DNA from: Obrimoposthia wandeli
Lineage: Eukaryota
Reading direction: 5' to 3'
Assembly (NCBI GenBank): GCA_977020255.1
Contig: CDROCS010000412.1
Location: forward strand, 1-64,000
Length of the DNA: 64,000 nt
In this document: piece after piece, positions 1-64,000 of the stretch
Position numbering within the stretch: the stretch's first letter is position 1
Layout: every line of letters begins with the position of its first letter
Notes under the pieces: generated by a model
Told to the model about the DNA's origin: nothing
The model's input: the letters and a program-made list of their open reading frames with translations, nothing else
Databases searched by the model: none
Translations under genes and position numbers: made by a program

Positions 1-169
1 TTGGCTCCAACCAATATTTCAATGCTATTCTTGTTATATCATTATTTTTAATTCTGATAAAATTTACCCTTAATTTTTCCAGAAAATATCATCGGCAAGC
101 CGATCCACTTCATTGTCTCTATTTATAGTGTATTATTCATTTGAAACAATAAGTTTAAACGGGGTTTGC

Positions 170-640
170 TTATAGAAAAAAGATAACAAGATGTAATAAG
201 ATATATTTTCTAAAAATCAAATCAACTATGCTTGGATAATCAAAATTTTTCAATCCCAATATCATAACTTTACCACTGGAAAATATATTTACACATAGCG
301 GTTTAAACTTCAAATAACTGAGAGCAGGAAATATTTCTGGTTCAAACATGCATTCTTCTTTCAGTTTCTGCAGTTTTAAAAAAGATTTTATCTGTTTCCC
401 GAGATTAGCCGAAATTGTGATTGATTGTATTGCAGTGATTTGAATTCCAAATGGTAAATTGAACCCAAGCATTGGTATTTGCATCCCATAACACGACACT
501 TCCAAAGAATTCAATATAAAAATAAAATAAAACTAACCTGTAGGAAAAATAACAACTGTGAAATTGTCAAACTTTCTAAATATTTTCGGCTTCCATTCAT
601 TGAATGGTAAGTACGAAACATCATCTTCTGTTCTTACCTT
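170..640 (-). pseudogene. Divergent, compact TATA-binding-protein-like gene, probably intron-containing and of viral/mobile-element type
   Basis: ORF 170..514 has the second TBP repeat signature FEPEIFPAL...VNIFSSGKVMILGLK. Upstream on the same strand, KPKIFRKFDNFTVVIFPT resembles the first repeat and is followed by a candidate 39-nt GT..AG intron (537..499). KCRVMGCK lies just downstream in a shifted frame, and there is a stop upstream. Confidence 0.65.
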
Positions 641-3600
641 TTATAATTTATATTTACGAGTTTCATTAGGACTGAAATTGTATTCTGTAAAATCTTCTTT
701 ATATATGTCTGAACCTGCTTTTTTATTGCATCGCTTCTTGTAATTATCTTGCAAACCTATTATAATTGGATGATATATTTCTTCCAATCAATTTTGATTT
801 TTAATATAGATTTAGTCCAATCAAATTCAATGCTTTAGTTATATTAACCAATGAGATTCATGTCTTGTTAGAAATTAGTATAAAAGAATGCGCCATTGAG
901 GACAAATCACGGTAAATGCATTCATATCAAAGACAATTATCAACAATGGATGATAGCCAACGGGTATTAAGCGATGACGAAGAAATGTTTGAAGAATCGG
1001 ATAAGGATATGTATGAAGAAGTGAAACAATATTTCAAATACAAAGTCAGATTCTTGGAAGAAGGCTCAACTGCTTAAAATCCTGTGACAATTGAAAGAAG
1101 AAAGTTCAGCTACTATCTATCAGGTATTCAAAAACCTGATTTTCAATATCTTAAACAGAAAATAGAAAAGGCAGTTCGAATTTTACTTTCAATAAGAACG
1201 AATTTTATATTCGAGGAGCCGATGAAGCATTTCTAGATGACTATGGAAGATATGTTGATATTGATGCGTTTCCGAAAAAAAGAAGCAATGGACTGTAACA
1301 ATTCGACTTTATGGTTATAAGAAAAGATGAAATGGGAACAAAGTTGCCTATGTGGAAAATTGAACGTGTCATATTTATATGTTTTTAACTTTTGTGTGTA
1401 ATAAATTGTAATCGGTTTTACTATGTTTCTTCATTTAATAATCAGTTTTATTTGTATCTTATTTGTATCTTATGTGTATTTTTTATAAACATTGTTTTTA
1501 ATCAGTTTCTATTTTAGAATGGATAAGAGATGTGTAGCAAATTTTTATTATCCTGAAAGATTTTCAAAGGAAAACTATGTGTAATATATTAAAGAGGCAT
1601 CAAATTATACGAGTTATGAATCCTGTGAAAAATATCAAAAGTGGAGAAAATATCTCATCGAAATTTTAACAACAACTGATTTTGATCAACTGAAAAATAT
1701 TTTGGGATTTTTACATTCCTGATTGGTGTATATGAAGCTGAAATTGTTTCGAGCTTGAAACGGATCCCAGCCTGGATTTTAAAGATGATCTAGATATTTG
1801 ATCGCCCAATTTTAGATGAAGAACTATGGAATATCTCAATACGTCTCAATGGATATTTTGTTGATGACGGGAAAATGCAGCCACTCTGAACTTTGGAAAG
1901 TGAAGCCAATATGTTGTTTTATGTTTAATAAATATGTTGAAAATACTTTGTCTTGTATTTTGTTTTTGCTCCTCTAAATTATATAGATCTGACCGATTTT
2001 TCTCCTCTAAATTCTAAAACTGACATATATTTAACATGTAGTACTTATTAATCTAAAATCTTTCTTAAAAATAGTAATATTTGAAATCTCGTCTGCGAAA
2101 AAGCCGTCGGGGTCAATATGGATTCTCGTGGTCTTCTAACCACTTTGAGATTCATGGTAAAAGTTTAACAAATATGGTGGGGTGGGGGTACTCTTCCTTC
2201 CCCTTTGGGTGGAATGGAGACACGAAATTTCACTCCACACATCTACACGAAATTTCACTCCACACACCTACACGGTTTTAAAGGACAGTAGGGGGGAGGG
2301 GGTGGATTAGACCGAATACACATCCACCTACTTACAGCAATCTCTGTTTTCTCCTAAGTCAGAAGAAGCAGCAGATTCCAGACTGTAGACAGGTAGAGGC
2401 TGCTTTTGTTGTGACAAGGACCCGAGGCAGATAGAGACATCACAGGTTGGCCGCTGCTGAATGGAGTGGATTGGCAGGAAAACATCTAACTTAATTGGGG
2501 TTATTTAATTTCCTTATAAAATTCACCTCTATCGTAGATCGAACTAGCCAGCAATGGCTCATTTGATTTGCGATCGAATCACCCTTCTTCATCACTATAT
2601 TTACTTCTCTGAGTTAAATTAAATCGCAGGATTTTCTAAACTGCGAAGTCAGAGATAACAACTTGTCAACTGCCTGATGAGCCCAAGGCAGAGCCAAATA
2701 GTCAATGTTCGATTTCTAACTATTTTTAAATTAAACCCAACATATATGTATTTTTATAGACCTATTTCTTTTCGTAGCATATTATATTGTAGTAGGATAT
2801 CGTAATCCTGACCATTATTTTATATAACTATAATTTAAACTAAAATATGAAACAACATTAAAACATAAGATTATGTATCGACTAAATATACGCACACCGG
2901 GGCTAAATAAGTTCTAGCTACAGGTAATCGATTTCGTTCATCCGATAGTGGACCACTCCAAATTACTCCCAGTAATGTTCCTTACTTTCTACTCAAAATA
3001 ATCAATTTAATTTATATTCATATTTTTGCTTTAATAAACAAATATTGTAAATAACTTTAGGAACTATTAGAAATATATCATATTTGAATTTTAAAATTTA
3101 TTTCAAAACTGTTTTTTATTATTGATATCGATAATAATAAACATGATTAATTTTAATAACTTTTCATGTAAGAACATATTTCAGAAAATTAATAAATTCA
3201 CTATAAACAAATATCAGAAAATTTGATAAAATATAACTAATTCTAGGTAATTTGTTAGTTATTACTTTGAAATATAATAATAAAATATATTACTACTTAA
3301 TCATTTGTTTATTTTATATATAGTCAATTTTTTAAAGGTACACAATTTTAGAGCAGTCAAATTTATTATTTTTAACATATCTATTTATTTAAAAACAATT
3401 AAATTAATTTTTTTGCAGGTTAAATAATTTCTTTTAGTATAAATATTATTTTTAAAGTAGTCAAATTATTTATTAATTTAAAAAAAAATTTAATTTATAA
3501 TAGTCAAATTAATTTTTGTAGGCTAAATAATATTTTCAGATTTAATATTTTTTTTATTCATTAATTTGTTATTATAATACTTTTAGAATTATTGAATTAG

Positions 3601-3879
3601 AAAATGGAATATGAGAAATAGGATTCAAATAATGAATCAATCAGTGAACCAGATTTAAGAACAATATAAGAGAAAAATTAAATAATCGGAAAATTGGAAA
3701 GATCTTTGAATCAAATTATGAATTTAAAAATTATTAATAAATTAATATAAAATTATTAGCCGCAAAAACAATTTATCTGGCCATAAAGTATACTATAAAT
3801 GTTATTTTAGTAAGAAAAATATATATAATCCATGCACTGCTGAAATGTATGCCCCTTTTCTAGCTGAAAGTTAAAAAAA

Positions 3880-4022
3880 CTTCATGGGAAAAAACGTGAG
3901 ATATTCTCATCGCCTTTTTGATGTTTGTAAAATTAAGATAGAAAACTTTTTCATATTCAATATGCATTTAAATTTGATAAGAGTCCGGAATTTCAATGGA
4001 AATTCATTGTCATACACAATTG
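3880..4022 (+). repeat. Dispersed repeat; uninterrupted paralogue of the sequence into which the 14.4-kb LTR element inserted
   Basis: Matches 10349..10429 joined to 24880..24946 (cttcatgg..aaaacgtgagatat..gaaaact..|caatatgcatttaaatt..cattgtcatacacaattg). Confidence 0.8.
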
Positions 4023-4203
4023 ATTTTAAGGTAATCTTATTTCTTTTTACATGCTGAACTTCATTCTAACCCAACCGGAGTTTTACTGTCATAGTAAAAT
4101 AGAAACTTACTTTTTTCACAATTATTTTAACTATGATAGCAATCACTTGATATGTAATGAAAACTAACAGAGTGAGTGGTTATGACGACATAATAAATAG
4201 TGA

Positions 4204-5643
4204 TGTAAGGAGTCAGATGGTATAAGAACATATAAGCCTTTTTAACAAATTTGAAGGTATGCTGAATCGGGTATAATGAAATGATGGTGTTGGAAGTGAG
4301 GATGTATAAAATATCAAATTGTCAGGAAATATGAGTTTAGCTTTATATGAAGCCTTAACTATGAAGACTTCTGAAGGTTTGTTGTTTCTAAATTTGAAGG
4401 GTCTATAACAACGCTGTCTAGTTGTAGGAAATCTTTTATTACTAAACACACTAAGTTAACACTTCTAATTACGTTCTAAAAATGACAAACTATTCCTAAG
4501 ACTTTCACAAAGTCTCTGTACAAGTGGGGATGAACCACGTATCGATTTTATTTCAGGGTTGGTATTAATGAGATTTCTAAATCAAACTCTTTTATCTCAA
4601 TCTGATTCTCTAAATCAAATTCCTTACATAAAACGGACAACTTTCTTTTCTTAGGAACTATAACAAAACCAAAAACTTGCTCTAATTTATAGAGACTTTA
4701 GCAAATTATAAATTGCAACAGAATCAAAACTTGCTCTAATTTGTAGAGACTTTTAGTAATTTATAAATTGTACGAAATCAAAAAACTTGCTCTAATTTAT
4801 AGAGACTTTCAGTAATTTATAAATTGTACGAAATCAAAAACTTTCACAATTAATACTTTAAATACTCGTTATTGCCCAGTGATTTTATACCTTTATTTGA
4901 GTTACTGGTGTCGATCCACGAAGTCGGCTGCCGCGGTCCTACTTTTGCTCAGTTCCAGTTGCTGGAAAAGATTTGGGCTGATCGCTCTGATGCCTCGAAT
5001 TACGCTCCTGGATTTTCTGGCTCCGTTTTGGTTGCAATGTCTCCTTTCTCGGATTCTATCACGAGATTTTCAATTATTTTTTTCTTGGCCGTCAGTCAAT
5101 AACAATTCCTTTTATATCTTCAACTTACCCAGTGGCTGGATGCACTCAGTTTCCTCGTGTGCTTCCCCGGCTGTCGCTAAGTGGTTTCTCGACTCCTAAA
5201 TAAATAAGTAACTTGCACTTAATTTAAGTGCTCTTACTTTCGTTGTTGACTTCCGGCTGTCGGTTGGTTCTGGGGACTGGCTATCGGTGACTAAAAATCA
5301 ATTGCGCTAATGGCGCTAATGCACTTGTCTGAGTGCTTTGGTTTTCTCAATTCCGTTTTTCTTCTTAATTGGCCTTCTTTCTTTCTTAATTCTTCTTTTA
5401 TATCAACTTTTATTCTTAATTTAACTCTTGTTTTTTGGGGCCCTTTCAATCTAAACTCTCCTTTATATACTTACACACACTTACACATGACCTTCGTGGT
5501 CCTAATATTTTCCCGATGGTTTTATTTTTATAATTTTAATTTTATAATTAATTTTATCTTAATTATAACCTTGCTTTCAAGGATTTTCATTTTAGTATAA
5601 AAATGATTAATTATTTTAATTTTATCAAAACCTATTCCTAACA
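4204..5643. mobile_element. Possible solo LTR or LTR fragment
   Basis: TGTAAGGA...TCCTAACA near-inverted TG/CA ends, internal tandem repeat, GC-richer core with TATA-like gatataaaagg on the minus strand. No target duplication found. Confidence 0.3.
4672..4845. repeat. Tandem repeat, ~55-bp unit, about 3 copies
   Basis: aaaacttgctctaattt(a/g)tagagact... recurs at 4672, 4726 and 4782, with a partial copy at 4837. Confidence 0.85.
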
Positions 5644-5844
5644 AGATCATACAAATTATGACATTCATAATTCATAATAAGTTATCGGTTTGACGTTCAT
5701 GCATTTGTTATTTAAACTTAACTCCTTGTTTTGAGAAGAAATATTAAGATTATTTCAAGACAGGACTCGAGTTTTCACTGGACAAAATGATTAGTCTAAA
5801 TTAAAACCACATGATAATATAGATAAACTAGATATACATATACA

Positions 5845-6238
5845 AATATCTTTATAAATAAACACATTTAAAACATATAATGCTCAGAAACACTTGTCCC
5901 ATACTAGCCAATTATAATAAAACTATTTGCATTTGATATAACAGAAACCTTAAAGAGATATTCCGTTTCAAAGTGAACTTTACCATTTATTTTTCCTAAA
6001 ATAAGATATATTTTCTAAATTTTCATTATATAGATCTCAAAATATCTCTATAAATAAACACATTTAAACTATAAAATACTCAGAAATCATCCTGTCTGAC
6101 TAGATGATTCCAATAAAATTATTTGTACTTGATATTTCACAAAAAGTACGGAAATATTCTTTTCCAACGACGGTTCTATCATTAATTTGACCAAAGATTT
6201 AATATATTTTCAGATTTTTCATCATATAGATCTCAATA
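5845..6238. repeat. Diverged tandem duplication, ~196-bp unit
   Basis: aatatct(t/c)tataaataaacacatttaaa...tatagatctcaa occurs at 5845 and 6041. Confidence 0.7.
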
Positions 6239-6247
6239 TAGAAAATT

Positions 6248-7704
6248 CAGTCTCTCTCTGTTAGTTTTATTTAGAATTTTATCCAAAAGTCAATAGAAGA
6301 GACGTTTTATAATATAAATTCACAAATATTTTTGCTAATTCTGGTTTACCCCTCACAATTGAGGATTCCATTTTAGATAAATTTTCATATGGCGATCGTT
6401 CCGTGATAAGAAGAAGAGGCCTGTGGCAGTACAACAATAACAACGCAATTCAAGACAATATTGAACATGATTTTAGTGACAGCACAGAAAGTCCACCATC
6501 GTGCAACCTGGAATCCGAAGACAACAACAATGAGTACTTCACGAGAAGCAAATCAACAGACGACAAAGGACAATCTCATATTAATCGAATCGGTATTGAA
6601 CAAGACCACATGGCAAGGCCACAAGACCCGGCATTGGGTGAAATACTCCAGCTATTGCGTGGCATGGACATGCACCTACGTTTACCGGATAATACTCCTG
6701 CTCCTACAGTATTACCTGGACCCATCGAGCTACAAAGCTACGGAAATGTCAAGCAGGATACCCTTAGGGCGCTCGTAGATAAAGACAAACGTTCTCAGCA
6801 CGAGGCAGAAGGTCTGTATAAGCTCAGCGAGCATATAGCACCTCTCGTGGCAGGGGACGATTTCCAAGTCGTGGTTACAACACGCGCCGAGGCCGTGGAC
6901 GCCCGATCACAATCAAAGAGTTCATTCGCTGCCACCAGAGTGCACATCCGTATGTAACTCAAGTCTCGCCAGTCAGCAATGCAGAAACAGGTGGTTTGCA
7001 ATCAACACAACCTGCGTACTTCAATGATTCGAGTGGTTGAAAGGTTTTCCACAGTAACAAAAGAGATGTGCTCAAGAAACCAGATCAACCGTCGCTTCTT
7101 GAAGCCTATAGGCGTAGCTTACTATTGGGAAACTTCACAGTGCTGGAAGATGACGGAAACAGCGTCAATCTCGACGCCCAGGTACATGCTCTAGCCACGC
7201 TTGGTTTTGCAAACTACGTAGCCCAAGTGCTGGAATGGCCATATGCGATTAATTATCTACACACAGATCTCTGGCGTAGTTGTTTCCTCTTTCCACAGAA
7301 TCAGGCTCCTACATGGCAATGGGACGAGCTACATGACAACGAGGTATAGGCTACAGATGCCACCCAGTTTTCAGTGGCAATAGTACAGTTGCGACCTACA
7401 CGACACATACACATGACGCTCAAGATTCCAGAAAAAAATATTTACATCCATGAAGCCAACCAAGGCCTTATTTGGACCTCAAAGACCAAGAGGATTCCGA
7501 GTGCCATGATTGAGTGGTGGATCCTGATAGCGCTGCAGATCTTGGTAACTATCAAATAGCTAAAAATACAATACATTATGTCAGAGCGGAATCCAGCAGA
7601 CAAGCCATCAAGAGACATCTTAGCCACGGCAGAACTAGAAGAGGATTCGACTCAGGCCTTTCAGGCGATGACATATGATATTTAAAACTAACAGAGAGAG
7701 ACTG
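6248..7704 (+). mobile_element. Element bounded by 21-22 bp inverted repeats, carrying a decayed tyrosine-recombinase-like coding region
   Basis: cagtctctctctgttagtttt (6248..6268) is the exact reverse complement of 7684..7704. Internal GC-richer ORF pieces (6403..6957, 7068..7349, later frames). The C-terminal AADLGNYQIAKNTIHYV and the paralogous RDYMFITIMLAN...LSAITIEEF resemble YR boxes. Confidence 0.45.
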
Positions 7705-7849
7705 GCATCTCTATATTTTTTGCCATATCTTATATGATAAACTCCCACCAATCACATCACGCCTGGAATTGTAGTTGGTAGGCTGAGAGTGATGTGACGG
7801 TAAGGAGCGACGGTTGATCCGGTTTTTTGGCCACATCTATTTTGTTACT

Positions 7850-8292
7850 GTGGAAAGCTTTCTAACCACTCGAATCATTGAAGTACGCAGGTTGTGTTGA
7901 TTGCGAACCATATGTTTCTGCATTGCTGACTGGCGAGACTTGAGTTACATACGGATGTGCACTCTGGTGGCAGCAAATGAACTCTTCGATTGTGATCGCG
8001 CTCAATTGTGGTAGTTGTACGTTGTTGTAAACGTTCGCCAACATTATTGTGATAAACATATAGTCCCGCCACCATCGCAAATAGGCTGGGTCACTATGGG
8101 AGGCCAGCTCCTCTACCAACCGGCGGGCGTCCACGGCCTCGGCGCGTGTTGTAACCACGACTTGGAAATCGTCCCTGCCACGGGAGGTGCTAGTGCGTCG
8201 GGCTTCGTACTTGCTGATCTCATCAGCTGATAAATCGTTGATGCGTGCCAATTTGGAGACTTTGGCCTCTGCAGCCGTCCACCCCACTCTCG
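7850..8292 (-). pseudogene. Inverted partial copy of the 6.4-7.1 kb coding region, retaining ~120 bp that is missing from the plus-strand copy
   Basis: Both copies encode DDFQVVVTTRAEAVDAR. The minus copy continues RLVEELASH...RDYMFITIMLAN...QLSA before rejoining at atcacaatc(g/a)aagagttcatt. Confidence 0.75.
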
Positions 8293-10429
8293 AATATAGA
8301 AAATTCAATTGGAGTGTTTATTCGTATTTCAGAAAAACATACTTATTTTAAACAAGATCCCGAAATGATTCCAGATTTTATTTTTCCTACGAACTTGTGA
8401 ACTTCAGATTTGAAAAGACATTTACAGTGATCTGCAAAATAAATCAAACAAGATCCTTTACATCGTAATGGTTTATTTTCTATTACATACGATATCGCTG
8501 CAGAAAAAGTACCAAAATCAGAATTACCTTAATTTATTAACAAATATACTTTGTAAACGTTGGTAGACAAAAATATAACCGAACTTCCGAAACCAAAGAA
8601 ATATTTTGGGTTTTTAAAATAAATATAAAGTGTCTAATTTCTTATGATTTCTTCTATTTCTTTCTCGCATTCTTTTCCCCTACTCATTAGTAGAATAAAC
8701 AATCTAATATAACTTATGTATATTTTAAGAGATCCTCATGTACCAAATCAGATAAAAGTACAACTTAAATGTAACTTAATAAAACTTAAAAGAAAAATAT
8801 TTGACTTAGGTAACGAATTCTTAGATAAGAATAATAATAATAAGCAAATTTAGTTGATTTAATATATGTAACTGATCTAAAAATATTTTTTTTAAATTAT
8901 AAATTTAAAACGGAATCAAATCCTAATTTTCGAAAGTGCAAATAGAAATACGACCTTAAAATTGTTCAGTTAACATTTGTAAAAATTAATGTGAATGTAA
9001 TGGCTTATTCGACGAGTTACAAGGACAAGTTAAATCGATTACAAGCGAAAAACCAATTTATCAGTGGCGACTGATAGTTCAGCACGATTCACTATCAACT
9101 GAAGGCTACCATATTTCTTCAGTACCTACTTACAATTTAACAGGTGCTGTTGACTCGCAGGTACCGACAAAAATATTTACGAAGTATAAAAATTTCTTTA
9201 CGACTAACATTTATGCATTTGAGCAGATTTCACACACTAAAATATATCAATAATATAAATCATATCAATTACGATTATAGAACTGATAAACTACCATTAT
9301 GCTGAAAGCAATAAAATTGAAAATGCAAATCATCTGAATGACACAACCAAAGGTCCCTATACTAGTCAGGGTTTAAGGGTTGATAGCAAGATAGGTAATG
9401 CAGATAAATCGTATAGAAAACATGGACGTTGAATTGGAATTATGTAGTCACCGTTATCAATTCGTTGCATCTGAATAGTTTTCTTATGTTGCAGTGTAGT
9501 CCTCGGCTTTTCCAGACAAAGTATGAAACTTGATTCGATTTTGTTGATCTATGCGTATTCAATTCGATTTTCGTACCTCAATGCAAAAAATGTCTAATAA
9601 GGAAATATTGAAAGACTTTTATAAATAAAATATAGTGACGTTCGAAAATATATATTTTATTTAATAAAGAGTTTAATTTTAAGTTCTAATAACAACTAAA
9701 GTATATGTCAAAATAATTTTCAAGAAAACATCATTTTATATCAATTATCAGACATTGTCTATAAATATAATCTTAAATTGAATAAAAAATAATCTTTCAA
9801 TAATTTTAGAAATGGCTTTTGATGGCGTTTACATGTTATGTACAATATACTGTATTTATGTATGAAAAGTAAACTATTTAGTTCAGAAGAATTTTATAGG
9901 TTAGATTACAGATTTAATATTATATGAAAATATATTCAAAGTTTAATATTAAATTAATAATGTTTGCTAATATATTATATATTTTATTTATAATAAAACG
10001 TTGTTTTAACTGTTTAATTGTATCTCAATTTTTGTTTAAAAAATTAATTAAATTATACAAATAATTTCGATTAACAATAGTAACATTTTTATTCTAAATA
10101 ATTTAAATATATGTCAACTTTAATAAATTTAAATAAAATAATATTCATATGATAACTGATTTTTTTGTATTTATTTTAATATGACTGATTTCACATCAAA
10201 AAGTTATCAGTGAAAACTCGAGTCCTGTTTCAAGAAACCTTTTTTTAATTATTGTCCCATGAAATTTTTAAAAATAATGCATTCTCACAAATTTATCCCT
10301 TATACGCTTTTTAATCTGAGAACATATGTTTCAATATCTTAAAATGGGCTTCATGGAAAAACGTGAGATATGCTCATCAAGCCTCTTTTGATGTTTGTAA
10401 AATTGAGATAGAAAACTGTTTCTCAGATT

Positions 10430-11383
10430 TGTTGGGTTGTTAATAAAAATAATTAATTTTTGTCAATTTAATTTGACATTTAAAAGTAATCTAAAATGCC
10501 CACAATTAGGGAGGTTTTCAAATTCAGCCTCCGACGGGGTGGTCCCGTTTCGCCTTGCCAGGCTCATCAGGAAGGCGGCTAGTTTTTTTTGATAGAGATA
10601 AGAAAGTGGTTTTGACCACCAAAGATTTTTTCCGCCCAGAAAAGACAGCGGATGTGATTGCGGTTTGATGCAATCTGGCTGATCATCATCATCATCATCA
10701 TCATCCTCATCCATCATCCTATCGGTCAGCATCCACACAGTCACTTCTATCCTGCCTTCCTCGGATGCAGTTGATGGTGCATCGCAGAGATTGTGTGTGC
10801 AACGGAGATCGATGCAGTTCAATCCACCTGATTGCAATGGCTTTGCCAATGCCACATGCTTGCCGATTGCCGCGGGATCTTCCTCTCAGCCTACATTGAC
10901 AACAGTAACAGCAGTGAAAGAGACATACACACAGATTATCCGTTTCACCTGTTGCTGCACATCCTGTGTACTGCTGTCATTTCACATATCTGGCCTTTAC
11001 ACAAGTCCACAATCTGTCGGCTACTGCATATTGATTGATTTTTGGCAGAGGATGGAGGCTGTGTGTTGACTTTACACTTTTGATATATAAAATGCAATTG
11101 GGATTTTGTCAAGACAGAAACTGATTTTATCAAATACACAAAAATTATTATAAAAATATTTTCAGCAAACAATTGATTGAAATCAACAATTTGATATTAC
11201 AGAAACGAAGTTATTTCATCAACAATTTGATATTACAGAAACGAAGTTATTTCATCAACAATTTGATATTACAGAAACAAAGTTATTTCATCAACAATTT
11301 GATATTGCAGATTCAATTAATAAATTAGATTTTGATCATTATTTGATTTTTGGAGGGATTAACCACATATACCATTTATAACA
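10430..11383 (+). repeat. 5' LTR (954 bp)
   Basis: TGTTGGGTTG...TTTATAACA. By eye it differs from the 3' LTR by about four substitutions and one ATC unit. Contains a 36-bp tandem repeat at 11182..11313. Confidence 0.95.
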
Positions 11384-11386
11384 ATT

Positions 11387-11404
11387 TGGTGAGCTCGACA
11401 TCTC
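11387..11404 (+). promoter_or_regulatory. Primer-binding site, possibly tRNA-Trp-like
   Basis: TGGTGAGCTCGACATCTC begins 3 nt after the LTR. Its complement ends ...GTCGAGCTCACCA, resembling the eukaryotic tRNA-Trp 3' end (..GTCGGGGTCACCA). tRNA identity is inference. Confidence 0.6.
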
Positions 11405-12046
11405 GAACACAAACAAAATTCAGGTCGGAATTTCTTCATTTATTTATTTATTTTCTTTTTCATGCGATATTTCTGTAATATTTCTGATTTTTTTTTTATC
11501 ATTTCTTTAAAAACATTTGCTTTAATTATATATAAATTAATTTAAAATAAAAAACTATTTAGTCAAAACTGGATTATTTTTGATAGTATTATTTATTATT
11601 TCTCAGAAATTTTATAAAAATTGATTAATTGTGATTTTTGAGTATATCTACATTTAAATAAAATTTTTAAGTGTATGCTAAGAAATTTTGCAAGTCGTAG
11701 TAGGATTTTAGCATAAGCTAACACTTATTTTGTGAAACTCTGTCAAACTTTAAGTTAAAGTATATTATCAGAATATATTGTTGATTTGCAGTGTATTGTG
11801 TTTTCTAATTGTTGAGTAGCACAGTTTGGTTTAGTTCTTAGTAATTACTAGTAAAATTGATTTGATTTTATAAACTATATAATAATTTTGGAATTTAGTT
11901 ACATTTGCCTAAAGTTTTTGTCTACTTTGATTTTGTGACTACCTTATTTATTAAGAAATTAAAATTATCTTTTACATTTTTCGCTGCGAATTACTTGTGT
12001 ATTGTCTATTTTCATTTATTTTTAAGAATAACTTTGACTTTTTCAA

Positions 12047-12160
12047 ACTTTCATATAGTGAGGTGTTTGCAGCTTTGCGCACAAGCCTCGTAGGTCTAAA
12101 ATACATTTTCATAATTTTCATATAGTTGAGGTGTTTGCAGCTTTGCGCACAAGCCTCGTA
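12047..12160. repeat. Direct duplication of ~46 bp in the element 5' leader
   Basis: ttttcatatagt(t)gaggtgtttgcagctttgcgcacaagcctcgta occurs twice, about 68 bp apart. Confidence 0.8.
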
Positions 12161-13301
12161 AGATTAACATAATTTTGTTTCCTGAAACATAGTCGGGTCC
12201 TGTTCTCTAATTTTCTTTTATAATTTGAGTTGTGTTGATCATTTTAATCGTAAAAGTTATAGAAAAAATAATTTATTGGTTTTCGGAGTTCTGTTCACAT
12301 AAAGGCTAAACACTGGCTGTTGTCGGATAGAGTTTTGAACACTGACAAATATATTAAAAGAGTAATCAACAAACGAAGCACAACTCAAATACAATAAATT
12401 TTGAGAAAATTTTAACATTTTCCTATGAACTGGTTTACCAGTAAAGATTCGTTTTTTGAGAATTATAAATTGGAGTGGATTTATCTATTAGAGGCGTAAA
12501 AGTAAAATAAAAACTAAAAAGATAATAAAAGTTAAAATAATCATATAAATATATTTTTGAATAAAAAATAAAATTGATCAAAAAATTTAAAATTTTGTCG
12601 CAAATTGTCTTGTTTCCCAAGTTACGTCGAGTGCTATCATAAAGACTATATACTGGTTGGCGGTGGTAGTGCTCAAAGTGATAAGGGACAGAGATTTTTG
12701 AGAGAAATTTTTGAGTCTTGTTATTGTACTAAAAAATTAAAAAACAAAATAAAATAAAACTTCGGAAAGATAAATTTTCTCCAGATTTTCAGAGAGCGTG
12801 TTTTTAATATTGATAAGAGAGTTTGATTTTGAGATTGACTAAATAACTTTTACGAATTTCACCGAAATATTTTTAGTTTCAGTACACAGTACGCATTTTT
12901 CATTTTTGCAATATTTGATTTTGAAACTTTAAATAAATTACTAATAACACAAACCCAAAGATCTATCACAAAAACAGACACACAAAATAAGTAAACAAAA
13001 ACGTAGCGCTAGCCTTCACTGGAGAAGAATTCAAACAAGATTACTTAGGACAGACTCCAGTGAAAAAACGATTCAAAGACCCAAATCACAAATCAGTTTT
13101 ACAAGAAATAACGATTTACTTACACAGACTTCCCCACTCTCAGAACATCTGGACCTAACATTAACCTCAGATACAGAGAGTTTACCTTCACCACAAACAT
13201 CTGACTCGGATAGTTCGTCAGAGATAACGGAAGCAGTAGCCGTACCAGAACCACATATTGTACAAATAAACAACGAACAAATAATCGATCAACCTCAAAT
13301 A

Positions 13302-14528
13302 ATGGCTGAACATAAATTAAATGTTCCTTTAGACGCTTTCAATGGCGATAAATCTTCACTACCCGAATTTTTAAATAGATTTGATTCATTTGCTCAGGCA
13401 TTTGAATGGACTAATGTAGAGAAACTTAGGGTTTTTCTGGCGTATTTAAAAGGCACTGCCTTAACAATTTATAGAGGATTAAATAATGAACAGAAAGACA
13501 CATGGGACCATTTAGTTCAGAATTTTCAAAATATGATTTTAGGTGCACAGTCTGAATAAAATTACCTTAACCAATTTAGGCAACGTGAACAACATTTGGG
13601 AGAACCCACAAATATTTTTGCAGTTGAATTACGAAGATTAGCCTTAAAATCATTTCCCGGAATTGAGGAAGTCTTAAGAGAACGTTTGCTCCTACATCAA
13701 TTTCTATACGGGCTAAACAGTAAAATAAAAAATCACCCAGCACTACTAGAAGTAGAAAATTTTCAGCAAGCTGTAAATAAGGCTCAACTTGTAGAAACAA
13801 GATTAAACATGTTACAACAATCTGAAGTTTCAGCATTAACCTTTGAAAAAATACAAAGACCAACAATACCACCAAATTTCAATCAAACTCAAAACTATAA
13901 CCCAAATACACAATCTAATTACCAAAGCCAACAACAATATACACCACCGACAAATAACTTTTATAGAAATCAAACAAACAGAAACTATACAGACTCACAA
14001 ATTACTCAAAGACCTTTCCAAAAATGTACAAATTGTGGACTGCAAAATCACACAATAGAGAATTGTTATAAAATAACCAACAACAAATTTTGTAGATTTT
14101 GTAAAAAAGACAATCATACTATTGAAACTTGCCGAAAATTGTTATACAGACAAGGTAATAATATAAGACCACAAAATAATAACTTTAATAATCTTAATAA
14201 TAATTTCAAAAATACAAATAGTAATTTTAGAAGCCCATATAATAATTTCAATAATTAAAATAATCAAGCTAAATATTTTAATACTAATACAAAATTTTGT
14301 AAAATTTGTAATATGAAAAATCACAATACTGATGAATGTAGCAAACTAAATACAATGATGAACCAATTTGGTAACACAACAATAAAACAACCACAACCAC
14401 AGAGTCAAAAAACAGTACAGTTTAACAATCAAAATCAACAATATGCTTACAGAAACCCAATACATACTATTGAAAACACTGATATAACTCAGGAAATTGA
14501 TGAGATTAAGGCAACAAGAAATAGATAA
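13302..14528 (+). CDS. gag: Gag (capsid plus three CCHC zinc knuckles), interrupted by one frameshift (~13558) and one in-frame TAA (14256..14258)
   Basis: FNGDKSSLPEFLNRFDSFAQAFEW capsid-like segment. Knuckles CTNCGLQNHTIENC, CRFCKKDNHTIETC and CKICNMKNHNTDEC (C-X2-C-X4-H-X4-C). Confidence 0.85.
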
Positions 14529-14624
14529 TCACTACAAAGAAACACATCAGCAATACCAAAACAATGAACAAAACACAAATAGTACCAACTCTCAATCCGA
14601 ATTCGGAGAAATATTTAGAAATGG

Positions 14625-16710
14625 TTGTCTAACATTAAAAAAAAGAACACTCAAACCACTCAAACACAAGATAAAAAATCGAAAAATAAAAATAAACGAA
14701 AAACACCAAAAAATAGTAAAAAGTCAACTATTAAAAATACATATAATTTTAACAAAATCATCCAGAATCTATGGAAAATAATTCAAATAATATTTATGAT
14801 ATGTATAATTACAAATATAATAAAACCAGTTAATGCCTTGGAAGCGTATGATTGCTCAAAATATAGTATTCGAAATAAATATTCCTTAATGGATTTACAA
14901 CAATGTGCTGATGCCGACCCTAACGAAGTAAAAATCAAAACCACCAAGTTATTCCATGTATATCAGGAAACAGATTTCATAAATACAGAAGTTTTCGAGT
15001 GTAGGGTACACGTAGAAACATTCATAACATATTGCGGACAACACAGCCATAATTCAATTGTCAAACCTGCACTAGGAAAAATACCAATAATTGTCGATGC
15101 ACTAAATTGTAAGGACGCTTTTGCAACAGGAGAACTAAGAATAGATAGAGAAATTAAAGTACGAGCAGTAAAAAATAAAATTATACAACAAATGATTACA
15201 GTAGTAGGAACAATAAAATCTGACGGTGCATGTACAATAGGCACATACGTTGTGATGGGAGTCAAACAAAGTGGCTTAGTAGTTAAAAAAAACTTTGAAG
15301 TAGAACTAAGAACGTTCAAGGCAACATTTGACCCATCTACAAATAATATGGTAACTATGCCATTTTGCGAAGCAAATATAGGTCATTGCAATACAGGATC
15401 CTCAATTTTATATTATAAGGTAAAAACAGACCAATGTAAATTAATACTCCTAAAATCTGAGATTTTTCAAATAATTCAAGGTCAAAGATTTAAAGATGAC
15501 CCGGAACTTGATCAAAGAGTGCCAAAAGATATACATAAAAAATATAGGACAAGAAAAATTCAAAAAACATCAACCCCAACTATTTTAATGTCTACAGAGC
15601 AAGGTTCTGGAATGCGATTTATTAAAAAGAAAGAGGAATCCCGATGTGGACACTCTATTTATACAACTAACTATAAAGGAATATATTTAAGTAAAGAAAA
15701 AATATATAATGCAAAAACGACACCAACAAAGTTTGACATAAAAAATTACGATTATTTTAATAATAAATTATTATTTTTATCACAAAGGATTAATGACAAT
15801 AGAAGCAATTTATAGAGAAACGATAATAAATGACTGTAAATTAAACCAAGAAATTTTGAAAACAAAATTGGCAATTATTGCTACAAATCCAGAATTAATA
15901 ACATCATTATTACCACTAGCTGATGGTACTTTTGGAAGAGTAATGGGAGAAGTGCTATATACTTATCAATGTAAAAAAGTAATAGTTAATATAAGAAATC
16001 ATAATAAATGCACTAAAGAATTACCAATTTCATACAAAAATCATTCATTATTCGTAGAACCAATCACCAGAATAATACTTTTTAATACATTCAGTATAAA
16101 GGAAATGAATTGCTCAAACATAATGGCATCTCATTATCAAATCTCAAAGGATATTTGGATATCACTCCCAAGAAGAGACATAGTTGCTCAACCATTAAAA
16201 TTACAATTAACCGACCTCAATAACGACATAGAAATAAAATCAGACAATGAACTCAATACAAAAGGTATATACATACAAGAAGACATAGACAAATTAAGAA
16301 AAGAAATTTTATTTCCTCAAATTAGATCACGAATTTTAACACAAATAATTGAAAGATCAGTACCAAATGGAATTGGCCGTCCTGATTATGATTTATTACT
16401 TTCTCCAAATCATTTCATAAAAGCTACACAAAATACAATGTCAAAAATATGGGGAAAATTTTTAATTTTTGGTCAAGCATTTTCTGGACTTGTGGGAATA
16501 TATGCATTGCTAATATGTTTTAAGATCCTTTTGAGTCAAATTTTATCTACATATTATATTTATAAAGTTGGTGGATTGACATGGAAACTAATTTTAGGAT
16601 GTTTTCCATTTTTGGCAAAATTTCTTATATTTAACCATCATCAAAATACAGTAAACGCATTATCAAACGAAATGCGAGAAAAAAAATTTACAAAAAATAG
16701 TAGACAATAA
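14625..16710 (+). CDS. env: Envelope glycoprotein of class III type (chuvirus G / herpes gB-like), split by one frameshift at ~15800
   Basis: Basic leader plus hydrophobic signal ending ..NIIKPVNA|LEAYDC. Cys-rich ectodomain. YFNNKL...IY...C...LAII..NP...GEVLYTYQC segment and C-terminal FGQAFSGLVGIY...IK hydrophobic anchor, as I recall for chuvirus-like glycoproteins. Confidence 0.75.
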
Positions 16711-19453
16711 AAATAAAGAGAATACAGAATCTGCACAATACCCCGATTTAGAAATATATAAAGAAGAAATAAAAGTTCAAAAATCAGCTGCACCAACAAT
16801 ATATACTATAAATCAAATGAATAATGATAGACGACCTTATGTAAAAATTGAAATAAATGAGTATAAATTAAAAGCTTTAATTGACACAGGATCAAGCGTA
16901 ACAGTTTTGGACGAGTCTTTCTTAAAACCACACCAAATATTAGTACTTCTCACAGATAATAGTCAAATAACAGCAGCAAACGGTCAACCCGTAAATATTA
17001 TTGGTAAATTAGATTGCATTTTTAAAATAGGAGATAAATTTATAAAAATACCTACTAGAATAATGAAAAATTGTCCATGTCAGATGATAATAGGAATAGA
17101 TACATTAAGGAAATTAGGAAACAATTTTCATTTCGACTTCGAGAAAAATCAAATTAAAGACATTTATAGACCAAACGCTAAAAGCGAATACGAATTGGAA
17201 ATAAAAGGAGATATCATCCTTCAACCTAGAACAGAAACAATATTACAATTAGAAACTAACATAGTTACAGAAAAAGACATCTTATTCGAACCTTATAAAT
17301 ATCAACAAGAAACACTAAATAACGTTCTACCAAATATAATTTTTAAAATAAAAAATAATACAATACCAATCAGAATACTAAATGGAGATATAAACGAGAT
17401 TCATCTAAAAGTAGGAACACGCCTTGGAAAAACAAGTGTTATAGAAAATATAGAATTAATTAATAATGAAAAAATAGAAGACAATATAACTGTAGAATTC
17501 GAAAATATTAGATTAAATGATTATGAGAAATCAAAATTAAAATCATTAATAGAAAAATATGACGTAATTTTTGCAAAAAATGAATATGACCTTGGACGAA
17601 CAGATTTAATTAAACATAACCTTCCGTTAACTATTAATACAGCAATCAAACAACGACCTTACCGTATCCCATACGCTTACAGAGAAGAAGCTCAAAGACA
17701 GGTAAAAGGAATGTTAGAGAATAAAATCATAAGAAGAAGTTTTTCAGCATGGACATCTCCAGTTGTTTTGATAAAAAAGAAAGATGGTTCACTGAGATTT
17801 TGCGTAGATTACAGAAAATTAAACGAGATCACACATAAAGACACATATCCGCTTCCAAGAATCGATGAAATCTTGGATATACTAAAAAATGCAAAAATAT
17901 TTACAACCTTAGATTTACAAAGTGGATATTGGCAGATAGAAATAGATGAATCAGATAAAGAAAAAACAGCATTCTCAACAGGAGAAGGATTATACGAATT
18001 TAACGTTTTACCTTTTGGATTAACAGGTGCTCCAGCAACATTTCAGAGATGCATGAGCCACATTTTGATGGACGCCGATCATGTCATGGTCTATATCGAC
18101 GATATTCTAATTTTTTCAAAAAATTTTGAAGAACATTTAAAAGATTTAGAAAATGTATTTCTTAGATTAAAAATAGCAGGTTTAAAATTAAAACCAAAAA
18201 AGTGTGAATGGATGAAAGACAAAGTGAATTATCTAGGTCACGCAGTATCTGCAAAAGGAATTCAACCAGATGAAAGTAATATAGAAAAAATAAAGAATTT
18301 TCCAATCCCAAAAACAATAAAAAATATACAAGAATTTTTAGGACTTGCAGGATATTATCGTAGATTTATCAGAAACTTTGCACAAATAGCAACACCATTA
18401 AACAAACTTATTAAAAAGGATGAAAAATTTGAATGGGAAACGGAACAACAAGAGTCATACGAGTACTTAAAACAAAAATTGATTGAAAAACCTATATTGA
18501 GATATCCTAATTTCAACAACTCGTTTCTAGTAATGACTGACGCAAGTGGATATGCGTTAGGAGCAGTACTAGGACAACAAGATAATAACGAAAAAGATCA
18601 TGTGATAGCTTACGCAAGCAGAGGTTTTAAAAAACACGAAATAAATTATTCAATAGAAAGAGAATGCCTCGCTATTTGTTTCGCAATGGAACATTTTAAA
18701 CATTACTTATTAGGTCGAAAAGTTCACGTTTATACTGATCAAAGACCATTACAGTGGCTACTAAATCATAAAGATACAACATCTAGATTAATGAGATGGG
18801 CGTTAATTCTGCAAAAATATGATATTGAAATTAAATATAGAAAAGGTAAATCAAATGCCAATGCAGATTGCCTATCTAGAATAAGAGAAGAAGTAAATGT
18901 AATAAATTCCAATGACACCGAATTAAATATTTTTACAATAATCAAGGCTCGATATGATGATAAAGTAATCACCGATCTTCAAAGCAAAGATACGGAATTA
19001 CAACAAATAATTAAGTACATCACCATCAATCAAGTTCCAACAGATGAAAAATTAAGAAAACATTTAAAAATTCATGAATCTCGTTATAAATTCAGTAACA
19101 ATATTTTACATTATTTAAACGATAAAAATCTGTACTCACTAGTTATACCTAAAGAAATACAATGCCAATTACTCCTTCAATATCATAACGGAGCTTTAGG
19201 AGGACATATTTCAACAAAAAAGACACATTCGAGATTAAATTTAAAATATTATTGGATTGATATGAAAGAAGATGTAAAAAATTGGTGTAATACTTGTGAA
19301 ATATGTCTTAAGAGAAAAAACACTTTACGTACCACAAAGATACCTTTAAAACCAATACGGTATCCATCAGCCCCCATGGAAACTGTTGCCATGGATGTAA
19401 TGGGGCCATTACCTGAAACACCCCGAGGAAATCGATATATAATAGTATTTTAA
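16682..19453 (+). CDS. pol: Pol: aspartic protease, RT, RNase H and integrase HHCC domain
   Basis: ALIDTGS protease, YIDD RT, MTDASG..ERE..YTD RNase H, HNGALGGH..CEIC zinc finger, first catalytic D (AMDVMG). The frame is open from 16682, upstream of ATG 16817. Confidence 0.95.
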   Translation, partial: KNLQKIVDNKNKENTESAQYPDLEIYKEEIKVQKSAAPTIYTINQMNNDRRPYVKIEINEYKLKALIDTGSSVTVLDESFLKPHQILVLLTDNSQITAANGQPVNIIGKLDCIFKIGDKFIKIPTRIMKNCPCQMIIGIDTLRKLGNNFHFDFEKNQIKDIYRPNAKSEYELEIKGDIILQPRTETILQLETNIVTEKDILFEPYKYQQETLNNVLPNIIFKIKNNTIPIRILNGDINEIHLKVGTRLGKTSVIENIELINNEKIEDNITVEFENIRLNDYEKSKLKSLIEKYDVIFAKNEYDLGRTDLIKHNLPLTINTAIKQRPYRIPYAYREEAQRQVKGMLENKIIRRSFSAWTSPVVLIKKKDGSLRFCVDYRKLNEITHKDTYPLPRIDEILDILKNAKIFTTLDLQSGYWQIEIDESDKEKTAFSTGEGLYEFNVLPFGLTGAPATFQRCMSHILMDADHVMVYIDDILIFSKNFEEHLKDLENVFLRLKIAGLKLKPKKCEWMKDKVNYLGHAVSAKGIQPDESNIEKIKNFPIPKTIKNIQEFLGLAGYYRRFIRNFAQIATPLNKLIKKDEKFEWETEQQESYEYLKQKLIEKPILRYPNFNNSFLVMTDASGYALGAVLGQQDNNEKDHVIAYASRGFKKHEINYSIERECLAICFAMEHFKHYLLGRKVHVYTDQRPLQWLLNHKDTTSRLMRWALILQKYDIEIKYRKGKSNANADCLSRIREEVNVINSNDTELNIFTIIKARYDDKVITDLQSKDTELQQIIKYITINQVPTDEKLRKHLKIHESRYKFSNNILHYLNDKNLYSLVIPKEIQCQLLLQYHNGALGGHISTKKTHSRLNLKYYWIDMKEDVKNWCNTCEICLKRKNTLRTTKIPLKPIRYPSAPMETVAMDVMGPLPETPRGNRYIIVF

Positions 19454-19481
19454 TTTACAATTTTACAAATTATATTAATTT

Positions 19482-20345
19482 ACAAGATGGCCAGAGGCTT
19501 TCCCAACACATGATCATAAGGCTGAAACCATCGCGAAGGTTTTAGTCGAAAAAATTATTTTTACTTTCGGTGCACCCCGAAAATTATTAACCGACAAAGG
19601 TCCTGAATTTATAAATAATGTATTAGAATCAATAGCTGAAATCTTTCACATTAAAAAGATCAATACAACACCATATCACCCTCAAACCGACGGATTAGTA
19701 GAAAGATTTAATAGAACCCTCGAAGATATGATGGCATCATACACAAACAACAACCAAACAGATTGGGATTTACACATACCCCCATGCCTTTTTGCATATA
19801 GAACATCAGTACTTGCATCTACAGGAGAAACACCTTTTTACCTTATGTTCCTCAGAGATCCTCAAATGCCTATTGATCTAACATTACTACAACCTACTAC
19901 ACAGTATCTAGAAATACCTGAATACAAAATAGAAATTAGAGAAAGAATAAAACTAGCATTTGAAAAAGCTAAATTATTTGTAAAAAAGATACAAGAAAAT
20001 TACAAAGAATATTATGATAGAAGAACTAAACCATCAAATATAAAAATCGGAAGTAAAGTAATGATTCACAATCCACAAATCAATGTAGGATTATCACACA
20101 AATTATCAAAACCATACAAAGGACCATATACAGTTATTAGTACCAATGGAACTAACATAACAGCCAAACTCGACAATGAACCAAAATCAAAAGAAATAAG
20201 AACACATATAAACAGATGTCGAGAAATACCAGAGGAAAATACAAAAGTAAAAAATCACAAATATAACTTAAGATCAACTAACAATAATACTGTTCTACAA
20301 ATGTTAACTATAAAAACTCACAAAAACAAAACAAGACTAAATTGA
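19482..20345 (+). CDS. pol: Integrase catalytic core and C-terminus, after a frameshifting insertion at ~19451-19481
   Basis: TRWPEAF...LTDKGPEF...TTPYHPQTDGLVERFNRTL, GPY motif (KPYKGPY), and YNLRS end. Confidence 0.9.
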   Translation, partial: TRWPEAFPTHDHKAETIAKVLVEKIIFTFGAPRKLLTDKGPEFINNVLESIAEIFHIKKINTTPYHPQTDGLVERFNRTLEDMMASYTNNNQTDWDLHIPPCLFAYRTSVLASTGETPFYLMFLRDPQMPIDLTLLQPTTQYLEIPEYKIEIRERIKLAFEKAKLFVKKIQENYKEYYDRRTKPSNIKIGSKVMIHNPQINVGLSHKLSKPYKGPYTVISTNGTNITAKLDNEPKSKEIRTHINRCREIPEENTKVKNHKYNLRSTNNNTVLQMLTIKTHKNKTRLN

Positions 20346-21622
20346 GTCATCAAACTAGAAATACAATAAAAATGTCAATAAAAGAAATATGTAAAATAAT
20401 GATGTTATTAATAATATATTTTACAGTAAAAAGTAACATAATAAAAGTAAATGCTATAAATCTGAATGAAAATCAATTAATAGTAAAAGACGAAATACAT
20501 AGATACGACTCATCAACACATCTCATAAAAAAATTTGGACTAATTACAATAATACCTGAAATCACATCAATAAAGTTAAAAATATCACTCTTTACAAAAA
20601 AATTAGGAAGAATTCAAATAATACAATCTGAAAAAAATCAAATAATAAATATTTACAAAATCGAATCAAAAAATTATATAATACCATTTTTAAGAACAGA
20701 AACACAATACAAAATAAGAGTTAAGTCAAATTAAAAAAATATAACACTCTATGAAAGAATTATAGAAACTCACTTATACTTAGCCTCAATATTAAAAACA
20801 ACAGCAAAATATATAACAAAACATCAAATCATGATAAATTGGGAATTTCAACTTAAAATAGATAATTTAGATAAAACCCTCATTAGAATTAGATATAGAG
20901 GATATAATGATCATTTTTGGAAAGACGCAGAAAAACAATTAGAAAAAACACAAATCAGAACAAATATAACTATAAAAAATATAAGATATCCAGAAAAAAT
21001 AATTATGGATAATAGAGAATGTGTAATTACTAACAAACCCATAATGTATAGACAATGGGGACAACAATTTGAGACTTGTAAAAACCTAACAAACTTAAGG
21101 ATTTTAGGAAATAAAATATCCAAATTATACCAACCTACGATTTATTGTTGTCAATGGTCAGTAATTACAATTAGGAAAAATATCAAAGAAACAACCATAA
21201 AACAAATATCACATACTACAACATTCACAACAAAGACTTATGAAATTACAAATCAAAATATTATCACAGAAAATAAAACAATTAACAAAAAATTAAAAAC
21301 AACAGAAACAATGCTCTATAAATCATTTAATAAAAGTCTAAAAATACACTTTAGTAAACAAAAATACTCAAAAAATATAAATAACAAGGAATTTTTTATA
21401 ACAATCATAATAATCGAAACCTGCACATTAATCATAAAAATAACATGGAAGATCATTAAAGTAAAAAATAATACAATTTTCAAAAATCATTATCGGACTA
21501 AGTATTGTGAACCACCTGGCCCATTTATGACACCCATCATTCCTAGCTCTTCAAACTCATCTAACGTGTCAATAAATACAATAATTGAAAATAATAAAAA
21601 GAAAATAGAAATTTTTTTATAA
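20342..21622 (+). CDS. Type I membrane protein with FN3-like ectodomain, one in-frame stop (20732..20734)
   Basis: ORFs 20342..20734 and 20831..21622 share a frame, and only the TAA separates them. Signal peptide ..NIIKVNA|, YIIPFLRTETQYKIRVKS and INWE..IRIRYRG FN3-like motifs, Thr-rich stalk, TM FFITIIIIETCTLII, short tail. Confidence 0.55.
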
Positions 21623-21776
21623 AATTGTCATAAGAAATACATGAAATAAAATACTAAAATAAAAACTAATCATAAAATAAAGTAATTATAATGTAGATAA
21701 AGGAAAGTGCGTATGTGTTTAGTTTAAATAGAAGATAGTAAAAAGTAAACTTAAAAACTTATTAACATTTTAGAAA

Positions 21777-22085
21777 ATGAGAAATTCAAAATTAGTACAA
21801 AATAATAGAAGAAGATATAAGAGACAGAAAAAATGGGAAAATAAATTGTTGATAGAGAATATAAATCTGAGATCGCATTTAAAAGACAAGGAAATGGAAT
21901 GTGAACGAATGAATAATGCTTTTAACGTGGCAATTGAAAGATTGGAACATAGCCAAACAAATCAGGAAATACTAGTACAAAGACTCAGAGAAGCATTAAA
22001 TTCACTAATATCCTTACGATCAATGGTGAATCACTTGATGGGATTCCAACATATAGAAAGCGACGATTCTGGATGCGACAATTAG
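21777..22085 (+). CDS. 102-aa basic/coiled-coil accessory protein inside the retroelement
   Basis: Intact ATG ORF with RRRYKRQKK followed by heptad-like helix; no family recognised. Confidence 0.45.
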   Translation: MRNSKLVQNNRRRYKRQKKWENKLLIENINLRSHLKDKEMECERMNNAFNVAIERLEHSQTNQEILVQRLREALNSLISLRSMVNHLMGFQHIESDDSGCDN

Positions 22086-22457
22086 TAAATTCCCCAGTTA
22101 GTAGAGTAAAAATCATTTAAGAAAAGAACAAGAATGAAATCAGAATTATGAGCATGTTTTTATTTTTTTTTGAGAAATTGGTGTTTATTGAAGGGGAAAT
22201 AAAAATCACTTGAGTAAAAAACGATAAGTAAAAATATAATAGTGTTAAATAGTGATATAATGTAATGAAATAAACTTAATATCTGTAAATAAACATATTC
22301 TTACATACTGTCATTTTAAAAACTCTTAATTTTTTTGTTGAACATTGAAACAAGAACACAATATGAAAATCAGACTTTAATTTTTGAGAACAATAATATT
22401 TTATTCTTGCATGAACTCTGACATCTTTATTTTTATTTCTGATTGTGTGCTTTACAG

Positions 22458-23586
22458 ATGGAACAATCAAGCTCAAACCCCCATTTGAATTGGCAGGTTG
22501 TTCCGCGGGGAAAGAGAGAAAAGTCAATAGTACTAGCAGATAAACGACCTGAAATGGCAAAAATGGCTAAATTCCTTTATGGAAAAATAAGACAATTCAC
22601 CACTTTTTTCTTTAATATGGCCAAAAACGTTTGAAAATCAAACACAACTTCCTAATAGGATTAAGCTCAGAGATACAATTAGAAGGAGCATAATCCTAAA
22701 CTATAACAATAAAAAATCTACAGATAGAAGACTGTTAGATATTATTAAACCCATCCCAACATGCACAGATATTGAAATCCATATGGCAAAGGACCGCGGT
22801 TTCTTACGGCATAATAAATGCAAAAAGTTTAGCATTCTCCTTTTACAAAATCATTCCTATAGAATAAAATGGCACCAAGTCACACCAGACTATAAAATTC
22901 ACTTACCCAATGGCCATAATATATTATTCATAGAGCAAAACATCCAACCCAAACCTGTTCAAGTTTGCCACTTAACAGTCACCCCCACTAGTCCACAGTT
23001 ATTTTTTGTCGATTGCGAAATGGTGAGAAAAATGAATAACCAACAAACCTTAGCCAGTATCACCATAATGGACAAAAGTGGAAAAATCATATTAGACACA
23101 CTATGTAATAGCCAAGACAGAATCAGGTCTTACGTCACATTTAAGACGGGACTAACCGAGAATAAACTGAGAAACCAACCTGATTCTAAGGAGATAGTGA
23201 AACATGTTCAGTCTTTATTAAGAGGCAACATCTTCGTTGGAACGGGAATTGTTAACGACCTAAAAGTGTTAGGATTGAAAAAAGATGATTTTTCAAAGAT
23301 TGTGGACTTGGGCGCAACAAAAACCATTCTACAAGATATGAATCGTCGTGAACAGGCGGGATTAGCAGGAATGGTTAAATTCTTTTTTAATAAGATCATC
23401 CAAAAAGATACCCACTCTAGCCTAGAAGATACCACATGGACTAGACAAATTTTCCTTTTTAAAGAACAAGAACTGCTAAAAGAATGTGGTTTGACCGTCT
23501 CTTTTCCCCGCGTAACCAACGCTAATTTTCCTGTCGTAACCGAGGTTATAGATCTCACCTCCTCTGATTCCGAGGATGATGATTAG
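22458..23586 (+). CDS. DEDDh 3'-5' exonuclease (REX4/ISG20-like) with N-terminal extension
   Basis: FFVDCEMV (ExoI D,E), VGTGIVNDLKVL (ExoII D), THSSLED (ExoIII H,D). The frame of the 22783 ORF is open back to 22591, and one extra T in the 22604..22609 run would join it to ATG 22458. Confidence 0.85.
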
Positions 23587-23918
23587 TGGTAGGAATTTTT
23601 TTTTTTTTTTCGTCAAAGTGTTTCGAGAGAAATCAGGATAAATGAAGTTTTTAAAAAGTAAACACTACTAAGTTAATCGCATTGTGGTTGATTTTTATCG
23701 AAACACTAAAGAAAAAATAGATGTTTTTTCTTGCCTGAGTATGCTCAACGTTATATGATATTATTTTACTTACAGAACTCGTGTTTGGTAACAATAATTG
23801 ATGTGTAATAAATATATATATATATTTTTTTTAGATAAACAATTACCAAAAAACTATAACAGTTTATTTTCTTTTAATTACAACGTCAGAGGTCTGACTT
23901 GGTTTTCCCCCATAGGAT

Positions 23919-24875
23919 TGTTGGGTTGTTAATTAAAATAATTAATTTTTGTCAATTTAATTTGACATTTAAAAGTAATCTAAAATGCCCACAATTAGGG
24001 AGGTTTTCAAATTCAGCCTCCGACGGGGTGGTCCCGTTTCGCCTTGCCAGGCTCATCAGGAAGGCGGCTAGTTTTTTTTGATAGAGATAAGAAAGTGGTT
24101 TTGACCACCAAAGATTTTTTCCGCCCAGAAAAGACAGCGGATGTGATTGCGGTTTGATGCAATCTGGCTGATCATCATCATCATCATCATCATCATCCTC
24201 ATCCATCATCCTATCGGTCAGCATCCACACAGTCACTTCTATCCTGCCTTCCTCGGATGCAGTTGATGGTGCATCGCAGAAATTGTGTGTGCAACGGAGA
24301 TCGATGCAGTTCAATCCACCTGATTGCAATGGCTTTGCCAATGCCACATGCTTGCCGATTGCCGCGGGATCTTCCTCTCAGCCTACATTGACAACAGTAA
24401 CAGCAGTGAAAGAGACATACACACAGATTATCCGTTTCACCTGTTGCTGCACATCCTGTGTACTGCTGTCATTTCACATCTCTGGCCTTTACACAAGTCC
24501 ACAATCTGTCGGCTACTGCATATTGATTGATTTTTGGCAGAGGATGGAGGCTGTGTGTTGACTTTACACTTTTGATATATAAAATGCAATTGGGATTTTG
24601 TCAAGACAGAAACTGATTTTATCAAATACACAAAAATTATTATAAAAATATTTTCAGCAAACAATTGATTGAAATCAACAATTTGATATTACAGAAACGA
24701 AGTTATTTCATCAACAATTTGATATTACAGAAACGAAGTTATTTCATCAACAATTTGATATTACAGAAACGAAGTTATTTCATCAACAATTTGATATTGC
24801 AGATTCAATTAATAAATTAGATTTTGATCATTATTTGATTTTTGGAGGGATTAACCACATATACCATTTATAACA
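23919..24875 (+). repeat. 3' LTR (957 bp)
   Basis: Near-identical to 10430..11383, ends TATAACA followed by GATT. Confidence 0.95.
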
Positions 24876-25879
24876 GATTCAATATGCATTTAAATTCGAT
24901 AAGAATCCCGGAATTTAAATGTAAATTCATTGTCATACACAATTGTCTTCTTAACAATTTTCTAAAAACTCTAAACGCAAGTAATATTTAATTTTGATAA
25001 AAAAAACTTTTAAAACTGTATTTCATTTATGTAATCGAACTCTCATAATAGTTGAGTGCTCCTAAATATTGTAATTTCATTTAATTATACTTTTTTATAG
25101 AAATTATCATAATAATATAATCTATATAATTAAGAATTTAATATAATTAAAAGGCTTAACTGTTTTTTAATCAACTAAAATGTGAGGGTAAAAGTTCTTC
25201 TCAAATTCAATAAATGCTGTAACAAAATATCCGTCCTAACTTTAATTAGTGGTTCTTCAAAACGGATACTGTGTAAATTAGCTAGATATATAAATTTTAA
25301 TGTAATTTTTAAAGACATTAAATTAATAATTATAAAATAGGTATACAGATATATTTTCTAAATTATTTTTCACCTAAATTGACTGCAATAATTTTAAAGT
25401 TTTATTCTTATGTTTTGACAAAAATGATTTTTAATAAAACTAAAAAATTTATGATTTTAAGTAGTTGCTTTTAAAACTGCTTAGTAGTGTATTAGTAAAA
25501 AATAATAGCACAGCCTTAAAAATTTTAATTAATAAAAAGAGCAATAAAACGTTTCTATCACTATAATTTTATTAAAATAAAGTTGTTTTTTCAAACAAGA
25601 AATTTAACGAAATAATTGAATATTTTTTAACTAACTTTTTAAATTTTAAAAATGTTAAGGAATCCAAGATATGCTTGCAAACTAATTATTGAATTCATGT
25701 TTTATGCAAAATATAATTTTTAGTAATTTAAATTAAATAAAATTAAATCATTTTTTATAAAAACATTATTTTTAATTTTAAATGTTTTAAATTTTCATAA
25801 AATTTTGAAATTATTTTAAATTATTAATATGTCATATGTTATAATTATTTTATTAAATAATTAATATAACTTTGATATA

Positions 25880-26480
25880 TGGAAACCAGTACATTAGCAG
25901 CTTGTACGAGACTTGTTTGACCAACAGGAATAAATGCCATATGTAACCACATTCTGTTTATTATAAATTTTTATATTTTGAAATGAGATACTTGCAGATG
26001 TTGTGATAATGACATTATGTCAATCACTCGCGAAAGGTTATGTTTTGTGTAGGCATCGTCCATCAAGATTTTACCACAGCATGAAAATACTGCATCCTAT
26101 TGGTATTCAACTAATTGATTTTACATTTTCAGGAATTAGCATGTATAGTTTATTTTATGTTATATCAACTGATACGTTGAGAGCAACAGTTGTACTTACC
26201 ATTCTTGACCCGCTGTCATCAAATGAACATATTTTCCTTTTTTTCTTAAATTCTAATTGATACAATTGGTTCCAACCGAACAAGCGTTTCATCAAAAACA
26301 AAACTATCTGACAATTTGTATTTTAACTGTAGCCTTAGTTGTCTATATAAAGAACAAATTTGATTAATTTTTTCTGGGAAGTCAACAAAAACTTTTATAA
26401 ACATGTAAAGTCATTCCTCTGTGAAGATTTTTGAAGCCATGCATCATTTGTCACGTACTTCGAATTTTAAAAACATAAAT
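25880..26480 (-). pseudogene. Decayed pogo/Tc2-type DDE transposase remnant
   Basis: Minus-strand pieces FVFDETLVRLE, STTVALNVSVD..KLYMLI and AFIPVGQTSLVQAANV resemble pogo MDET / TV.L...ADG.KL / FIP.G.TS.LQP motifs. Many stops. Confidence 0.5.
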
Positions 26481-27464
26481 GGTCAATAAGTACCTGTGAT
26501 TGGTATTTAATCATGTTACAAAACACATTAAACCGTTTCTTGCATAGCGACTTGCATAGCGACCCCATATATTATGTTACAGTTAAAATTCATATTTAAT
26601 AAAAATGAAAAACTTGGCAGAATTAACTGAAACTAACTCTAAAAAATTTTAAATCAATTTTTTATAAAAATAGTTTAAAAAAGTCACAAATCTTCTTTAA
26701 AGCCCGATAGTTAAAAAATGTTACTGTAAAATTCATTTTCGAGAATAACTTTTTATATGAGAATCTGAACTATATCTAGAAGCATTATAAAATTCTATTT
26801 CTTACTATGTGTTATTGAAGATTCTATAACTTTCGTGTGAGGAAAATGTCACAAATCTTAAATTTTTAATTATTAAAATTTTTTAGATGAATGTCTTGGC
26901 TATTAAATGTCACATGTTGGTGAACAAATCATCATTTTCAAGTTGAAATGAATTCCAGTTAATTAAGATATGTTTTATCAAAATTGTACTTCAATTTTAA
27001 ATACTCTTTAGTACAAAAATTAAAAAAAACTAAGCAACTAGAAATTATCCCCACCACTGACGGTTTCCGATTAGGACCCAACCTAAACCTATAAAAGGGA
27101 TAATAGCCAACAAACCAATTACGTAGTTGTAATTGAATTGCAATATAAATGTAAAGAATATTTATAGTAATAAATAATACAGATAATGTTAATGTAACTT
27201 ACAATATCTTTGTTTTCTTCATAATTTACGATTATTAACTTATTTTTTTATATTTTTTTATAATAGATCTATAGATTATACATTACAATATAAAATTTAT
27301 TAGTATATATTTATTATATAAATGTCCAAAGTGAATCACATGATATTTATAAAAACAACAAATTTATTTATAACCTCAAAGATATCAATCATAACTTTTC
27401 TGTCTTTTATCTTTTATCAGTTCTACAGATTTGGCAATTATTTATTTATTATAATAATTTTTAA

Positions 27465-27852
27465 ATGGATAAGACGATTATAATATTATTTATATATTTA
27501 CTTATAGATATAATTGCTTTTTCAAGTATTCTACCTGTCTTTCCAACTTTAGTTAATGCATTTTCATTGAACAAAAAAGTAATATCAGTAAATAAAATAT
27601 TTTAAATTCTTAAGGATTCTCTTTTTAATTTAACAACGAATATTGTGAAACATATTACAGAAAGATACAATTTATCTAGTGATATCAAATGGATCAATGT
27701 ACTAATCGGAGGTCTGTTTGATTTCATATTAATTCATTGTTTCAATAGGGTTTCTCGGGTCATCATTTTGCCTGTGTCAGTTTATCTGCTCACCTATTAT
27801 TGGTTCTCTATCTGACTTGTATGGACGCAAAGCAATGCTTATTTTCACAACA
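27465..27852 (+). CDS. First three exons of a host MFS transporter (MFSD10/tetracycline-exporter-like): 27465..27578, 27615..27711, 27749..27852
   Basis: Removing GT-AG introns of 36 and 37 nt gives MDKTIIILFIYLLIDIIAFSSILPVFP...VLIGGFLGSSFCLCQFICSPIIGSLSDLYGRK, which contains MFS motif A. Exon 3 ends at a gtgagt donor; later exons not located. Confidence 0.8.
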
Positions 27853-30211
27853 GTGAGTTAAAGCTGCATTTAGGCAATATTTAAATATTGTAATTTATAT
27901 TCAATTATCAGTATATTCATTTTAGTTTCTGCAGTTTCTTTCTGAAACTACAGTTTTAAGCAATATATTCTTATGTTATATCGGGATTTAATGAAATTTA
28001 TATGTAAATGTAAATTACCAATGTTATCTTTGGGTCAAAATTGGATGATTGATAATTGAAAGACATTTGAAAGATTATATATTTACTTGTAAATTGAGAA
28101 CTTGATAATATACTCAATTCTTAATCGGTCTGTTGTATCAAAATGATTATATTTATTACATATACTTTCTGTAGTTTTTTAATGCTAATTAAATTAAACG
28201 CTGATTTAAAATGCTGCCAAGAGTACGTAATTGGATTTTTGGTATTTATTTTTATGTTCATATGCAATATTTTGTCTTCTATATGCAATCTGATAGTTTA
28301 CACATCGACATTTGATTTAAAATAATGTTATAGTAAAAAGCAAATACGTATTAAAGTTAAATAACTCTTCTTGATTATTGTTATAGTAACCATACCAAAC
28401 TAAACAAAGACTCAATTCATATAAACGAATTATACACACCAATTAAAATTGTAAAGAAATCATTAACAAAGCGTGTGTTGCAAACAAAACAAATTGATTG
28501 CCGAAGAATGTGGGACTTTATAACAAATTATTACTGATTAAAATGATTTTCATAATTCAATATTTTTAAATATCTTGACGTTAAAAATAACGGAAATTTT
28601 ATGTTTTCAAGCCCCATTTGTTTATTTATATTATTCATCAATGTTTTCTAACGGTACATGTGTTCCTTTGGTACTGAAATGGAAAAAAGATTAACTTATT
28701 TGGCTGTGGTAACTTTATCATCACTTTCTTTTATAAAAAATACGATTTAGAAATTAGTGACTTTTTAGGAATAGAAAACAACTGAAATATTATATATTTA
28801 TGTCAATAATCTGATGTTTTCCAACATTACCCACTGTGGTAATTGTATGTAATGACATAAGTAATTGAGATCGTTCTTTTTCCTCTAAAATTGAAATATA
28901 AGTCTGCAATTTTGCTAGATAAGACATTTTACTCATAACTGAGGGGTAAATTATCCGATCTCTAAAATATAGTAAATTGAATGTTATAAATCATACACTA
29001 AGATGTTCGGTGTGTTCTATAATGTCCATCTATCTACCTACATAGATACACAACATAATGCCTATGACTGTATATGTTGGTATCTATATACAGTAAACGA
29101 TGAATCATCAATTGGGTAGTTCGATTCCCGAGCTTCATCAATAACTGAATCAGTAGTCATATTCATTTTTTAATTGACGTCATTGGGTTGTGTGAATCTT
29201 CTGACTGTGTGAGGTGATCTGAATTTATAGCTGGAATCTTTTTGGTATCTAAACAAAGCTGCAATTATAGATGTATTGTTTAATCTGTCAAATTTACGTT
29301 TTATTGAATAAAAATCATTTTTATTTTATCAAATTTCAGATTTTCGTTAAAATGTAATGTTATGCCGACATCCCAAGCTCCCAATTTTATTTTATACCAA
29401 AACTTCTGTTGCGATATATTCTCCAAGGATCGCATAGTGTTTCGGAGGGTTGGACCCACTATGCCAACCTGGATGAATAGAGGGAAATATCTATTCACAC
29501 ACCCCAATCGAGCACCAAGAAAATTTCATGAACCACTAAATGATGAAGTTCACACACAAATGGGTCAGAAACATGTGGATGCGCGCTAAGCATAAGTTGA
29601 GAAGACAATGAGGAACATCGGAAGCTTTATTGTCAAGTTATTTGCACGATTTCCATTAATCTATATCCCGATACTCATTCATGGCATCTATAATAACATT
29701 TAATGTTACATATTTTAATATTACTTTTACAGTCAATTTTTTATGGATTCTTATTAGTCTTGGAAAAGATTTTACAAACATACACTTCAGGTTCACTGAA
29801 TTATTAATTTATGTATTAATATTTATAAACACATGAAACATACAAAGATAAGTGGAAAATAAGAGTACGTACTCAGGTATTTATACTGAACTTGTTCAAA
29901 TCTAAATCCGAGTGTAAAAGGTTTTGACTTGATTAACTTATCAATACCAAAATGCCTATATATTATTGTATAATCATATAATATAGAAAAATCCATATTA
30001 CGCATGCCAATGTTGGGGTTTTCATTTGAAACTCTTGTTATAAAATCCTCGTATGTGAGTCCTATAGAGATAGATCTTATTGGTGGGGTTGGCTACCTAG
30101 TCTAATCAATTTTTAAGGGTTTTTATTCGGTGTACAATTATCCGAATTTTAACCCCAAAACTATCGTAGTGTAATGTAGGTCTGACTGTTAGGCCGAATG
30201 TGATTTTGAAT

Positions 30212-30436
30212 TCATAAATTGTCTTGAAAGCCTAACCTAAGAAATTGAAAAACCGGACAACTCAATTTCAAATTGACCTTCCCGATAAACGGTATGGGTC
30301 CTTTCTTAGTAGGTTGGGTCTCAGCCTTGAACAATGTTGTAGTCGCTCCCAATCGATTTAAGTTTCGGGACAATGCTAGAAGTTGGGTTATAATAACTTT
30401 TGACGTTTTGAGATTAAATAGATTTATTATAAACAC
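30212..30436 (-). pseudogene. Possible Ty3/gypsy integrase C-terminal remnant
   Basis: QPTKKGPIPFIGKVN resembles a GPY/F motif; short and degraded. Confidence 0.3.
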
Positions 30437-30924
30437 CTCAATTTAGTTTAGTTATAAAACTTTTACAATACCTAATTTCAACTATTTTAAAGTGGCGATA
30501 CTATGAATTCTTATTTGTTCGTTCCTAATTTCAATTTAGGGGTTCGTTGGTAGCCTGTATTAGACTTTAACACAAGTTATAACTTCTCAATTCCCAACAA
30601 TGAACTCCCACTTCTTTAATTAGGAGTTATTAAAACTACTACTCAATTTTATTGATTACGGAATGATCAATTCAATTTATCAATTTTAGGGTACAACAAT
30701 TTCTTGAACTTTAAAATAATGCATTTAAATGATCAAATTCGGGTTATAACGAATTCACAATTTTTCTGTTTATTACAAATTTTAATTGCATATAACGTTA
30801 GTAATCATAGAATCCGCTTCTGGCTTGAATTATTCCGTGTCGAGTTTCTGATCCGTATTCTTGTTTTTGCTCGATGGATCTAATGTCGTCAGTAGGTAGA
30901 TGTGTGACTTCTGGCACAAAGACC

Positions 30925-31185
30925 CCCCTGAGGACAAACTCAGGTCACGGTGAGGACAAGATGTAGGTCATGACCTCATGAGGTCAACTTAAGGTCAAGA
31001 TGTAGGTCATGACCTCAGGAGGTCATGGGAAAATGTAGGTCAAATTTCTCCCAAGTACACATGATTTTTTATTTAAAGTCATGAGGACAACTTAAGGTCA
31101 CAATGAGGACAAGATGTAGGTCAAGGCAAGTTAAGGTCATGACGTCATGAGGACAATGTACTTTAAGGTCACGGTGAGGTCAAAA
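30925..31185. repeat. Degenerate GC-richer tandem repeat built on AGGTCA half-sites
   Basis: About 12 aggtca copies, including aggtcatgacct palindromes and repeated gaggacaagatgtaggtca. Confidence 0.85.
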
Positions 31186-31364
31186 AGATTCTATTTTTAG
31201 TAACATACTTTAAATCTATATATATTTTTATCTAAAGGTGGTATTAACACCAATTCACCAAAATACATCTCGTGTGTGTGTTTTATAATTTAAATTAAAT
31301 TATCTACTTATAAAATAAAGTATTATATAATTTGATAATCATGTTTAAACGTTCCTATATCTAT

Positions 31365-33498
31365 CTAACAAAGACAGTCACGTACTGCATCTATATTGCA
31401 AAAACCTGCAAATTTATGTAAATTTATGTAAATACCAATATATTTAAAATAAAGACAAGTATTTCTAACACATATATTCCTTAAAATCACAAAGGAGAAT
31501 AAAAATATGTACAACACATATAAAAAGTGACCATAGGCGACTGAACGGTTTTTCTCCACCCACTTGCGCTTATCATCACTACTGCTTAAGGCAATTTTAC
31601 TTAACCTTACAGTAAAAAGTTGATGATTTAGCGAGCTTATACGTTGTTGTTGTACACGCTCGCTAACGCCACTCTCATATACGGCTAAGTAATTAGAGTG
31701 CCTAATACTCGTCTGTCGGAGACTAATACCTTTCGCTCTCATCTGAGATTCACCTTCTGTAGTCTCTAGGCTATATGATTTTGGTCGTAGAAAAATCCCT
31801 TGCCTATAACTAAATAATCCCTTACTCTCATCTTTAAATTTTCCTATCGCTGTATTAATCGTCGTATAAAGCGGATGGGTTTTTGGAAATTTCGAGGTAT
31901 CCAACAGTCCATCAGCAATCATAGCAGGTAACAGTGATTCTTGAACATTGACATTATTACACTTCAAGAAAAAGCTATCAGTGTCACCCGCTATAATTCT
32001 AATGTCGCAGTTAAATTGAACTCGATATTTCTCCAACTGCTCATATTGTAGCTCATACATACGAAGTTTGCTTAAATCTAATACCGCCTGGCCCATGTAA
32101 CTAGGACGATCCAAAACAATATTTTCCTTATCCAGTAAAACTGCAATAAGGTCCGTGTCGATTTCGATTGTCCTACGAAAGTGGGCTTTACTGCAATAGG
32201 TAACCAGCTTCTGTGGAGTATTACAAATCCGGAGGTTAATTCTTTTCATTAGATTCTCAATGAGTTTTCCAAATAAAGAATTCACCTTCAGTTTGTAGTA
32301 ATCCCGCTCGAAATCTGTTGTAGCCGCAGCTCTTTTGAGAGAATTATCCTCAATATTTTTTGAAAAAACAATAGTTTGTTCAAACTGTATTGCTCTATAT
32401 ACAAAATCTACCTTAGCACCAAGTCTAACGTACATTTGTAGCAATCTAGAATGCACAACATAATGTTTCTTAGGGTAATGCGTTAATAACAATTTTTCAG
32501 TCTTACACCCTGGTGGACGCTGTTTAATTGGAGCAAGGGGAAGATCGTCGAATTTATTATGAAGCTCGTTGGGAATGGATAAATCTATTTCCAATAAATG
32601 AGCGAAGCGACTACAGGATAAATCTATTGATTTTAAGCTGGAGATAATATTCCCCAACTCTAACCGATCAGTCACCCAGGAAAAGTTACCACAAGGTAAA
32701 AACTGGGACATAGCCCACCCGTACAAATTATTTACATCAATGTACAAAAGTTCTGTACCATTGATGGCGTCCACGCGGTGTTCATTAACAAATGTCATAC
32801 CCCCGCGAATCCCGGACCGGAAGAGTCGGTACAACTCTGGATCCTGTATTAGCTCGACTCGCACAGGAGGAGAAGAAGAAGCCGGACGAAGCAGGGATTT
32901 GAAAGCACTCGCGAAAGTCAGTCCTGGAAATAAAAACATTTATTAAAATCATTGTGAAAATCATTACTTTGAAAATCATCTATCTAACAAAGACAGTCAC
33001 GTACTGCATCTATATTGCAAATACTTGCATCTTTATGTAATCAATAGTAACAAGAACTACATTTATTCTTATACATGTATATATATATATATGTGTTAGT
33101 GTCTAAAATTAGAAAAAATTAGTAAAATACAAACCAGGGATGGAGAAGAAATTGAGTGGCTCCAATCCATCGTCAGCAATGGCCTTAGTCCGGAATGCTG
33201 TAAACACGTCTGCTAGAAGGTAGACGTCCATCTTCATATAGACCAGCATATAGTCCCAGAGCGATGAGCAGCCGCTCTGAGTCCAGACCATCTTCGCCAT
33301 TTCATATTGTGCTGGCTTGATCTTTTCATCCCACTTTGGCGGTAAGCTGGTGATTGCGCGAAGAGCAGTCTCTGATACTGCCATATCGTATGGGAAGATT
33401 CCCTTGGCGCTCACCAGATGTTGTGAGAAGATGTGTTTTACTACATCAATAAAATTAATTAATCCGGGAAGAGTATATAAGAGAAAAAATAATTTCAT
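31365..33498 (-). CDS. polB: Family B DNA polymerase of protein-primed/Polinton-like type, two exons, 5'-truncated
   Basis: KGIFPYD, Y..MDVYLLADVF (ExoIII), GIRGG, YIDVNNLYGWAM (Pol I), KLKVNSLFGK (Pol II), IAGDTDSFF (Pol III), ..AYGH end. Removing intron 32924..33134 restores FFSIPG|LTFASAFK. No ExoI/II coding found upstream. Confidence 0.9.
32924..33134 (-). other. 211-nt phase-1 GT-AG spliceosomal intron in polB
   Basis: Donor CCT G|GTTTGT, acceptor TTTATTTCCAG|GA CTG; AT-rich interior; frame preserved. Confidence 0.8.
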
Positions 33499-33508
33499 TT
33501 TTTATAAA

Positions 33509-33763
33509 ATGAATTTTCAAGAAATGAAGAATCTAATGAAGCTTGTTACCAAGAAAATTGAGAAGAAAAAGAAAACAGATGATCTCCGACAGAAGATTTT
33601 TAATCTCAATCTATATAATGCCATAGCAAAAGAGTGGAATGAGAAAATAGAAGAAATACAAGTAGTTGAAGCAAGAAGAAGATGCCTGGAATGGAACAAG
33701 AAGATTGAGTTGAAGAAGAAGGAAGCTGGAGATGGAGCACAAACGCAGAGTTCGAAAGATTGA
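33509..33763 (+). CDS. 84-aa Lys/Glu-rich helical protein, unknown function
   Basis: ATG ORF MNFQEMKNLMKLVTKKIEKKK..., purine-rich coding-like composition next to polB. Confidence 0.4.
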   Translation: MNFQEMKNLMKLVTKKIEKKKKTDDLRQKIFNLNLYNAIAKEWNEKIEEIQVVEARRRCLEWNKKIELKKKEAGDGAQTQSSKD

Positions 33764-34839
33764 GCTGATGATGGAGGGGATAAAAGAAGCCCAAGCTAAA
33801 GAAGATCCTTCTGCGAAAAAATAAATATTGTGTGTATGTAAATTTTTCTTCTTTTTCTCTTTACGCGTGTATTTCAAAATTATTTTAAAGTTATTAAACT
33901 AAACTATAATCTTTATCTATGTCTAACAAAGACAGTCACATACTGCATCTATTATGCATGTATGTGTGACTACTAATTAATTAATTAAACATATGTTTTT
34001 CACTTGCTTACATCACTCATGTATGTGTGTGTGAATAATTAGATATAGGTTACCATTTAGTTACTTCACTCAGCCATGTAAATTATTAAACAGAGGTTAA
34101 AATAAAGCTTAATCATGTATGTATGTGTGAGTTTGTATGTGTTTAATAAAGCTTATGTATATTACCAGATATCTAATAACTTGTGTAAAGTTGATCATGT
34201 ATAGTGATTTTACTACATCATATCAAAATTTGTTTTAATGCATCAATTTCAATACCCGCAACTTCAAATATATGTTTGTTATGGTTACAAGTATTCGTGA
34301 TTTTACTACATCATAACAAGATATATTCACTAAATGTAGGCATCACTTCATCTTATCTCTTCATAACTTCATCTTCTCTTCTCATCTAATGTTTACTAAA
34401 GAAACTATGAAATCTCAGATGTTAAACTGAAATTAAGAATAGATCCATATTATACATGTTATTGATTACAGTTATTAAATCTCAATTAAGGTATTGATAT
34501 TTCTAATATAGAATTGAAACTTATACTACTAATAATTTATCAATATAGCTAGTATTTATTGATTTTATCATGCTTACAGACTGTTATGTATTTCTATCAT
34601 ATGAAAATTATAACTAAAGTAGATACTTAAATATCCACAGGGTATTTATATCAATGTATAGCAAATATAGTAAACATACCTAGAAGGATGGAGAATAGTA
34701 ATCCATGGGAGTGTATTCTTATTGGTGGAAGATTGTTTGAACAAGGAAACACATATAGTAAGAATAGCTGAGATAAATTGGAGTATAGTATAGTAATACA
34801 CTGGAATGTCTTCTGATTGCTGGAAGATTGGTTGAGCAG

Positions 34840-35150
34840 GGAATAGACTATAGTAATATGATGTGTATGAGTGTATGTATGTGTGTACATGCATGAATAC
34901 TTAGAAAATTGTATAAGTTGTTTGAGCAAGAAAATAGACTATAGTAATATTATATGTGTATGTATATGTGTGTATGTGTGTGAATACTTTCAAAAATATA
35001 TAACAAATATACTATAGTAATATTGTATGTGTGTGTATGTGTGAATACTAACAAAAATTTACAAGTTGAGAGAACAAGGAAAATAGAACATAGAGACCAT
35101 TGGGTATGTGTATGCATGTGTGTCTGAATACTTACAAGAAATACAAGGTA
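34840..35150. repeat. Degenerate ~85-bp repeats with (GT/AT)n tracts
   Basis: Recurrent aatagactatagtaata..tgtgtatg..gaatact. Confidence 0.6.
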
Positions 35151-35324
35151 TATACTAAAATCTAATCATAAAACATTCCATCTCTATCTTTTTCAATTCC
35201 ACATCGATATTGTTTATCATAATAACAACTATATGTTCTAAAAGTATTGATGTATTCAGGAAATTAATGATATGTTCAGAAAATTTACAATATTTAGATG
35301 CTTCTAGAAGAGAAACAGGGAACT

Positions 35325-35715
35325 CACATGGAAGTTTAGTGGTTTAAGAAGGAAAATAACGTGGAAGTTAGGGAAATCTCGTGGGAGTTGAGTGGTTTAA
35401 GGAGGAAAATAACATGGAAGTTAGGATAATCCCAAGGTAGTTAGGAAAATCTAATGGAAGTTAGGGAAATCTTGTAGTAGTTAGGGAATTCTCAAGGAAG
35501 TTGAGTGGTTTAAGGAGGAAAATAACATGAAAGTTAGGATAATCCCATGATAGTTGAGGAAATCTCATGGTAATTAGGGAAATCTTCCAGTAGTTAGGGA
35601 ATTCTCATGGAAGTTGAGAGGTTTAAGGAGGAAAATAACGTGGTAGTTACGATAATCTCATGGATGTTAAGAGGTTTAAGAGGAAAAAATATAACAAGTA
35701 TTATGGTTTAAGGAA
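35325..35715. repeat. Degenerate purine-rich tandem repeat
   Basis: Recurrent ggtttaaggaggaaaataacatggaagttagg and aatctcatggaagttgag. Confidence 0.8.
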
Positions 35716-36896
35716 AGAATAGCATAGAATCAGACCAATATCAAGCCTACCTCTTTCATTAAAGCATTCATAGATGATGTTTTTTAAATAACATACATAA
35801 TTTAACATTACTTATACATCAATGTTGATTAAAATATTCAACGTTGTAGTTGTTTAACTTTAAACATTTTGTTGTAAAAACTAAGATATTAAGACTTTTG
35901 AGTTAGATAATCAGGTTAGGGTGTAAAGGAAAACATTGGAAATTTTATAAGAATAAATCTAATAATCAATAAATCGAGACATATCTATATCTTCTAACAT
36001 CTCTATCATGAATCTTCTTTCAAAAACTTTCATACCTAACTTTCAGAGAAATTACCAAATACCATAAATTCATATATTTCCATACATATTGATTATTGAA
36101 AAACTGAACTTATCAATATTATCAACATCTAATCTCACTATCATCAACCATCATAAAGTGGTTGATAATAGGAATAATGATTTTTCTAATGTGTCATTGA
36201 GATTTAGACTATAAAATGGAATAATATAGTTAAATATAGAGTAGACTTAGATGTTTTTATTATCATACAAGCGCGTATACAAAGAATCTTATACCAAAAT
36301 TATCGATAATACACATATTTCATCTATATCATAACACATGTTGTAAATCCTAATAAAACCTTTACAATAATTCATCATAACTATTTTATTGATTAATCTA
36401 TTCTATCAGGTAGCTACTGATTATTGAATCTAGGGGCTATGTTTAATATTTCTAAAGATAGCATAGTTTCTCACCATTTTATTAAGATATTACTATTCAT
36501 TACTAACGTTTCATAAATCATCTAATTCAATAAATATCAATATTCACATCAATATATCCTTAACTTTCGAACTTATTATAAAATATTAATAAATATAAAG
36601 GAGAAAATACGTACCTTTGTTAGTTAATTCCATAGAGTCCAAACAAAAGTCACTAAGCCACAGGGTGCAATCTTGTATATTCCATCGTAATTCTGTTGGG
36701 TAGACATTGATCCATTGATATTCCGGAAAATGACATCATAATATTGGATTTTTCTTCTTGAGTTTCCATGATAATATGATGACCTTGCTATAAATCAGCT
36801 TACATGTTTATTTAAATATATCTTTGTTTATATAAAACTGAGACTCAGATTAACCAATAAGAATAGATGATACAATGTTACTAAAAATAGATTATT

Positions 36897-37076
36897 TTAT
36901 AGGGTTAAGAAGAGGAAAATCTCATGGTGGTTAAGATGTTTATGGAGAGTTCTCTTGATGTAATAAAGCTTGTCATCGCCGACAAAATTGGGGTCAACAG
37001 AGCAAGCGCTATCATTGATAGTATATTCTGCACTCTGAATAATCTCATTATAAATTTCAAATAACTCCTTTTCCAT
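36897..37076 (-). CDS. 59-aa ORF (MEKELFEIYNEIIQSAEY...) present in every array unit
   Basis: ATG 37076 to TAA 36897, downstream of rep on the same strand and preceded by paired TATA-like repeats; no family recognised. Confidence 0.35.
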   Translation of the reverse strand: MEKELFEIYNEIIQSAEYTINDSACSVDPNFVGDDKLYYIKRTLHKHLNHHEIFLFLTL

Positions 37077-37420
37077 TATAACTGAAAAAAGAACAAAAAA
37101 CGTTCACTTAAATACAAAATGTTCAAAAAGAACAACAAAACAAAAAAAAATCGCTGTGCTGTTACTATAAATAGATTTTCCTAACTCCTATATGCCTGTG
37201 CTGTGCTATTCTTGTGCTGTTACTATAAATAGATATATGTAACTCCTATATGCTTGTGCTGTGTAATTCTTGTGTAGTCTCTCTTTCCCCTCTTCTTTTT
37301 CCTTTTTCTTAAACATCCATAAGGACACCTACACAGCACAAGCATACAGTAGTTCGGTTCTACACAGTCTACACACCTACACAGCCTCTTCTTGATTTTT
37401 ACCGTGTTCCTTCGGGTGTT

Positions 37421-38317
37421 CTAACCGGGCGGGCTGCACGGGTGCTGCTCGTCAAACATTCGGTCATCCTGGTCGATAGCCTTGGTCCAGGTATGCGGTC
37501 CACTCTGATCGCTGGGTAACTTCCGAATGATCGAAGCATTCTGGCTGCCATTAGTTTTGATAGTTAACCTTGCTTTCTTCACACATGGAGTCAAGGGTGT
37601 ACCCCGCTTCGCCGGAAAAGGTTTCTTAGGAATAGTGATAATATTTGGATCCCTAAAAAGGGGCTGGTTGAACTCGTGGATCTTAATGCGTCTGTTGAGT
37701 GCATCTCTGGTTTCTTGTTCAAGATCCTTCGGCCAAAACAATTGCATAGAGTTGGTGATGAAAATACGAGGCATGAATTGAGGAAGTTGAGCAGATGTAT
37801 ATTTGACATTTACTGTCCTCGTAATGTGTCGATCTACTATATGTAGGAGATTGACCGCCGACCATGAAGCAAAGTTCATGTCGTCAATCACTAAACCGTC
37901 GTGCTCCGGTCCAATTTTAGCGAAATCTTGCCTATCCGAAATGAGAAGGGGATTAACGAAATGTGACAACGCAAAATGCGTTTTGCCTACACCAGTCTTG
38001 CCCACAAATATATGGGTTAGCATAGTAGAAGGATCGCTGAATTTGACTTTCTGGTGATCAGGAACACCTTGCACATCGATAAGAGGCCGAATAAAGTTTT
38101 CTGATTTGTAGATAATGTCCATCCTCTTTTGGAATAAGTAATTGAACGTGCGAGCACACTTATCGTGCTGCATGACAAAAGTTTCCGGCAACACTTGGCG
38201 TAGGTACTCCATTGACTCTTGGGTGCTGGTACATTCTTCCAAAATGTGCTTAAAAACTGATGATTTGTCTCCATCCCTACCTCGTTGTCCAATTTCTGCG
38301 AAATAACCATCTTGCAC
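37421..38317 (-). CDS. rep: Rep lacking the HUH nuclease: oligomerisation region plus SF3 helicase (array copy 1)
   Basis: Walker A GKTGVGKT, Walker B LVIDD, motif C IFITN, Arg finger ALNRRI. The ORF starts at a GTG after motif III is lost. Confidence 0.85.
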   Translation of the reverse strand: MQDGYFAEIGQRGRDGDKSSVFKHILEECTSTQESMEYLRQVLPETFVMQHDKCARTFNYLFQKRMDIIYKSENFIRPLIDVQGVPDHQKVKFSDPSTMLTHIFVGKTGVGKTHFALSHFVNPLLISDRQDFAKIGPEHDGLVIDDMNFASWSAVNLLHIVDRHITRTVNVKYTSAQLPQFMPRIFITNSMQLFWPKDLEQETRDALNRRIKIHEFNQPLFRDPNIITIPKKPFPAKRGTPLTPCVKKARLTIKTNGSQNASIIRKLPSDQSGPHTWTKAIDQDDRMFDEQHPCSPPG

Positions 38318-40456
38318 GTGTGTTTCTGTTTTATATATATCTTTGTTTATATAAAACTGAGACTCAGATTAACCAATAAGAATAGATGATACAATGTTAC
38401 TAAAAATAGATTATTTTATAGGGTTAAGAAGAGGAAAATCTCATGGTGGTTAAGATGTTTATGGAGAGTTCTCTTGATGTAATAAAGCTTGTCATCGCCG
38501 ACAAAATTGGGGTCAACAGAGCAAGCGCTATCATTGATAGTATATTCTGCACTCTGAATAATCTCATTATAAATTTCAAATAACTCCTTTTCCATTATAA
38601 CTGAAAAAAGAACAAAAAACGTTCACTTAAATACAAAATGTTCAAAAAGAACAACAAAACAAAAAAAAAATCGCTGTGCTGTTACTATAAATAGATTTTC
38701 CTAACTCCTATATGCCTGTGCTGTGCTATTCTTGTGCTGTTACTATAAATAGATATATGTAACTCCTATATGCTTGTGCTGTGTAATTCTTGTGTAGTCT
38801 CTCTTTCCCCTCTTCTTTTTCCTTTTTCTTAAACATCCATAAGGACACCTACACAGCACAAGCATACAGTAGTTCGGTTCTACACAGTCTACACACCTAC
38901 ACAGCCTCTTCTTGATTTTTACCGTGTTCCTTCGGGTGTTCTAACCGGGCGGGCTGCACGGGTGCTGCTCGTCAAACATTCGGTCATCCTGGTCGATAGC
39001 CTTGGTCCTGGTATGCGGTCCACTCTGATCGCTGGGTAACTTCCGAATGATCGAAGCATTCTGGCTGCCATTAGTTTTGATAGTTAACCTTGCTTTCTTC
39101 ACACATGGAGTCAAGGGTGTACCCGCTTCGCCGGAAAAGGTTTCTTAGGAATAGTGATAATATTTGGATCCCTAAAAAGGGGCTGGTTGAACTCGTGGAT
39201 CTTAATGCGTCTGTTGAGTGCATCTCTGGTTTCTTGTTCAAGATCCTTCGGCCAAAACAATTGCATAGAGTTGGTGATGAAAATACGAGGCATGAATTGA
39301 GGAAGTTGAGCAGATGTATATTTGACATTTACTGTCCTCGTAATGTGTCGATCTACTATATGTAGGAGATTGACCGCCGACCATGAAGCAAAGTTCATGT
39401 CGTCAATCACTAAACCGTCGTGCTCCGGTCCAATTTTAGCGAAATCTTGCCTATCCGAAATGAGAAGGGGATTAACGAAATGTGACAACGCAAAATGCGT
39501 TTTGCCTACACCAGTCTTGCCCACAAATATGTGGGTTAGCATAGTAGAAGGATCGCTGAATTTGACTTTCTGGTGATCAGGAACACCTTGCACATCGATA
39601 AGAGGCCGAATAAAGTTTTCTGATTTGTAGATAATGTCCATCCTCTTTTGGAATAAGTAATTGAACGTGCGAGCACACTTATCGTGCTGCATGACAAAAG
39701 TTTCCGGCAACACTTGGCGTAGGTACTCCATTGACTCTTGGGTGCTGGTACATTCTTCCAAAATGTGCTTAAAAACTGATGATTTGTCTCCATCCCTACC
39801 TCGTTGTCCAATTTCTGCGAAATAACCATCTTGCACGTGTGTTTCTGTTTTATATATATCTTTGTTTATATAAAACTGAGACTCAGATTAACCAATAAGA
39901 ATAGATGATACAATGTTACTAAAAATAGATTATTTTATAGGGTTAAGAAGAGGAAAATCTCATGGTGGTTAAGATGTTTATGGAGAGTTCTCTTGATGTA
40001 ATAAAGCTTGTCATCGCCGACAAAATTGGGGTCAACAGAGCAAGCGCTATCATTGATAGTATATTCTGCACTCTGAATAATCTCATTATAAATTTCAAAT
40101 AACTCCTTTTCCATTATAACTGAAAAAAGAACAAAAAACGTTCACTTAAATACAAAATGTTCAAAAAGAACAACAAAACAAAAAAATCGCTGTGCTGTTA
40201 CTATAAATAGATTTTCCTAACTCCTATATGCCTGTGCTGTGCTATTCTTGTGCTGTTACTATAAATAGATATATGTAACTCCTATATGCTTGTGCTGTGT
40301 AATTCTTGTGTAGTCTCTCTTTCCCCTCTTCTTTTTTCCTTTTTCTTAAACATCCATAAGGACACCTACACAGCACAAGCATACAGTAGTTCGGTTCTAC
40401 ACAGTCTACACACCTACACAGCCTCTTCTTGATTTTACCGTGTTCCTTCGGGTGTT

Positions 40457-41353
40457 CTAACCGGGCGGGCTGCACGGGTGCTGCTCGTCAAACATTCGGT
40501 CATCCTGGTCGATAGCCTTGGTCCTGGTATGCGGTCCACTCTGATCGCTGGGTAACTTCCGAATGATCGAAGCATTCTGGCTGCCATTAGTTTTGATAGT
40601 TAACCTTGCTTTCTTCACACATGGAGTCAAGGGTGTACCCCGCTTCGCCGGAAAAGGTTTCTTAGGAATAGTGATAATATTTGGATCCCTAAAAAGGGGC
40701 TGGTTGAACTCGTGGATCTTAATGCGTCTGTTGAGTGCATCTCTGGTTTCTTGTTCAAGATCCTTCGGCCAAAACAATTGCATAGAGTTGGTGATGAAAA
40801 TACGAGGCATGAATTGAGGAAGTTGAGCAGATGTATATTTGACATTTACTGTCCTCGTAATGTGTCGATCTACTATATGTAGGAGATTGACCGCCGACCA
40901 TGAAGCAAAGTTCATGTCGTCAATCACTAAACCGTCGTGCTCCGGTCCAATTTTAGCGAAATCTTGCCTATCCGAAATGAGAAGGGGATTAACGAAATGT
41001 GACAACGCAAAATGCGTTTTGCCTACACCAGTCTTGCCCACAAATATGTGGGTTAGCATAGTAGAAGGATCGCTGAATTTGACTTTCTGGTGATCAGGAA
41101 CACCTTGCACATCGATAAGAGGCCGAATAAAGTTTTCTGATTTGTAGATAATGTCCATCCTCTTTTGGAATAAGTAATTGAACGTGCGAGCACACTTATC
41201 GTGCTGCATGACAAAAGTTTCCGGCAACACTTGGCGTAGGTACTCCATTGACTCTTGGGTGCTGGTACATTCTTCCAAAATGTGCTTAAAAACTGATGAT
41301 TTGTCTCCATCCCTACCTCGTTGTCCAATTTCTGCGAAATAACCATCTTGCAC
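40457..41353 (-). CDS. rep: Rep helicase-only copy (array copy 3). Equivalent ORFs with frameshifts at 39111, 42144, 43492, 45180, 54086, 55833, 57291 and others
   Basis: Same motifs as copy 1. Confidence 0.85.
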   Translation of the reverse strand: MQDGYFAEIGQRGRDGDKSSVFKHILEECTSTQESMEYLRQVLPETFVMQHDKCARTFNYLFQKRMDIIYKSENFIRPLIDVQGVPDHQKVKFSDPSTMLTHIFVGKTGVGKTHFALSHFVNPLLISDRQDFAKIGPEHDGLVIDDMNFASWSAVNLLHIVDRHITRTVNVKYTSAQLPQFMPRIFITNSMQLFWPKDLEQETRDALNRRIKIHEFNQPLFRDPNIITIPKKPFPAKRGTPLTPCVKKARLTIKTNGSQNASIIRKLPSDQSGPHTRTKAIDQDDRMFDEQHPCSPPG

Positions 41354-44300
41354 GTGTGTTTCTGTTTTATATATATCTTTGTTTATATAAAACTGAGACT
41401 CAGATTAACCAATAAGAATAGATGATACAATGTTACTAAAAATAGATTATTTTATAGGGTTAAGAAGAGGAAAATCTCATGGTGGTTAAGATGTTTATGG
41501 AGAGTTCTCTTGATGTAATAAAGCTTGTCATCGCCGACAAAATTGGGGTCAACAGAGCAAGCGCTATCATTGATAGTATATTCTGCACTCTGAATAATCT
41601 CATTATAAATTTCAAATAACTCCTTTTCCATTATAACTGAAAAAAGAACAAAAAACGTTCACTTAAATACAAAATGTTCAAAAGAACAACAAAACAAAAA
41701 AAAATTGCTGTGCTGTTACTATAAATAGATTTTCCTAACTCCTATATGCCTGTGCTGTGCTATTCTTGTGCTGTTACTATAAATAGATATATGTAACTCC
41801 TATATGCTTGTGCTGTGTAATTCTTGTGTAGTCTCTCTTTCCTCCCTTTTTTTTCTTTTTCTTAAACATCCATAAGGACACCTACACAGCACAAGCATAC
41901 AGTAGTTCGGTTCTACACAGTCTACACACCTACACAGCCTCTTCTTGATTTTTACCGTGTTCCTTCGGGTGTTCTAACCGGGCGGGCTGCACGGGTGCTG
42001 CTCGTCAAACATTCGGTCATCCTGGTCGATAGCCTTGGTCCTGGTATGCGGTCCACTCTGATCGCTGGGTAACTTCCGAATGATCGAAGCATTCTGGCTG
42101 CCATTAGTTTTGATAGTTAACCTTGCTTTCTTCACACATGGAGTCAAGGGTGTACCCGCTTCGCCGGAAAAGGTTTCTTAGGAATAGTGATAATATTTGG
42201 ATCCCTAAAAAGGGGCTGGTTGAACTCGTGGATCTTAATGCGTCTGTTGAGTGCATCTCTGGTTTCTTGTTCAAGATCCTTCGGCCAAAACAATTGCATA
42301 GAGTTGGTGATGAAAATACGAGGCATGAATTGAGGAAGTTGAGCAGATGTATATTTGACATTTACTGTCCTCGTAATGTGTCGATCTACTATATGTAGGA
42401 GATTGACCGCCGACCATGAAGCAAAGTTCATGTCGTCAATCACTAAACCGTCGTGCTCCGGTCCAATTTTAGCGAAATCTTGCCTATCCGAAATGAGAAG
42501 GGGATTAACGAAATGTGACAACGCAAAATGCGTTTTGCCTACACCAGTCTTGCCCACAAATATATGGGTTAGCATAGTAGAAGGATCGCTGAATTTGACT
42601 TTCTGGTGATCAGGAACACCTTGCACATCGATAAGAGGCCGAATAAAGTTTTCTGATTTGTAGATAATGTCCATCCTCTTTTGGAATAAGTAATTGAACG
42701 TGCGAGCACACTTATCGTGCTGCATGACAAAAGTTTCCGGCAACACTTGGCGTAGGTACTCCATTGACTCTTGGGTGCTGGTACATTCTTCCAAAATGTG
42801 CTTAAAAACTGATGATTTGTCTCCATCCCTACCTCGTTGTCCAATTTCTGCGAAATAACCATCTTGCACGTGTGTTTCTGTTTTATATATATCTTTGTTT
42901 ATATAAAACTGAGACTCAGATTAACCAATAAGAATAGATGATACAATGTTACTAAAAATAGATTATTTTATAGGGTTAAGAAGAGGAAAATCTCATGGTG
43001 GTTAAGATGTTTATGGAGAGTTCTCTTGATGTAATAAAGCTTGTCATCGCCGACAAAATTGGGGTCAACAGAGCAAGCGCTATCATTGATAGTATATTCT
43101 GCACTCTGAATAATCTCATTATAAATTTCAAATAACTCCTTTTCCATTATAACTGAAAAAAGAACAAAAAACGTTCACTTAAATACAAAATGTTCAAAAA
43201 GAACAACAAAACAAAAAAAAATCGCTGTGCTGTTACTATAAATAGATTTTCCTAACTCCTATATGCCTGTGCTGTGCTATTCTTGTGCTGTTACTATAAA
43301 TAGATATATGTAACTCCTATATGCTTGTGCTGTGTAATTCTTGTGTAGTCTCTCTTTCCCCTCTTCTTTTTCCTTTTTCTTAAACATCCATAAGGACACC
43401 TACACAGCACAAGCATACAGTAGTTCGGTTCTACACAGTCTACACACCTACACAGCCTCTTCTTGATTTTTACCGTGTTCCTTCGGGTGTTCTAACCGGG
43501 CGGGCTGCACGGGTGCTGCTCGTCAAACATTCGGTCATCCTGGTCGATAGCCTTGGTCCTGGTATGCGGTCCACTCTGATCGCTGGGTAACTTCCGAATG
43601 ATCGAAGCATTCTGGCTGCCATTAGTTTTGATAGTTAACCTTGCTTTCTTCACACATGGAGTCAAGGGTGTACCCCGCTTCGCCGGAAAAGGTTTCTTAG
43701 GAATAGTGATAATATTTGGATCCCTAAAAAGGGGCTGGTTGAACTCGTGGATCTTAATGCGTCTGTTGAGTGCATCTCTGGTTTCTTGTTCAAGATCCTT
43801 CGGCCAAAACAATTGCATAGAGTTGGTGATGAAAATACGAGGCATGAATTGAGGAAGTTGAGCAGATGTATATTTGACATTTACTGTCCTCGTAATGTGT
43901 CGATCTACTATATGTAGGAGATTGACCGCCGACCATGAAGCAAAGTTCATGTCGTCAATCACTAAACCGTCGTGCTCCGGTCCAATTTTAGCGAAATCTT
44001 GCCTATCCGAAATGAGAAGGGGATTAACGAAATGTGACAACGCAAAATGCGTTTTGCCTACACCAGTCTTGCCCACAAATATATGGGTTAGCATAGTAGA
44101 AGGATCGCTGAATTTGACTTTCTGGTGATCAGGAACACCTTGCACATCGATAAGAGGCCGAATAAAGTTTTCTGATTTGTAGATAATGTCCATCCTCTTT
44201 TTGGCATAAGTAATTGAAAGAGCAAGCACACTTATCGTGCTGCCTGACACACGTTTCCGGCCACACTAGCCGAAGGTACTCCATTGACTCTTCGGTGCTG

Positions 44301-47300
44301 CTACATTCTTCCTAACTGTGCTTAAAACTGATGATTTGTCTCCATCCCTACCTCGTTGTCCAATTTCTGCGAAATAACCATCTTGCACGTGTGTTTCTGT
44401 TTTATATATATCTTTGTTTATATAAAACTGAGACTCAGATTAACCAATAAGAATAGATGATACAATGTTACTAAAAAATAGATTATTTTATAGGGTTAAG
44501 AAGAGGAAAATCTCATGGTGGTTAAGATGTTTATGGAGAGTTCTCTTGATGTAATAAAGCTTGTCATCGCCGACAAAATTGGGGTCAACAGAGCAAGCGC
44601 TATCATTGATAGTATATTCTGCACTCTGAATAATCTCATTATAAATTTCAAATAACTCCTTTTCCATTATAACTGAAAAAAGAACAAAAAACGTTCACTT
44701 AAATACAAAATGTTCAAAAGAACAACAAAACAAAAAAAATCGCTGTGCTGTTACTATAAATAGATTTTCCTAACTCCTATATGCCTGTGCTGTGCTATTC
44801 TTGTGCTGTTACTATAAATAGATATATGTAACTCCTATATGCTTGTGCTGTGTAATTCTTGTGTAGTCTCTCTTTCCCCTCTTCTTTTTCCTTTTTCTTA
44901 AACATCCATAAGGACACCTACACAGCACAAGCATACAGTAGTTCGGTTCTACACAGTCTACACACCTACACAGCCTCTTCTTGATTTTTACCGTGTTCCT
45001 TCGGGTGTTCTAACCGGGCGGGCTGCACGGGTGCTGCTCGTCAAACATTCGGTCATCCTGGTCGATAGCCTTGGTCCTGGTATGCGGTCCACTCTGATCG
45101 CTGGGTAACTTCCGAATGATCGAAGCATTCTGGCTGCCATTAGTTTTGATAGTTAACCTTGCTTTCTTCACACATGGAGTCAAGGGTGTACCCCGCTTCG
45201 CCGGAAAAGGTTTCTTAGGAATAGTGATAATATTTGGATCCCTAAAAGGGGCTGGTTGAACTCGTGGATCTTAATGCGTCTGTTGAGTGCATCTCTGGTT
45301 TCTTGTTCAAGATCCTTCGGCCAAAACAATTGCATAGAGTTGGTGATGAAAATACGAGGCATGAATTGAGGAAGTTGAGCAGATGTATATTTGACATTTA
45401 CTGTCCTCGTAATGTGTCGATCTACTATATGTAGGAGATTGACCGCCGACCATGAAGCAAAGTTCATGTCGTCAATCACTAAACCGTCGTGCTCCGGTCC
45501 AATTTTAGCGAAATCTTGCCTATCCGAAATGAGAAGGGGATTAACGAAATGTGACAACGCAAAATGCGTTTTGCCTACACCAGTCTTGCCCACAAATATA
45601 TGGGTTAGCATAGTAGAAGGATCGCTGAATTTGACTTTCTGGTGATCAGGAACACCTTGCACATCGATAAGAGGCCGAATAAAGTTTTCTGATTTGTAGA
45701 TAATGTCCATCCTCTTTTGGAATAAGTAATTGAACGTGCGAGCACACTTATCGTGCTGCATGACAAAAGTTTCCGGCAACACTTGGCGTAGGTACTCCAT
45801 TGACTCTTGGGTGCTGGTACATTCTTCCAAAATGTGCTTAAAAACTGATGATTTGTCTCCATCCCTACCTCGTTGTCCAATTTCTGCGAAATAACCATCT
45901 TGCACGTGTGTTTCTGTTTTATATATATCTTTGTTTATATAAAACTGAGACTCAGATTAACCAATAAGAATAGATGATACAATGTTACTAAAAATAGATT
46001 ATTTTATAGGGTTAAGAAGAGGAAAATCTCATGGTGGTTAAGATGTTTATGGAGAGTTCTCTTGATGTAATAAAGCTTGTCATCGCCGACAAAATTGGGG
46101 TCAACAGAGCAAGCGCTATCATTGATAGTATATTCTGCACTCTGAATAATCTCATTATAAATTTCAAATAACTCCTTTTCCATTATAACTGAAAAAAGAA
46201 CAAAAAACGTTCACTTAAATACAAAATGTTCAAAAAGAACAACAAAACAAAAAAAAATCGCTGTGCTGTTACTATAAATAGATTTTCCTAACTCCTATAT
46301 GCCTGTGCTGTGCTATTCTTGTGCTGTTACTATAAATAGATATATGTAACTCCTATATGCTTGTGCTGTGTAATTCTTGTGTAGTCTCTCTTTCCCCTCT
46401 TCTTTTCCTTTTTCTTTAACCGCCATAAAGACCCCTACACAGCACAAGCATACAGTAGTTCAGTTCTACACAGTCTACACACCTACACAGCCTCTTCTTG
46501 ATTTTTACCGTGTTCCTTCGGGTGTTCTAACCGGGCGGGCTGCACGGGTGCTGCTCGTCAAACATTCGGTCATCCTGGTCGATAGCCTTGGTCCTGGTAT
46601 GCGGTCCACTCTGATCGCTGGGTAACTTCCGAATGATCGAAGCATTCTGGCTGCCATTAGTTTTGATAGTTAACCTTGCTTTCTTCACACATGGAGTCAA
46701 GGGTGTACCCCTTCGCCGGAAAAGGTTTCTTAGGAATAGTGATAATATTTGGATCCCTAAAAGGGGCTGGTTGAACTCGTGGATCTTAATGCGTCTGTTG
46801 AGTGCATCTCTGGTTTCTTGTTCAAGATCCTTCGGCCAAAACAATTGCATAGAGTTGGTGATGAAAATACGAGGCATGAATTGAGGAAGTTGAGCAGATG
46901 TATATTTGACATTTACTGTCCTCGTAATGTGTCGATCTACTATATGTAGGAGATTGACCGCCGACCATGAAGCAAAGTTCATGTCGTCAATCACTAAACC
47001 GTCGTGCTCCGGTCCAATTTTAGCGAAATCTTGCCTATCCGAAAAATGAGAAGGGATTAACGAAATGTGACAACGCAAAATGCGTTTTGCCTACACCAGT
47101 CTTGCCCACAAATATGTGGGTTAGCATAATAGAAGGATCGCTGAATTTGACTTTCTGGTGATCAGGAACACCTTGCACATCGATAAGAGGCCGAATAAAG
47201 TTTTCTGATTTGTAGATAATGTCCATCCTCTTTTGGAATAAGTAATTGAACGTGCGAGCACACTTATCGTGCTGCATGACAAAAGTTTCCGGCAACACTT

Positions 47301-50300
47301 GGCGTGGTACTCCATTGACTCTTGGGTGCTGGTACATTCTTCCAAAATGTGCTTAAAAACTGATGATTTGTCTCCATCCCTACCTCGTTGTCCAATTTCT
47401 GCAGAAATAACCATCTTGCACGTGTGTTTCTGTTTTATATATATCTTTGTTTATATAAAACTGAGACTCAGATTAACCAATAAGAATAGATGATACAATG
47501 TTACTAAAATAGATTATTTTATAGGGTTAAGAAGAGGAAAATCTCATGGTGGTTAAGATGTTTATGGAGAGTTCTCTTGATGTAATAAAGCTTGTCATCG
47601 CCGACAAAATTGGGGTCAACAGAGCAAGCGCTATCATTGATAGTATATTCTGCACTCTGAATAATCTCATTATAAATTTCCAATCACTCCTTTTCCATTA
47701 TAACTGAAAAAGAACAAAAACGTTCACTTAAATACAAAATGTTCAAAAGAACAACAAAACAAAAAAATCGCTGTGCTGTTACTATAAATAGATTTTCCTA
47801 ACTCTTATATGCCTGTGCTGTGCTATTCTTGTGCTGTTACTAAAAATAGATATATGTAACTCCTATATGCTTGTGCTGTGTAATTCTTGTGTAGTCTCTC
47901 TTTCCTCCCTTTTTTTTCTTTTTCTTAAACATCCATAAGGACACCTACACAACACTAGCATACAGTAGTTCGGTTCTACACAGTCTACACACCTACACAG
48001 CCTCTTCTTGATTTTTACCGTGTTCCTTCGGGTGTTCTAACCGGGCGGGCTGCACGGGTGCTGCTCGTCAAACATTCGGTCATCCTGGTCGATAGCCTTG
48101 GTCCTGGTATGCGGTCCACTCTGATCGCTGGGTAACTTCCGAATGATCGAAGCATTCTGGCTGCCATTAGTTTTGATAGTTAACCTTGCTTTCTTCACAC
48201 ATGGAGTCAAGGGTGTACCCGCTTCGCCGGAAAAGGTTTCTTAGGAATAGTGATAATATTTGGATCCTAAAAAGGGGCTGGTTGAACTCGTGGATCTTAA
48301 TGCGTCTGTTGAGTGCATCTCTGGTTTCTTGTTCAAGATCCTTCGGCCAAAACAATTGCATAGAGTTGGTGATGAAAATACGAGGCATGAATTGAGGAAG
48401 TTGAGCAGATGTATATTTGACATTTACTGTCCTCGTAATGTGTCGATCTACTATATGTAGGAGATTGACCGCCGACCATGAAGCAAAGTTCATGTCGTCA
48501 ATCACTAAACCGTCGTGCTCCGGTCAATTTTAGCGAAATCTTGCCTATCCGAAATGAGAAGGGGATTAACGAAATGTGACAACGCAAAATGCGTTTTGCC
48601 TACACCAGTCTTGCCCACAAATATAGGGTTAGCATAGTAGAAGGATCGCTGAATTTGACTTTCTGGTGATCAGGAACACCTTGCACATCGATAAGAGGCC
48701 GAATAAAGTTTTCTGATTTGTAGATAATGTCCATCCTCTTTGGAATAAGTAATTGAACGTGCGAGCACACTTATCGTGCTGCATGACAAAAGTTTCCGGC
48801 AACACTTGGCGTAGGTACTCCATTGACTCTTGGGTGCTGGTACATTCTTCCAAAATGTGCTTAAAAACTGATGATTTGTCTCCATCCCTACCTCGTTGTC
48901 CAATTTCTGCGAAATAACCATCTTGCACGTGTGTTTCTGTTTTATATATATCTTTGTTTATATAAAACTGAGACTCAGATTAACCAATAAGAATAGATGA
49001 TACAATGTTACTAAAAATAGATTATTTTATAGGGTTAAGAAGAGGAAAATCTCATGGTGGTTAAGATGTTTATGGAGAGTTCTCTTGATGTAATAAAGCT
49101 TGTCATCGCCGACAAAATTGGGGTCAACAGAGCAAGCGCTATCATTGATAGTATATTCTGCACTCTGAATAATCTCATTATAAATTTCAAATAACTCCTT
49201 TTCCATTATAACTGAAAAAAGAACAAAAAACGTTCACTTAAATACAAAATGTTCAAAAGAACAACAAAACAAAAAAATCGCTGTGCTGTTACTATAAATA
49301 GATTTTCCTAACTCCTATATGCCTGTGCTGTGCTATTCTTGTGCTGTTACTATAAATAGATATATGTAACTCCTATATGCTTGTGCTGTGTAATTCTTGT
49401 GTAGTCTCTCTTTCCCCCCCTTCTTTTTCCTTTTACTTAAACATCCATAAGGACACCTACACAGCACAAGCATACAGTAGTTCAGGTTCTACACAGTCTA
49501 CACACCTACACAGCCTCTTCTTGATTTTTACCGTGTTCTCTTCGGGTGTTCTAACTGGGCGGGCTGCACGGGTGCTGCTCGTCAAACATTCGGTCATCCT
49601 GGTCGATAGCCTTGGTCCTGGTATGCGGTCCACTCTGATCGCTGGGTAACTTCCGAATGATCGAAGCATTCTGGCTGCCATTAGTTTTGATAGTTAACCT
49701 TGCTTTCTTCACACATGGAGTCAAGGGTGTACCTTCGCCTTCGCCGGAAAAGGTTTCTTAGAATAGTGATAATATTTGGATCCCTAAAAAGGGGCTGGTT
49801 GAACTCGTGGATCTTAATGCGTCTGTTGAGTGCATCTCTGGTTTCTTGTTCAAGATCCTTCGGCCAAAACAATTGCATAGAGTTGGTGATGAAAATACGA
49901 GGCATGAATTGAGGAAGTTGAGCAGATGTATATTTGACATTTACTGTCCTCGTAATGTGTCGATCTACTATATGTAGGAGATTGACCGCCGACCATGAAG
50001 CAAAGTTCATGTCGTCAATCACTAAACCGTCGTGCTCCGGTCCAATTTTAGCGAAATCTTGCCTATCCGAAATGAGAAGGGGATTAACGAAATGTGACAA
50101 CGCAAAATGCGTTTTGCCTACACCAGTCTTGCCCACAAATATATGGGTTAGCATAGTAGAAGGATCGCTGAATTTGACTTTTTGGGTGATCAGGAACCCT
50201 TTCCACCTCGAAAAGAGGCCGAATAAAGTTTTCTGATTTGTAGATAATGTCCATCCTCTTTTGGAATAAGTAATTGAACGTGCGAGCACACTTATCGTTC

Positions 50301-53300
50301 TGCATGACAACAGTTTCCGGCAACTCTTGGCATAGGTACTCCATTGACTCTTGGGTGCTGGTACATTCTTCCAAAATGTGCTTAAAAACTGATGATTTGT
50401 CTCCATCCCTACCTCGTTGTCCAATTTCTGCGAAATAACCATCTTGCACGTGTGTTTCTGTTTTATATATATCTTTGTTTACATAAAACTGAGACTCAGA
50501 TTAACCAATAAGAATAGATGATACAATGTTACTAAAAATAGATTATTTTATAGGGTTAAGAAGAGGAAAATCTCATGGTGGTTAAGATGTTTATGGAGAG
50601 TTCTCTTGATGTAATAAAGCTTGTCATCGCCGACAAAATTGGGGTCAACAGAGCAAGCGCTATCATTGATAGTATATTCTGCACTCTGAATAATCTCATT
50701 ATAAATTTCAAATAACTCCTTTTCCATTATAACTGAAAAAAGAACAAAAACGTTCACTTAAATACAAAATGTTCAAAAAGAACAACAAAACAAAAAAATC
50801 GCTGTGCTGTTACTATAAATAGATTTTCCTAACTCTATATGCCTGTGCTGTGCTATTCTTGTGCTGTTACTATAAATAGATATAATGTAACCTCTATATG
50901 CTTGTGCTGTGTAATTCTTGTGTAGTCTCTCTTTCCCCTCTTCTTTTTCCTTTTTTCTTAAACATCCATAAGGACACCTACACAGCACAAGCATACAGTA
51001 GTTCAGTTCTACACAGTCTACACACCTACACAGCCTCTTCTTGATTTTACCGTGTTCCTTCGGGTGTTCTAACCGGGCGGGCTGCACGGGTGCTGCTCGT
51101 CAAACATTCGGTCATCCTGGTCGATAGCCTTGGTCCTGGTATGCGGTCCACTCTGATCGCTGGGTAACTTCCGAATGATCGAAGCATTCTGGCTGCCATT
51201 AGTTTTGATAGTTAACCTTGCTTTCTTCACACATGGAGTCAAGGGTGTACCCGCTTCGCCGGAAAAGGTTTCTTAGGAATAGTGATAATATTTGGATCCC
51301 TAAAAAGGGGCTGGTTGAACTCGTGGATCTTAATGCGTCTGTTGAGTGCATCTCTGGTTTCTTGTTCAAGATCCTTCGGCCAAAACAATTGCATAGAGTT
51401 GGTGATGAAAATACGAGGCATGAATTGAGGAAGTTGAGCAGATGTATATTTGACATTTACTGTCCTCGTAATGTGTCGATCTACTATATGTAGGAGATTG
51501 ACCGCCGACCATGAAGCAAAGTTCATGTCGTCAATCACTAAACCGTGTGCTGGTCAATTTTAGCGAAATCTTGCCTATCCGAAATGAGAAGGGGATTAAC
51601 GAAATGTGACAACGCAAATGCCGTTTTGCCAACACAAGCCTTGCCCACAAATATATGGGTTAGCATGGTAGAAGGATCGCGGAATTTGACTTCCTGGGGA
51701 TAAGGAACACCTTGCACATCGATAAGGGGCCGAATAAAGTTTTCTGATTTGTAGATAATGTCCATCCTCTTTGGAATAAGTAATTGAACGTGCGAGCACA
51801 CTTATCGTGCTGCATGACAAAAGTTTCCGGCAACACTTGGCGTAGGTACTCCATTGACTCTTGGGTGCTGGTACATTCTTCCAAAATGTGCTTAAAACTG
51901 ATGATTTGTCTCCATCCCTACCTCGTTGTCCAATTTCTGCGAAATAACCATCTTGCACGTGTGTTTCTGTTTTATATATATCTTTGTTTATATAAAACTG
52001 AGACTCAGATTAACCAATAAGAATAGATGATACAATGTTACTAAAAATAGATTATTTTATAGGGTTAAGAAGAGGAAAATCTCATGGTGGTTAAGATGTT
52101 TATGGAGAGTTCTCTTGATGTAATAAAGCTTGTCATCGCCGACAAAATTGGGGTCAACAGAGCAAGCGCTATCATTGATAGTATATTCTGCACTCTGAAT
52201 AATCTCATTATAAATTTCAACAACTCCTTTTCCATTATAACTGAAAAAAGAACAAAAACGTTCACTTAAATACAAAATGTTCAAAAGAACAACAAAACAA
52301 AAAAAATCGCTGTGCTGTTACTATAAATAGATTTTCCTAACTCCTATATGCCTGTGCTGTGCTATTCTTGTGCTGTTACTATAAATAGATACATATCACT
52401 CCTTTATGCTTGTTCTGTATAATGTTTGTGTAGTCTCTCTTTCCCTCTTCTTTTTCCTTTTCTTAAACATCCATAAGGACACCTACACAGCACAAGCATA
52501 CAGTAGTTCGGTTCTACACAGTCTACACACCTACACAGCCTCTTCTTGATTTTACCGTGTTCCTTCGGGTGTTCTAACCGGGCGGGCTGCACGGGTGCTG
52601 CTCGTCAAACATTCGGTCATCCTGGTCGATAGCCTTGGTCTGGTATGCGGTCCACTCTGATCGCTGGGTAACTTCCGAATGATCGAAGCATTCTGGCTGC
52701 CATTAGTTTTGATAGTTAACCTTGCTTTCTTCACACATGGAGTCAAGGGTGTACCCCGCTTCGCCGGAAAAGGTTTCTTAGGAATAGTGATAATATTTGG
52801 ATCCCTAAAAGGGGCTGGTTGAACTCGTGGATCTTAATGCGTCTGTTGAGTGCATCTCTGGTTTCTTGTTCAAGATCCTTCGGCCAAAACAATTGCATAG
52901 AGTTGGTGATGAAAATACGAGGCATGAATTGAGGAAGTTGAGCAGATGTATATTTGACATTTACTGTCCTCGTAATGTGTCGATCTACTATATGTAGGAG
53001 ATTGACCGCCGACCATGAAGCAAAGTTCATGTCGTCAATCACTAAACCGTCGTGTCTCCAGTCCAATTTTAGCGAAATCTTGCCTATCCGAAATGAGAAG
53101 GGGATTAACGAAATGTGACAACGCAAAATGCGTTTTGCCTTACACCAGTCTTGCCCACAAATATATGGGTTAGCATAGTAGAAGGATCGCTGAATTTGAC
53201 TTTCTGGTGATCAGGAACACCTTGCACATCGATAAGAGGCCGAATAAAGTTTTCTGATTTGTAGATAATGTCCATCCTCTTTTGGAATAAGTAATTGAAC

Positions 53301-53936
53301 GTGCGAGCACACTTATCGTGCTGCATGACAAAAGTTTCCGGCAACACTTGGCGTAGGTACTCCATTGACTCTTGGGTGCTGGTACATTCTTCCAAAATGT
53401 GCTTAAAACTGATGATTTGTCTCCATCCCTACCTCGTTGTCCAATTTCTGCGAAATAACCATCTTGCACGTGTGTTTCTGTTTTATATATATCTTTGTTT
53501 ATATAAAACTGAGACTCAGATTAACCAATAAGAATAGATGATACAATGTTACTAAAAAAGAGATTATTTTATAGGGTTAAGAAGAGGAAAATCTCATGGT
53601 GGTTAAGATGTTTATGGAGAGTTCTCTTGATGTAATAAAGCTTGTCATCGCCGACAAAATTGGGGTCAACAGAGCAAGCGCTATCATTGATAGTATATTC
53701 TGCACTCTGAATAATCTCATTATAAATTTCAAATAACTCCTTTTCCATTATAACTGAAAAAGAACAAAAACGTTCACTTAAATACAAAATGTTCAAAAGA
53801 ACAACAAAACAAAAATCGCTGTGCTGTTACTATAAATAGATTTTCCTAACTCCTATATGCCTGTGCTGTGCTATTCTTGTGCTGTTACTATAAATAGATA
53901 TATGTAACTCCTATATGCTTGTGCTGTGTAATTCTT

Positions 53937-53971
53937 GTGTAGATCTCGGTGGTCGCCGTATCATTAAAAAA
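53937..53971 (+). other. Illumina P5 adapter read-through sequence (assembly/polishing artefact)
   Basis: GTGTAGATCTCGGTGGTCGCCGTATCATT followed by AAAAAA replaces the tagtctctctttcccc.. seen at this position in the other units. Confidence 0.95.
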
Positions 53972-56900
53972 TCTTAAACATCCATAAGGACACCTACACA
54001 GCACAAGCATACAGTAGTTCGGTTCTACACAGTCTACACACCTACACAGCCTCTTCTTGATTTTTACCGTGTTCCTTCGGGTGTTCTAACCGGGCGGGCT
54101 GCACGGGTGCTGCTCGTCAAACATTCGGTCATCCTGGTCGATAGCCTTGGTCCTGGTATGCGGTCCACTCTGATCGCTGGGTAACTTCCGAATGATCGAA
54201 GCATTCTGGCTGCCATTAGTTTTGATAGTTAACCTTGCTTTCTTCACACATGGAGTCAAGGGTGTACCCCGCTTCGCCGGAAAAGGTTTCTTAGGAATAG
54301 TGATAATATTTGGATCCCTAAAAAGGGGCTGGTTGAACTCGTGGATCTTAATGCGTCTGTTGAGTGCATCTCTGGTTTCTTGTTCAAGATCCTTCGGCCA
54401 AAACAATTGCATAGAGTTGGTGATGAAAATACGAGGCATGAATTGAGGAAGTTGAGCAGATGTATATTTGACATTTACTGTCCTCGTAATGTGTCGATCT
54501 ACTATATGTAGGAGATTGACCGCCGACCATGAAGCAAAGTTCATGTCGTCAATCACTAAACCGTCGTGCTCCGGTCCAATTTTAGCGAAATCTTGCCTAT
54601 CCGAAATGAGAAGGGGATTAACGAAATGTGACAACGCAAAATGCGTTTTGCCTACACCAGTCTTGCCCATAAATATATGGGTTAGCATAGTAGAAGGATC
54701 GCTGAATTTGACTTTCTGGTGATCAGGAACACCTTGCACATCGATAAGAGGTCGAATAAAGTTTGCTGATTTGTAGATAATGTCCATCCTCTTTTTGGAA
54801 TAAGTAATTGAACGTGCGAGCACACTTATCGTGCTGCATGACAAAAGTTTCCGGCAACACTTGGCGTAGGTACTCCATTGACTCTTGGGTGCTGGTACAT
54901 TCTTCCAAAATGTGCTTAAAAACTGATGATTTGTCTCCATCCCTACCTCGTTGTCCAATTTCTGCGAAATAACCATCTTGCACGTGTGTTTCTGTTTATA
55001 TATATCTTTGTTTATATAAAACTGAGACTCAGATTAACCAATAAGAATAGATGATACAATGTTACTAAAATAGATTATTTTATAGGGTTAAGAAGAGGAA
55101 AATCTCATGGTGGTTAAGATGTTTATGGAGAGTTCTCTTGATGTAATAAAGCTTGTCATCGCCGACAAAATTGGGGTCAATAGAGCAAGCGCTATCATTG
55201 ATAGTATATTCTGCACTCTGAATAATCTCATTATAAATTTCAAATAACTCCTTTTCCATTATAACTGAAAAAAGAACAAAAAACGTTCACTTAAATACAA
55301 AATGTTCAAAAAGAACAACAAAACAAAAAAAAATCGCTGTGCTGTTACTATAAATAGATTTTCCTAACTCCTATATGCCTGTGCTGTGCTATTCTTGTGC
55401 TGTTACTATAAATAGATATATGTAACTCCTATATGCTTGTGCTGTGTAATTTTGTGTAGTCTCTCTTTCCCCTCTTCTTTTCCTTTGTCTTAAACATCCA
55501 TAAGGACACCTACACAGCACAAGCATACAGTAGTTCGGTTCTACACAGTCTACACACCTACACAGCCTCTTCTTGATTTTTACCGTGTTCCTTCGGGTGT
55601 TCTAACCGGGCGGGCTGCACGGGTGCTGCTCGTCAAACATTCGGTCATCCTGGTCGATAGCCTTGGTCCTGGTATGCGGTCCACTCTGATCGCTGGGTAA
55701 CTTCCGAATGATCGAAGCATTCTGGCTGCCATTAGTTTTGATAGTTAACCTTGCTTTCTTCACACATGGAGTCAAGGGTGTACCCGCTTCGCCGGAAAAG
55801 GTTTCTTAGGAATAGTGATAATATTTGGATCCCTAAAAAAGGGGCTGGTTGAACTCGTGGATCTTAATGCGTCTGTTGAGTGCATCTCTGGTTTCTTGTT
55901 CAAGATCCTTCGGCCAAAACAATTGCATAGAGTTGGTGATGAAAATACGAGGCATGAATTGAGGAAGTTGAGCAGATGTATATTTGACATTTACTGTCCT
56001 CGTAATGTGTCGATCTACTATATGTAGGAGATTGACCGCCGACCATGAAGCAAAGTTCATGTCGTCAATCACTAAACCGTCGTGCTCCGGTCCAATTTTA
56101 GCGAAATCTTGCCTATCCGAAATGAGAAGGGGATTAACGAAATGTGACAACGCAAAATGCGTTTTGCCTACACCAGTCTTGCCCACAAATATATGGGTTA
56201 GCATAGTAGAAGGATCGCTGAATTTGACTTTCTGGTGATCAGGAACACCTTGCACATCGATAAGAGGCCGAATAAAGTTTTCTGATTTGTAGATAATGTC
56301 CATCCTCTTTTTGGAATAAGTAATTGAACGTGCGAGCACACTTATCGTGCTGCATGACAAAAGTTTCCGGCAACACTTGGCGTAGGTACTCCATTGACTC
56401 TTGGGTGCTGGTACATTCTTCCAAAATGTGCTTAAAAACTGATGATTTGTCTCCATCCCTACCTCGTTGTCCAATTTCTGCGAAATAACCATCTTGCACG
56501 TGTGTTTCTGTTTTATATATATCTTTGTTTATATAAAACTGAGACTCAGATTAACCAATAAGAATAGATGATACAATGTTACTAAAAATAGATTATTTTA
56601 TAGGGTTAAGAAGAGGAAAATCTCATGGTGGTTAAGATGTTTATGGAGAGTTCTCTTGATGTAATAAAGCTTGTCATCGCCGACAAAATTGGGGTCAACA
56701 GAGCAAGCGCTATCATTGATAGTATATTCTGCACTCTGAATAATCTCATTATAAATTTCAAATAACTCCTTTTCCATTATAACTGAAAAAAGAACAAAAA
56801 ACGTTCACTTAAATACAAAATGTTCAAAAAGAACAACAAAACAAAAAAAAATCGCTGTGCTGTTACTATAAATAGATTTTCCTAACTCCTATATGCCTGT

Positions 56901-58638
56901 GCTGTGCTATTCTTGTGCTGTTACTATAAATAGATATATGTAACTCCTATATGCTTGTGCTGTGTAATTCTTGTGTAGTCTCTCTTTCCCTCTTCTTTTT
57001 CCTTTTTTCTAAACATCCATAAGGACACCTACACAGCACAAGCATACAGTAGTTCGGTTCTACACAGTCTACACACCTACACAGCCTCTTCTTGATTTTT
57101 ACCGTGTTCCTTCGGGTGTTCTAACCGGGCGGGCTGCACGGGTGCTGCTCGTCAAACATTCGGTCATCCTGGTCGATAGCCTTGGTCCTGGTATGCGGTC
57201 CACTCTGATCGCTGGGTAACTTCCGAATGATCGAAGCATTCTGGCTGCCATTAGTTTTGATAGTTAACCTTGCTTTCTTCACACATGGAGTCAAGGGTGT
57301 ACCCGCTTCGCCGGAAAAGGTTTCTTAGGAATAGTGATAATATTTGGATCCCTAAAAAGGGGCTGGTTGAACTCGTGGATCTTAATGCGTCTGTTGAGTG
57401 CATCTCTGGTTTCTTGTTCAAGATCCTTCGGCCAAAACAATTGCATAGAGTTGGTGATGAAAATACGAGGCATGAATTGAGGAAGTTGAGCAGATGTATA
57501 TTTGACATTTACTGTCCTCGTAATGTGTCGATCTACTATATGTAGGAGATTGACCGCCGACCATGAAGCAAAGTTCATGTCGTCAATCACTAAACCGTCG
57601 TGCTCCGGTCCAATTTTAGCGAAATCTTGCCTATCCGAAATGAGAAGGGGATTAACGAAATGTGACAACGCAAAATGCGTTTTGCCTACACCAGTCTTGC
57701 CCACAAATATATGGGTTAGCATAGTAGAAGGATCGCTGAATTTGACTTTCTGGTGATCAGGAACACCTTGCACATCGATAAGAGGCCGAATAAAGTTTTC
57801 TGATTTGTAGATAATGTCCATCCTCTTTTGGAATAAGTAATTGAACGTGCGAGCACACTTATCGTGCTGCATGACAAAAGTTTCCGGCAACACTTGGCGT
57901 AGGTACTCCATTGACTCTTGGGTGCTGGTACATTCTTCCAAAATGTGCTTAAAAACTGATGATTTGTCTCCATCCCTACCTCGTTGTCCAATTTCTGCGA
58001 AATAACCATCTTGCACGTGTGTTTCTGTTTTATATATATCTTTGTTTATATAAAACTGAGACTCAGATTAACCAATAAGAATAGATGATACAATGTTACT
58101 AAAAATAGATTATTTTATAGGGTTAAGAAGAGGAAAATCTCATGGTGGTTAAGATGTTTATGGAGAGTTCTCTTGATGTAATAAAGCTTGTCATCGCCGA
58201 CAAAATTGGGGTCAACAGAGCAAGCGCTATCATTGATAGTATATTCTGCACTCTGAATAATCTCATTATAAATTTCAAATAACTCCTTTTCCATTATAAC
58301 TGAAAAAAGAACAAAAAACGTTCACTTAAATACAAAATGTTCAAAAAGAACAACAAAACAAAAAACTATCGCTGTGCTGTTACTATAAATAGATTTTCCT
58401 AACTCCTATATGCCTGTGCTGTGCTATTCTTGTGCTGTTACTATAAATAGATATATGTAACTCCTATATGCTTGTGCTGTGTAATTCTTGTGTAGTCTCT
58501 CTTTCCCCTCTTCTTTTTCCTTTTTCTTAAACATCCATAAGGACACCTACACAGCACAAGCATACAGTAGTTCGGTTCTACACAGTCTACACACCTACAC
58601 AGCCTCTTCTTGATTTTTACCGTGTTCCTTCGGGTGTT

Positions 58639-59937
58639 CTAACCGGGCGGGCTGCACGGGTGCTGCTCGTCAAACATTCGGTCATCCTGGTCGATAGCCT
58701 TGGTCCTGGTATGCGGTCCACTCTGATCGCTGGGTAACTTCCGAATGATCGAAGCATTCTGGCTGCCATTAGTTTTGATAGTTAACCTTGCTTTCTTCAC
58801 ACATGGAGTCAAGGGTGTACCCCGCTTCGCCGGAAAAGGTTTCTTAGGAATAGTGATAATATTTGGATCCTTAAAAAGGGGCTGGTTGAACTCGTGGATC
58901 TTAATGCGTCTGTTGAGTGCATCTCTGGTTTCTTGTTCAAGATCCTTCGGCCAAAACAATTGCATAGAGTTGGTGATGAAAATACGAGGCATGAATTGAG
59001 GAAGTTGAGCAGATGTATATTTGACATTTACTGTCCTCGTAATGTGTCGATCTACTATATGTAGGAGATTGACCGCCGACCATGAAGCAAAGTTCATGTC
59101 GTCAATCACTAAACCGTCGTGCTCCGGTCCAATTTTAGCGAAATCTTGCCTATCCGAAATGAGAAGGGGATTAACGAAATGTGACAACGCAAAATGCGTT
59201 TTGCCTACACCAGTCTTGCCCACAAATATATGGGTTAGCATAGTAGAAGGATCGCTGAATTTGACTTTCTGGTGATCAGGAACACCTTGCACATCGATAA
59301 GAGGCCGAATAAAGTTTTCTGATTTGTAGATAATGTCCATCCTCTTTTGGAATAAGTAATTGAACGTGCGAGCACACTTATCGTGCTGCATGACAAAAGT
59401 TTCCGGCAACACTTGGCGTAGGTACTCCATTGACTCTTGGGTGCTGGTACATTCTTCCAAAATGTGCTTAAAAACTGATGATTTGTCTCCATCCCTACCT
59501 CGTTGTCCAATTTCTGCGAAATAACCATCTTGCACGTGTGTTTCTGTTTTGTTTGTTTTTTTGACATATTCTATCATATGATCGACATCTGCAGCATCGA
59601 CTGGTATAACATAGCGAATAACGAGCGCCTTACAGGCAGCCGAACATGTTTTTGCCGATTTGAATGTAGCGAATCCCTGAATCGAAATTAGCGATTAATA
59701 AAATCAATATTAAAAGCAAATTCAGATACCTGAAGGTGGTGAAATCCGAGAACTGACATTTCCTCTTGGATCACGAAGTATTTAGAGTGCTTGACTGCAT
59801 TGGCAGCGAAAGCCTCGGGACTGGAATCAGCGGTTAAACGATTGAATTGGTTGATAGAATTTGATTGTGATTGAAAATGTCTTGTGGCGGATTATTAGAA
59901 TTGCTTTGACAGAATCACAGTAAAACGTCATAATCAT
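58639..59937 (-). CDS. rep: Full-length circovirus-like Rep (HUH endonuclease plus SF3 helicase), spliced
   Basis: KYFVIQEEMSVLGFHHLQ|GFATFK (motif II across intron 59677..59729), IEYVKK (motif III), then helicase. Candidate motif I (KTFSITIKF) and ATG 59937 need a 1-nt correction at ~59836..59838 or another intron. Confidence 0.8.
59677..59729 (-). other. 53-nt phase-0 GT-AG intron in Rep motif II
   Basis: CAC CAC CTT CAG|GTATCT...CGCTAATTTCGATTCAG|GGA TTC. Branch-point-like CTAAT; in-frame stop inside the intron. Confidence 0.85.
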
Positions 59938-61268
59938 GATTCAATCCAAAATCGAAATAATGTTGAATAATTATAAATCAAATTGTATTATAACTCTGTC
60001 CTCGTCAATATTGTTTCAGAGATTCTAAAATTGTACATATATATATATGATTTTGTATTTAGTTTGTTCATATATGAAAATACAAATGTCAAATGTGACT
60101 GGTACACACAAGGGAGCCGATGGGATGACTGGGAGATGGTGGCAGAAAAATTGGCTAAACAATTACAGTGAAAAACCCTTAAAATTAAAAAATATTTCGT
60201 TTTAACAGATAATCATAGAAAATTAGAAAACAACGAAACACAATGTAGATTTAAAACTTTAATACCTATCAGCAAACAATTAAAACCCATATATATTTAA
60301 TTCCTTGTAAATAAATCTGTAATTTTCTTTTGTGACATTCTCTATAATGCTTACATTTTTAATCTCGACTCTTAGCTTTTGAGAAAGGACACGTTTGCAC
60401 TGCATTCGTTGACATTGCACTGAAGATAATATCGACTTCTGATTGCATCGCTTGTCGAAGGATACTTCGTCGATACAACCTGTACCTTATTCTGTCTCAT
60501 CCTTGATTCCATAATCAGTTCTTGCTGCTTAACAGATGCATATCAATGGAGGAAAATGAATCAAATGTCACGTCATCCTGGATATGAAGAAAGCATCACA
60601 CTATTTCAAACAAATCTTTCTAATGCGCTTTTATGGTGTCACAATTCGTCAGTAATGTTGAAGAGTAAATCCAAAATTACGTAAAAACAAATTTGTGAAT
60701 CAAAAAATTACAAATACTTTTAACATTTTTTTCCTTTTCTATGCATGGTAAAATAAACTTTTCTGTCCATAGATAAAATATAATCGAAAAATGGTCATTT
60801 TATTTACAGAAATTCGTTACTTTTTTCAGTTATACAATTATTGTATTTTATTTAATAGAAGACGAATTTGATTAAAAAGCACAAGACAGATAAATTAATA
60901 ATCTTTTATAACATCTGTAAAATTTATCGTTGAATTATTATTTTTCCATTTAAGCATGTTGTAACGATGTAATGAAAATTACGAACGGAAACCATTAATT
61001 CATCTTCAGTTTTAGGCTTAGTTGATCTAGCTAAGTATTTTCATTGAGAAAACATATTCTCAATATGATGGAGAAAGGACTGTATCGGCTGCCTTTACAA
61101 TACAAATTTGCTTCAATTTGATTGGTATCTGGTGGCATTGCCTTATAATCTATCGGTGACGATTTTGACATGGGAGGTATAGTTGTTATAATTGAAGGTA
61201 GGAAATGCGACAAAACAACAATAATTTTATTATAATTGTAATTATTTTTCACTTTCACAAAATATTGG

Positions 61269-61537
61269 ATCCACACAACAAAATTGATTTTCACAGTAAT
61301 TTAATCCACACAACAAAATTGATTTTTACAGTAATTGAATCCACACAACAAAATTGATTTTTACAGTAATTGAATCCACACAACAAAATTGATTTTTACA
61401 GTAATTGAATCCACACAACAAAATTGATTTTTACAGTAATTGAATCCACACAACAAAATTGATTTTCACAGTAATTGAATCCACACAACAAAATTGATTT
61501 TCACAGTAATTGAATCCACACAACAAAATTGATTTTC
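61269..61537. repeat. 35-bp tandem repeat, ~7.7 copies, inside the solo LTR
   Basis: atccacacaacaaaattgattt(t/c)acagtaattga units with no spacers. Confidence 0.9.
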
Positions 61538-62074
61538 AAATATAAATTCGTAGTTAAAGAATTTTCAATTAATTGAAGTAATTGTTCTTGTATTTGTGAA
61601 TAAATTTCTATAAAATAATTTTTTGTGTTTTCATGCAGTAGAACTATAAAAAAAACTATAAACAAAAACCGTGAATCCATACACACGCACACCCAAATGT
61701 CAACTCCATCTCATCTGGGCAGAGGGAAACACGATCACTGTTGTCTATTTATAGATTTAACATCAAGGCCGCCGGATAGCCAAATGAATCCGCCCTTCCC
61801 CGATCCGCAACCACGACACTCACAGTTCTGTAACACAACTATGTGCCAAACAGAAAACAGCACACTAGCAGACAAATCAATACTGGGACAGGGCTTATTT
61901 ACCAAATCATTAATTTCTGGTTACAAAGATAAAGGTGATTTAATCACAAACATATTGAATTATTATTACCTACTGACTTAACTATCTCAACACGTTATAA
62001 ATGTACATCATTTTATAAAATTGTTTGTCATAAAAAGATTTGATATAATTTCTAAAACTACGTTTTTAAATTGC

Positions 62075-62390
62075 TACAGAAAGAAGAATTATTGCTGATC
62101 ATATTTATTACTGTTATTACAGAATACAGAAATTATTGCTGTTATTACAGAAAACGATACAGAAATTATTGATGTTTATAATTATTACTGTTATTACAAA
62201 ATACAGGAATTATTGCTGACCATAATTATTACAGAATACAGAAATTATTGCTGACCATTGTTATTGCATTTACTGATTAAAACAGAATTTTATCTGATCA
62301 TTATTTTATTGTTATTGCTAAAAATATAATTTTGCTGATCATTATTTGTTGCTGTTATTACTGAAAACAGAAATTATTGCTAATAAATTA
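62075..62390. repeat. Degenerate minisatellite inside the solo LTR
   Basis: Recurrent aattattgctg..ttattacagaatacaga. Confidence 0.75.
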
Positions 62391-63329
62391 GTTGGAAATA
62401 ATTATCAAATATAACATAGTTGTTAGATGTTTGGTTTTAAATGCTGGTATAGTTAATATCAGTATTTCTCCGTTTCATGCGAAACCGCAAGTTTGACATA
62501 TTGATCTGGAATCTCGCTTCATATAAAAAGACCAATTTTGAGTTTTACAGCCATCGACTGTATTCCTTTGAGCGTAAAGTGAAGTCCTTCTGAATATGGA
62601 CTTTATATTAAATAAAGACAATTTATATATTTACTGATGTATTTTACCAAGGGTGATCATAATACCGATATTTCGTGATATAATAATGGTTATAATTTTT
62701 TATAAATTGTTAAAATCTAAGAAAGAGCTAATATTACAAATGATCATTGAAATTTTTATTTAACATCAGATTAAAATTGTTGAATTAATCTTTATAAATA
62801 ATGATTTATATTTTATAACGAAAAATAGAAATATAAGGACACATTAAATTGGAATAGTTTATTTATTGTACAAGGTTCCATTTATTTCCAAATCTATTCT
62901 ATTTTTTACATATATTCATAAACTTGAAATGTTCTGGTGTTAAAGTACAATCTTCTTCAAGCCAATCTTTTATTTGATTAAATTTAGCTAAAAATTGAGT
63001 CCTTTCTTTTTTATGAATCTTTTTCTTTTTGAATAAGTTCCTATAAATTCTATAAATAGTTGTCTATGTTACATTAAATATATCAGAAGCTGGTATATGA
63101 GTTAAAAATTCCTTATTTAGAACATTGATGTTTTTAACGACACTATTCGATGTATGTGGTTTTTTGACATGATGTTATGTTAATAAGAATATTTATATAT
63201 TTAAAATTTGTGCATTTAAATGTATAGATCAGAATTTTATTTTATGATTCATTTTATGTAAATTCTACAAATTAGAGAAATCAATGCCTCAACATCTTTA
63301 TATCATGTGACCAGTTCATGATTTCAAAA

Positions 63330-63540
63330 TCTCAAAAATTCAGCTACTTTCAAAGTTTACGTGTGAATGAAATAATTGTCCATAGGTTATTTCGTGCAGC
63401 ATTCCACCCCATATTTTCTTACTATGTACATTTTGAGAAATTAACCCCCAAAATCGTTTGCTGGCACTCGACTTTTTTCAAGCTTTGCATTATCAGTGAA
63501 AAGGAACCTGATATTATCGTAACTTTTGACACTTCAATAA
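63330..63540 (-). pseudogene. Possible Tc1-like transposase remnant
   Basis: FTDNAKLE and KIWGGM..TYGQL pieces in different frames resemble FSDESKF and VWG motifs. Confidence 0.3.
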
Positions 63541-64000
63541 ATGTATTAAAATAATTTCTTCTGCAAATCGCTTCATGATGTCAGACTTGTCTTAAGAGTA
63601 AATTTATAGATTATTCATTAGAGATATAATTCGAAATAACATTATAGCATGCATTTTAAAAATTACGTTCCATCATTGTTAAAGTTCTTTTTCTATATTA
63701 AGATTTTACTCCCTTCTCAGAAAATAAACTATAATAATAAATCTGAAAAATGTTTTTTATATAACTCATAATATGTACCGGACCATATAATTACGAACAT
63801 CAACAGATAATTGCTCGAATCTAACATATATGTTGTGACTTAATTTCGAATAGTAAAATCAAATAAAAATTAAGTTAATTAAATAAAATTGGATAAATAG
63901 TGGTAGAAATTATGATGTGTGTGATGATAAATTTAATCCTTAAAAAAAGGAAACAAGAATATGATTTGCTGTAATGCTTAATTAGGATTATTAATATCGA

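Follow-up and report, generated by a model that had tools for sequence, protein, structure and literature searches.

A Ty3/gypsy family of Obrimoposthia wandeli with env between gag and pol in one reading frame, a modelled class III Env and a second predicted membrane protein

How does a retroelement make its proteins, and how might it reach new membranes, when its envelope gene lies between gag and pol? The question is raised by an element in a stretch of Obrimoposthia wandeli DNA (assembly GCA_977020255.1, contig CDROCS010000412.1, positions 1 to 64,000), here called the window. The gene order was implied to be novel in a preliminary description of this DNA; it is already in print, since GAG-ENV-POL elements with a gB-type envelope are reported in flatworms (Platyhelminthes), Nematoda and Bryozoa (Chary & Hayashi, eLife 2026, PMC13524379). 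In its available passages, that survey sorts elements by gene order, leaves expression and entry open, and says of gB-carrying elements that their mode of entry is not known (PMC13524379). Literature searches found no report on gag-env-pol retrotransposons beyond this study and its preprint, and neither a second membrane protein after integrase nor a frequent stop in Env was found in print for such elements.

The element and its family

The copy in the window is defective and was inserted recently; it belongs to a Ty3/gypsy element present in many copies (Table 1). Ty3/gypsy (Metaviridae) traits include LTRs with TG...CA ends, a 4-nt target-site duplication (10426-10429 and 24876-24879) and the Pol order PR-RT-RH-IN. 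By similarity scores against a library that contains no BEL/Pao RT, the RT is nearest to Ty3 RT (E 1e-96), followed by caulimovirus-type (1e-62) and retroviral RTs (6e-36 and weaker). Two counts return at least 41 and at least 101 matches, and sibling copies lie a median of 1% from the column majority. In a tree, 38 copies radiate in a star-like pattern. The genome also houses a second family, 41% identical to the studied element in Env and 61% in RT. Richness in AT, together with a resemblance of Env to flatworm elements judged by eye, suggests a flatworm host.

The window copy is dead, and its breaks are more numerous than, and different from, those first listed: in-frame stops interrupt gag and X, and further frame breaks fall inside env, inside integrase and past integrase (Table 1). 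Two separate ORFs, one coiled-coil-like and one encoding a DEDD-type exonuclease, also belong to the element. Matches of the smaller ORF to Anthrax_toxA or Nsp1_C (E 0.03-0.04) are below the cut-off and were set aside as coiled-coil noise.

Table 1. Features of the element in the window, with the evidence for each and the lesions of this copy
Feature	Position	Strand	Evidence and remarks
5' LTR	10430..11383	+	TG...CA, 954 nt; 950/954 aligned positions the same in the 3' LTR
Primer-binding-site-like stretch	11387..11404	+	sequence; TGG three bases past the 5' LTR
Gag: capsid region and three CX2CX4HX4C zinc knuckles	13302..14340	+	profile match; two in-frame stops in this copy, 13557 and 14256
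Gag-Env linker, polar then strongly basic	14341..14756	+	this copy has two deletions of its own that break the frame
Signal-like segment 1 (internal), with a signal-peptidase site predicted ahead of LEAYDC	14757..14837	+	hydropathy 1.87; putative cleavage
Env ectodomain, gB/chuvirus-G-type class III (modelled)	14838..16470	+	profile and fold searches; this copy loses the frame near 15770
Codon at which many siblings carry the Env-truncating stop	16303..16305	+	sense codon in the window copy; TAA in 28/70 rows
Env membrane helix, then conserved second hydrophobic helix predicted non-crossing	16480..16632	+	hydropathy, rough scale
Protease, RT (YIDD), RNase H, integrase (H2C2, core, GPY)	16830..20230	+	profile matches; this copy is broken near 16680 and 19450
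Protein X (416 aa), with signal-like segment 2, a weakly FN3-like ectodomain and a tail	20372..21622	+	stop at 20732 and break near 20310 in this copy
X membrane helix (predicted)	~21392-21450	+	
Small separate ORF, coiled-coil-like, part of the element	21777..22085	+	open in 20/37 siblings; region present in siblings
DEDD-type 3'-5' exonuclease in an ORF of its own, belonging to the element	22591..23586	+	PF00929 E 2e-6
3' LTR	23919..24875	+	957 nt

One reading frame across gag, env, pol and X

The order gag, env, PR-RT-RH-IN on the + strand is as the preliminary description gave it, with profile matches to Retrotrans_gag (E 3e-4) and PF24664 (E 9e-30 and 1e-56), and gag and the first piece of env do share one frame in the window. 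Its account of the gag/env junction needs correcting: in place of two compensating single-base indels near 14505 and 14620, there are two multi-base deletions near 14500 and 14650, each private to the window copy (1/38 rows each). The env/pol break sits at the run of A residues named earlier and is likewise private (1/38 rows).

Pooled over 77 siblings, 65 copies are usable at the gag-NC to Env junction, which keeps frame in 45 of them and is open in 32; the corresponding counts are 64 and 50 of 71 at the Env-TM to protease junction and 52 and 41 of 68 at the integrase to X junction. Control stretches within domains give 62 in frame and 49 open of 69, 48 and 45 of 69, 51 and 41 of 58, and 50 and 45 of 70. 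The family is one reading frame: at its junctions, copies keep the frame and stay free of stops no less often than within RT, Env or integrase. The earlier proposal of a single Gag-Env-Pol polyprotein stands as regards this frame and fails at its 3' end. The stop at 20343-45, taken to be the terminus, is not the family's; in siblings the frame runs on from integrase into X and ends at 21620-22, a TAA in 27/38 rows (7 gapped) that recurs as the end in 36/40 further copies.

No sibling examined is open from end to end (0/37 and 0/40; 0/77 in total), so we infer the full family frame of about 2,780 codons, comprising Gag, class III Env, protease, RT, RNase H, integrase and X, from the junction counts and from overlapping natural frames. 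Single natural copies carry stop-free frames of 1,700-2,090 codons across the junctions, the longest being 2,086 codons for gag-env-pol and 2,082 codons for env-pol-X. Purifying selection acts on Gag, Env, Pol and X, where variants shared among copies are short of amino-acid changes relative to private ones (N/S 6/16 versus 126/56 in Gag; 11/38 versus 234/88 in Env, P 2e-11; 18/59 versus 380/166 in Pol; 14/14 versus 128/31 in X with its linker, P 0.001). Selection on the Gag-Env linker by itself is not significant (P 0.10). The layout extends beyond the family: knuckles, Env and protease lie within one frame in 4/4 copies inspected of the second family, and among 13 database relatives scanned, Env is followed by protease in one protein in 10, a Gag marker precedes Env in 6, and the complete knuckle-Env-PR-RT-RH-IN series is present in 2.

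Two membrane proteins and a frequent stop

Env is a class III fusogen by fold, judged from a monomer model (pLDDT 89.5) and fold searches, in agreement with the earlier suggestion of a gB- or chuvirus-G-like protein. The best matches among solved structures are to herpesvirus gB (E 3e-13, TM about 0.4) and those among predicted structures to chuvirus G (E 3e-40, TM up to 0.76). The signal-like segment ending VNA|LEAYDC was recovered as first described, and a similar segment stands ahead of an AYDC-like start in 9/13 relatives having such a start. Past the ectodomain, the first hydrophobic segment alone scores as membrane-spanning in 10/10 proteins scored (13 tried), by an approximate insertion scale with rough weighting.

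X is predicted to be a second membrane protein, weakly FN3-like, within the family frame. Signal-like segments 1 and 2 each lie behind a basic stretch and each end in VNA. Searches of Pfam, PDB and databases returned no homologue of X, its single-sequence structure model has a pLDDT of 31, and FN3 matches in Atlas reach 0.87-0.90, with recognition below the trusted level. Four of the five relatives that reach integrase run on into a signal-like and a membrane segment. The motif L-x-P/T-x-T-x-Y, which we take to be FN3-like and which was defined after the tails were seen, occurs in 4/5 tails and nowhere in 25,364 other residues. Herpesvirus gB requires a receptor-binding partner, and X is a candidate for such a role; if truly FN3-like, it would supply what gB-type envelopes on their own seem to be missing. 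A serious competing view, to which we give somewhat less than even weight, is that every lineage captured an unrelated accessory membrane protein of its own and that X, not an entry partner of Env, has a role such as immune modulation, superinfection block or membrane anchor for Pol. X shares no significant pairwise similarity with the relatives' tails, one tail (P0015) lacks the motif, and selection is weaker on X than on Env (0.22 versus 0.06). Independent capture sits less well with the same position and signal-ectodomain-helix layout in those four relatives, or with the motif, post hoc as it is, in four of the five tails.

The family also carries a frequent stop that truncates Env ahead of its membrane anchor. 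TAA is found in 28/70 copies on three local haplotypes, with haplotype markers within 20 nt; other shared stops reach two to a few copies each, and other shared damage is purged. If real, the stop is a nonsense allele at high frequency despite otherwise strong purifying selection. Its carriers are scattered over the tree, which cannot date the stop because half of all variant pairs (4,923/9,869) fail the four-gamete test. No extra damage to Pol or downstream was seen in carriers among the siblings, and the site has no stable RNA structure (z +1.3). CpG decay was rejected as a source, being slight in the family (0.033 versus 0.027 transitions per site), and the stop change is not at a CpG.

The stop may instead reflect faulty assembly or base calling, or be a neutral change at a hot spot, in which case the polyprotein would hold and there would be no two-form population; we lean against this account while granting it substantial weight. 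The stop is unlinked to neighbouring variants (mean r2 0.01), its three haplotypes look like recurrence or error, and the change perfects a 7-bp inverted repeat. Against this, it is the sole frequent site among 42 with the same five-letter context (30/70; next 5 and 3), and no other shared stop approaches its frequency. Palindrome-perfecting changes are not enriched overall among those reaching six copies (3/149 versus 330/24,780 of all changes), which lends no support to quasi-palindrome templating as a general mechanism. Weak linkage is also seen at several other frequent variant sites, which leaves room for an old allele that recombination has spread.

Expression, assembly and known systems

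We consider it probable that the frame is expressed as one polyprotein, with synthesis likely at the ER and with host signal peptidase and the element's own protease as the likely processing enzymes. The topology we infer as best fitting the predicted segments has an internal signal and leaves Pol on the Env tail. Gag would remain in the cytosol; signal 1 would carry the Env ectodomain across to the ER lumen, and its cleavage would leave Gag C-terminally anchored, by analogy with flavivirus and HCV capsids. The Env helix would halt transfer, so that PR-RT-RH-IN hang in the cytosol, and signal 2 would restart transfer for X, which would be anchored by its own helix. A membrane-protein tether, and not a Gag-Pol fusion, would bring Pol into particles. 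These would bud from internal membranes and bear Env for fusion and X, the likely attachment or partner protein. A copy with the Env stop would yield just Gag and a soluble portion of Env and would be propagated by intact copies; where a cell expresses both forms, it would raise the ratio of Gag to Pol. The interest of a single frame is that it forces so concrete a scheme, with membrane-tethered Pol and anchored Gag, unlike retroviruses.

Two other modes of expression have to be weighed against the polyprotein. That gag, env and pol are separate ORFs linked by programmed frameshifts or stops, with the window showing the true layout, is hardly tenable: the window does shift frame at both junctions, in A-rich runs, and the published study treats three ORFs (PMC13524379), but the window's junction breaks are private (1/38 rows each) and the commonest sibling junction lengths are multiples of three, which together rule out programmed frameshifts there. 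More deserving of attention, though still unlikely in our estimate, is a single genomic frame from which spliced or internally started RNAs make most of the protein, namely an env-skipping Gag-Pol message and separate Env and X messages, with the long polyprotein a minor product. In classical errantiviruses, env is expressed from a spliced RNA as a rule. With the Env stop, about 40% of copies would be left without Pol, which is awkward for a strict one-polyprotein scheme, whereas spliced RNAs account for tolerance of the stop and for carriers' Pol being as intact as that of others. Methionines lie at or near the signals of both X and Env, and also in frame before the protease, so X and Env could have RNAs of their own. 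However, the single donor-like site found in a simple, loose splice-site scan falls within env, and from the Env helix to the protease active site the scan finds nothing acceptor-like; splicing also leaves unexplained why stop-free junctions are kept in distant relatives.

Taken to its furthest, the polyprotein reading would describe flavivirus-like retroviruses: a membrane-threaded polyprotein with Pol between a gB-type fusogen and an FN3-like attachment protein, in which a recurrent stop, turning about 40% of genomes into Gag-plus-soluble-Env helpers, would take the place of ribosomal frameshifting in setting how much Gag is made relative to Pol. We regard this full version as speculative and rather doubtful. 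In flaviviruses, HCV and alphaviruses, the capsid ends in the signal of the next envelope protein, host signal peptidase cleaves there, and the enzymes lie downstream in the chain. These are unrelated RNA viruses with class II fusogens, and the analogy is one of mechanism only.

Among retroelements, an Env ahead of the protease and a strongly Ty3-like RT set the family apart from Belpaoviridae of the Atlas or Anakin type, and it has no F-type env after integrase of the kind found in classical insect errantiviruses (gypsy, ZAM, Idefix). For nematodes, Sacco and colleagues are reported to describe gag, env, pro and pol as a continuous ORF whose glycoprotein is RNA-virus-like, and that polyprotein is not known to include a second membrane protein. 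The nematode non-canonical ERVs have Env and Pol in reversed order, as does the present family (Sacco et al. 2022, J Gen Virol 103:1739, as cited in PMC13524379). Atlas virus encodes a single polyprotein of 2,828 aa that includes GN-like and GC-like envelope glycoproteins (PMC9094657; bioRxiv 10.64898/2026.03.22.711591). The likeness to it and to nematode belpaoviruses lies in a single polyprotein with two envelope glycoproteins; as described, however, Atlas-type elements are BEL/Pao with a class II fusogen, and their envelope is C-terminal past Pol, so that Pol does not lie between membrane proteins. A DEDD exonuclease ORF downstream of pol is also known from Ty3/gypsy LTR elements of bdelloid rotifers, where it is an ORF3 that replaces env (PMC5408684), whereas here it stands beside a gB-type Env, X and the coiled-coil-like ORF.

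Among the closest known systems are the GAG-ENV-POL HSV/gB-type errantiviruses. Their journal and preprint texts treat three ORFs, and the available text of both is free of wording on a polyprotein, an in-frame, single or fused ORF, a frameshift or splicing (PMC13524379). The post-integrase membrane protein, frequent Env stop and exonuclease present here do not appear in the passages found (PMC13524379). The group's traits are otherwise seen in this family: a Ty3/gypsy Pol, LTRs, many copies, and a class III gB-like Env, with signal and membrane helix, between gag and pol (PMC13524379). With Smed_errantivirus_1-6 of cysteine group C1a, compared by eye, it also has Env domain I-II cysteines and short motifs in common (PMC13524379).

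Reading frame of the element family

The gag-env-pol stretch lies within a 14.4-kb LTR element that is flanked by a 4-nt target-site duplication and carries a primer-site-like TGG three bases after the 5' LTR. Pfam matches run in the order gag, Monjiviricetes fusion glycoprotein (split in two pieces, E 9e-30 and 1e-56), protease, RT, RNase H and integrase, bearing out the gene order gag, env, pol of the preliminary description, and the nearest solved structure to the RT is Ty3 RT (E 1e-96). The window copy is dead. Its gag and the region downstream of integrase contain in-frame stops, and the frame is broken in the gag/env linker, inside env, between env and pol, inside integrase and after integrase. 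These breaks are private to the window copy (1 of 38 rows, the copy itself plus its first sibling set), except the post-integrase break, which is common to seven rows; the two gag stops are absent from the bulk of the family (read-derived contigs, one sample). The single-base indels described between gag and env near 14505 and 14620 are in fact multi-base deletions near 14500 and 14650, and the 3' end placed at 20345 results from a frame break, the family stop codon being that in the table.

Genome searches returned at least 41 matches to the gag-env-pol stretch and at least 101 to X, a predicted membrane protein encoded after integrase. Siblings comprised all 37 full-length non-self matches of a first search and the best 40 further matches of a second, and junction counts were pooled over copies homologous at both landmarks. 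Between gag-NC and Env the frame is kept in 45/65 siblings and open in 32/65, between the Env helix and protease in 64/71 and 50/71, and between integrase and X in 52/68 and 41/68; intra-domain controls of like length give in-frame/open counts of 62/49 of 69, 48/45 of 69, 51/41 of 58 and 50/45 of 70. End-to-end open copies number 0/37 in the first set and 0/40 in the second, and single natural copies run without a stop for 2,086 codons from gag to integrase and for 2,082 codons from env into X, within a whole frame of ~2,780 codons. Compared with the controls, the proposed Gag-Env-Pol frame holds for the family, and that the family has one frame is well supported.

The frame is also under selection. 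Variants shared by at least three copies, taken as inherited through replication, were compared with private variants in 26-38 copies per domain after copies >4% divergent were dropped. Amino-acid changes are rarer among shared than private variants in gag (6 N/16 S versus 126/56, P 2e-4), Env (11 N/38 S versus 234/88, P 2e-11), Pol (18 N/59 S versus 380/166, P 1e-14) and X with its linker (14 N/14 S versus 128/31, P 1e-3); the Gag-Env linker taken by itself shows no significant selection (P 0.10).

Features of the element and its surroundings (window positions)
Feature	Position	Strand	Remarks
Island	6854-8175		1.3 kb, GC-richer; inverted repeats 52 nt (100%) and 200 nt (92%)
5' LTR	10430-11383	+	950/954 positions identical to 3' LTR
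LTR antisense frame	10463-10885	-	140 codons; another in the 3' LTR
Frequent Env stop (siblings)	16303-16305	+	TAA
X	20372-21622	+	416 residues
Family stop codon	21620-22	+
Acceptor-like site and short AG-rich stretch	22440-22600		5' of exonuclease frame
3' LTR	23919-24875	+	pair of 5' LTR
Putative polymerase frame	31365-32939	-	524 codons
Tandem array	36800-60000	-	>=15 units of ~1.52 kb

Env, predicted membrane topology and protein X

Env is predicted to be a class III fusogen, as had been proposed. The model of an Env taken unbroken from a natural sibling copy, built with 93 homologues (pLDDT 89.5), recovers herpesvirus gB as all of the best solved-structure matches (E 3e-13, TM about 0.4) and chuvirus glycoproteins as the best predicted-structure matches (E 3e-40, TM up to 0.76). 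An Env database search gave 1,195 hits, and 13 close or long ones, gene-caller products from contigs, were scanned for layout: protease follows Env within the same protein in 10/13, a Gag marker precedes Env in 6/13, and knuckle-to-integrase is complete in 2/13. In a second family in the same genome, a single frame holds knuckle, Env and protease in 4/4 copies examined. Judged from these sequences, the layout is common to relatives.

In other families of this genome (e.g. L108-L115), gB-type Env genes sit within open frames reaching 4,300-5,300 codons, and four copies of one family have Gag, Env and protease set far apart by long spacers. In database relatives, Env is followed by two to four protease domains, zinc fingers or ankyrin repeats. 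A complete knuckle-Env-Pol-X polyprotein, P0007, is labeled a Flavobacteriaceae MAG protein; its contig probably comes from an animal and was placed in a bacterial bin.

RT and integrase must be cytosolic to work, which requires an odd number of crossings between the Env ectodomain and protease. The ectodomain is followed by two hydrophobic segments, which score -1.0 to +1.2 and +1.9 to +5.6, respectively, on a rough membrane scale; this pattern holds in 10/10 proteins scored (13 tried) and predicts a single crossing. We infer a scheme in which Gag would lie in the cytosol, an internal signal-like segment (signal 1) would then bring Env into the lumen, and the Env helix would be followed by cytosolic Pol; a second such segment (signal 2) would place X in the lumen, followed by the X helix and a tail. 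Until freed by the element protease, Gag would be held at the membrane by its C-terminus and Pol anchored there at both ends, a topology that is likely flavivirus-like. A simple splice scan found no env-skipping splice pair.

X has eight glycosylation sequons, one membrane helix and a signal-like start ending VNA, as signal 1 does. Pfam, PDB and database searches found no homologue, and structure prediction gave no usable fold. In Atlas, a feature-based protein look-up, the top ranks go to FN3 membrane proteins and cytokine receptors (0.87-0.90), a weak lead. A signal-like segment then a membrane segment follows integrase in 4/5 relatives reaching integrase (four of the 13 scanned hits and one cluster member). 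A short motif, defined after these tails were seen and which we take to be FN3-like, occurs in 4/5 tails and 0 times in 25,364 other residues; pairwise similarity of X to other tails is not significant. X is probably FN3-like, and the leading guess for its role is an attachment partner of Env.

A frequent stop in Env

A nonsense change ~490 residues into Env, ahead of the membrane anchor, is carried by 14/38 rows of the first set and 14/32 usable copies of the second, and is the only stop among variants present in at least eight copies. It occurs on three local haplotypes (21/52, 4/7 and 3/11), including a divergent Env allele with markers ~20 nt on either side of the stop, which argues for multiple origins or conversion; recombination is heavy in the copy population. 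The change is site-specific and perfects a short inverted repeat, and changes of that kind show no enrichment overall.

Under the polyprotein model, stop-bearing genomes would make only Gag and soluble Env and would need help in trans. The stop may tune the Gag-to-Pol ratio. It may instead be neutral, an artefact, or the sign of another route for Pol; stop carriers show no extra downstream damage.

A second Env allele, ~10% divergent over window-equivalent 14800-16800, is present in 11/40 second-set siblings on near-identical gag and pol backgrounds and is an env swap by recombination. The first set, chosen by likeness over env, would miss it.

Neighboring features and known elements

Each LTR holds a GC-richer antisense frame with an acidic run, for which Pfam gave no match, and a 36-nt tandem repeat. 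Splicing at the acceptor-like site may be an expression route of the exonuclease frame. Outside the element, the units of the tandem array each hold an ORF that resembles CRESS-DNA-virus Rep and includes the Walker A motif of a helicase (Atlas 0.96 to Cressdnaviricota Rep). The array resembles a concatemer, now integrated, of a small circular genome that has only Rep. The 524-codon frame has motifs that, by eye, we take to resemble protein-primed family B DNA polymerase (Maverick/Polinton or adintovirus type), with no Pfam match at 0.01, and the island is possibly a small DNA transposon.

The element belongs to the published group of gB-type Ty3/gypsy elements with the order GAG-ENV-POL. Elements of Sacco et al. 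2022 reportedly have a continuous gag-env-pro-pol frame, so the single frame is not counted as new. Two additions are worth follow-up, namely X and the common stop within Env. A literature search mainly on gene order, with some on FN3, found neither a second membrane protein after integrase nor a frequent Env stop in such elements, and given that focus is weak evidence of absence for both.

Elements with gB-type Env in this order are described from nematodes, bryozoans and flatworms in a study that cites Sacco et al. 2022 and whose Schmidtea Env rows resemble the present Env by eye (Chary & Hayashi, PMC13524379). Its text does not discuss a polyprotein and leaves the entry of gB-carrying elements unexplained; its figures and repository may hold further annotation (Chary & Hayashi, PMC13524379). 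Exonuclease ORFs are already known from rotifer elements (PMC5408684). Atlas virus likewise has a single retroelement polyprotein, but with the envelope at its end (PMC9094657).

Follow-up and report, generated by a model that had tools for sequence, protein, structure and literature searches.

A conserved accessory gene encoding an AlkB-fold and DEDDh protein, a predicted RNase, on enveloped Ty3/gypsy elements of Obrimoposthia wandeli

What does an LTR retroelement gain, if anything, from an exonuclease of the REX4/ISG20 kind placed behind its pol gene? The question is raised by a stretch of 64,000 nucleotides (contig CDROCS010000412.1, positions 1 to 64,000; hereafter the window) of the AT-rich, 1.35-Gb assembly of Obrimoposthia wandeli. 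As the sequence-only reading of this DNA had noted, the gene lies in sense between two LTRs; these are 99.3% identical, and the 14.4-kb element that they enclose has a primer-binding site (PBS) and is flanked on both sides by a GATT duplication (Table 1). The PR-RT-RH-IN order, the TG..CA LTRs, the PBS and the target duplication are those of Ty3/gypsy elements (Metaviridae). Its genes follow each other as gag, a chuvirus/gB-type env, PR-RT-RH-IN, an extension without known match, a small coiled-coil ORF and the exonuclease. The env, matched by PF24664, forms one long frame in siblings, and its position between gag and pol is that of GAG-ENV-POL errantiviruses of the gB type. In the window copy gag, env and pol are interrupted, as is the exonuclease near 22620; siblings are open at the same places.

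Table 1. Features of the exonuclease-bearing element in the window, and loci of exonuclease types G and H elsewhere in the genome.
Feature	Position	Strand	Basis or remark
Target-site duplication GATT, left	10426..10429	+	Sequence
5' LTR (TG..CA), carries 36-nt tandem repeats	10430..11383	+	99.3% identity to 3' LTR
Primer-binding site, starts TGGTGAGC	11387..11399	+	Sequence; siblings start alike
Predicted splice donor CAG/GTCGGA	11420..11429	+	GT or GC donors at corresponding place in other types
gag, stop inside in window copy	12948..14255	+	Retrotrans_gag E 0.003 (below cut-off); Cys-His knuckles in translation
env, Monjiviricetes/chuvirus-type fusion glycoprotein, between gag and pol; frame break in window copy	14619..16707	+	E 9e-30 and 1e-56
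pol: protease, RT, RNase H, integrase; break near 19453-19479 in window copy	16655..20342	+	Pfam/ORFs
Post-integrase extension without Pfam match, with hydrophobic stretches; same frame as pol in siblings; type-variable	20288..21619	+	
Small coiled-coil-like ORF behind predicted acceptor (TTAG ends 21773); missing in types E, I, J	21777..22085	+	
Pyrimidine tract and predicted splice acceptor CAG immediately 5' of ATG	22425..22457	+	
Exonuclease gene, type A; ATG at 22458, stop ends 23586; frame break near 22612-22630	22458..23586	+	
N-terminal double-stranded beta-helix domain, AlkB/2OG-Fe(II)/cupin fold; no conserved HxD..H triad	22550..22980 (approximate)	+	Model of open sibling copy
DEDDh domain, ISG20-like	22993..23500	+	D23011, E23017, D23257, H23413, D23428
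Acidic tail VIDLTSSDSEDDD	23545..23583	+	Presumed resemblance to phospho-SUMO-interacting motif
Atypical pyrimidine-rich tract replacing polypurine tract, before 3' LTR	23900..23918	+	
3' LTR	23919..24875	+	
Target-site duplication GATT, right	24876..24879	+	
Types G/H loci	L079:2580-4076, L081:3783-6434, L105:7813-8886, L085:2937-3896		Among Maverick genes; one type G with 34-aa repeat tail

From its ATG the exonuclease frame of the window copy ends after 58 codons (TGA 22632-22634) and the remainder is open from 22591; the break is therefore placed in a T-run, as a real lesion or an assembly error (Table 1). In many sibling copies the frame is open over 382 codons. The gene had been read as a REX4/ISG20-like exonuclease with all five catalytic-type residues in place, to be checked by an HMM search: Pfam RNase_T matches its C-terminal half above the cut-off (E 2.2e-6; 28.8 bits against 24), and the five residues are indeed intact, aligning as D, E, D, H, D with the ExoI, ExoII and ExoIII motifs of ISG20. 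They read D-x-E in ExoI, D in ExoII and H-x4-D in ExoIII, the last being of the DEDDh form and not of the DEDDy or RNase D type. The closest sequence matches among solved structures were plant SDN1, ISG20 and ISG20L2, with the five residues in register.

The model of an open sibling copy (pLDDT 84.4) has two domains, of which the C-terminal one adopts the DnaQ-like fold of DEDDh exonucleases and finds its best match in ISG20 (Z 22.1, rmsd 2.0, 162 residues aligned). Modelled alone (pLDDT 89.9), the N-terminal domain is a double-stranded beta-helix that matches ALKBH6 (Z 11.6, rmsd 5.1, 136 aligned), Ofd2 (Z 11.6, rmsd 2.8, 129 aligned) and many further 2OG oxygenases and cupins at Z 9-11; a search of the ESM Atlas with this domain gave no usable match. 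Judged from alignments and not from model geometry, its HxD..H iron triad is not conserved, one His only being kept, and the invariant residues are Y, P, N, K, R, H and G. The C-terminal tail resembles VIDLTSSDSEDDD in types A-D of the gene, has the reversed arrangement in F, I and J, and takes neither form in E; we take it to be similar to a phospho-SUMO-interacting motif, with a hydrophobic core and an acidic/serine run. By motif and model, the protein is predicted to be a 3'-5' RNase.

The possibility, raised together with the first description, that the gene occurs in the window copy alone is contradicted by a genome search with the exonuclease domain, in which 150 of 4212 candidates were scored, 83 at 90% or more and 67 at 75-76%. 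All ten siblings that were fetched have the order env-pol-exonuclease, eight of them with an LTR pair in view, and searches with distant relatives brought the number of exonuclease types inside LTR elements to at least eight, 34-82% identical. As a sample blind to the cargo, 40 elements were drawn at steps from the 150 best integrase matches; the exonuclease was found within 5.5 kb in 37, in five types (E 19, C 10, B 5, J 2, F 1), type E being the commonest, and the remaining three had no 3' LTR in view in that stretch. A Pfam RNase_T search of the genome also returned many strong single-copy matches, which were set aside as presumed bacterial contigs in the assembly.

No LTR pair encloses type G (three places) or a degenerate type H; both are located in stretches rich in Mavericks, and may have been domesticated or passed on to Mavericks. 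Between the LTRs of two giant elements of 20-24 kb, related and also of gag-env-pol order (C422, about 100800-124700, minus strand; C461, 743400-763700, plus strand), no match to the exonuclease family was found, so that, with types G and H, the exonuclease is neither confined to gag-env-pol elements nor required by all of them. The C422 element contains BIR-like, RING and phosphatase-like stretches and is Burro-like in this respect. At C5740:55000-70000 (L133-L134), five exonuclease cassettes of several types stand within 15 kb, with an LTR start after four of them; one of the cassettes is the donor-to-ATG copy described below. In the window itself, a 524-codon ORF (31365-32939, minus strand) resembles part of a Maverick-type DNA polymerase B, and similar ORFs are found near the exonucleases of types G and H.

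Selection on the gene was estimated from one natural copy per type, using only frames open over 340 codons. Between types the dS of the exonuclease is at least 1.1, with synonymous sites saturated in 18 of the 28 type pairs; the ten unsaturated pairs have dN/dS of 0.07-0.30, and the ratios for A-B and F-I are 0.10 (bootstrap 0.06-0.15) and 0.07 (0.04-0.12). For changes common to several copies the ratio is 0.05-0.25, for private changes 0.28-0.51, and all five catalytic residues are kept in 71 of 72 open frames (68 by pattern, three more by inspection). Values so far below 1 do not agree with the neutral evolution of a transduced host sequence, which the sequence-only reading had named as the outcome that would undo its proposal.

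The backbone of these elements is far younger than the gene. RT is 89-99% identical between elements of different types, and integrase dS between types is 0.04-0.20 (F-J 0.02), a divergence lowered by construction because the sample was drawn from top-scoring matches. In gag and pol, types B, C, F and J share 93-97% identity with the window element, but their LTR body gives no match to it and their first 5' UTR little; the exonuclease of B and C is 70-83% identical to the window copy in nucleotides, that of F, J, E and I has no detectable identity to it, and the 3' UTR, like the exonuclease, diverges between types up to no detectable nucleotide match. Divergent exonucleases on a far younger backbone imply that old cassettes are exchanged on a homogenised core. 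The exonuclease is a conserved accessory gene, present in swappable types on a common enveloped gag-env-pol backbone, and not passive cargo; that it is selected for the benefit of the element is a much safer statement than any one function proposed for it.

Other parts of the element and of the window deserve a brief description. The post-integrase extension has signal-like and membrane-like stretches, is 46-96% identical between types and assorts independently of the exonuclease type; it is perhaps a second variable cassette, encoding a surface protein. A sub-threshold Pfam match of the coiled-coil ORF to Anthrax_toxA (E 0.03) was judged to be due to chance. At 36811-59644 about 15 copies of a 1.5-kb unit are arranged head to tail, and the minus-strand ORF of the unit reads like a Rep of CRESS-DNA viruses, with a Walker A motif GKTGVGKT and a weak match to Gemini_AL1_M (E 0.006). 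Long inverted repeats around about 1.3 kb at 6854-8175 possibly delimit a non-autonomous DNA transposon. Rfam gave no match in the 64-kb window.

A phmmer search of 1.84 billion representatives gave 1256 matches at E 0.001, the top two being full-length proteins without a name, at 32% and 31%. Among the best 150 of these 1256 matches, 25 have the N-terminal domain in common (27 rows, with two cluster duplicates), and none of the looked-up relatives sharing that domain bears a useful name. In a midpoint-rooted tree of the DEDDh domain, from which type H and P0140 were excluded as long branches, 36 family rows are split from 26 cellular-like rows at 100/100, and FastTree with all 159 rows supports the family split at 0.998. 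An exon from the REX4-like gene of the host itself groups with the cellular rows, outside the element family; the family thus does not join the cellular REX4-like proteins, the host's included, as a REX4/ISG20 orthologue would. What stood of the identity first given to the gene is the intact-looking DEDDh domain of ISG20/REX4 fold; a recent origin from a host REX4/ISG20 gene did not survive the tree and the extra AlkB/cupin-fold domain. On the evidence of its sequences, the family that combines AlkB-fold and DEDDh domains is separate, old and element-borne.

Relatives of the family were also found in JGI metagenomes, where they make up seven of 226 pattern matches, all in one unrelated data set. 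Two of them (L175, L176) occupy the same slot, downstream of a gB-type env and of a pol that shares 50% identity with that of the window, and two others (L178, L180) are part of arrays of single-exon RING, TRAF, coiled-coil and exonuclease genes, most of which start at TAG/ATG, on contigs from which pol is absent; the remaining three have little context. None of the 103 pattern matches in IMG/VR viral contigs was related, and word-index protein searches gave no match for a single protein and only an input sequence for a profile. Many family members in the clusters P0023, P0036, P0017 and P0034 lie on ENA contigs 14-17 kb long, which is the length of a complete element.

We then considered how the gene might be expressed from its distal position. 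A pyrimidine or AT tract followed by YAG abuts the exonuclease ATG in every type inspected, despite differing upstream sequences, and a GT or GC donor-like site is located 20-45 nt past the PBS in the types inspected; in several types (L188-L196 and sibling leaders) the donor-like dinucleotide past the PBS is GC instead of GT. When the genome was searched for the pattern of PBS, gap and start codon, a single place was found, on C5740, and the control gave none. This copy consists of LTR, PBS and leader, an ACAG/ATG joint, a decayed exonuclease and then an LTR, and nine of ten other loci with the same leader have GC and an AT-rich stretch at the same base. The donor-to-ATG copy has the form expected of a spliced mRNA after reverse transcription, and it points to such an origin; as ACAG stands on both sides of the joint, a template switch at microhomology could give the same junction. 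Pattern searches for spliced genomic copies of the coiled-coil ORF or of type E found none, and no donor-to-ATG joint was among the matches listed for contigs of four sequencing runs of one sample. A join of the PBS to position 21754 in the sequencing-run contigs was considered as a splice and rejected; its end does not coincide with the predicted acceptor, and we interpret it as a deletion. The exonuclease is likely expressed from a spliced accessory mRNA.

We propose, at what we consider even chances, that the product of this conserved and likely spliced accessory gene acts as a 3'-5' RNase against host RNAs that silence or sense the element. Splicing of the donor just past the PBS to the exonuclease ATG would yield an mRNA composed only of LTR, leader, exonuclease and 3' UTR; as these are the parts that differ between types, such an mRNA would escape small RNAs raised against the common gag-env-pol. 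The DEDDh domain would trim the 3' ends of single-stranded RNA in the manner of ISG20 and plant SDN1, the AlkB-fold domain, without its iron triad, may bind the substrate or a modified base, and the acidic tail could bring the enzyme to SUMO-rich silencing sites, while host conflict would maintain a balance of old types and recombination would homogenise the backbone. The TRAF and RING company in relatives, a fold near that of small-RNA-destroying enzymes, the deep alleles and the mRNA predicted to consist of variable parts speak for counter-defence; the purifying character of the selection and the lack of the acidic tail in the commonest type, E, count against it. More elaborate, and in our opinion possible but doubtful, is a lineage resembling complex retroviruses in which an RNase made from spliced mRNA and targeted through SUMO, with a dead AlkB-fold domain as its reader of RNA modification, destroys piRNA or siRNA guides, with ancient balanced alleles and hypervariable mRNAs; made of hypervariable parts only, these mRNAs would escape the very guides that the RNase destroys.

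Other functions would also account for some of these observations. The nuclease could help replication by trimming the tRNA primer of the element, its RNA 3' end, its cDNA ends or the plus-strand primer at the atypical tract, travelling in the particle; a gene carried by almost every element and held under purifying selection would suit an essential step, no polypurine tract precedes the 3' LTR, and the same role is proposed for the rotifer DEDDy ORFs in the sections of PMC5408684 that were available. However, C422 and C461 have a similar atypical tract but no family match between their LTRs, eight types that are 34-82% identical would not be expected to persist in the service of a near-identical RT, and the gene is separate and probably spliced, outside the polyprotein, such that we find this role rather improbable. 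Unlikely, too, seems a factor of exclusion or antiviral defence, degrading the RNA of rival elements or viruses and sparing its own type, with the types as incompatibility groups. ISG20 is an antiviral RNase, host PML-like DEDDh nucleases reportedly restrict LINE-1 (PMC10123124), and LTR and leader sequences differ along with the type, as that idea would have it, but the types recombine freely onto one backbone and co-occur, as in the five cassettes on C5740, and a common gag-pol RNA offers little distinction between self and rival.

The retention of five catalytic residues across types, in nearly every open copy, is difficult to reconcile with a protein-binding regulator comparable to Cer1 CERV, acting in nuclear export or on chromatin, with the nuclease secondary; we regard it as quite improbable, even though the N domain lacks the dioxygenase triad, the tail is acidic, and spliced accessory regulators are known in Ty3/gypsy (PMC10309623, in the part available). 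As for a host REX4/ISG20 sequence passively transduced and drifting neutrally, it would explain the ISG20/REX4-like fold and motifs, but is refuted by the dN/dS values and by the clade apart from the host REX4 exon, and the extra domain and the same slot in distant elements also speak against it; we give it hardly any credence.

To our knowledge, no enzymatic suppressor of piRNA silencing has been proven in animal retrotransposons. An RNase directed at silencing RNAs would here be a concrete, assayable candidate, being a compact enzyme under strong constraint that comes in eight natural types; the family that carries it is young and very abundant, and relatives occur in other data sets. Regardless of the substrate, the protein belongs to an AlkB-fold and DEDDh protein family without a name and is a plain example of how old alleles of an accessory gene cycle on a backbone that is homogenised.

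The family has the fold of cellular ISG20, ISG20L2, REX4 and plant SDN1, scoring Z 22.1 against ISG20, and their five catalytic residues; unlike them, it forms a separate clade (100/100), has the extra N-terminal domain, is coded without an intron and is element-borne, and in most members the GH of ExoII is replaced by GT, GS or GV. No report of a DEDDh or cupin/AlkB-DEDDh cargo in retrotransposons was found in the full-text literature searched, a body to which subscription papers and Repbase do not belong. The CERV protein of Cer1 in C. elegans is comparable as an extra Ty3/gypsy protein with an effect on RNA fate, much as in complex retroviruses; by its description CERV is an export factor without nuclease, and the accessible text of PMC10309623 does not mention an exonuclease in Cer1.

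Closer in architecture are the giant Burro LTR elements of planarians, whose accessory genes encode RING, TRAF/MATH and BIR domains (PMC6431247, accessible part). Their env is in frame between gag and pol, as here, and accessory domains of the Burro type appear in C422 and in L178/L180, whereas the same part of that paper gives no exonuclease for Burro and the present element measures 14.4 kb. GAG-ENV-POL errantiviruses with an HSV/gB-type env, described from nematodes, bryozoans and flatworms in the sections available of PMC13524379, share with it the Ty3/gypsy pol, the gB/chuvirus-type env between gag and pol, and many young copies; neither 'exonuclease' nor 'DEDD' occurs in the accessible main text. 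The nearest precedent for the cargo itself is found in bdelloid rotifers, in which Juno and Vesta LTR retrotransposons and Terminons carry a DEDDy exonuclease as ORF3 (PMC5408684 and PMC6431247, with DEDDy ORF3s of rotifer LTR elements also in PMC6338049, each as far as accessible). The sequence-only reading did not know the gene as standard Ty3/gypsy cargo; for DEDD exonucleases in LTR elements a precedent exists here, of the DEDDy type. Both the rotifer protein and the present one are of the 3'-5' DEDD exonuclease kind, with intact catalytic residues, encoded by an extra ORF behind pol and drawn from a gene pool common to mobile elements, not from recent host capture. The gene described here differs in its DEDDh domain of ISG20/REX4 fold joined to an AlkB/cupin-fold domain, and in standing beside env where the rotifer ORF replaces it; and, whereas the available part of PMC5408684 gives no significant departure from neutrality for the rotifer ORF, it combines clear purifying selection with splice signals and eight co-circulating types.

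Follow-up and report, generated by a model that had tools for sequence, protein, structure and literature searches.

The locus raises the question whether a spliced DNA polymerase gene (polB) and an intron-containing HUH Rep, which a first-pass annotation had read as one candidate hybrid replicon, belong together and, if so, as what. We analysed a 64,000-nt stretch of Obrimoposthia wandeli contig CDROCS010000412.1 (the window, on C412; C plus number denotes a contig of this genome). In the following, polA is the pPolB of Polinton family A and polB-B that of family B. The annotated arrangement itself stands: both genes are on one strand, with a measured gap of 3.4 kb (~3.3 kb had been given), and no capsid, integrase or ATPase is recognised in 31365-59937. 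Polymerase and Rep of the window are broken pieces of one composite, i.e., of a small DNA virus joined to a Polinton. We consider it probable that the window is a truncated member of a whole family of composites with an ssDNA-virus core and Polinton ends and polymerases, whose replication is likely protein-primed at the Polinton ends, whose integrase likely comes from Polintons in trans, and which carry Rep probably as an accessory or passenger.

The polymerase belongs to family A. Its exon 2 (31365..32923, minus strand) carries polymerase motifs A, B and C and lies within a stop-to-stop open frame of 524 codons (31365-32939, minus strand). Preceding it in reading direction are a GT..AG intron of 211 nt (32924..33134, minus strand, placed by homology) and a 5'-truncated exon 1 remnant of 98 codons with Exo III only (33135..33431, minus strand). 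The exons align to residues 749-851 and 853-1310 of an intronless homolog of 1312 aa. That is, the cut at 33431 leaves ~748 of ~1310 residues missing, including Exo I and Exo II, and the window retains the 3' ~43% of the family-A polymerase (~57% missing). Both the intron and the open second exon of the annotation are real, but a small deletion took out the natural stop, such that the reading frame continues to 31365, and the gene is truncated at its 5' end. The truncation junction is identical at C4263 and C1040. Family B has an intron of 39 nt at the identical position, and a more distant polymerase family of the same genome is intronless at that site.

The Rep part is a tandem array of 15 units of ~1519 bp (36814..59550, minus strand; 97.9-99.7% identical to the right-most unit). 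Each unit combines Rep downstream of motif III (SF3 helicase), a linker with 58-bp repeats, an NS1/E1-like stub and ~135 bp of arm. HUH motif and motif III are found in 1/15 units and motif I in 0/15; the annotated array of intron-containing HUH Reps thus shrinks to one unit with a real intron, while the 14 others are without intron and HUH. The sole near-complete copy consists of exon 2 (58639..59676, minus strand; motif III, SF3 Walker A/B, motif C, Arg finger), a GT..AG intron of 53 nt within HUH motif II (59677..59729, minus strand) and a remnant of exon 1 (59730..59842, minus strand), which kept the HUH motif and lost start codon and motif I. This only exon-1-bearing copy ends at 59842, beyond which the flank is unique and non-homologous. 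An ATG at 59937 was rejected as Rep start, being out of the Rep frame and within that flank. The stub present in every unit is the N-terminal part (58 codons; 36950..37100, minus strand) of a second viral helicase, fuller copies of which match Parvo_NS1 / PPV_E1_C. Adjoining it is the viral linker with its 58-bp repeats (37101..37443, minus strand); a 12-nt microhomology joins this linker to the Rep tail, and the strand is inverted there. The window Rep clusters with that of the sister locus C3828 (tree support 0.92). By homology, both window introns are real and predicted to be spliced; four contig sets show no joint at either intron, but these sets behave as DNA and are uninformative on splicing.

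On the left, the composite ends in a Polinton family-A terminus with subterminal repeats (30891..31420, 5'-AGTAGG end at 30891); a partner terminus to the right was not found in C412:59843-94000, and the window copy has neither right end nor TSD. The spacer between the two genes, annotated as repeats and decayed sequence, is more than that, namely a Polinton-derived arm (33432..36949), ~95% identical to the arms of other Rep/VP-bearing elements, with sister arms at C1040, C4263 and C3828. It holds a small ORF (33470-33763, plus strand) whose relatives (43-48%) adjoin other Polinton genes. Since both genes are truncated, the window pair is no autonomous replicon. Nor does the element have the own integrase and complete polymerase of an autonomous Polinton, and the TSD-bounded hybrids elsewhere are without integrase, too. 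The proposed hybrid replicon therefore fails for the window copy, but capsid-less hybrids do exist elsewhere in the genome, mostly with the other polB.

We assessed the linkage of Rep and Polinton sequence genome-wide. Among 41 scored Rep contigs, 40 have sequence of Polinton A or B at a distance of no more than 1 kb, compared to 0/20 control stretches with any such sequence, which contradicts the chance adjacency that had been left as an option. The count covers neither C487, C912 and C6774, which fell below the nucleotide filter, nor about a dozen further Rep contigs. C487 is joined to a family-A terminus, while C912 and C6774 show no Polinton feature. Altogether, the virus-Polinton fusion is found at about 40 further places of the same genome.

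Complete Rep-bearing elements end in Polinton TIRs, mostly with 6-bp TSDs, and a Rep-specific terminus is found in none of 44 contigs. Three subfamilies can be told apart. In the first, Rep and a capsid-like ORF are flanked by A arms (one case with TSD, C3393). The second joins Rep to a full polA without integrase or ATPase (9 contigs), with an exact TSD in 3/3 elements (C2570, C3225, C5094). In the third, Rep is head-to-head with polB-B, which replaces the capsid-like ORF; its 15 junctions on 12 contigs are of a single type. Such elements, without capsid and integrase, show an exact TSD in three of five two-ended cases (C652, C1393, C1741), while both ends but no matching TSD were found for C465 and C2829. 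In no copy examined does a pPolB occur together with a whole capsid-like ORF.

The source element, family A, is an abundant ordinary Polinton with integrase, ATPase and a putative capsid. A full-length copy of 16.2 kb (C2182) has TIRs and the 6-bp TSD TGTATC; integrase and ATPase were found in its sister copies. Profile matches of the family comprise rve (E=5.6e-14) plus chromo, Pox_A32 (3.6e-6) and Peptidase_C5 (5e-4). The polymerase shows a DNA_pol_B_2 match above cut-off and is 50-60% identical to full-length PF03175 homologs, and we predict the polymerases of both families to be of the protein-primed type. For the capsid model, which is of low confidence (pLDDT 48), the top Foldseek and VIA matches are all double-jelly-roll capsids (E 2.7e-8; Z 9.7, rmsd 22). 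The expectation that this polB sits outside ordinary Polintons did not hold: the best 20 polA loci all carry the putative major-capsid ORF and none of them Rep.

Family B mainly presents itself as mini-elements with polB-B only, of which 3/5 have an exact TSD and 2/5 a TSD with one mismatch. No Rep was found within 9.5 kb upstream of 20 further polB-B loci, and an autonomous capsid-encoding family-B Polinton was sought among 20 inspected loci without success. By a rough estimate (four contig sets, one sample), polB-B is ~100-fold deeper than Rep. Integration likely uses a Polinton integrase in trans. Rep is probably dispensable, given that the minis with polB-B alone integrate too and are much commoner.

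The captured core comprises a CRESS-type Rep, the NS1/E1-like helicase and a capsid-like orphan ORF, which may encode a parvovirus-type capsid. This ORF has no match in PDB sequences, Pfam, PHROGs, a 5.8-billion set or Atlas, and its single-sequence model is unusable (pLDDT 30). When aligned with 18 homologs, other Rep copies show complete motifs I, II (HUH) and III as well as a complete SF3 helicase; a pattern scan of IMG/VR revealed no Rep relatives. The gene order at C487, C1040 and C4263 is compatible with a circular genome. Rep variants common to at least three copies skew synonymous (14 S, 11 N; omega about 0.28, p=0.001). This bias fits a Rep that was useful during spread; variation carried over from the free virus would account for it as well.

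Elements with Rep and polB-B might be true dual replicons, in which Rep nicks an origin in the linker, the own pPolB extends, both genes are co-expressed bidirectionally and the integrase is borrowed. The purifying signal on shared Rep variants, including changes largely within the B-derived and window-like lineages, points this way, as do the 7/36 Rep copies with both exons open, the tandem Rep in the window and at C3828, and a linker that is a hot spot for tandem duplication and fold-back. We nevertheless regard this as unlikely: Rep-less polB-B minis integrate with TSDs and are far commoner, a 9-contig subfamily spread with a Rep that has no start, elements with only a Rep fragment bear TSDs (C6116), and no canonical nonanucleotide hairpin was found in the viral core at the four loci searched. 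A slightly better, still doubtful, chance is given to a recently active class without capsid and integrase that unites Polinton ends, a spliced pPolB and a functional spliced Rep under one viral bidirectional promoter, i.e., a living intermediate of the bidnavirus route that arose more than once and with two polymerase families.

A further reading takes this Rep as the basis of a HUH transposon, similar to Replitrons or Helitrons, that would pick up and mobilise Polinton pieces. It would agree with the ~45 Rep loci, which are 1-3% apart, and with the Rep intron, compare Replitron-1 (PMC10288648). It is very improbable, being largely refuted by termini that are Polinton TIRs with 6-bp TSDs; moreover, the Rep-specific end expected of it is absent (0/44 contigs) and Rep retains an SF3 helicase, which Replitrons lack. 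Least credible of all is that an endogenous CRESS virus came to lie beside a decayed Polinton by chance or through misassembly. Polintons are very abundant in this genome, the 15-unit junction is unique to C412, and the central units are rich in indels such that their number may be inflated. However, exact junctions and arms recur at independent loci, the linkage control is empty, and short-read contigs span a Rep-to-polB-B junction as well as the 5' truncation, where they reach 25 nt on the Rep side. In these contig sets, sequence specific to the array has ~6-fold the depth of the flank. The unit junction of the array is not among the listed short-read joints, but it sits at a stretch edge, so that its absence speaks neither way.

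Given the truncated-composite reading, the following course can be proposed, with the order of events drawn from the junctions rather than from a rooted tree. The virus may have inserted into Polinton A in the interval between the phosphatase and ATPase genes, where viral linker and helicase remnant are found in 3/6 full-length-type copies. As the one common junction of each indicates, the subfamilies arose via deletions, fold-backs and recombinations, and the 6-bp TSDs indicate that composites were mobilised as units. In B hybrids, polB would have lost its own upstream region and be driven by a viral bidirectional promoter in common with Rep. For the window copy, the Rep tail seems to have been inverted onto the linker at the 12-nt microhomology, which would place it on the strand of the polA fragment; thereafter, the unit would have been amplified in place to 15 tandem copies and the right end been lost.

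Virus-transposon fusions are known from Teratorn, whose partners are piggyBac and a herpesvirus. Close in parts are the adintovirus-like Polintons/Mavericks, with which the elements share a pPolB with DNA_pol_B_2 and Endonuclease_7, 5'-AGTAG termini and the 6-bp TSD, and in family A also rve+chromo integrase, A32 ATPase, C5 protease and putative capsid genes. In contrast, pPolB has a spliceosomal intron here, and the derivatives bear an ssDNA-virus Rep without integrase, ATPase and (B type) capsids. Bidnaviridae combine pPolB, SF3 helicase and a parvovirus-type capsid without HUH endonuclease; the composites do not belong there, as they retain the HUH Rep and, in B hybrids, polB occupies the place of the capsid-like ORF. 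We take planarian PEVE to encode an NS1/E1-like helicase and a circovirus-like Rep within an inverted-repeat architecture. PEVE/PIVE (named in section 8 of PMC3198968) and the Parvo3071 group (Buck et al. 2024, PMC11071296), compared by description only, are alike in having both genes in one small element; Polinton ends or polymerase are unmentioned in the respective passages. Transpoviron-like modules (bioRxiv 10.64898/2026.10.13.758929) also place a capsid-less pPolB between TIRs, but with a DDE transposase, while family-B minis hold pPolB only. Replitrons (PMC10288648) are eukaryotic mobile elements with intron-bearing Rep, too, but have no helicase or polymerase and short direct terminal repeats instead of the SF3 fusion and TIRs seen here.

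Krupovic and Koonin 2014 (PMC4061559) hypothesise a parvovirus-in-Polinton ancestor of Bidnaviridae. The step proposed, so far unobserved, is that a small ssDNA virus inserts into a Polinton within a host chromosome and appropriates its ends and polymerase. The composites, known from sequence alone, agree with it in that ssDNA-virus genes sit in a chromosomal Polinton scaffold that kept TIRs and pPolB and lost other Polinton genes, but they retain a HUH Rep of CRESS type. They are likely intermediates of the proposed kind, such that this step becomes visible in a series of very young products, present in multiple copies, which have TSDs and whose junctions can be dated. A living host is thus at hand for examining both the route and what Rep does in it. 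Searchable full text, i.e., with subscription journals and Repbase entries outside its scope, yields no report of Polinton derivatives with CRESS-type Rep and TSDs. Besides, Polinton polymerases have gained introns in this genome, in which a mini-Polinton reduced to the polymerase is abundant.

On the minus strand of the window (31365..59937), the first-pass annotation had joined a spliced polB and a spliced HUH Rep into one candidate capsid-less hybrid replicon, which proved wrong for this pair. Exon 2 of the polB is an open reading frame, separated by a 211-nt GT..AG intron (33134-32924) from a 98-codon exon-1 remnant. Both pieces match one uninterrupted 1312-aa homolog (residues 749-851 and 853-1310), which supports the splice. 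Measured against this homolog, the window polB has lost about 748 residues, Exo I and II among them. The best 89 scored matches in the 1.35-Gb AT-rich eukaryotic assembly are all at least 97% identical. Among 20 fetched loci of this type, all carry a major-capsid-family ORF within 10 kb and none a Rep within that distance. Extension of six of them yielded the classic Polinton gene set, i.e., rve+chromo integrase, A32 ATPase and C5 protease. The end at 30891 is, moreover, the terminus of this Polinton family (family A, with polymerase polA). Thus, the window polB is a fragment of an ordinary Polinton, the very setting that the first-pass annotation had named as evidence against its replicon. 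Family A includes a 16.2-kb copy with terminal inverted repeats (TIRs) and the target-site duplication (TSD) TGTATC, and its cargo comprises IAP, TBP and phosphatase genes. The top matches of a low-confidence model of its putative capsid ORF are all double-jelly-roll capsids.

The Rep array consists of 15 units of ~1519 bp that are 97.9-99.7% identical to the right-most unit, with an indel-rich middle. Its proposed intron is supported by homology: 53 nt lie within motif II, the exons meet without a gap when aligned with 18 homologs, and GT..AG is found at this spacing in 34/36 genomic copies. The HUH assignment fared less well, i.e., the HUH motif and motif III each occur once in the 15 units and motif I never, while 11/15 retain an open helicase core. 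The window Rep is cut at 59842; other genomic copies run on to the true start and motif I. Among the best 40 matches for each, neither this 5' junction nor that between units occurs outside the window's contig. One short-read contig spans the 5' junction, reaching 25 nt into Rep. Since array-specific sequence is ~6x deeper than its flank in short-read contig sets, a rough sign, the array appears truly multi-copy. The flank right of Rep holds a 35-bp minisatellite (61264-61538, 7.9 copies). Rep belongs to a large family without a name, for which 1261 representatives score at E<=0.001, the best of them at 43-46% identity.

At other loci, Rep has two neighbouring ORFs, one convergent, with Parvo_NS1 and PPV_E1_C matches, and one divergent, an orphan of ~600 codons (positions 78-1881, minus strand, of sequence L014). 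The latter has no homolog among 5.8 billion proteins; its motifs presumably resemble parvovirus capsids, a likeness that none of the sequence and structure searches backed. The order orphan ORF, linker (a viral stretch with 58-bp repeats), helicase at contigs C487, C1040 and C4263 would fit a circular ~5-kb virus. The gene content of this viral core is reminiscent of planarian PEVE/PIVE. These are named in section 8 of PMC3198968, and the core agrees with the Parvo3071 group as described (NS1 plus auxiliary CRESS Rep; PMC11071296).

Genome-wide, Rep and Polintons are linked: 40/41 scored Rep contigs (three were unscored) carry sequence of family A, or of a second family B, no more than 1 kb from the viral core, compared to 0/20 arbitrary 10-kb stretches. 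Three of six full-length-type family A copies hold linker and a helicase remnant between the phosphatase and ATPase genes, which is likely the original insertion site of the core. We distinguish four subfamilies. In (a), Rep and orphan ORF lie between family A arms, with an exact TSD in C3393 and 5/6 TSD positions in C579. Subfamily (b) is a family A Polinton minus ATPase, integrase and penton, in which a start-less Rep stands head-to-head with full polA; a single junction is common to 9 contigs, and TSDs are exact in 3/3 cases where both ends were found. In (c), Rep is head-to-head with the family B polymerase polB-B (~74% aa identical to polA). The two meet at a single junction that occurs 15 times across 12 contigs and removes an upstream region found in 16/20 Rep-less B copies. 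These TIR-polB-Rep-polB-TIR elements span 10-12.5 kb, and 3/5 two-ended cases have exact TSDs. Among the best 40 polB-B matches, 15 lie beside Rep. Subfamily (d) comprises the window lineage. Its arm shares 95% identity with C1040 and recurs in C4263 and C3828; C3828 also has tandem Rep, on one strand with polA exon 2. The window's same-strand layout traces to an inversion at a 12-nt microhomology. The hybrid idea fails for the window pair but comes close for the family, given that the Rep plus polB-B hybrids lack integrase and capsid.

Several observations favour a need for Rep in these hybrids. Synonymous changes are enriched in shared Rep variants (omega ~0.28, p=0.001, a crude count over non-independent copies) and singletons give 1.15 by the same count; Rep copies are 1-3% apart, both exons are open in 7/36, and the linker is a hot spot of duplication and fold-back. 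On the other hand, elements carrying broken Rep moved too, and polB-B depth is roughly 100x that of Rep (read depth, one sample). Family B consists chiefly of polB-only mini-Polintons, ~6.5 kb long and bearing TIRs and TSDs. Such TIR-pPolB-TIR elements with 6-bp TSDs (e.g., C60:23727-30187, C154:387965-394183, C1896:9203-16324) are abundant, some palindromic, and have no integrase or capsid. In the crude count, the synonymous signal is strong in polA (0.12) and also present in the C-terminal exon of polB-B (0.27), but absent from the N-terminal half of polB-B (0.93).

Fusion junctions, TIR ends and 6-bp TSDs are directly observed. Polintons are described in PMC4061559 and PMC6431247 as replicating by protein priming from TIRs and inserting by a DDE integrase. 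Here, family A may supply the integrase in trans, palindromic arms could arise by copy-back during strand displacement, a viral promoter might drive polB-B, and the array may reflect local amplification, possibly Rep-assisted. Families A and B share a spliceosomal intron site (211 and 39 nt; sequences L008 and L099, window 32924-33134) that has no intron in a more distant pPolB family of the same genome, which points to intron gain within a Polinton lineage. Polintons and derivatives commonly sit inside other Polintons with TSDs (C3393, C3583, C5094), which suggests a target preference.

The elements are Polinton derivatives that look like the hybrid intermediate from which bidnaviruses are proposed to have arisen (PMC4061559), with the difference that they keep the HUH Rep. 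The accessible portions of PMC10288648, PMC4405056, PMC8502044 and bioRxiv 10.1101/2023.10.16.562556, 10.64898/2026.06.19.733378 and 10.64898/2026.10.13.758929 describe no such elements.

Elsewhere in the window, 6313-8317 holds an inverted-repeat pair (6854-7100 / 7802-8175) and ORF fragments without Pfam family, possibly a decayed tyrosine-recombinase element. A young 14.4-kb gypsy LTR retrotransposon (10429-24875, LTRs 99.3% identical) encodes gag, a Monjiviricetes-type (mononegavirus-like) fusion glycoprotein, pol and then a DEDD exonuclease ORF, with frames broken by stops and frameshifts. Its gag-env-pol order resembles that of planarian Burro elements (PMC6431247), which makes a planarian-like host likely. 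Finally, a TBP-like ORF at 170-532 (minus strand) matches family A's TBP cargo gene at 42% and probably derives from a different Polinton family.

What the first reader, a model, noticed from the sequence alone, without database searches (positions are those of the whole stretch)
36816..59550. 22.7-kb array amplifies the Rep helicase but leaves the nicking domain single-copy
Seen: each unit restarts a few codons after motif III (YVKK), so 14 copies lack motifs I-III and only the 5'-most copy is complete. Both array ends run into unique sequence, so the unit is an internal segment of a larger element. Inference: a rolling-circle concatemer or unequal crossing-over product. Nuclease-less, oligomerisation-competent Rep could act as a dominant-negative antiviral, or the array could be a small-RNA source. 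Copy number may be distorted by assembly.
Basis: partly seen in the sequence, partly recalled or inferred. Interest (0 to 1): 0.75.

Follow-up and report, generated by a model that had tools for sequence, protein, structure and literature searches.

The report
Tandem array of viral Rep fragment
A fossil replication gene of a small circular DNA virus sits in an AT-rich, probably animal genome, and its helicase-coding part plus 0.6 kb of downstream DNA was copied head to tail 15 times; as assembled the copies look like decaying repeat DNA, not a working gene family.

Summary
The array is real: 15 head-to-tail units of 1507-1521 bp at 36811-59550. The gene lies on the minus strand. Each unit holds the last 302 codons of a CRESS-DNA-virus Rep (central domain and SF3 helicase) plus about 605 bp of non-Rep DNA. 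The nuclease part (motifs II and III, and a divergent motif I region) occurs once, in the unique right flank (59551-59891).

Both array ends fall at the same phase of the unit, and all 14 inner junctions are identical. This fits one founding duplication of an internal segment followed by unequal exchange. It does not fit a concatemer of a replicon: the unit has no nuclease domain and no origin hairpin.

The "complete" 5'-most copy has no in-frame start codon, and its nuclease domain lies in two frames. As assembled, only 3 of 15 helicase copies keep their frame, and pN/pS is 0.85. The differences between units are patchy and are concentrated in the middle of the array, so many may be long-read noise.

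The Rep lineage is poorly sampled; its closest protein is 30% identical.

Neither the dominant-negative nor the small-RNA role can be tested here. Tandem Rep-bearing viral fossils are already known from yam, tobacco and Giardia.

The parts
36811..59550 (-). Tandem array: 15 head-to-tail units of 1507-1521 bp. Both ends fall at the same phase of the unit; the start is ambiguous by about 5 nt because of microhomology.
58639..59891 (-). Rep-derived gene, 5'-most copy (one part, first base to last). It comprises the HUH nuclease region, the central domain, the SF3 helicase and a C-terminal tail. It has no in-frame start codon and one change of frame inside the nuclease domain.
59551..59891 (-). 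Single-copy nuclease (HUH) part in the unique right flank. Motif II (HxQ) and motif III (YVKK) are present; the motif I region is alignable but divergent.
58034..59550 (-). Representative unit (rightmost, unbroken). Rep codons lie at 58639-59550 and the non-Rep tail at 58034-58638.
58639..59550 (-). Amplified Rep segment in the rightmost unit. It holds the central (oligomerisation-type) domain, the SF3 helicase with Walker A, Walker B, motif C and conserved arginines, and a low-confidence C-terminal tail.
   Evidence: family-invariant columns all kept. (Gemini_AL1_M at 17 bits, below the cut-off of 24)..
58034..58638 (.). Non-Rep tail of the unit, GC 0.33, against 0.44 for the Rep part and 0.27-0.28 for the outer flanks. 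Whether it is viral or host DNA is unresolved. It contains a 59-codon ATG ORF on the minus strand.
37155..37274 (.). A segment of about 58 bp present twice in tandem (89% identity) inside every unit; the copy in unit 1 is shown. Each copy has a TATA-like palindromic core.
38319..38366 (.). Hairpin created by the unit-unit junction (first inner junction shown): 19-nt arms, 10-nt loop. It is absent from both parental contexts.
35900..36810 (.). Unique AT-rich left flank, which continues the unit's tail without a break.
59892..60400 (.). Unique AT-rich right flank beyond the gene. GC drops at about 59900.
10429..24803 (+). Neighbour: a young LTR retrotransposon with near-identical LTRs 13.49 kb apart. 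It carries glycoprotein ORFs of the Monjiviricetes type upstream of the protease-RT-RNaseH-integrase ORF.
31365..32939 (-). Neighbour: a 524-codon ORF with a weak family-B DNA polymerase signal. It may be a remnant of a Maverick/Polinton-type polymerase; this is not established.

Best explanation
This is an endogenous fossil of a CRESS-DNA virus replication gene in a repeat-rich, AT-rich, probably animal chromosome.

Shown. A nearly full-length Rep reading region lies on the minus strand. A 1.52-kb internal segment starts three codons after nuclease motif III and runs through the central domain, the SF3 helicase, the stop codon and about 605 bp further. This segment is present 15 times head to tail. 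The nuclease part and both outer flanks are single-copy.

Inferred. One illegitimate joining at a few bases of T-rich microhomology made the first duplicate. Unequal crossing-over or replication slippage between the then-homologous units expanded it to 15 copies. The high identity between units shows that the expansion or homogenisation is recent.

Inferred. The array has no protein function and behaves as a young satellite-like repeat. It may still be transcribed and feed small-RNA pathways, as viral fossils in repeat-rich regions often do, but that is not shown here.
For: Array geometry. There are 15 units. The left end falls at reference position 675 and the right end at 677 of the same unit, which makes a whole number of copies. 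All 14 inner junctions have the same sequence, and each flank matches the unit up to that junction, with only about 3-4 shared bases. The flanks are unique in the window.

Rep identity.
- The word search finds P0001 at 30% identity, E 2.5e-28.
- The relatives of P0001 sit on contigs of 1.3-2.7 kb, and some carry PF02407, PF00799 or PF08283.
- All 38 family-invariant columns are kept in the window protein, including Walker A, Walker B, motif C and motif III.
- The motif II columns are kept in the upstream piece.
- hhalign gives E 2.6e-47.
- Foldseek matches SF3 helicases, with the PCV2 Rep ATPase 8xms_C at TMt 0.63, and CRESS Reps down to E 1.8e-21.

Not a replicon. tblastn with 14 relatives finds nothing outside the array and its right flank. 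No origin-type hairpin is present. No Rfam or tRNA hit was found.

No sign of selection on the copies. 3 of 15 frames are intact. There are 14 synonymous, 43 non-synonymous and 1 stop variant, giving pN/pS 0.85.

Host context. The window also holds an LTR retrotransposon, a polymerase remnant and satellites.
Against: The same geometry would arise if a circle excised from the locus were amplified and put back by homologous recombination, so the mechanism of expansion is not proven.

Much of the variation between units looks like assembly noise. Of 90 private substitutions, 71 have another private difference within 10 columns. Transversions outnumber transitions (70 to 47). 36 of 44 indel events are 1 nt long. 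Differences rise toward the middle of the array (rho 0.57, p 0.025). The true number of intact copies may therefore be higher, and the pN/pS value is unreliable, which weakens the 'no protein function' step.

The three unbroken copies keep every helicase motif. The host is not identified. Whether the 605-bp tail is viral is unknown. No expression data were available.
Confidence: 0.7

Rival explanations
1. Rolling-circle or circle-derived concatemer. A 1.52-kb circle, either a defective viral DNA or a circle excised from the locus, was copied by rolling-circle synthesis, and the multimer entered the chromosome.
For: The head-to-tail units are highly identical and share a single junction type. 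The junction forms a hairpin that neither parental context has (z -2.6). Arrays of partial Rep-bearing genomes are known in yam (PMC5014472).
Against: The unit lacks the nuclease domain and any origin-type hairpin, so it is not a replicon that this Rep could nick and rejoin. The junction lies in an arm of the hairpin, not in its loop, and the hairpin is weak (-7.5 kcal/mol) and AT-rich. A multimer entering at random would not end at the same phase on both sides, and its flanks would not continue the gene. Only re-entry by homologous recombination into a resident single copy would give this geometry, and that cannot be told apart from unequal exchange.
Confidence: 0.1
2. Dosage-amplified antiviral protein. 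The units encode Rep proteins without a nuclease but able to oligomerise, which would poison the replication complexes of related viruses.
For: The unit keeps the central domain (weak Gemini_AL1_M match) and a helicase with every family-invariant motif. Three copies are unbroken and differ by two residues. Each unit carries TATA-like repeats upstream of the next unit's Rep segment.
Against: As assembled, 12 of 15 copies are frame-broken and pN/pS is 0.85. The unit's frame has no ATG at its head. The first ATG after the TATA-like repeats opens a separate 59-codon ORF that stops before the junction. The word search found no close homologue in other genomes. There are no expression data.
Confidence: 0.05
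3. Small-RNA source. The array is transcribed as part of a repeat-rich cluster and yields small RNAs against related viruses. This is compatible with the best explanation.
For: The array sits among a young LTR retrotransposon, a polymerase remnant and satellites. Small RNAs from Rep-bearing fossils are reported in yam and against viral fossils in Entamoeba (PMC5014472; PMC7493932).
Against: Nothing in the sequence itself shows transcription. The host and its small-RNA pathways are unknown.
Confidence: 0.25
4. Assembly distortion. The locus is real, but the number of units and many of the differences between them are products of long-read assembly.
For: Private differences are patchy (71 of 90 clustered). 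1-nt indels dominate, and 15 of 44 indel events lie in single-base runs. Transversions exceed transitions. Differences peak in the middle of the array, farthest from unique anchors.
Against: The units are not identical and both ends are anchored in unique sequence, so an array of several units must exist.
Confidence: 0.35

Closest known systems
EGV1 endogenous geminivirus-like arrays of yam (Dioscorea), and the geminivirus-related DNA (GRD) of Nicotiana (PMC5014472)
   Same: Both are Rep-bearing ssDNA-virus fossils arranged as long head-to-tail arrays (EGV1 is estimated to exceed 23 kb) with partial rep genes. siRNAs map to EGV1.
   Different: In yam the 2.6-kb unit carries partial rep genes, ren and the intergenic origin hairpin, so it is a piece of genome that includes the origin, in a plant host. 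Here the unit has no origin and no nuclease part, the flanks continue the gene, and the Rep belongs to a different, poorly sampled CRESS lineage in an animal-like genome.
Tandemly repeated CRESS viral fossil of Giardia, and the CRESS fossils of Entamoeba (PMC7493932)
   Same: Both are CRESS-virus-derived insertions in a eukaryotic chromosome. One forms a tandem repeat of about 10 kb that only long reads resolved. Small RNAs against the fossils are reported in Entamoeba.
   Different: Those are described as whole-genome integrations in protists. Here only a Rep gene is recognisable, and the repeated unit is an internal segment of it.
CRESS-DNA virus Rep proteins (Pfam Viral_Rep PF02407, Gemini_AL1 PF00799, Gemini_AL1_M PF08283; PCV2 Rep structures 7lar and 8xms)
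   Same: Same domain order of HUH nuclease, central domain and SF3 helicase. Motifs II and III, Walker A, Walker B and motif C are all present. There is profile-level homology (E 2.6e-47) and a fold match.
   Different: The window protein alone passes no Pfam cut-off (best 17 bits against 24). Its nearest protein is 30% identical. The motif I region is divergent, there is no start codon, and the nuclease domain is split over two frames.
[quoted passage not shown]
   Same: It is the second-best structural match among viral proteins: E 1.6e-19, 28% identity over 278 columns.
   Different: That element is reported as extrachromosomal and not found integrated (PMC3198968). The original paper is not held. 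The likeness is only a lead to a flatworm host, not a test.
Ordinary segmental tandem duplication and satellite birth by unequal crossing-over
   Same: A whole number of units, one founding junction with a few bases of microhomology, colinear flanks and very high identity between units.
   Different: The amplified segment happens to be the helicase-coding part of a viral fossil.

Membership tests
CRESS-DNA virus Rep (HUH nuclease + SF3 helicase) | SF3 helicase motifs: Walker A, Walker B, motif C and conserved arginines | tested here: met
   The family-invariant columns G159, G162, G164, K165, T166, D198, D199, N242, R262 and R263 are all kept. The fold matches SF3 helicases, including the PCV2 Rep ATPase.
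CRESS-DNA virus Rep (HUH nuclease + SF3 helicase) | Nuclease motif III (YxxK) | tested here: met
   Y43 and K46 are invariant in A1. Motif III lies in the single-copy flank, three codons before the unit starts.
CRESS-DNA virus Rep (HUH nuclease + SF3 helicase) | Nuclease motif II (HUH or HxQ) | tested here: met
   H52 and Q54 of the upstream piece are invariant in A2. They lie in a different frame from the rest of the gene.
CRESS-DNA virus Rep (HUH nuclease + SF3 helicase) | Nuclease motif I | tested here: inconclusive
   The region aligns with motif I of the relatives, but the hydrophobic positions are replaced by polar residues.
CRESS-DNA virus Rep (HUH nuclease + SF3 helicase) | Significant similarity to curated Rep families | tested here: met
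   The window protein alone gives only Gemini_AL1_M at 17 bits, below the cut-off of 24. Its family against Reps bearing PF02407 or PF00799 gives hhalign probability 100%, E 2.6e-47. tblastn with P0011 gives E 2e-21.
Complete CRESS-DNA virus genome (integrated) | Origin stem-loop next to Rep | tested here: not met
   The inverted-repeat scan of a unit and both flanks finds only the hairpin made by the junction. The parental contexts do not fold better than shuffled sequence.
Complete CRESS-DNA virus genome (integrated) | Capsid gene | tested here: inconclusive
   No ORF longer than 59 codons lies in the unit's tail or the near flank. Capsids of this lineage are unknown, and the relatives' DNA was not fetched.
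Endogenous viral element | Virus-derived sequence continuous with host chromosome sequence | tested here: met
   The same window holds an LTR retrotransposon, satellites and AT-rich unique flanks. The host species is not identified.
Concatemer of a rolling-circle replicon | Each unit is a full replicon (origin plus complete Rep), and the ends fall at arbitrary phases | tested here: not met
   The unit lacks the nuclease part and an origin. Both ends are at the same phase, and the flanks continue the unit.
Geminiviridae Rep | Gemini_AL1 catalytic domain and Gemini_AL1_M central domain above the Pfam cut-offs | tested here: not met
   The window pieces give no Gemini_AL1 hit, and Gemini_AL1_M scores 17 bits, below 24. 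One relative (P0006) passes for the central domain.
Small-RNA-producing cluster | Small RNAs mapping to the locus | not testable with these tools

The most novel reading that the evidence does not exclude
The host has amplified a nuclease-less Rep (central domain plus helicase) as a multi-copy antiviral gene whose product joins and disables the replication hexamers of related circulating viruses. On this reading, the apparent frame breaks in the middle of the array are assembly noise.
Probability: 0.05. Interest if true: 0.75.

Novelty: new member of a known kind. Interest (0 to 1): 0.3.

Why it matters
The locus adds a poorly sampled CRESS Rep lineage to the fossil record of an AT-rich, probably invertebrate, genome. 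Its nearest protein is 30% identical and is known only from small metagenomic contigs, so the fossil gives a host lead for that lineage.

The locus is also a clean example of how a viral fossil can seed a young satellite. There is one founding junction and a whole number of units, and the pre-duplication sequence can still be read from the flanks.

If the array proved to be expressed, it would be a natural case for studying defence derived from viral fossils. On present evidence, however, it is an ordinary repeat expansion of a kind already described for Rep-bearing fossils in plants and Giardia.

Tried and rejected
- Pfam and PDB sequence searches with the window protein alone gave nothing significant. 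A PDB profile search gave only weak hits to nanovirus and PCV2 Rep, E 0.05-0.1.
- Rfam and tRNA scans of the window found nothing. The bacterial-type promoter and terminator scan was no better than shuffled sequence.
- Host identification failed. Exact look-ups of three window proteins found nothing. The third word search, with the retrotransposon pol, found relatives of only 50-55% identity; the named ones were frogs, a pseudoscorpion and a spider.
- The paper on the planarian element is not held, and literature searches for planarian CRESS fossils were unproductive.
- A Helitron was considered and rejected. From my own knowledge, Helitron helicases are SF1, whereas this one is SF3.
- A plasmid Rep was considered and rejected. 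Only one relative shows a weak Rep_OBD hit, and the context is chromosomal.
- The large representative-protein search was not run.
Full report
OBSERVATION. A blastn of one unit (39175-40691) against the window finds 15 head-to-tail copies from 36811 to 59550. They are 97.7-100% identical to that unit, and the repeat finder gives start-to-start spacings of 1504-1521 bp. The left end of the array corresponds to position 675 of the reference unit and the right end to position 677, so the array is a whole number of copies of one segment. GC is about 0.39-0.41 across the array and 0.25-0.30 outside it.

WHAT THE UNIT ENCODES. The rightmost unit, read on the minus strand, gives an unbroken frame of 302 codons from the junction to a stop. 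About 605 bp without a long ORF follow. On its own the protein passes no Pfam cut-off; the best match is the geminivirus Rep central domain at 17 bits against a cut-off of 24. It also has no significant sequence match in the PDB.

- The word search found a single relative, P0001, at 30% identity and E 2.5e-28.
- Searching with P0001 found P0002-P0014. All sit on contigs of 1.3-2.7 kb, and several carry Viral_Rep, Gemini_AL1 or Gemini_AL1_M.
- In the alignment with P0001-P0006, the window protein keeps all 38 invariant columns, including motif III (Y..K), Walker A, Walker B and motif C.
- Profile against profile, this family matches the Reps that carry PF02407 or PF00799 with probability 100% and E 2.6e-47, from motif I to the end of the helicase.
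- A model built on the alignment is confident only in the helicase core, where blocks reach pLDDT 84-90; the mean is 59.8.
- That core matches SF3 helicases: papillomavirus E1, AAV Rep40 and the PCV2 Rep ATPase domain 8xms_C with TMt 0.63.
- Among predicted viral structures the best matches are CRESS Reps, with E down to 1.8e-21.

The gene is therefore a Rep of the CRESS-DNA virus kind, from a thinly sampled lineage.

THE SINGLE-COPY NUCLEASE PART. The unit begins three codons after YVKK. Upstream, in the unique flank 59551-59891, one piece in another frame aligns with the N-termini of the relatives. It keeps the invariant columns around motif II (Q42, E44, S46, G49, H52, Q54). The motif I region is alignable, but its hydrophobic positions are replaced.

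As it stands, this copy has stop codons directly upstream of the motif I region and no in-frame start codon. The nuclease domain lies in two frames separated by a short stretch that starts GT and ends AG. The relatives' proteins run through that point without a gap, so they do not share an intron there, and no tool predicted one. I made no joined translation and searched the two pieces apart. tblastn with all 14 relatives finds Rep-like sequence nowhere else in the window. The break count for the 5'-most copy is one change of frame and a missing start codon, so 'complete' is only partly right.

HOW THE ARRAY AROSE. All 14 inner junctions have the same sequence. The left flank matches the unit from the junction onward, and the right flank matches it up to the junction. 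The two parental contexts share only about 3-4 T-rich bases at the joint. Both flanks are single-copy in the window.

This is the geometry expected from one illegitimate duplication of an internal segment followed by unequal exchange between the copies. It is not the geometry of a multimer of a replicon. The unit has no nuclease part. No origin-type hairpin exists in the unit or at either parental breakpoint. No capsid-sized ORF is nearby. The junction itself creates a modest AT-rich hairpin (19-nt arms, -7.5 kcal/mol, z -2.6) that neither parent has. I cannot explain this hairpin and treat it as a possible trace of a template switch. A circle excised from the locus, amplified and returned by homologous recombination would give the same picture, so that route cannot be excluded.

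STATE OF THE COPIES. As assembled, 3 of 15 units keep the full frame. The other 12 carry frameshifting indels; between 1 and 6 indel events per unit separate them from the rightmost copy, and none of these is a multiple of three. Compared with that natural copy there are 117 distinct substitution variants, 104 of them private to one unit. Transitions number 47 and transversions 70. In the coding part, 14 variants are synonymous, 43 non-synonymous and 1 creates a stop, giving pN/pS 0.85. There are 44 distinct indel events, of which 36 are 1 nt long and 15 lie in single-base runs.

The private differences are patchy: 71 of 90 private substitutions have another private difference within 10 columns. 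They are also commoner in the middle of the array (Spearman 0.57, p 0.025). That pattern suggests long-read consensus noise far from unique anchors rather than independent mutations. The count of broken copies is therefore an upper bound, and the selection estimate is weak. The two outermost unbroken copies differ by two residues.

FUNCTION. Nothing in the sequence supports it, however. The unit's frame has no ATG at its head. The TATA-like 58-bp repeats in each unit's tail are followed first by a separate 59-codon ORF that stops before the junction. Most copies are broken as assembled. A small-RNA role is plausible by analogy (PMC5014472; PMC7493932) and from the repeat-rich setting, but it cannot be tested here.

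SURROUNDINGS AND HOST. The window also holds a young LTR retrotransposon at about 10.4-24.8 kb, with near-identical LTRs. This element carries two ORFs of the Monjiviricetes fusion-glycoprotein family upstream of the protease-RT-RNaseH-integrase ORF. The window further holds a 524-codon ORF with a weak family-B polymerase signal and several satellites.

Exact look-ups of three window proteins found nothing. The best pol relatives are only 50-55% identical, and the named ones come from animals. The second-best viral fold match is the Rep of a planarian virus-like element. That element is reported as extrachromosomal and not known to be integrated (PMC3198968). An AT-rich invertebrate, perhaps a flatworm, is a lead and not a result.

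How far the virus-derived DNA extends downstream of Rep is unknown. The unit's tail has GC 0.33, between the Rep part (0.44) and the flanks (0.27-0.28).

COMPARISON AND NOVELTY. Long head-to-tail arrays of Rep-bearing ssDNA-virus fossils are known in yam and tobacco (PMC5014472), and a 10-kb tandem CRESS fossil is known in Giardia (PMC7493932). Three things are particular to this locus. The amplified unit is an internal gene segment without an origin. The pre-duplication state can be read from the flanks. The Rep lineage is poorly known. I rate it a new member of a known kind, of modest interest.

STEPS LEFT OUT AND SLIPS. I did not fetch the DNA of the contigs that encode the relatives, and I did not scan the viral or metagenome collections. 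The hosts of those relatives are unknown and may be animals, so I could not tell whether the bar on fetching applies. I did not run the large representative-protein search.

Noticed in passing
window 10429-24803 (+): A young LTR retrotransposon with LTRs about 100% identical and 13.49 kb apart. Two ORFs (14625-15815 and 15793-16710) match the Monjiviricetes fusion glycoprotein family (E 9e-30 and 1e-56). They lie upstream of the protease-RT-RNaseH-integrase ORF (16817-19453), which is an unusual place for an env-like gene. An RNase_T-like ORF lies at 22783-23586. The best pol relatives are only 50-55% identical.
   Followed up: partly
window 31365-32939 (-): A 524-codon ORF with polymerase-like motifs. 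It has only a weak DNA_pol_B hit (E 0.014) and no PDB match. It may be a remnant of a Maverick/Polinton-type protein-primed polymerase.
   Followed up: partly
window 38319-38366, and the same place at every inner junction: The unit-unit junction creates an inverted repeat (19-nt arms, 10-nt loop; DNA fold -7.5 kcal/mol, z -2.6) that neither parental breakpoint has. This could be chance in AT-rich DNA or a trace of a template switch.
   Followed up: partly
window 37155-37274, and the same place in every unit: A segment of about 58 bp is present twice in tandem (89% identity) in the non-Rep tail of each unit, each copy with a TATA-like palindromic core. On the minus strand it is followed by a 59-codon ATG ORF (36897-37076 in unit 1).
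   Followed up: no
window 61264-61538, 35366-35662, 34828-35003 and 4671-4840: Short satellites flank the array: 35 bp x 7.9, 113 bp x 2.6, 87 bp x 2 and 56 bp x 3.1.
   Followed up: no
window 44406-54999 (middle units of the array): Differences between units are patchy and concentrated in the middle of the array. Transversions exceed transitions and 1-nt indels dominate, which looks like unpolished long-read consensus rather than mutation.
   Followed up: yes
window 36600-36810 (-): Just left of the array lies a 38-codon ATG ORF (36653-36769), followed by a GT-type donor-like site. It is in DNA slightly richer in GC than the outer flank. It may be part of the ancestral insert or a host exon.
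   Followed up: no

Follow-up and report, generated by a model that had tools for sequence, protein, structure and literature searches.

The ssDNA viruses and virus-derived elements of flatworms include PEVE, the unique regions of which are flanked by inverted repeats, and PIVE. In the portions of these papers available to us, PEVE is cited as the ssDNA virus of free-living flatworms (PMC9241645), and Liu et al. 2011 (PMC3198968) describe PEVE as extrachromosomal and not found integrated, with PIVE as an integrated relative in Schmidtea. The available supplementary tree of the latter paper shows PIVE_3p beside the Rep of the large PEVE segment and PIVE_1p among NS1/E1-like proteins. Because PIVE is listed there as an integrated relative, integrated elements of this kind are already known. 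The element described below resembles PIVE in being an integrated, repeated element of a flatworm; its copies are chromosomal, unlike PEVE, and are mixed with Maverick fragments, which the available text of PMC3198968 does not mention for PIVE.

Host splicing of the Rep transcript is found in several groups of CRESS viruses, namely mastreviruses and genomoviruses, porcine circovirus (Rep and Rep') and cycloviruses. Mastreviruses and porcine circovirus keep an unbroken nuclease domain in each of the two products. The accessible part of Zhao et al. (10.1101/687855) gives one intron origin for geminiviruses and genomoviruses and a separate one for porcine circoviruses. An intron in the cyclovirus Rep gene is noted, with no position given in the available text, in PMC8880087, and the corresponding part of PMC6186406 reports predicted Rep introns in CRESS genomes of arthropods.

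Here we analyse a Rep gene in a stretch of 64,000 nucleotides of genomic DNA (hereafter, the window) and its copies elsewhere in the same genome. Splicing is likewise predicted for this gene. Its putative intron lies inside the nuclease domain, unlike those of mastreviruses and porcine circovirus, so that no active nickase would be expected from the unspliced RNA; as an earlier note on this DNA had held, the position also differs from that of the geminivirus/genomovirus intron. A search mostly of literature outside subscription returned neither an intron within motif II of any CRESS Rep nor splicing of PEVE Rep. The element itself is of a known kind among flatworm virus-derived elements; it is the position of the likely spliced intron for which we found no report.

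Results

A 5'-truncated Rep gene and its tandem array

The Rep gene of the window lies on the minus strand in two pieces. Exon 2 (58639-59676, 345 codons) encodes the remaining nuclease domain, with the motif III Tyr at 59566-59568, and then an SF3-type helicase with Walker A at 59197-59220. Upstream of it are a predicted 53-nt phase-0 GT-AG spliceosomal intron (59677-59729), assigned by sequence, profile and copy comparison, and a remnant of exon 1 (59730-59842), delimited by genome matches and the junction profile. This remnant consists of 37 codons and ends in motif II His-x-Gln, the His codon being 59736-59738.

We searched the genome of origin (1.35 Gb in 6912 contigs) and obtained 40 scored matches among 70 candidates. 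All 39 matches other than the window copy, 93-98% alike, end at window position 59842, beyond which other copies carry an ATG, a TATA-like box and a segment resembling motif I. The minus-strand flank at 59843-59937 gave only short unrelated matches elsewhere in the genome, and the ORF starting at 59937 scored 0.7 bits on the nuclease-domain profile. Four public runs, from one sample, were available as contigs of unrecorded kind; in contigs from three of the four, the family continuation differs from the window at 59842 (a loose end). The window Rep copy is 5'-truncated: the start codon and motif I are absent, and the locus itself is a dead copy. In the earlier note, the 5' part of Rep had been extended to a start codon at 59937, with a frameshift at 59836. 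That start codon and the apparent frameshift belong to unrelated flanking DNA outside the Rep gene; there is a truncation and no frameshift. A second, upstream intron in the window copy was also considered and is unneeded, because the flank at 59843-59937 is unrelated.

A tandem array of units of about 1.52 kb, 98-99.7% alike, followed by the head copy, occupies 36811-59550 on the minus strand (about 22.7 kb). The 14 headless units hold only the 3' part of Rep together with NS1-like and arm fragments, and indels are commoner in the inner units; the array junction is a loose end in a contig of one public run. At 31033-35391 (no strand assigned), there is left-arm sequence common to other composite copies, which contains a remnant of a Maverick-type DNA polymerase (31365-32939) and a coiled-coil ORF.

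The window also contains remains of a Gypsy-like LTR retroelement (12948-20345; gag, an envelope-like ORF before pol, and split pol/integrase, from ORFs read by eye) and a 331-codon ORF resembling a DEDD-type exonuclease (22591-23586), which is flanked by a copy of a 960 bp direct repeat (10429-11386 and 23918-24879). A 35-bp tandem repeat of about 8 copies, 97% alike, is located at 61264-61538.

A predicted intron directly after motif II

The 53-nt stretch starts with GT, ends with CAG and is positioned between codons, right after motif II His-Leu-Gln. Its GC content is 25%, compared with 48% and 42% in the flanks, and it ranks 7th for low GC among 1151 windows of 53 nt in the gene. Branch-like TTAAT/CTAAT is present inside the stretch, and its retention gives an in-frame stop. 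In a host myosin gene, gaps read by eye included five GT-AG introns of 46, 50, 50, 53 and 58 nt and a sixth gap of about 235 nt. The stretch shows the features of a U2 intron: a GT donor, a branch-like site, a YAG acceptor, restoration of the frame and a size typical of the host. Shuffles gave a chance of 0.057 for a bare GT..AG cut of 53 nt over 31 nearby registers, and 0.003 with the GTR, branch-like and YAG signals included. A short repeat, TTCAGG, is found at both ends of the stretch.

Employing a nuclease-domain profile of 30 uninterrupted relatives, drawn from the 150 best hits, we compared possible junctions. The two pieces joined with X at the break matched profile positions 2-91 with 52.0 bits; exon 1 alone gave 15.5 bits and the first 70 residues of exon 2 gave 29.1 bits. 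We scored 2339 open candidate junctions. A cut of exactly 53 nt is common to the top 15, and the best GT/GC-AG pair is the proposed junction (52.0 bits), followed by a GC-AG pair with 46.9 bits and the next GT-AG pair with 31.0 bits. Removal of this GT...CAG stretch restores the frame, in line with the earlier note, and the joined peptide matches a profile of the Rep nuclease domain, a check that the note had proposed.

The His and Gln of motif II are metal ligands. Both lie upstream of the cut, and the intron parts them from the motif III Tyr but not from each other. In the earlier note the intron had been said to cut the HUH motif; it follows directly after His-x-Gln, and the two ligands stay together. 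Counted from the motif II His, the Tyr is at position 40 in the window Rep, the same count as before; the spacing is 36-46 in the 30 relatives and 40, by eye, in PDB 7LAR, which we take to be porcine circovirus Rep. For comparison, motif II is given as PHLQG in the accessible part of PMC12197738.

RCR motifs II and III are present in the window copy and motif I only in fuller copies, all in correct order and spacing. The SF3 helicase (Walker A, Walker B, motif C and Arg finger) was aligned to the 30 relatives and 7LAR. Searched separately, the two exons gave no match to Pfam Viral_Rep, and the direct Pfam match to the helicase part was weak (Gemini_AL1_M, E 0.007). In a profile comparison, the similarity to Circoviridae Rep (7LAR and related) extended over both domains (E 5e-13), with the same His-Tyr spacing. 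At the level of sequence, the earlier reading of a circovirus-type Rep with HUH and SF3 domains is borne out, and so is the need for splicing within the nuclease part. The 53-nt stretch is likely a spliceosomal intron in the nuclease domain, predicted to be removed in the life of the virus. The joint did not appear in the contigs of the four public runs, which, with contigs of unrecorded kind, bears neither way on splicing.

The intron is shared by all copies that span the junction

We examined 50 loci, in which 45 copies span the junction. The stretch is held by 45 of 45, with GT kept in 44, AG in 44 and both in 43. Three further loci also contain it, and the exact 16-base exon-end pattern occurs 43 times in the genome, compared to 0 in the control. 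No intron-less (retroposed) copy was found among the 45 spanning copies, the three further loci and the 43 exact exon-end matches.

One variant, L111, is 84-86% alike the main family and contains the stretch with GT and AG kept. Between L111 and L022, synonymous differences were 0.72, 0.51 and 0.46 in blocks of 65, 36 and 52 codons, whereas non-synonymous differences were 0.07, 0.02 and 0.02 in the same blocks; dN/dS was about 0.03 upstream as well as downstream of the stretch, with the exons in different frames. The stretch of L111 differs by 5 substitutions and 1 indel, and in this comparison the intron was far more conserved than synonymous sites (Fisher p 1e-8). It is 54 nt long, with an in-frame stop, so that the length of the stretch is not tied to the frame. 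The divergent fragments L115 and L117 showed the same purifying selection, each on one exon. Because in L111 the stretch lay between the exons while both were selected as protein, the intron is likely to be older than the integration and to have belonged to the live virus.

The genomic copies are young (93-98% alike) and mostly broken. Among 43 copies scored, exon 1 is open from its own ATG in 23, exon 2 is open through the helicase in 12, and both are open in 6. The A-run following motif III differs in length between copies, and further on in exon 2 indels were found in 17 of 41 copies, some of them perhaps assembly errors. Several subfamilies have common breakpoints; one such point is shared by 9 of the 45 copies, giving subfamilies without start codon and motif I. 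In 44 copies (L111 excluded), non-synonymous changes amounted to 0.66 of a neutral expectation corrected for the mutation spectrum (p 0.009). The excess lies in two copies; without them, private changes were 28 synonymous to 71 non-synonymous (expected fraction 0.25). We read the family pattern as decay plus a few putative separate viral variants, with the qualification that pure decay does not predict the mild non-synonymous deficit. The proposal of a long-resident or domesticated Rep is unsupported: L111 shares the intron, the copies are closely alike and mostly broken, and private changes are near neutral. A domesticated gene would be one intact locus kept under purifying selection since its insertion; we found a truncated copy in a mostly broken family.

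The Rep gene is carried by a composite element

In fuller copies, a basic ORF and a 417-codon ORF are divergent from Rep, and E1/NS1-type helicase fragments are located nearby (PF00519, E 4e-9; PF01057, E 4e-8). Fuller copies also contain a phosphatase fragment and several Maverick-like pieces, namely a protease (PF00770, E 5e-4) and, as judged by eye, polymerase and capsid. When 10 loci were extended to 30 kb, inverted arms of about 3-6 kb, 97-99.7% alike and holding Maverick and other pieces, were found to flank the core in 7. The composite elements total 11-14 kb, with about 3.8 kb of core between the arms (loci L021-L060), and there are at least 43 dispersed copies. At the ragged ends of the extended loci, no shared terminus or target duplication was found.

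Helitron/Replitron-type transposons have conserved termini with a hairpin, no TIR and a transposase family of their own. In the element, shared termini were not found, and its Rep is of CRESS type. The element differs from Circoviridae: no nonanucleotide origin was found (NANTATTAC did not occur in the 4.1 kb core of the one copy examined, L021), the layout is one of inverted arms, and a circovirus-type capsid and a circular 2 kb genome were not seen (no Pfam capsid match; core of about 3.8 kb). The 417-codon ORF gave no Pfam capsid match, no homologues by word search and a blank Atlas result; its single-sequence fold failed (pLDDT 29), and there was no PDB match. Metagenome scans returned no useful relative. 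In a pairwise comparison the 417-codon ORF matched PEVE ORF1L weakly (22% identity over 185 residues, E 5e-4), and PEVE ORF1L falls in Atlas ssDNA capsid clusters of mixed families with 0.90-0.95. This comparison and the Atlas result for ORF1L hint that the ORF may be capsid-like. The basic ORF had no significant match to PEVE ORF2L (E 0.36).

Mitochondrial table 9 gives the best reading of the multi-copy COX1 in the assembly, in which AAA and ATA occupy conserved Asn and Ile positions; one such copy is on contig C652, which also carries the element. Table 9 is also used by echinoderms. The table-9 COX1 together with the link to PEVE points to a free-living flatworm as the host. The assembly also contains many stop-free, probably bacterial COX1 genes on many contigs, and one COX1 (C5352, L082) reads in table 5 and is mollusc-like by eye; the assembly therefore includes other organisms. 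The copies show a PEVE/PIVE-like virus inside an inverted-arm composite with Maverick fragments, in a flatworm-type host.

PEVE and a relative hold candidate introns at other sites

The window Rep and PEVE Rep share 29% identity over 282 aa (E 1e-31). PEVE Rep ranked 50th of 150 matches, with unnamed Reps scoring higher, which speaks against a close link. The phylogeny among Reps suggested in the earlier note was carried out as a quick tree of 83 rows (the first 75 matches of 250-460 aa of the 150, one PEVE relative, six viral loci and window exon 2), in which the window Rep and PEVE fell into a 10-row group with 98% SH-aLRT. The element and PEVE have in common related Reps, divergent orientation of Rep relative to the basic and capsid-like ORFs, and a host among flatworms; in both, a short GT-AG intron is predicted within the nuclease domain.

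The annotated PEVE Rep (NP_476526, 272 aa) starts just before motif II and is without motif I; a motif I-like segment is present upstream in a different frame (L061). A candidate 56-nt phase-0 GT-AG intron at L061:3915-3970 gave 84.7 bits, the best of 36 GT/GC-AG candidates. With the donor unchanged and the acceptor 12 nt further on, the score was 80.5; exon 2 by itself gave 68.3 and the annotated start 52.2. The GC content of this candidate is 27% versus 46%. It appears that PEVE Rep holds a missed 56-nt intron between motifs I and II, whereas that of the element is predicted after motif II; the two intron sequences are dissimilar by eye. In P0077, another protein of this group, about 18 inserted residues directly precede motif II; they look like an in-frame intron read through and would mark a third site in the group. 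Three other members, P0007, P0009 and P0011, show no interruption at the protein level. PEVE ORF1L may likewise be mis-annotated by frame breaks, because the relative P0166 has another N-terminal frame.

Discussion

Judging from sequence, we consider it probable that the window copy is a 5'-truncated PEVE-related viral Rep gene in which the 53-nt stretch is an ordinary short intron, removed by the host spliceosome. The gene consists of two pieces in different frames, exon 1 with motif I and the motif II His-x-Gln, and exon 2 with the Tyr and the helicase. Constitutive splicing would join the pieces into a nickase-helicase for rolling-circle or rolling-hairpin replication, and intron retention would give a short product ending within the intron, without the Tyr. 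Several viral variants would have integrated, one of them being caught among Maverick and NS1-like pieces in the 11-14 kb composite with inverted arms, and the composite would have spread passively to at least 43 places. Most copies are broken; the window copy has lost its 5' end, and its 3' part has been tandemly amplified.

It is unlikely, in our estimate, that the intron serves as a regulated switch in a domesticated Rep, with nicking controlled by retention versus splicing and Rep kept in use in the genome. Such a switch, as proposed in the earlier note, would be consistent with conservation of the intron well beyond that of synonymous sites, with a frame that ends inside the retained intron in both variants, with the mild non-synonymous deficit and with the 6 of 43 copies in which both exons are open. 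However, conservation is also expected of a 53-nt intron full of splice signals, and private changes are close to the neutral 0.25 once the two outlier copies are removed (28:71). Exon 2 indels in 17 of 41 copies, even if some are assembly errors, and a window copy without start codon or motif I also speak against continued use, and the intron common to L111 points to the virus stage. PEVE, a free relative, also appears to be spliced within its nuclease domain. We find it just as improbable that Rep acts as the transposase of an autonomous element, of rolling-circle or hairpin type, and that the composite spreads by Rep activity. At least 43 dispersed copies, the long, nearly identical inverted arms around Rep in 7 of 10 extended loci, and the head-to-tail units of the window, which resemble rolling-circle products, would all fit this explanation; but subfamilies that lack motif I and the start codon, with one break shared by 9 of 45 copies, have spread too, so that Rep in cis is not needed. 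Moreover, the element has no conserved ends, its core in L021 has no NANTATTAC origin, and the arms are explicable by Maverick machinery acting in trans or by fold-back replication of the virus genome.

Very unlikely, and more so than either of these, is that the 53 nt are unspliced and represent a disabling insertion or a ribosomal frameshifting site. By chance alone, a bare GT..AG fit would fall in register in 6% of cases, and a TTCAGG repeat at both ends is what insertions can leave; against this, the full signal set has p 0.003, and host introns are of matching size. Purifying selection acted on both sides after the stretch was present, and a stretch of 53 nt in one variant and of 54 nt with an in-frame stop in the other excludes a single frameshift rule.

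Beyond the reading that we favour, that of an ordinary host-spliced intron in a viral Rep gene, a bolder and rather doubtful extension is that viruses of the PEVE lineage gate their nickase by host splicing. Introns would have been gained independently at two or three places in the HUH domain (behind motif II in the element, between the first two motifs in PEVE and possibly just before motif II in P0077), retention would act as an off-switch, and the integrated spliced Rep would still mobilise a chimera of ssDNA virus and Maverick in the flatworm germ line.

Introns in the nuclease domain would keep ORF callers from seeing motif I or II, and Reps of this lineage may therefore be annotated short; the PEVE reference Rep (272 aa) is likely an example. 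Two different intron sites within such a small group of viruses would come on top of the two Rep intron origins given in the available part of Zhao et al. (10.1101/687855) and would provide a tractable example of how a compact DNA virus gains introns. The predicted intron would also mark the virus as one transcribed in the nucleus, with introns of host size, and would tie an unclassified Rep clade to flatworms.
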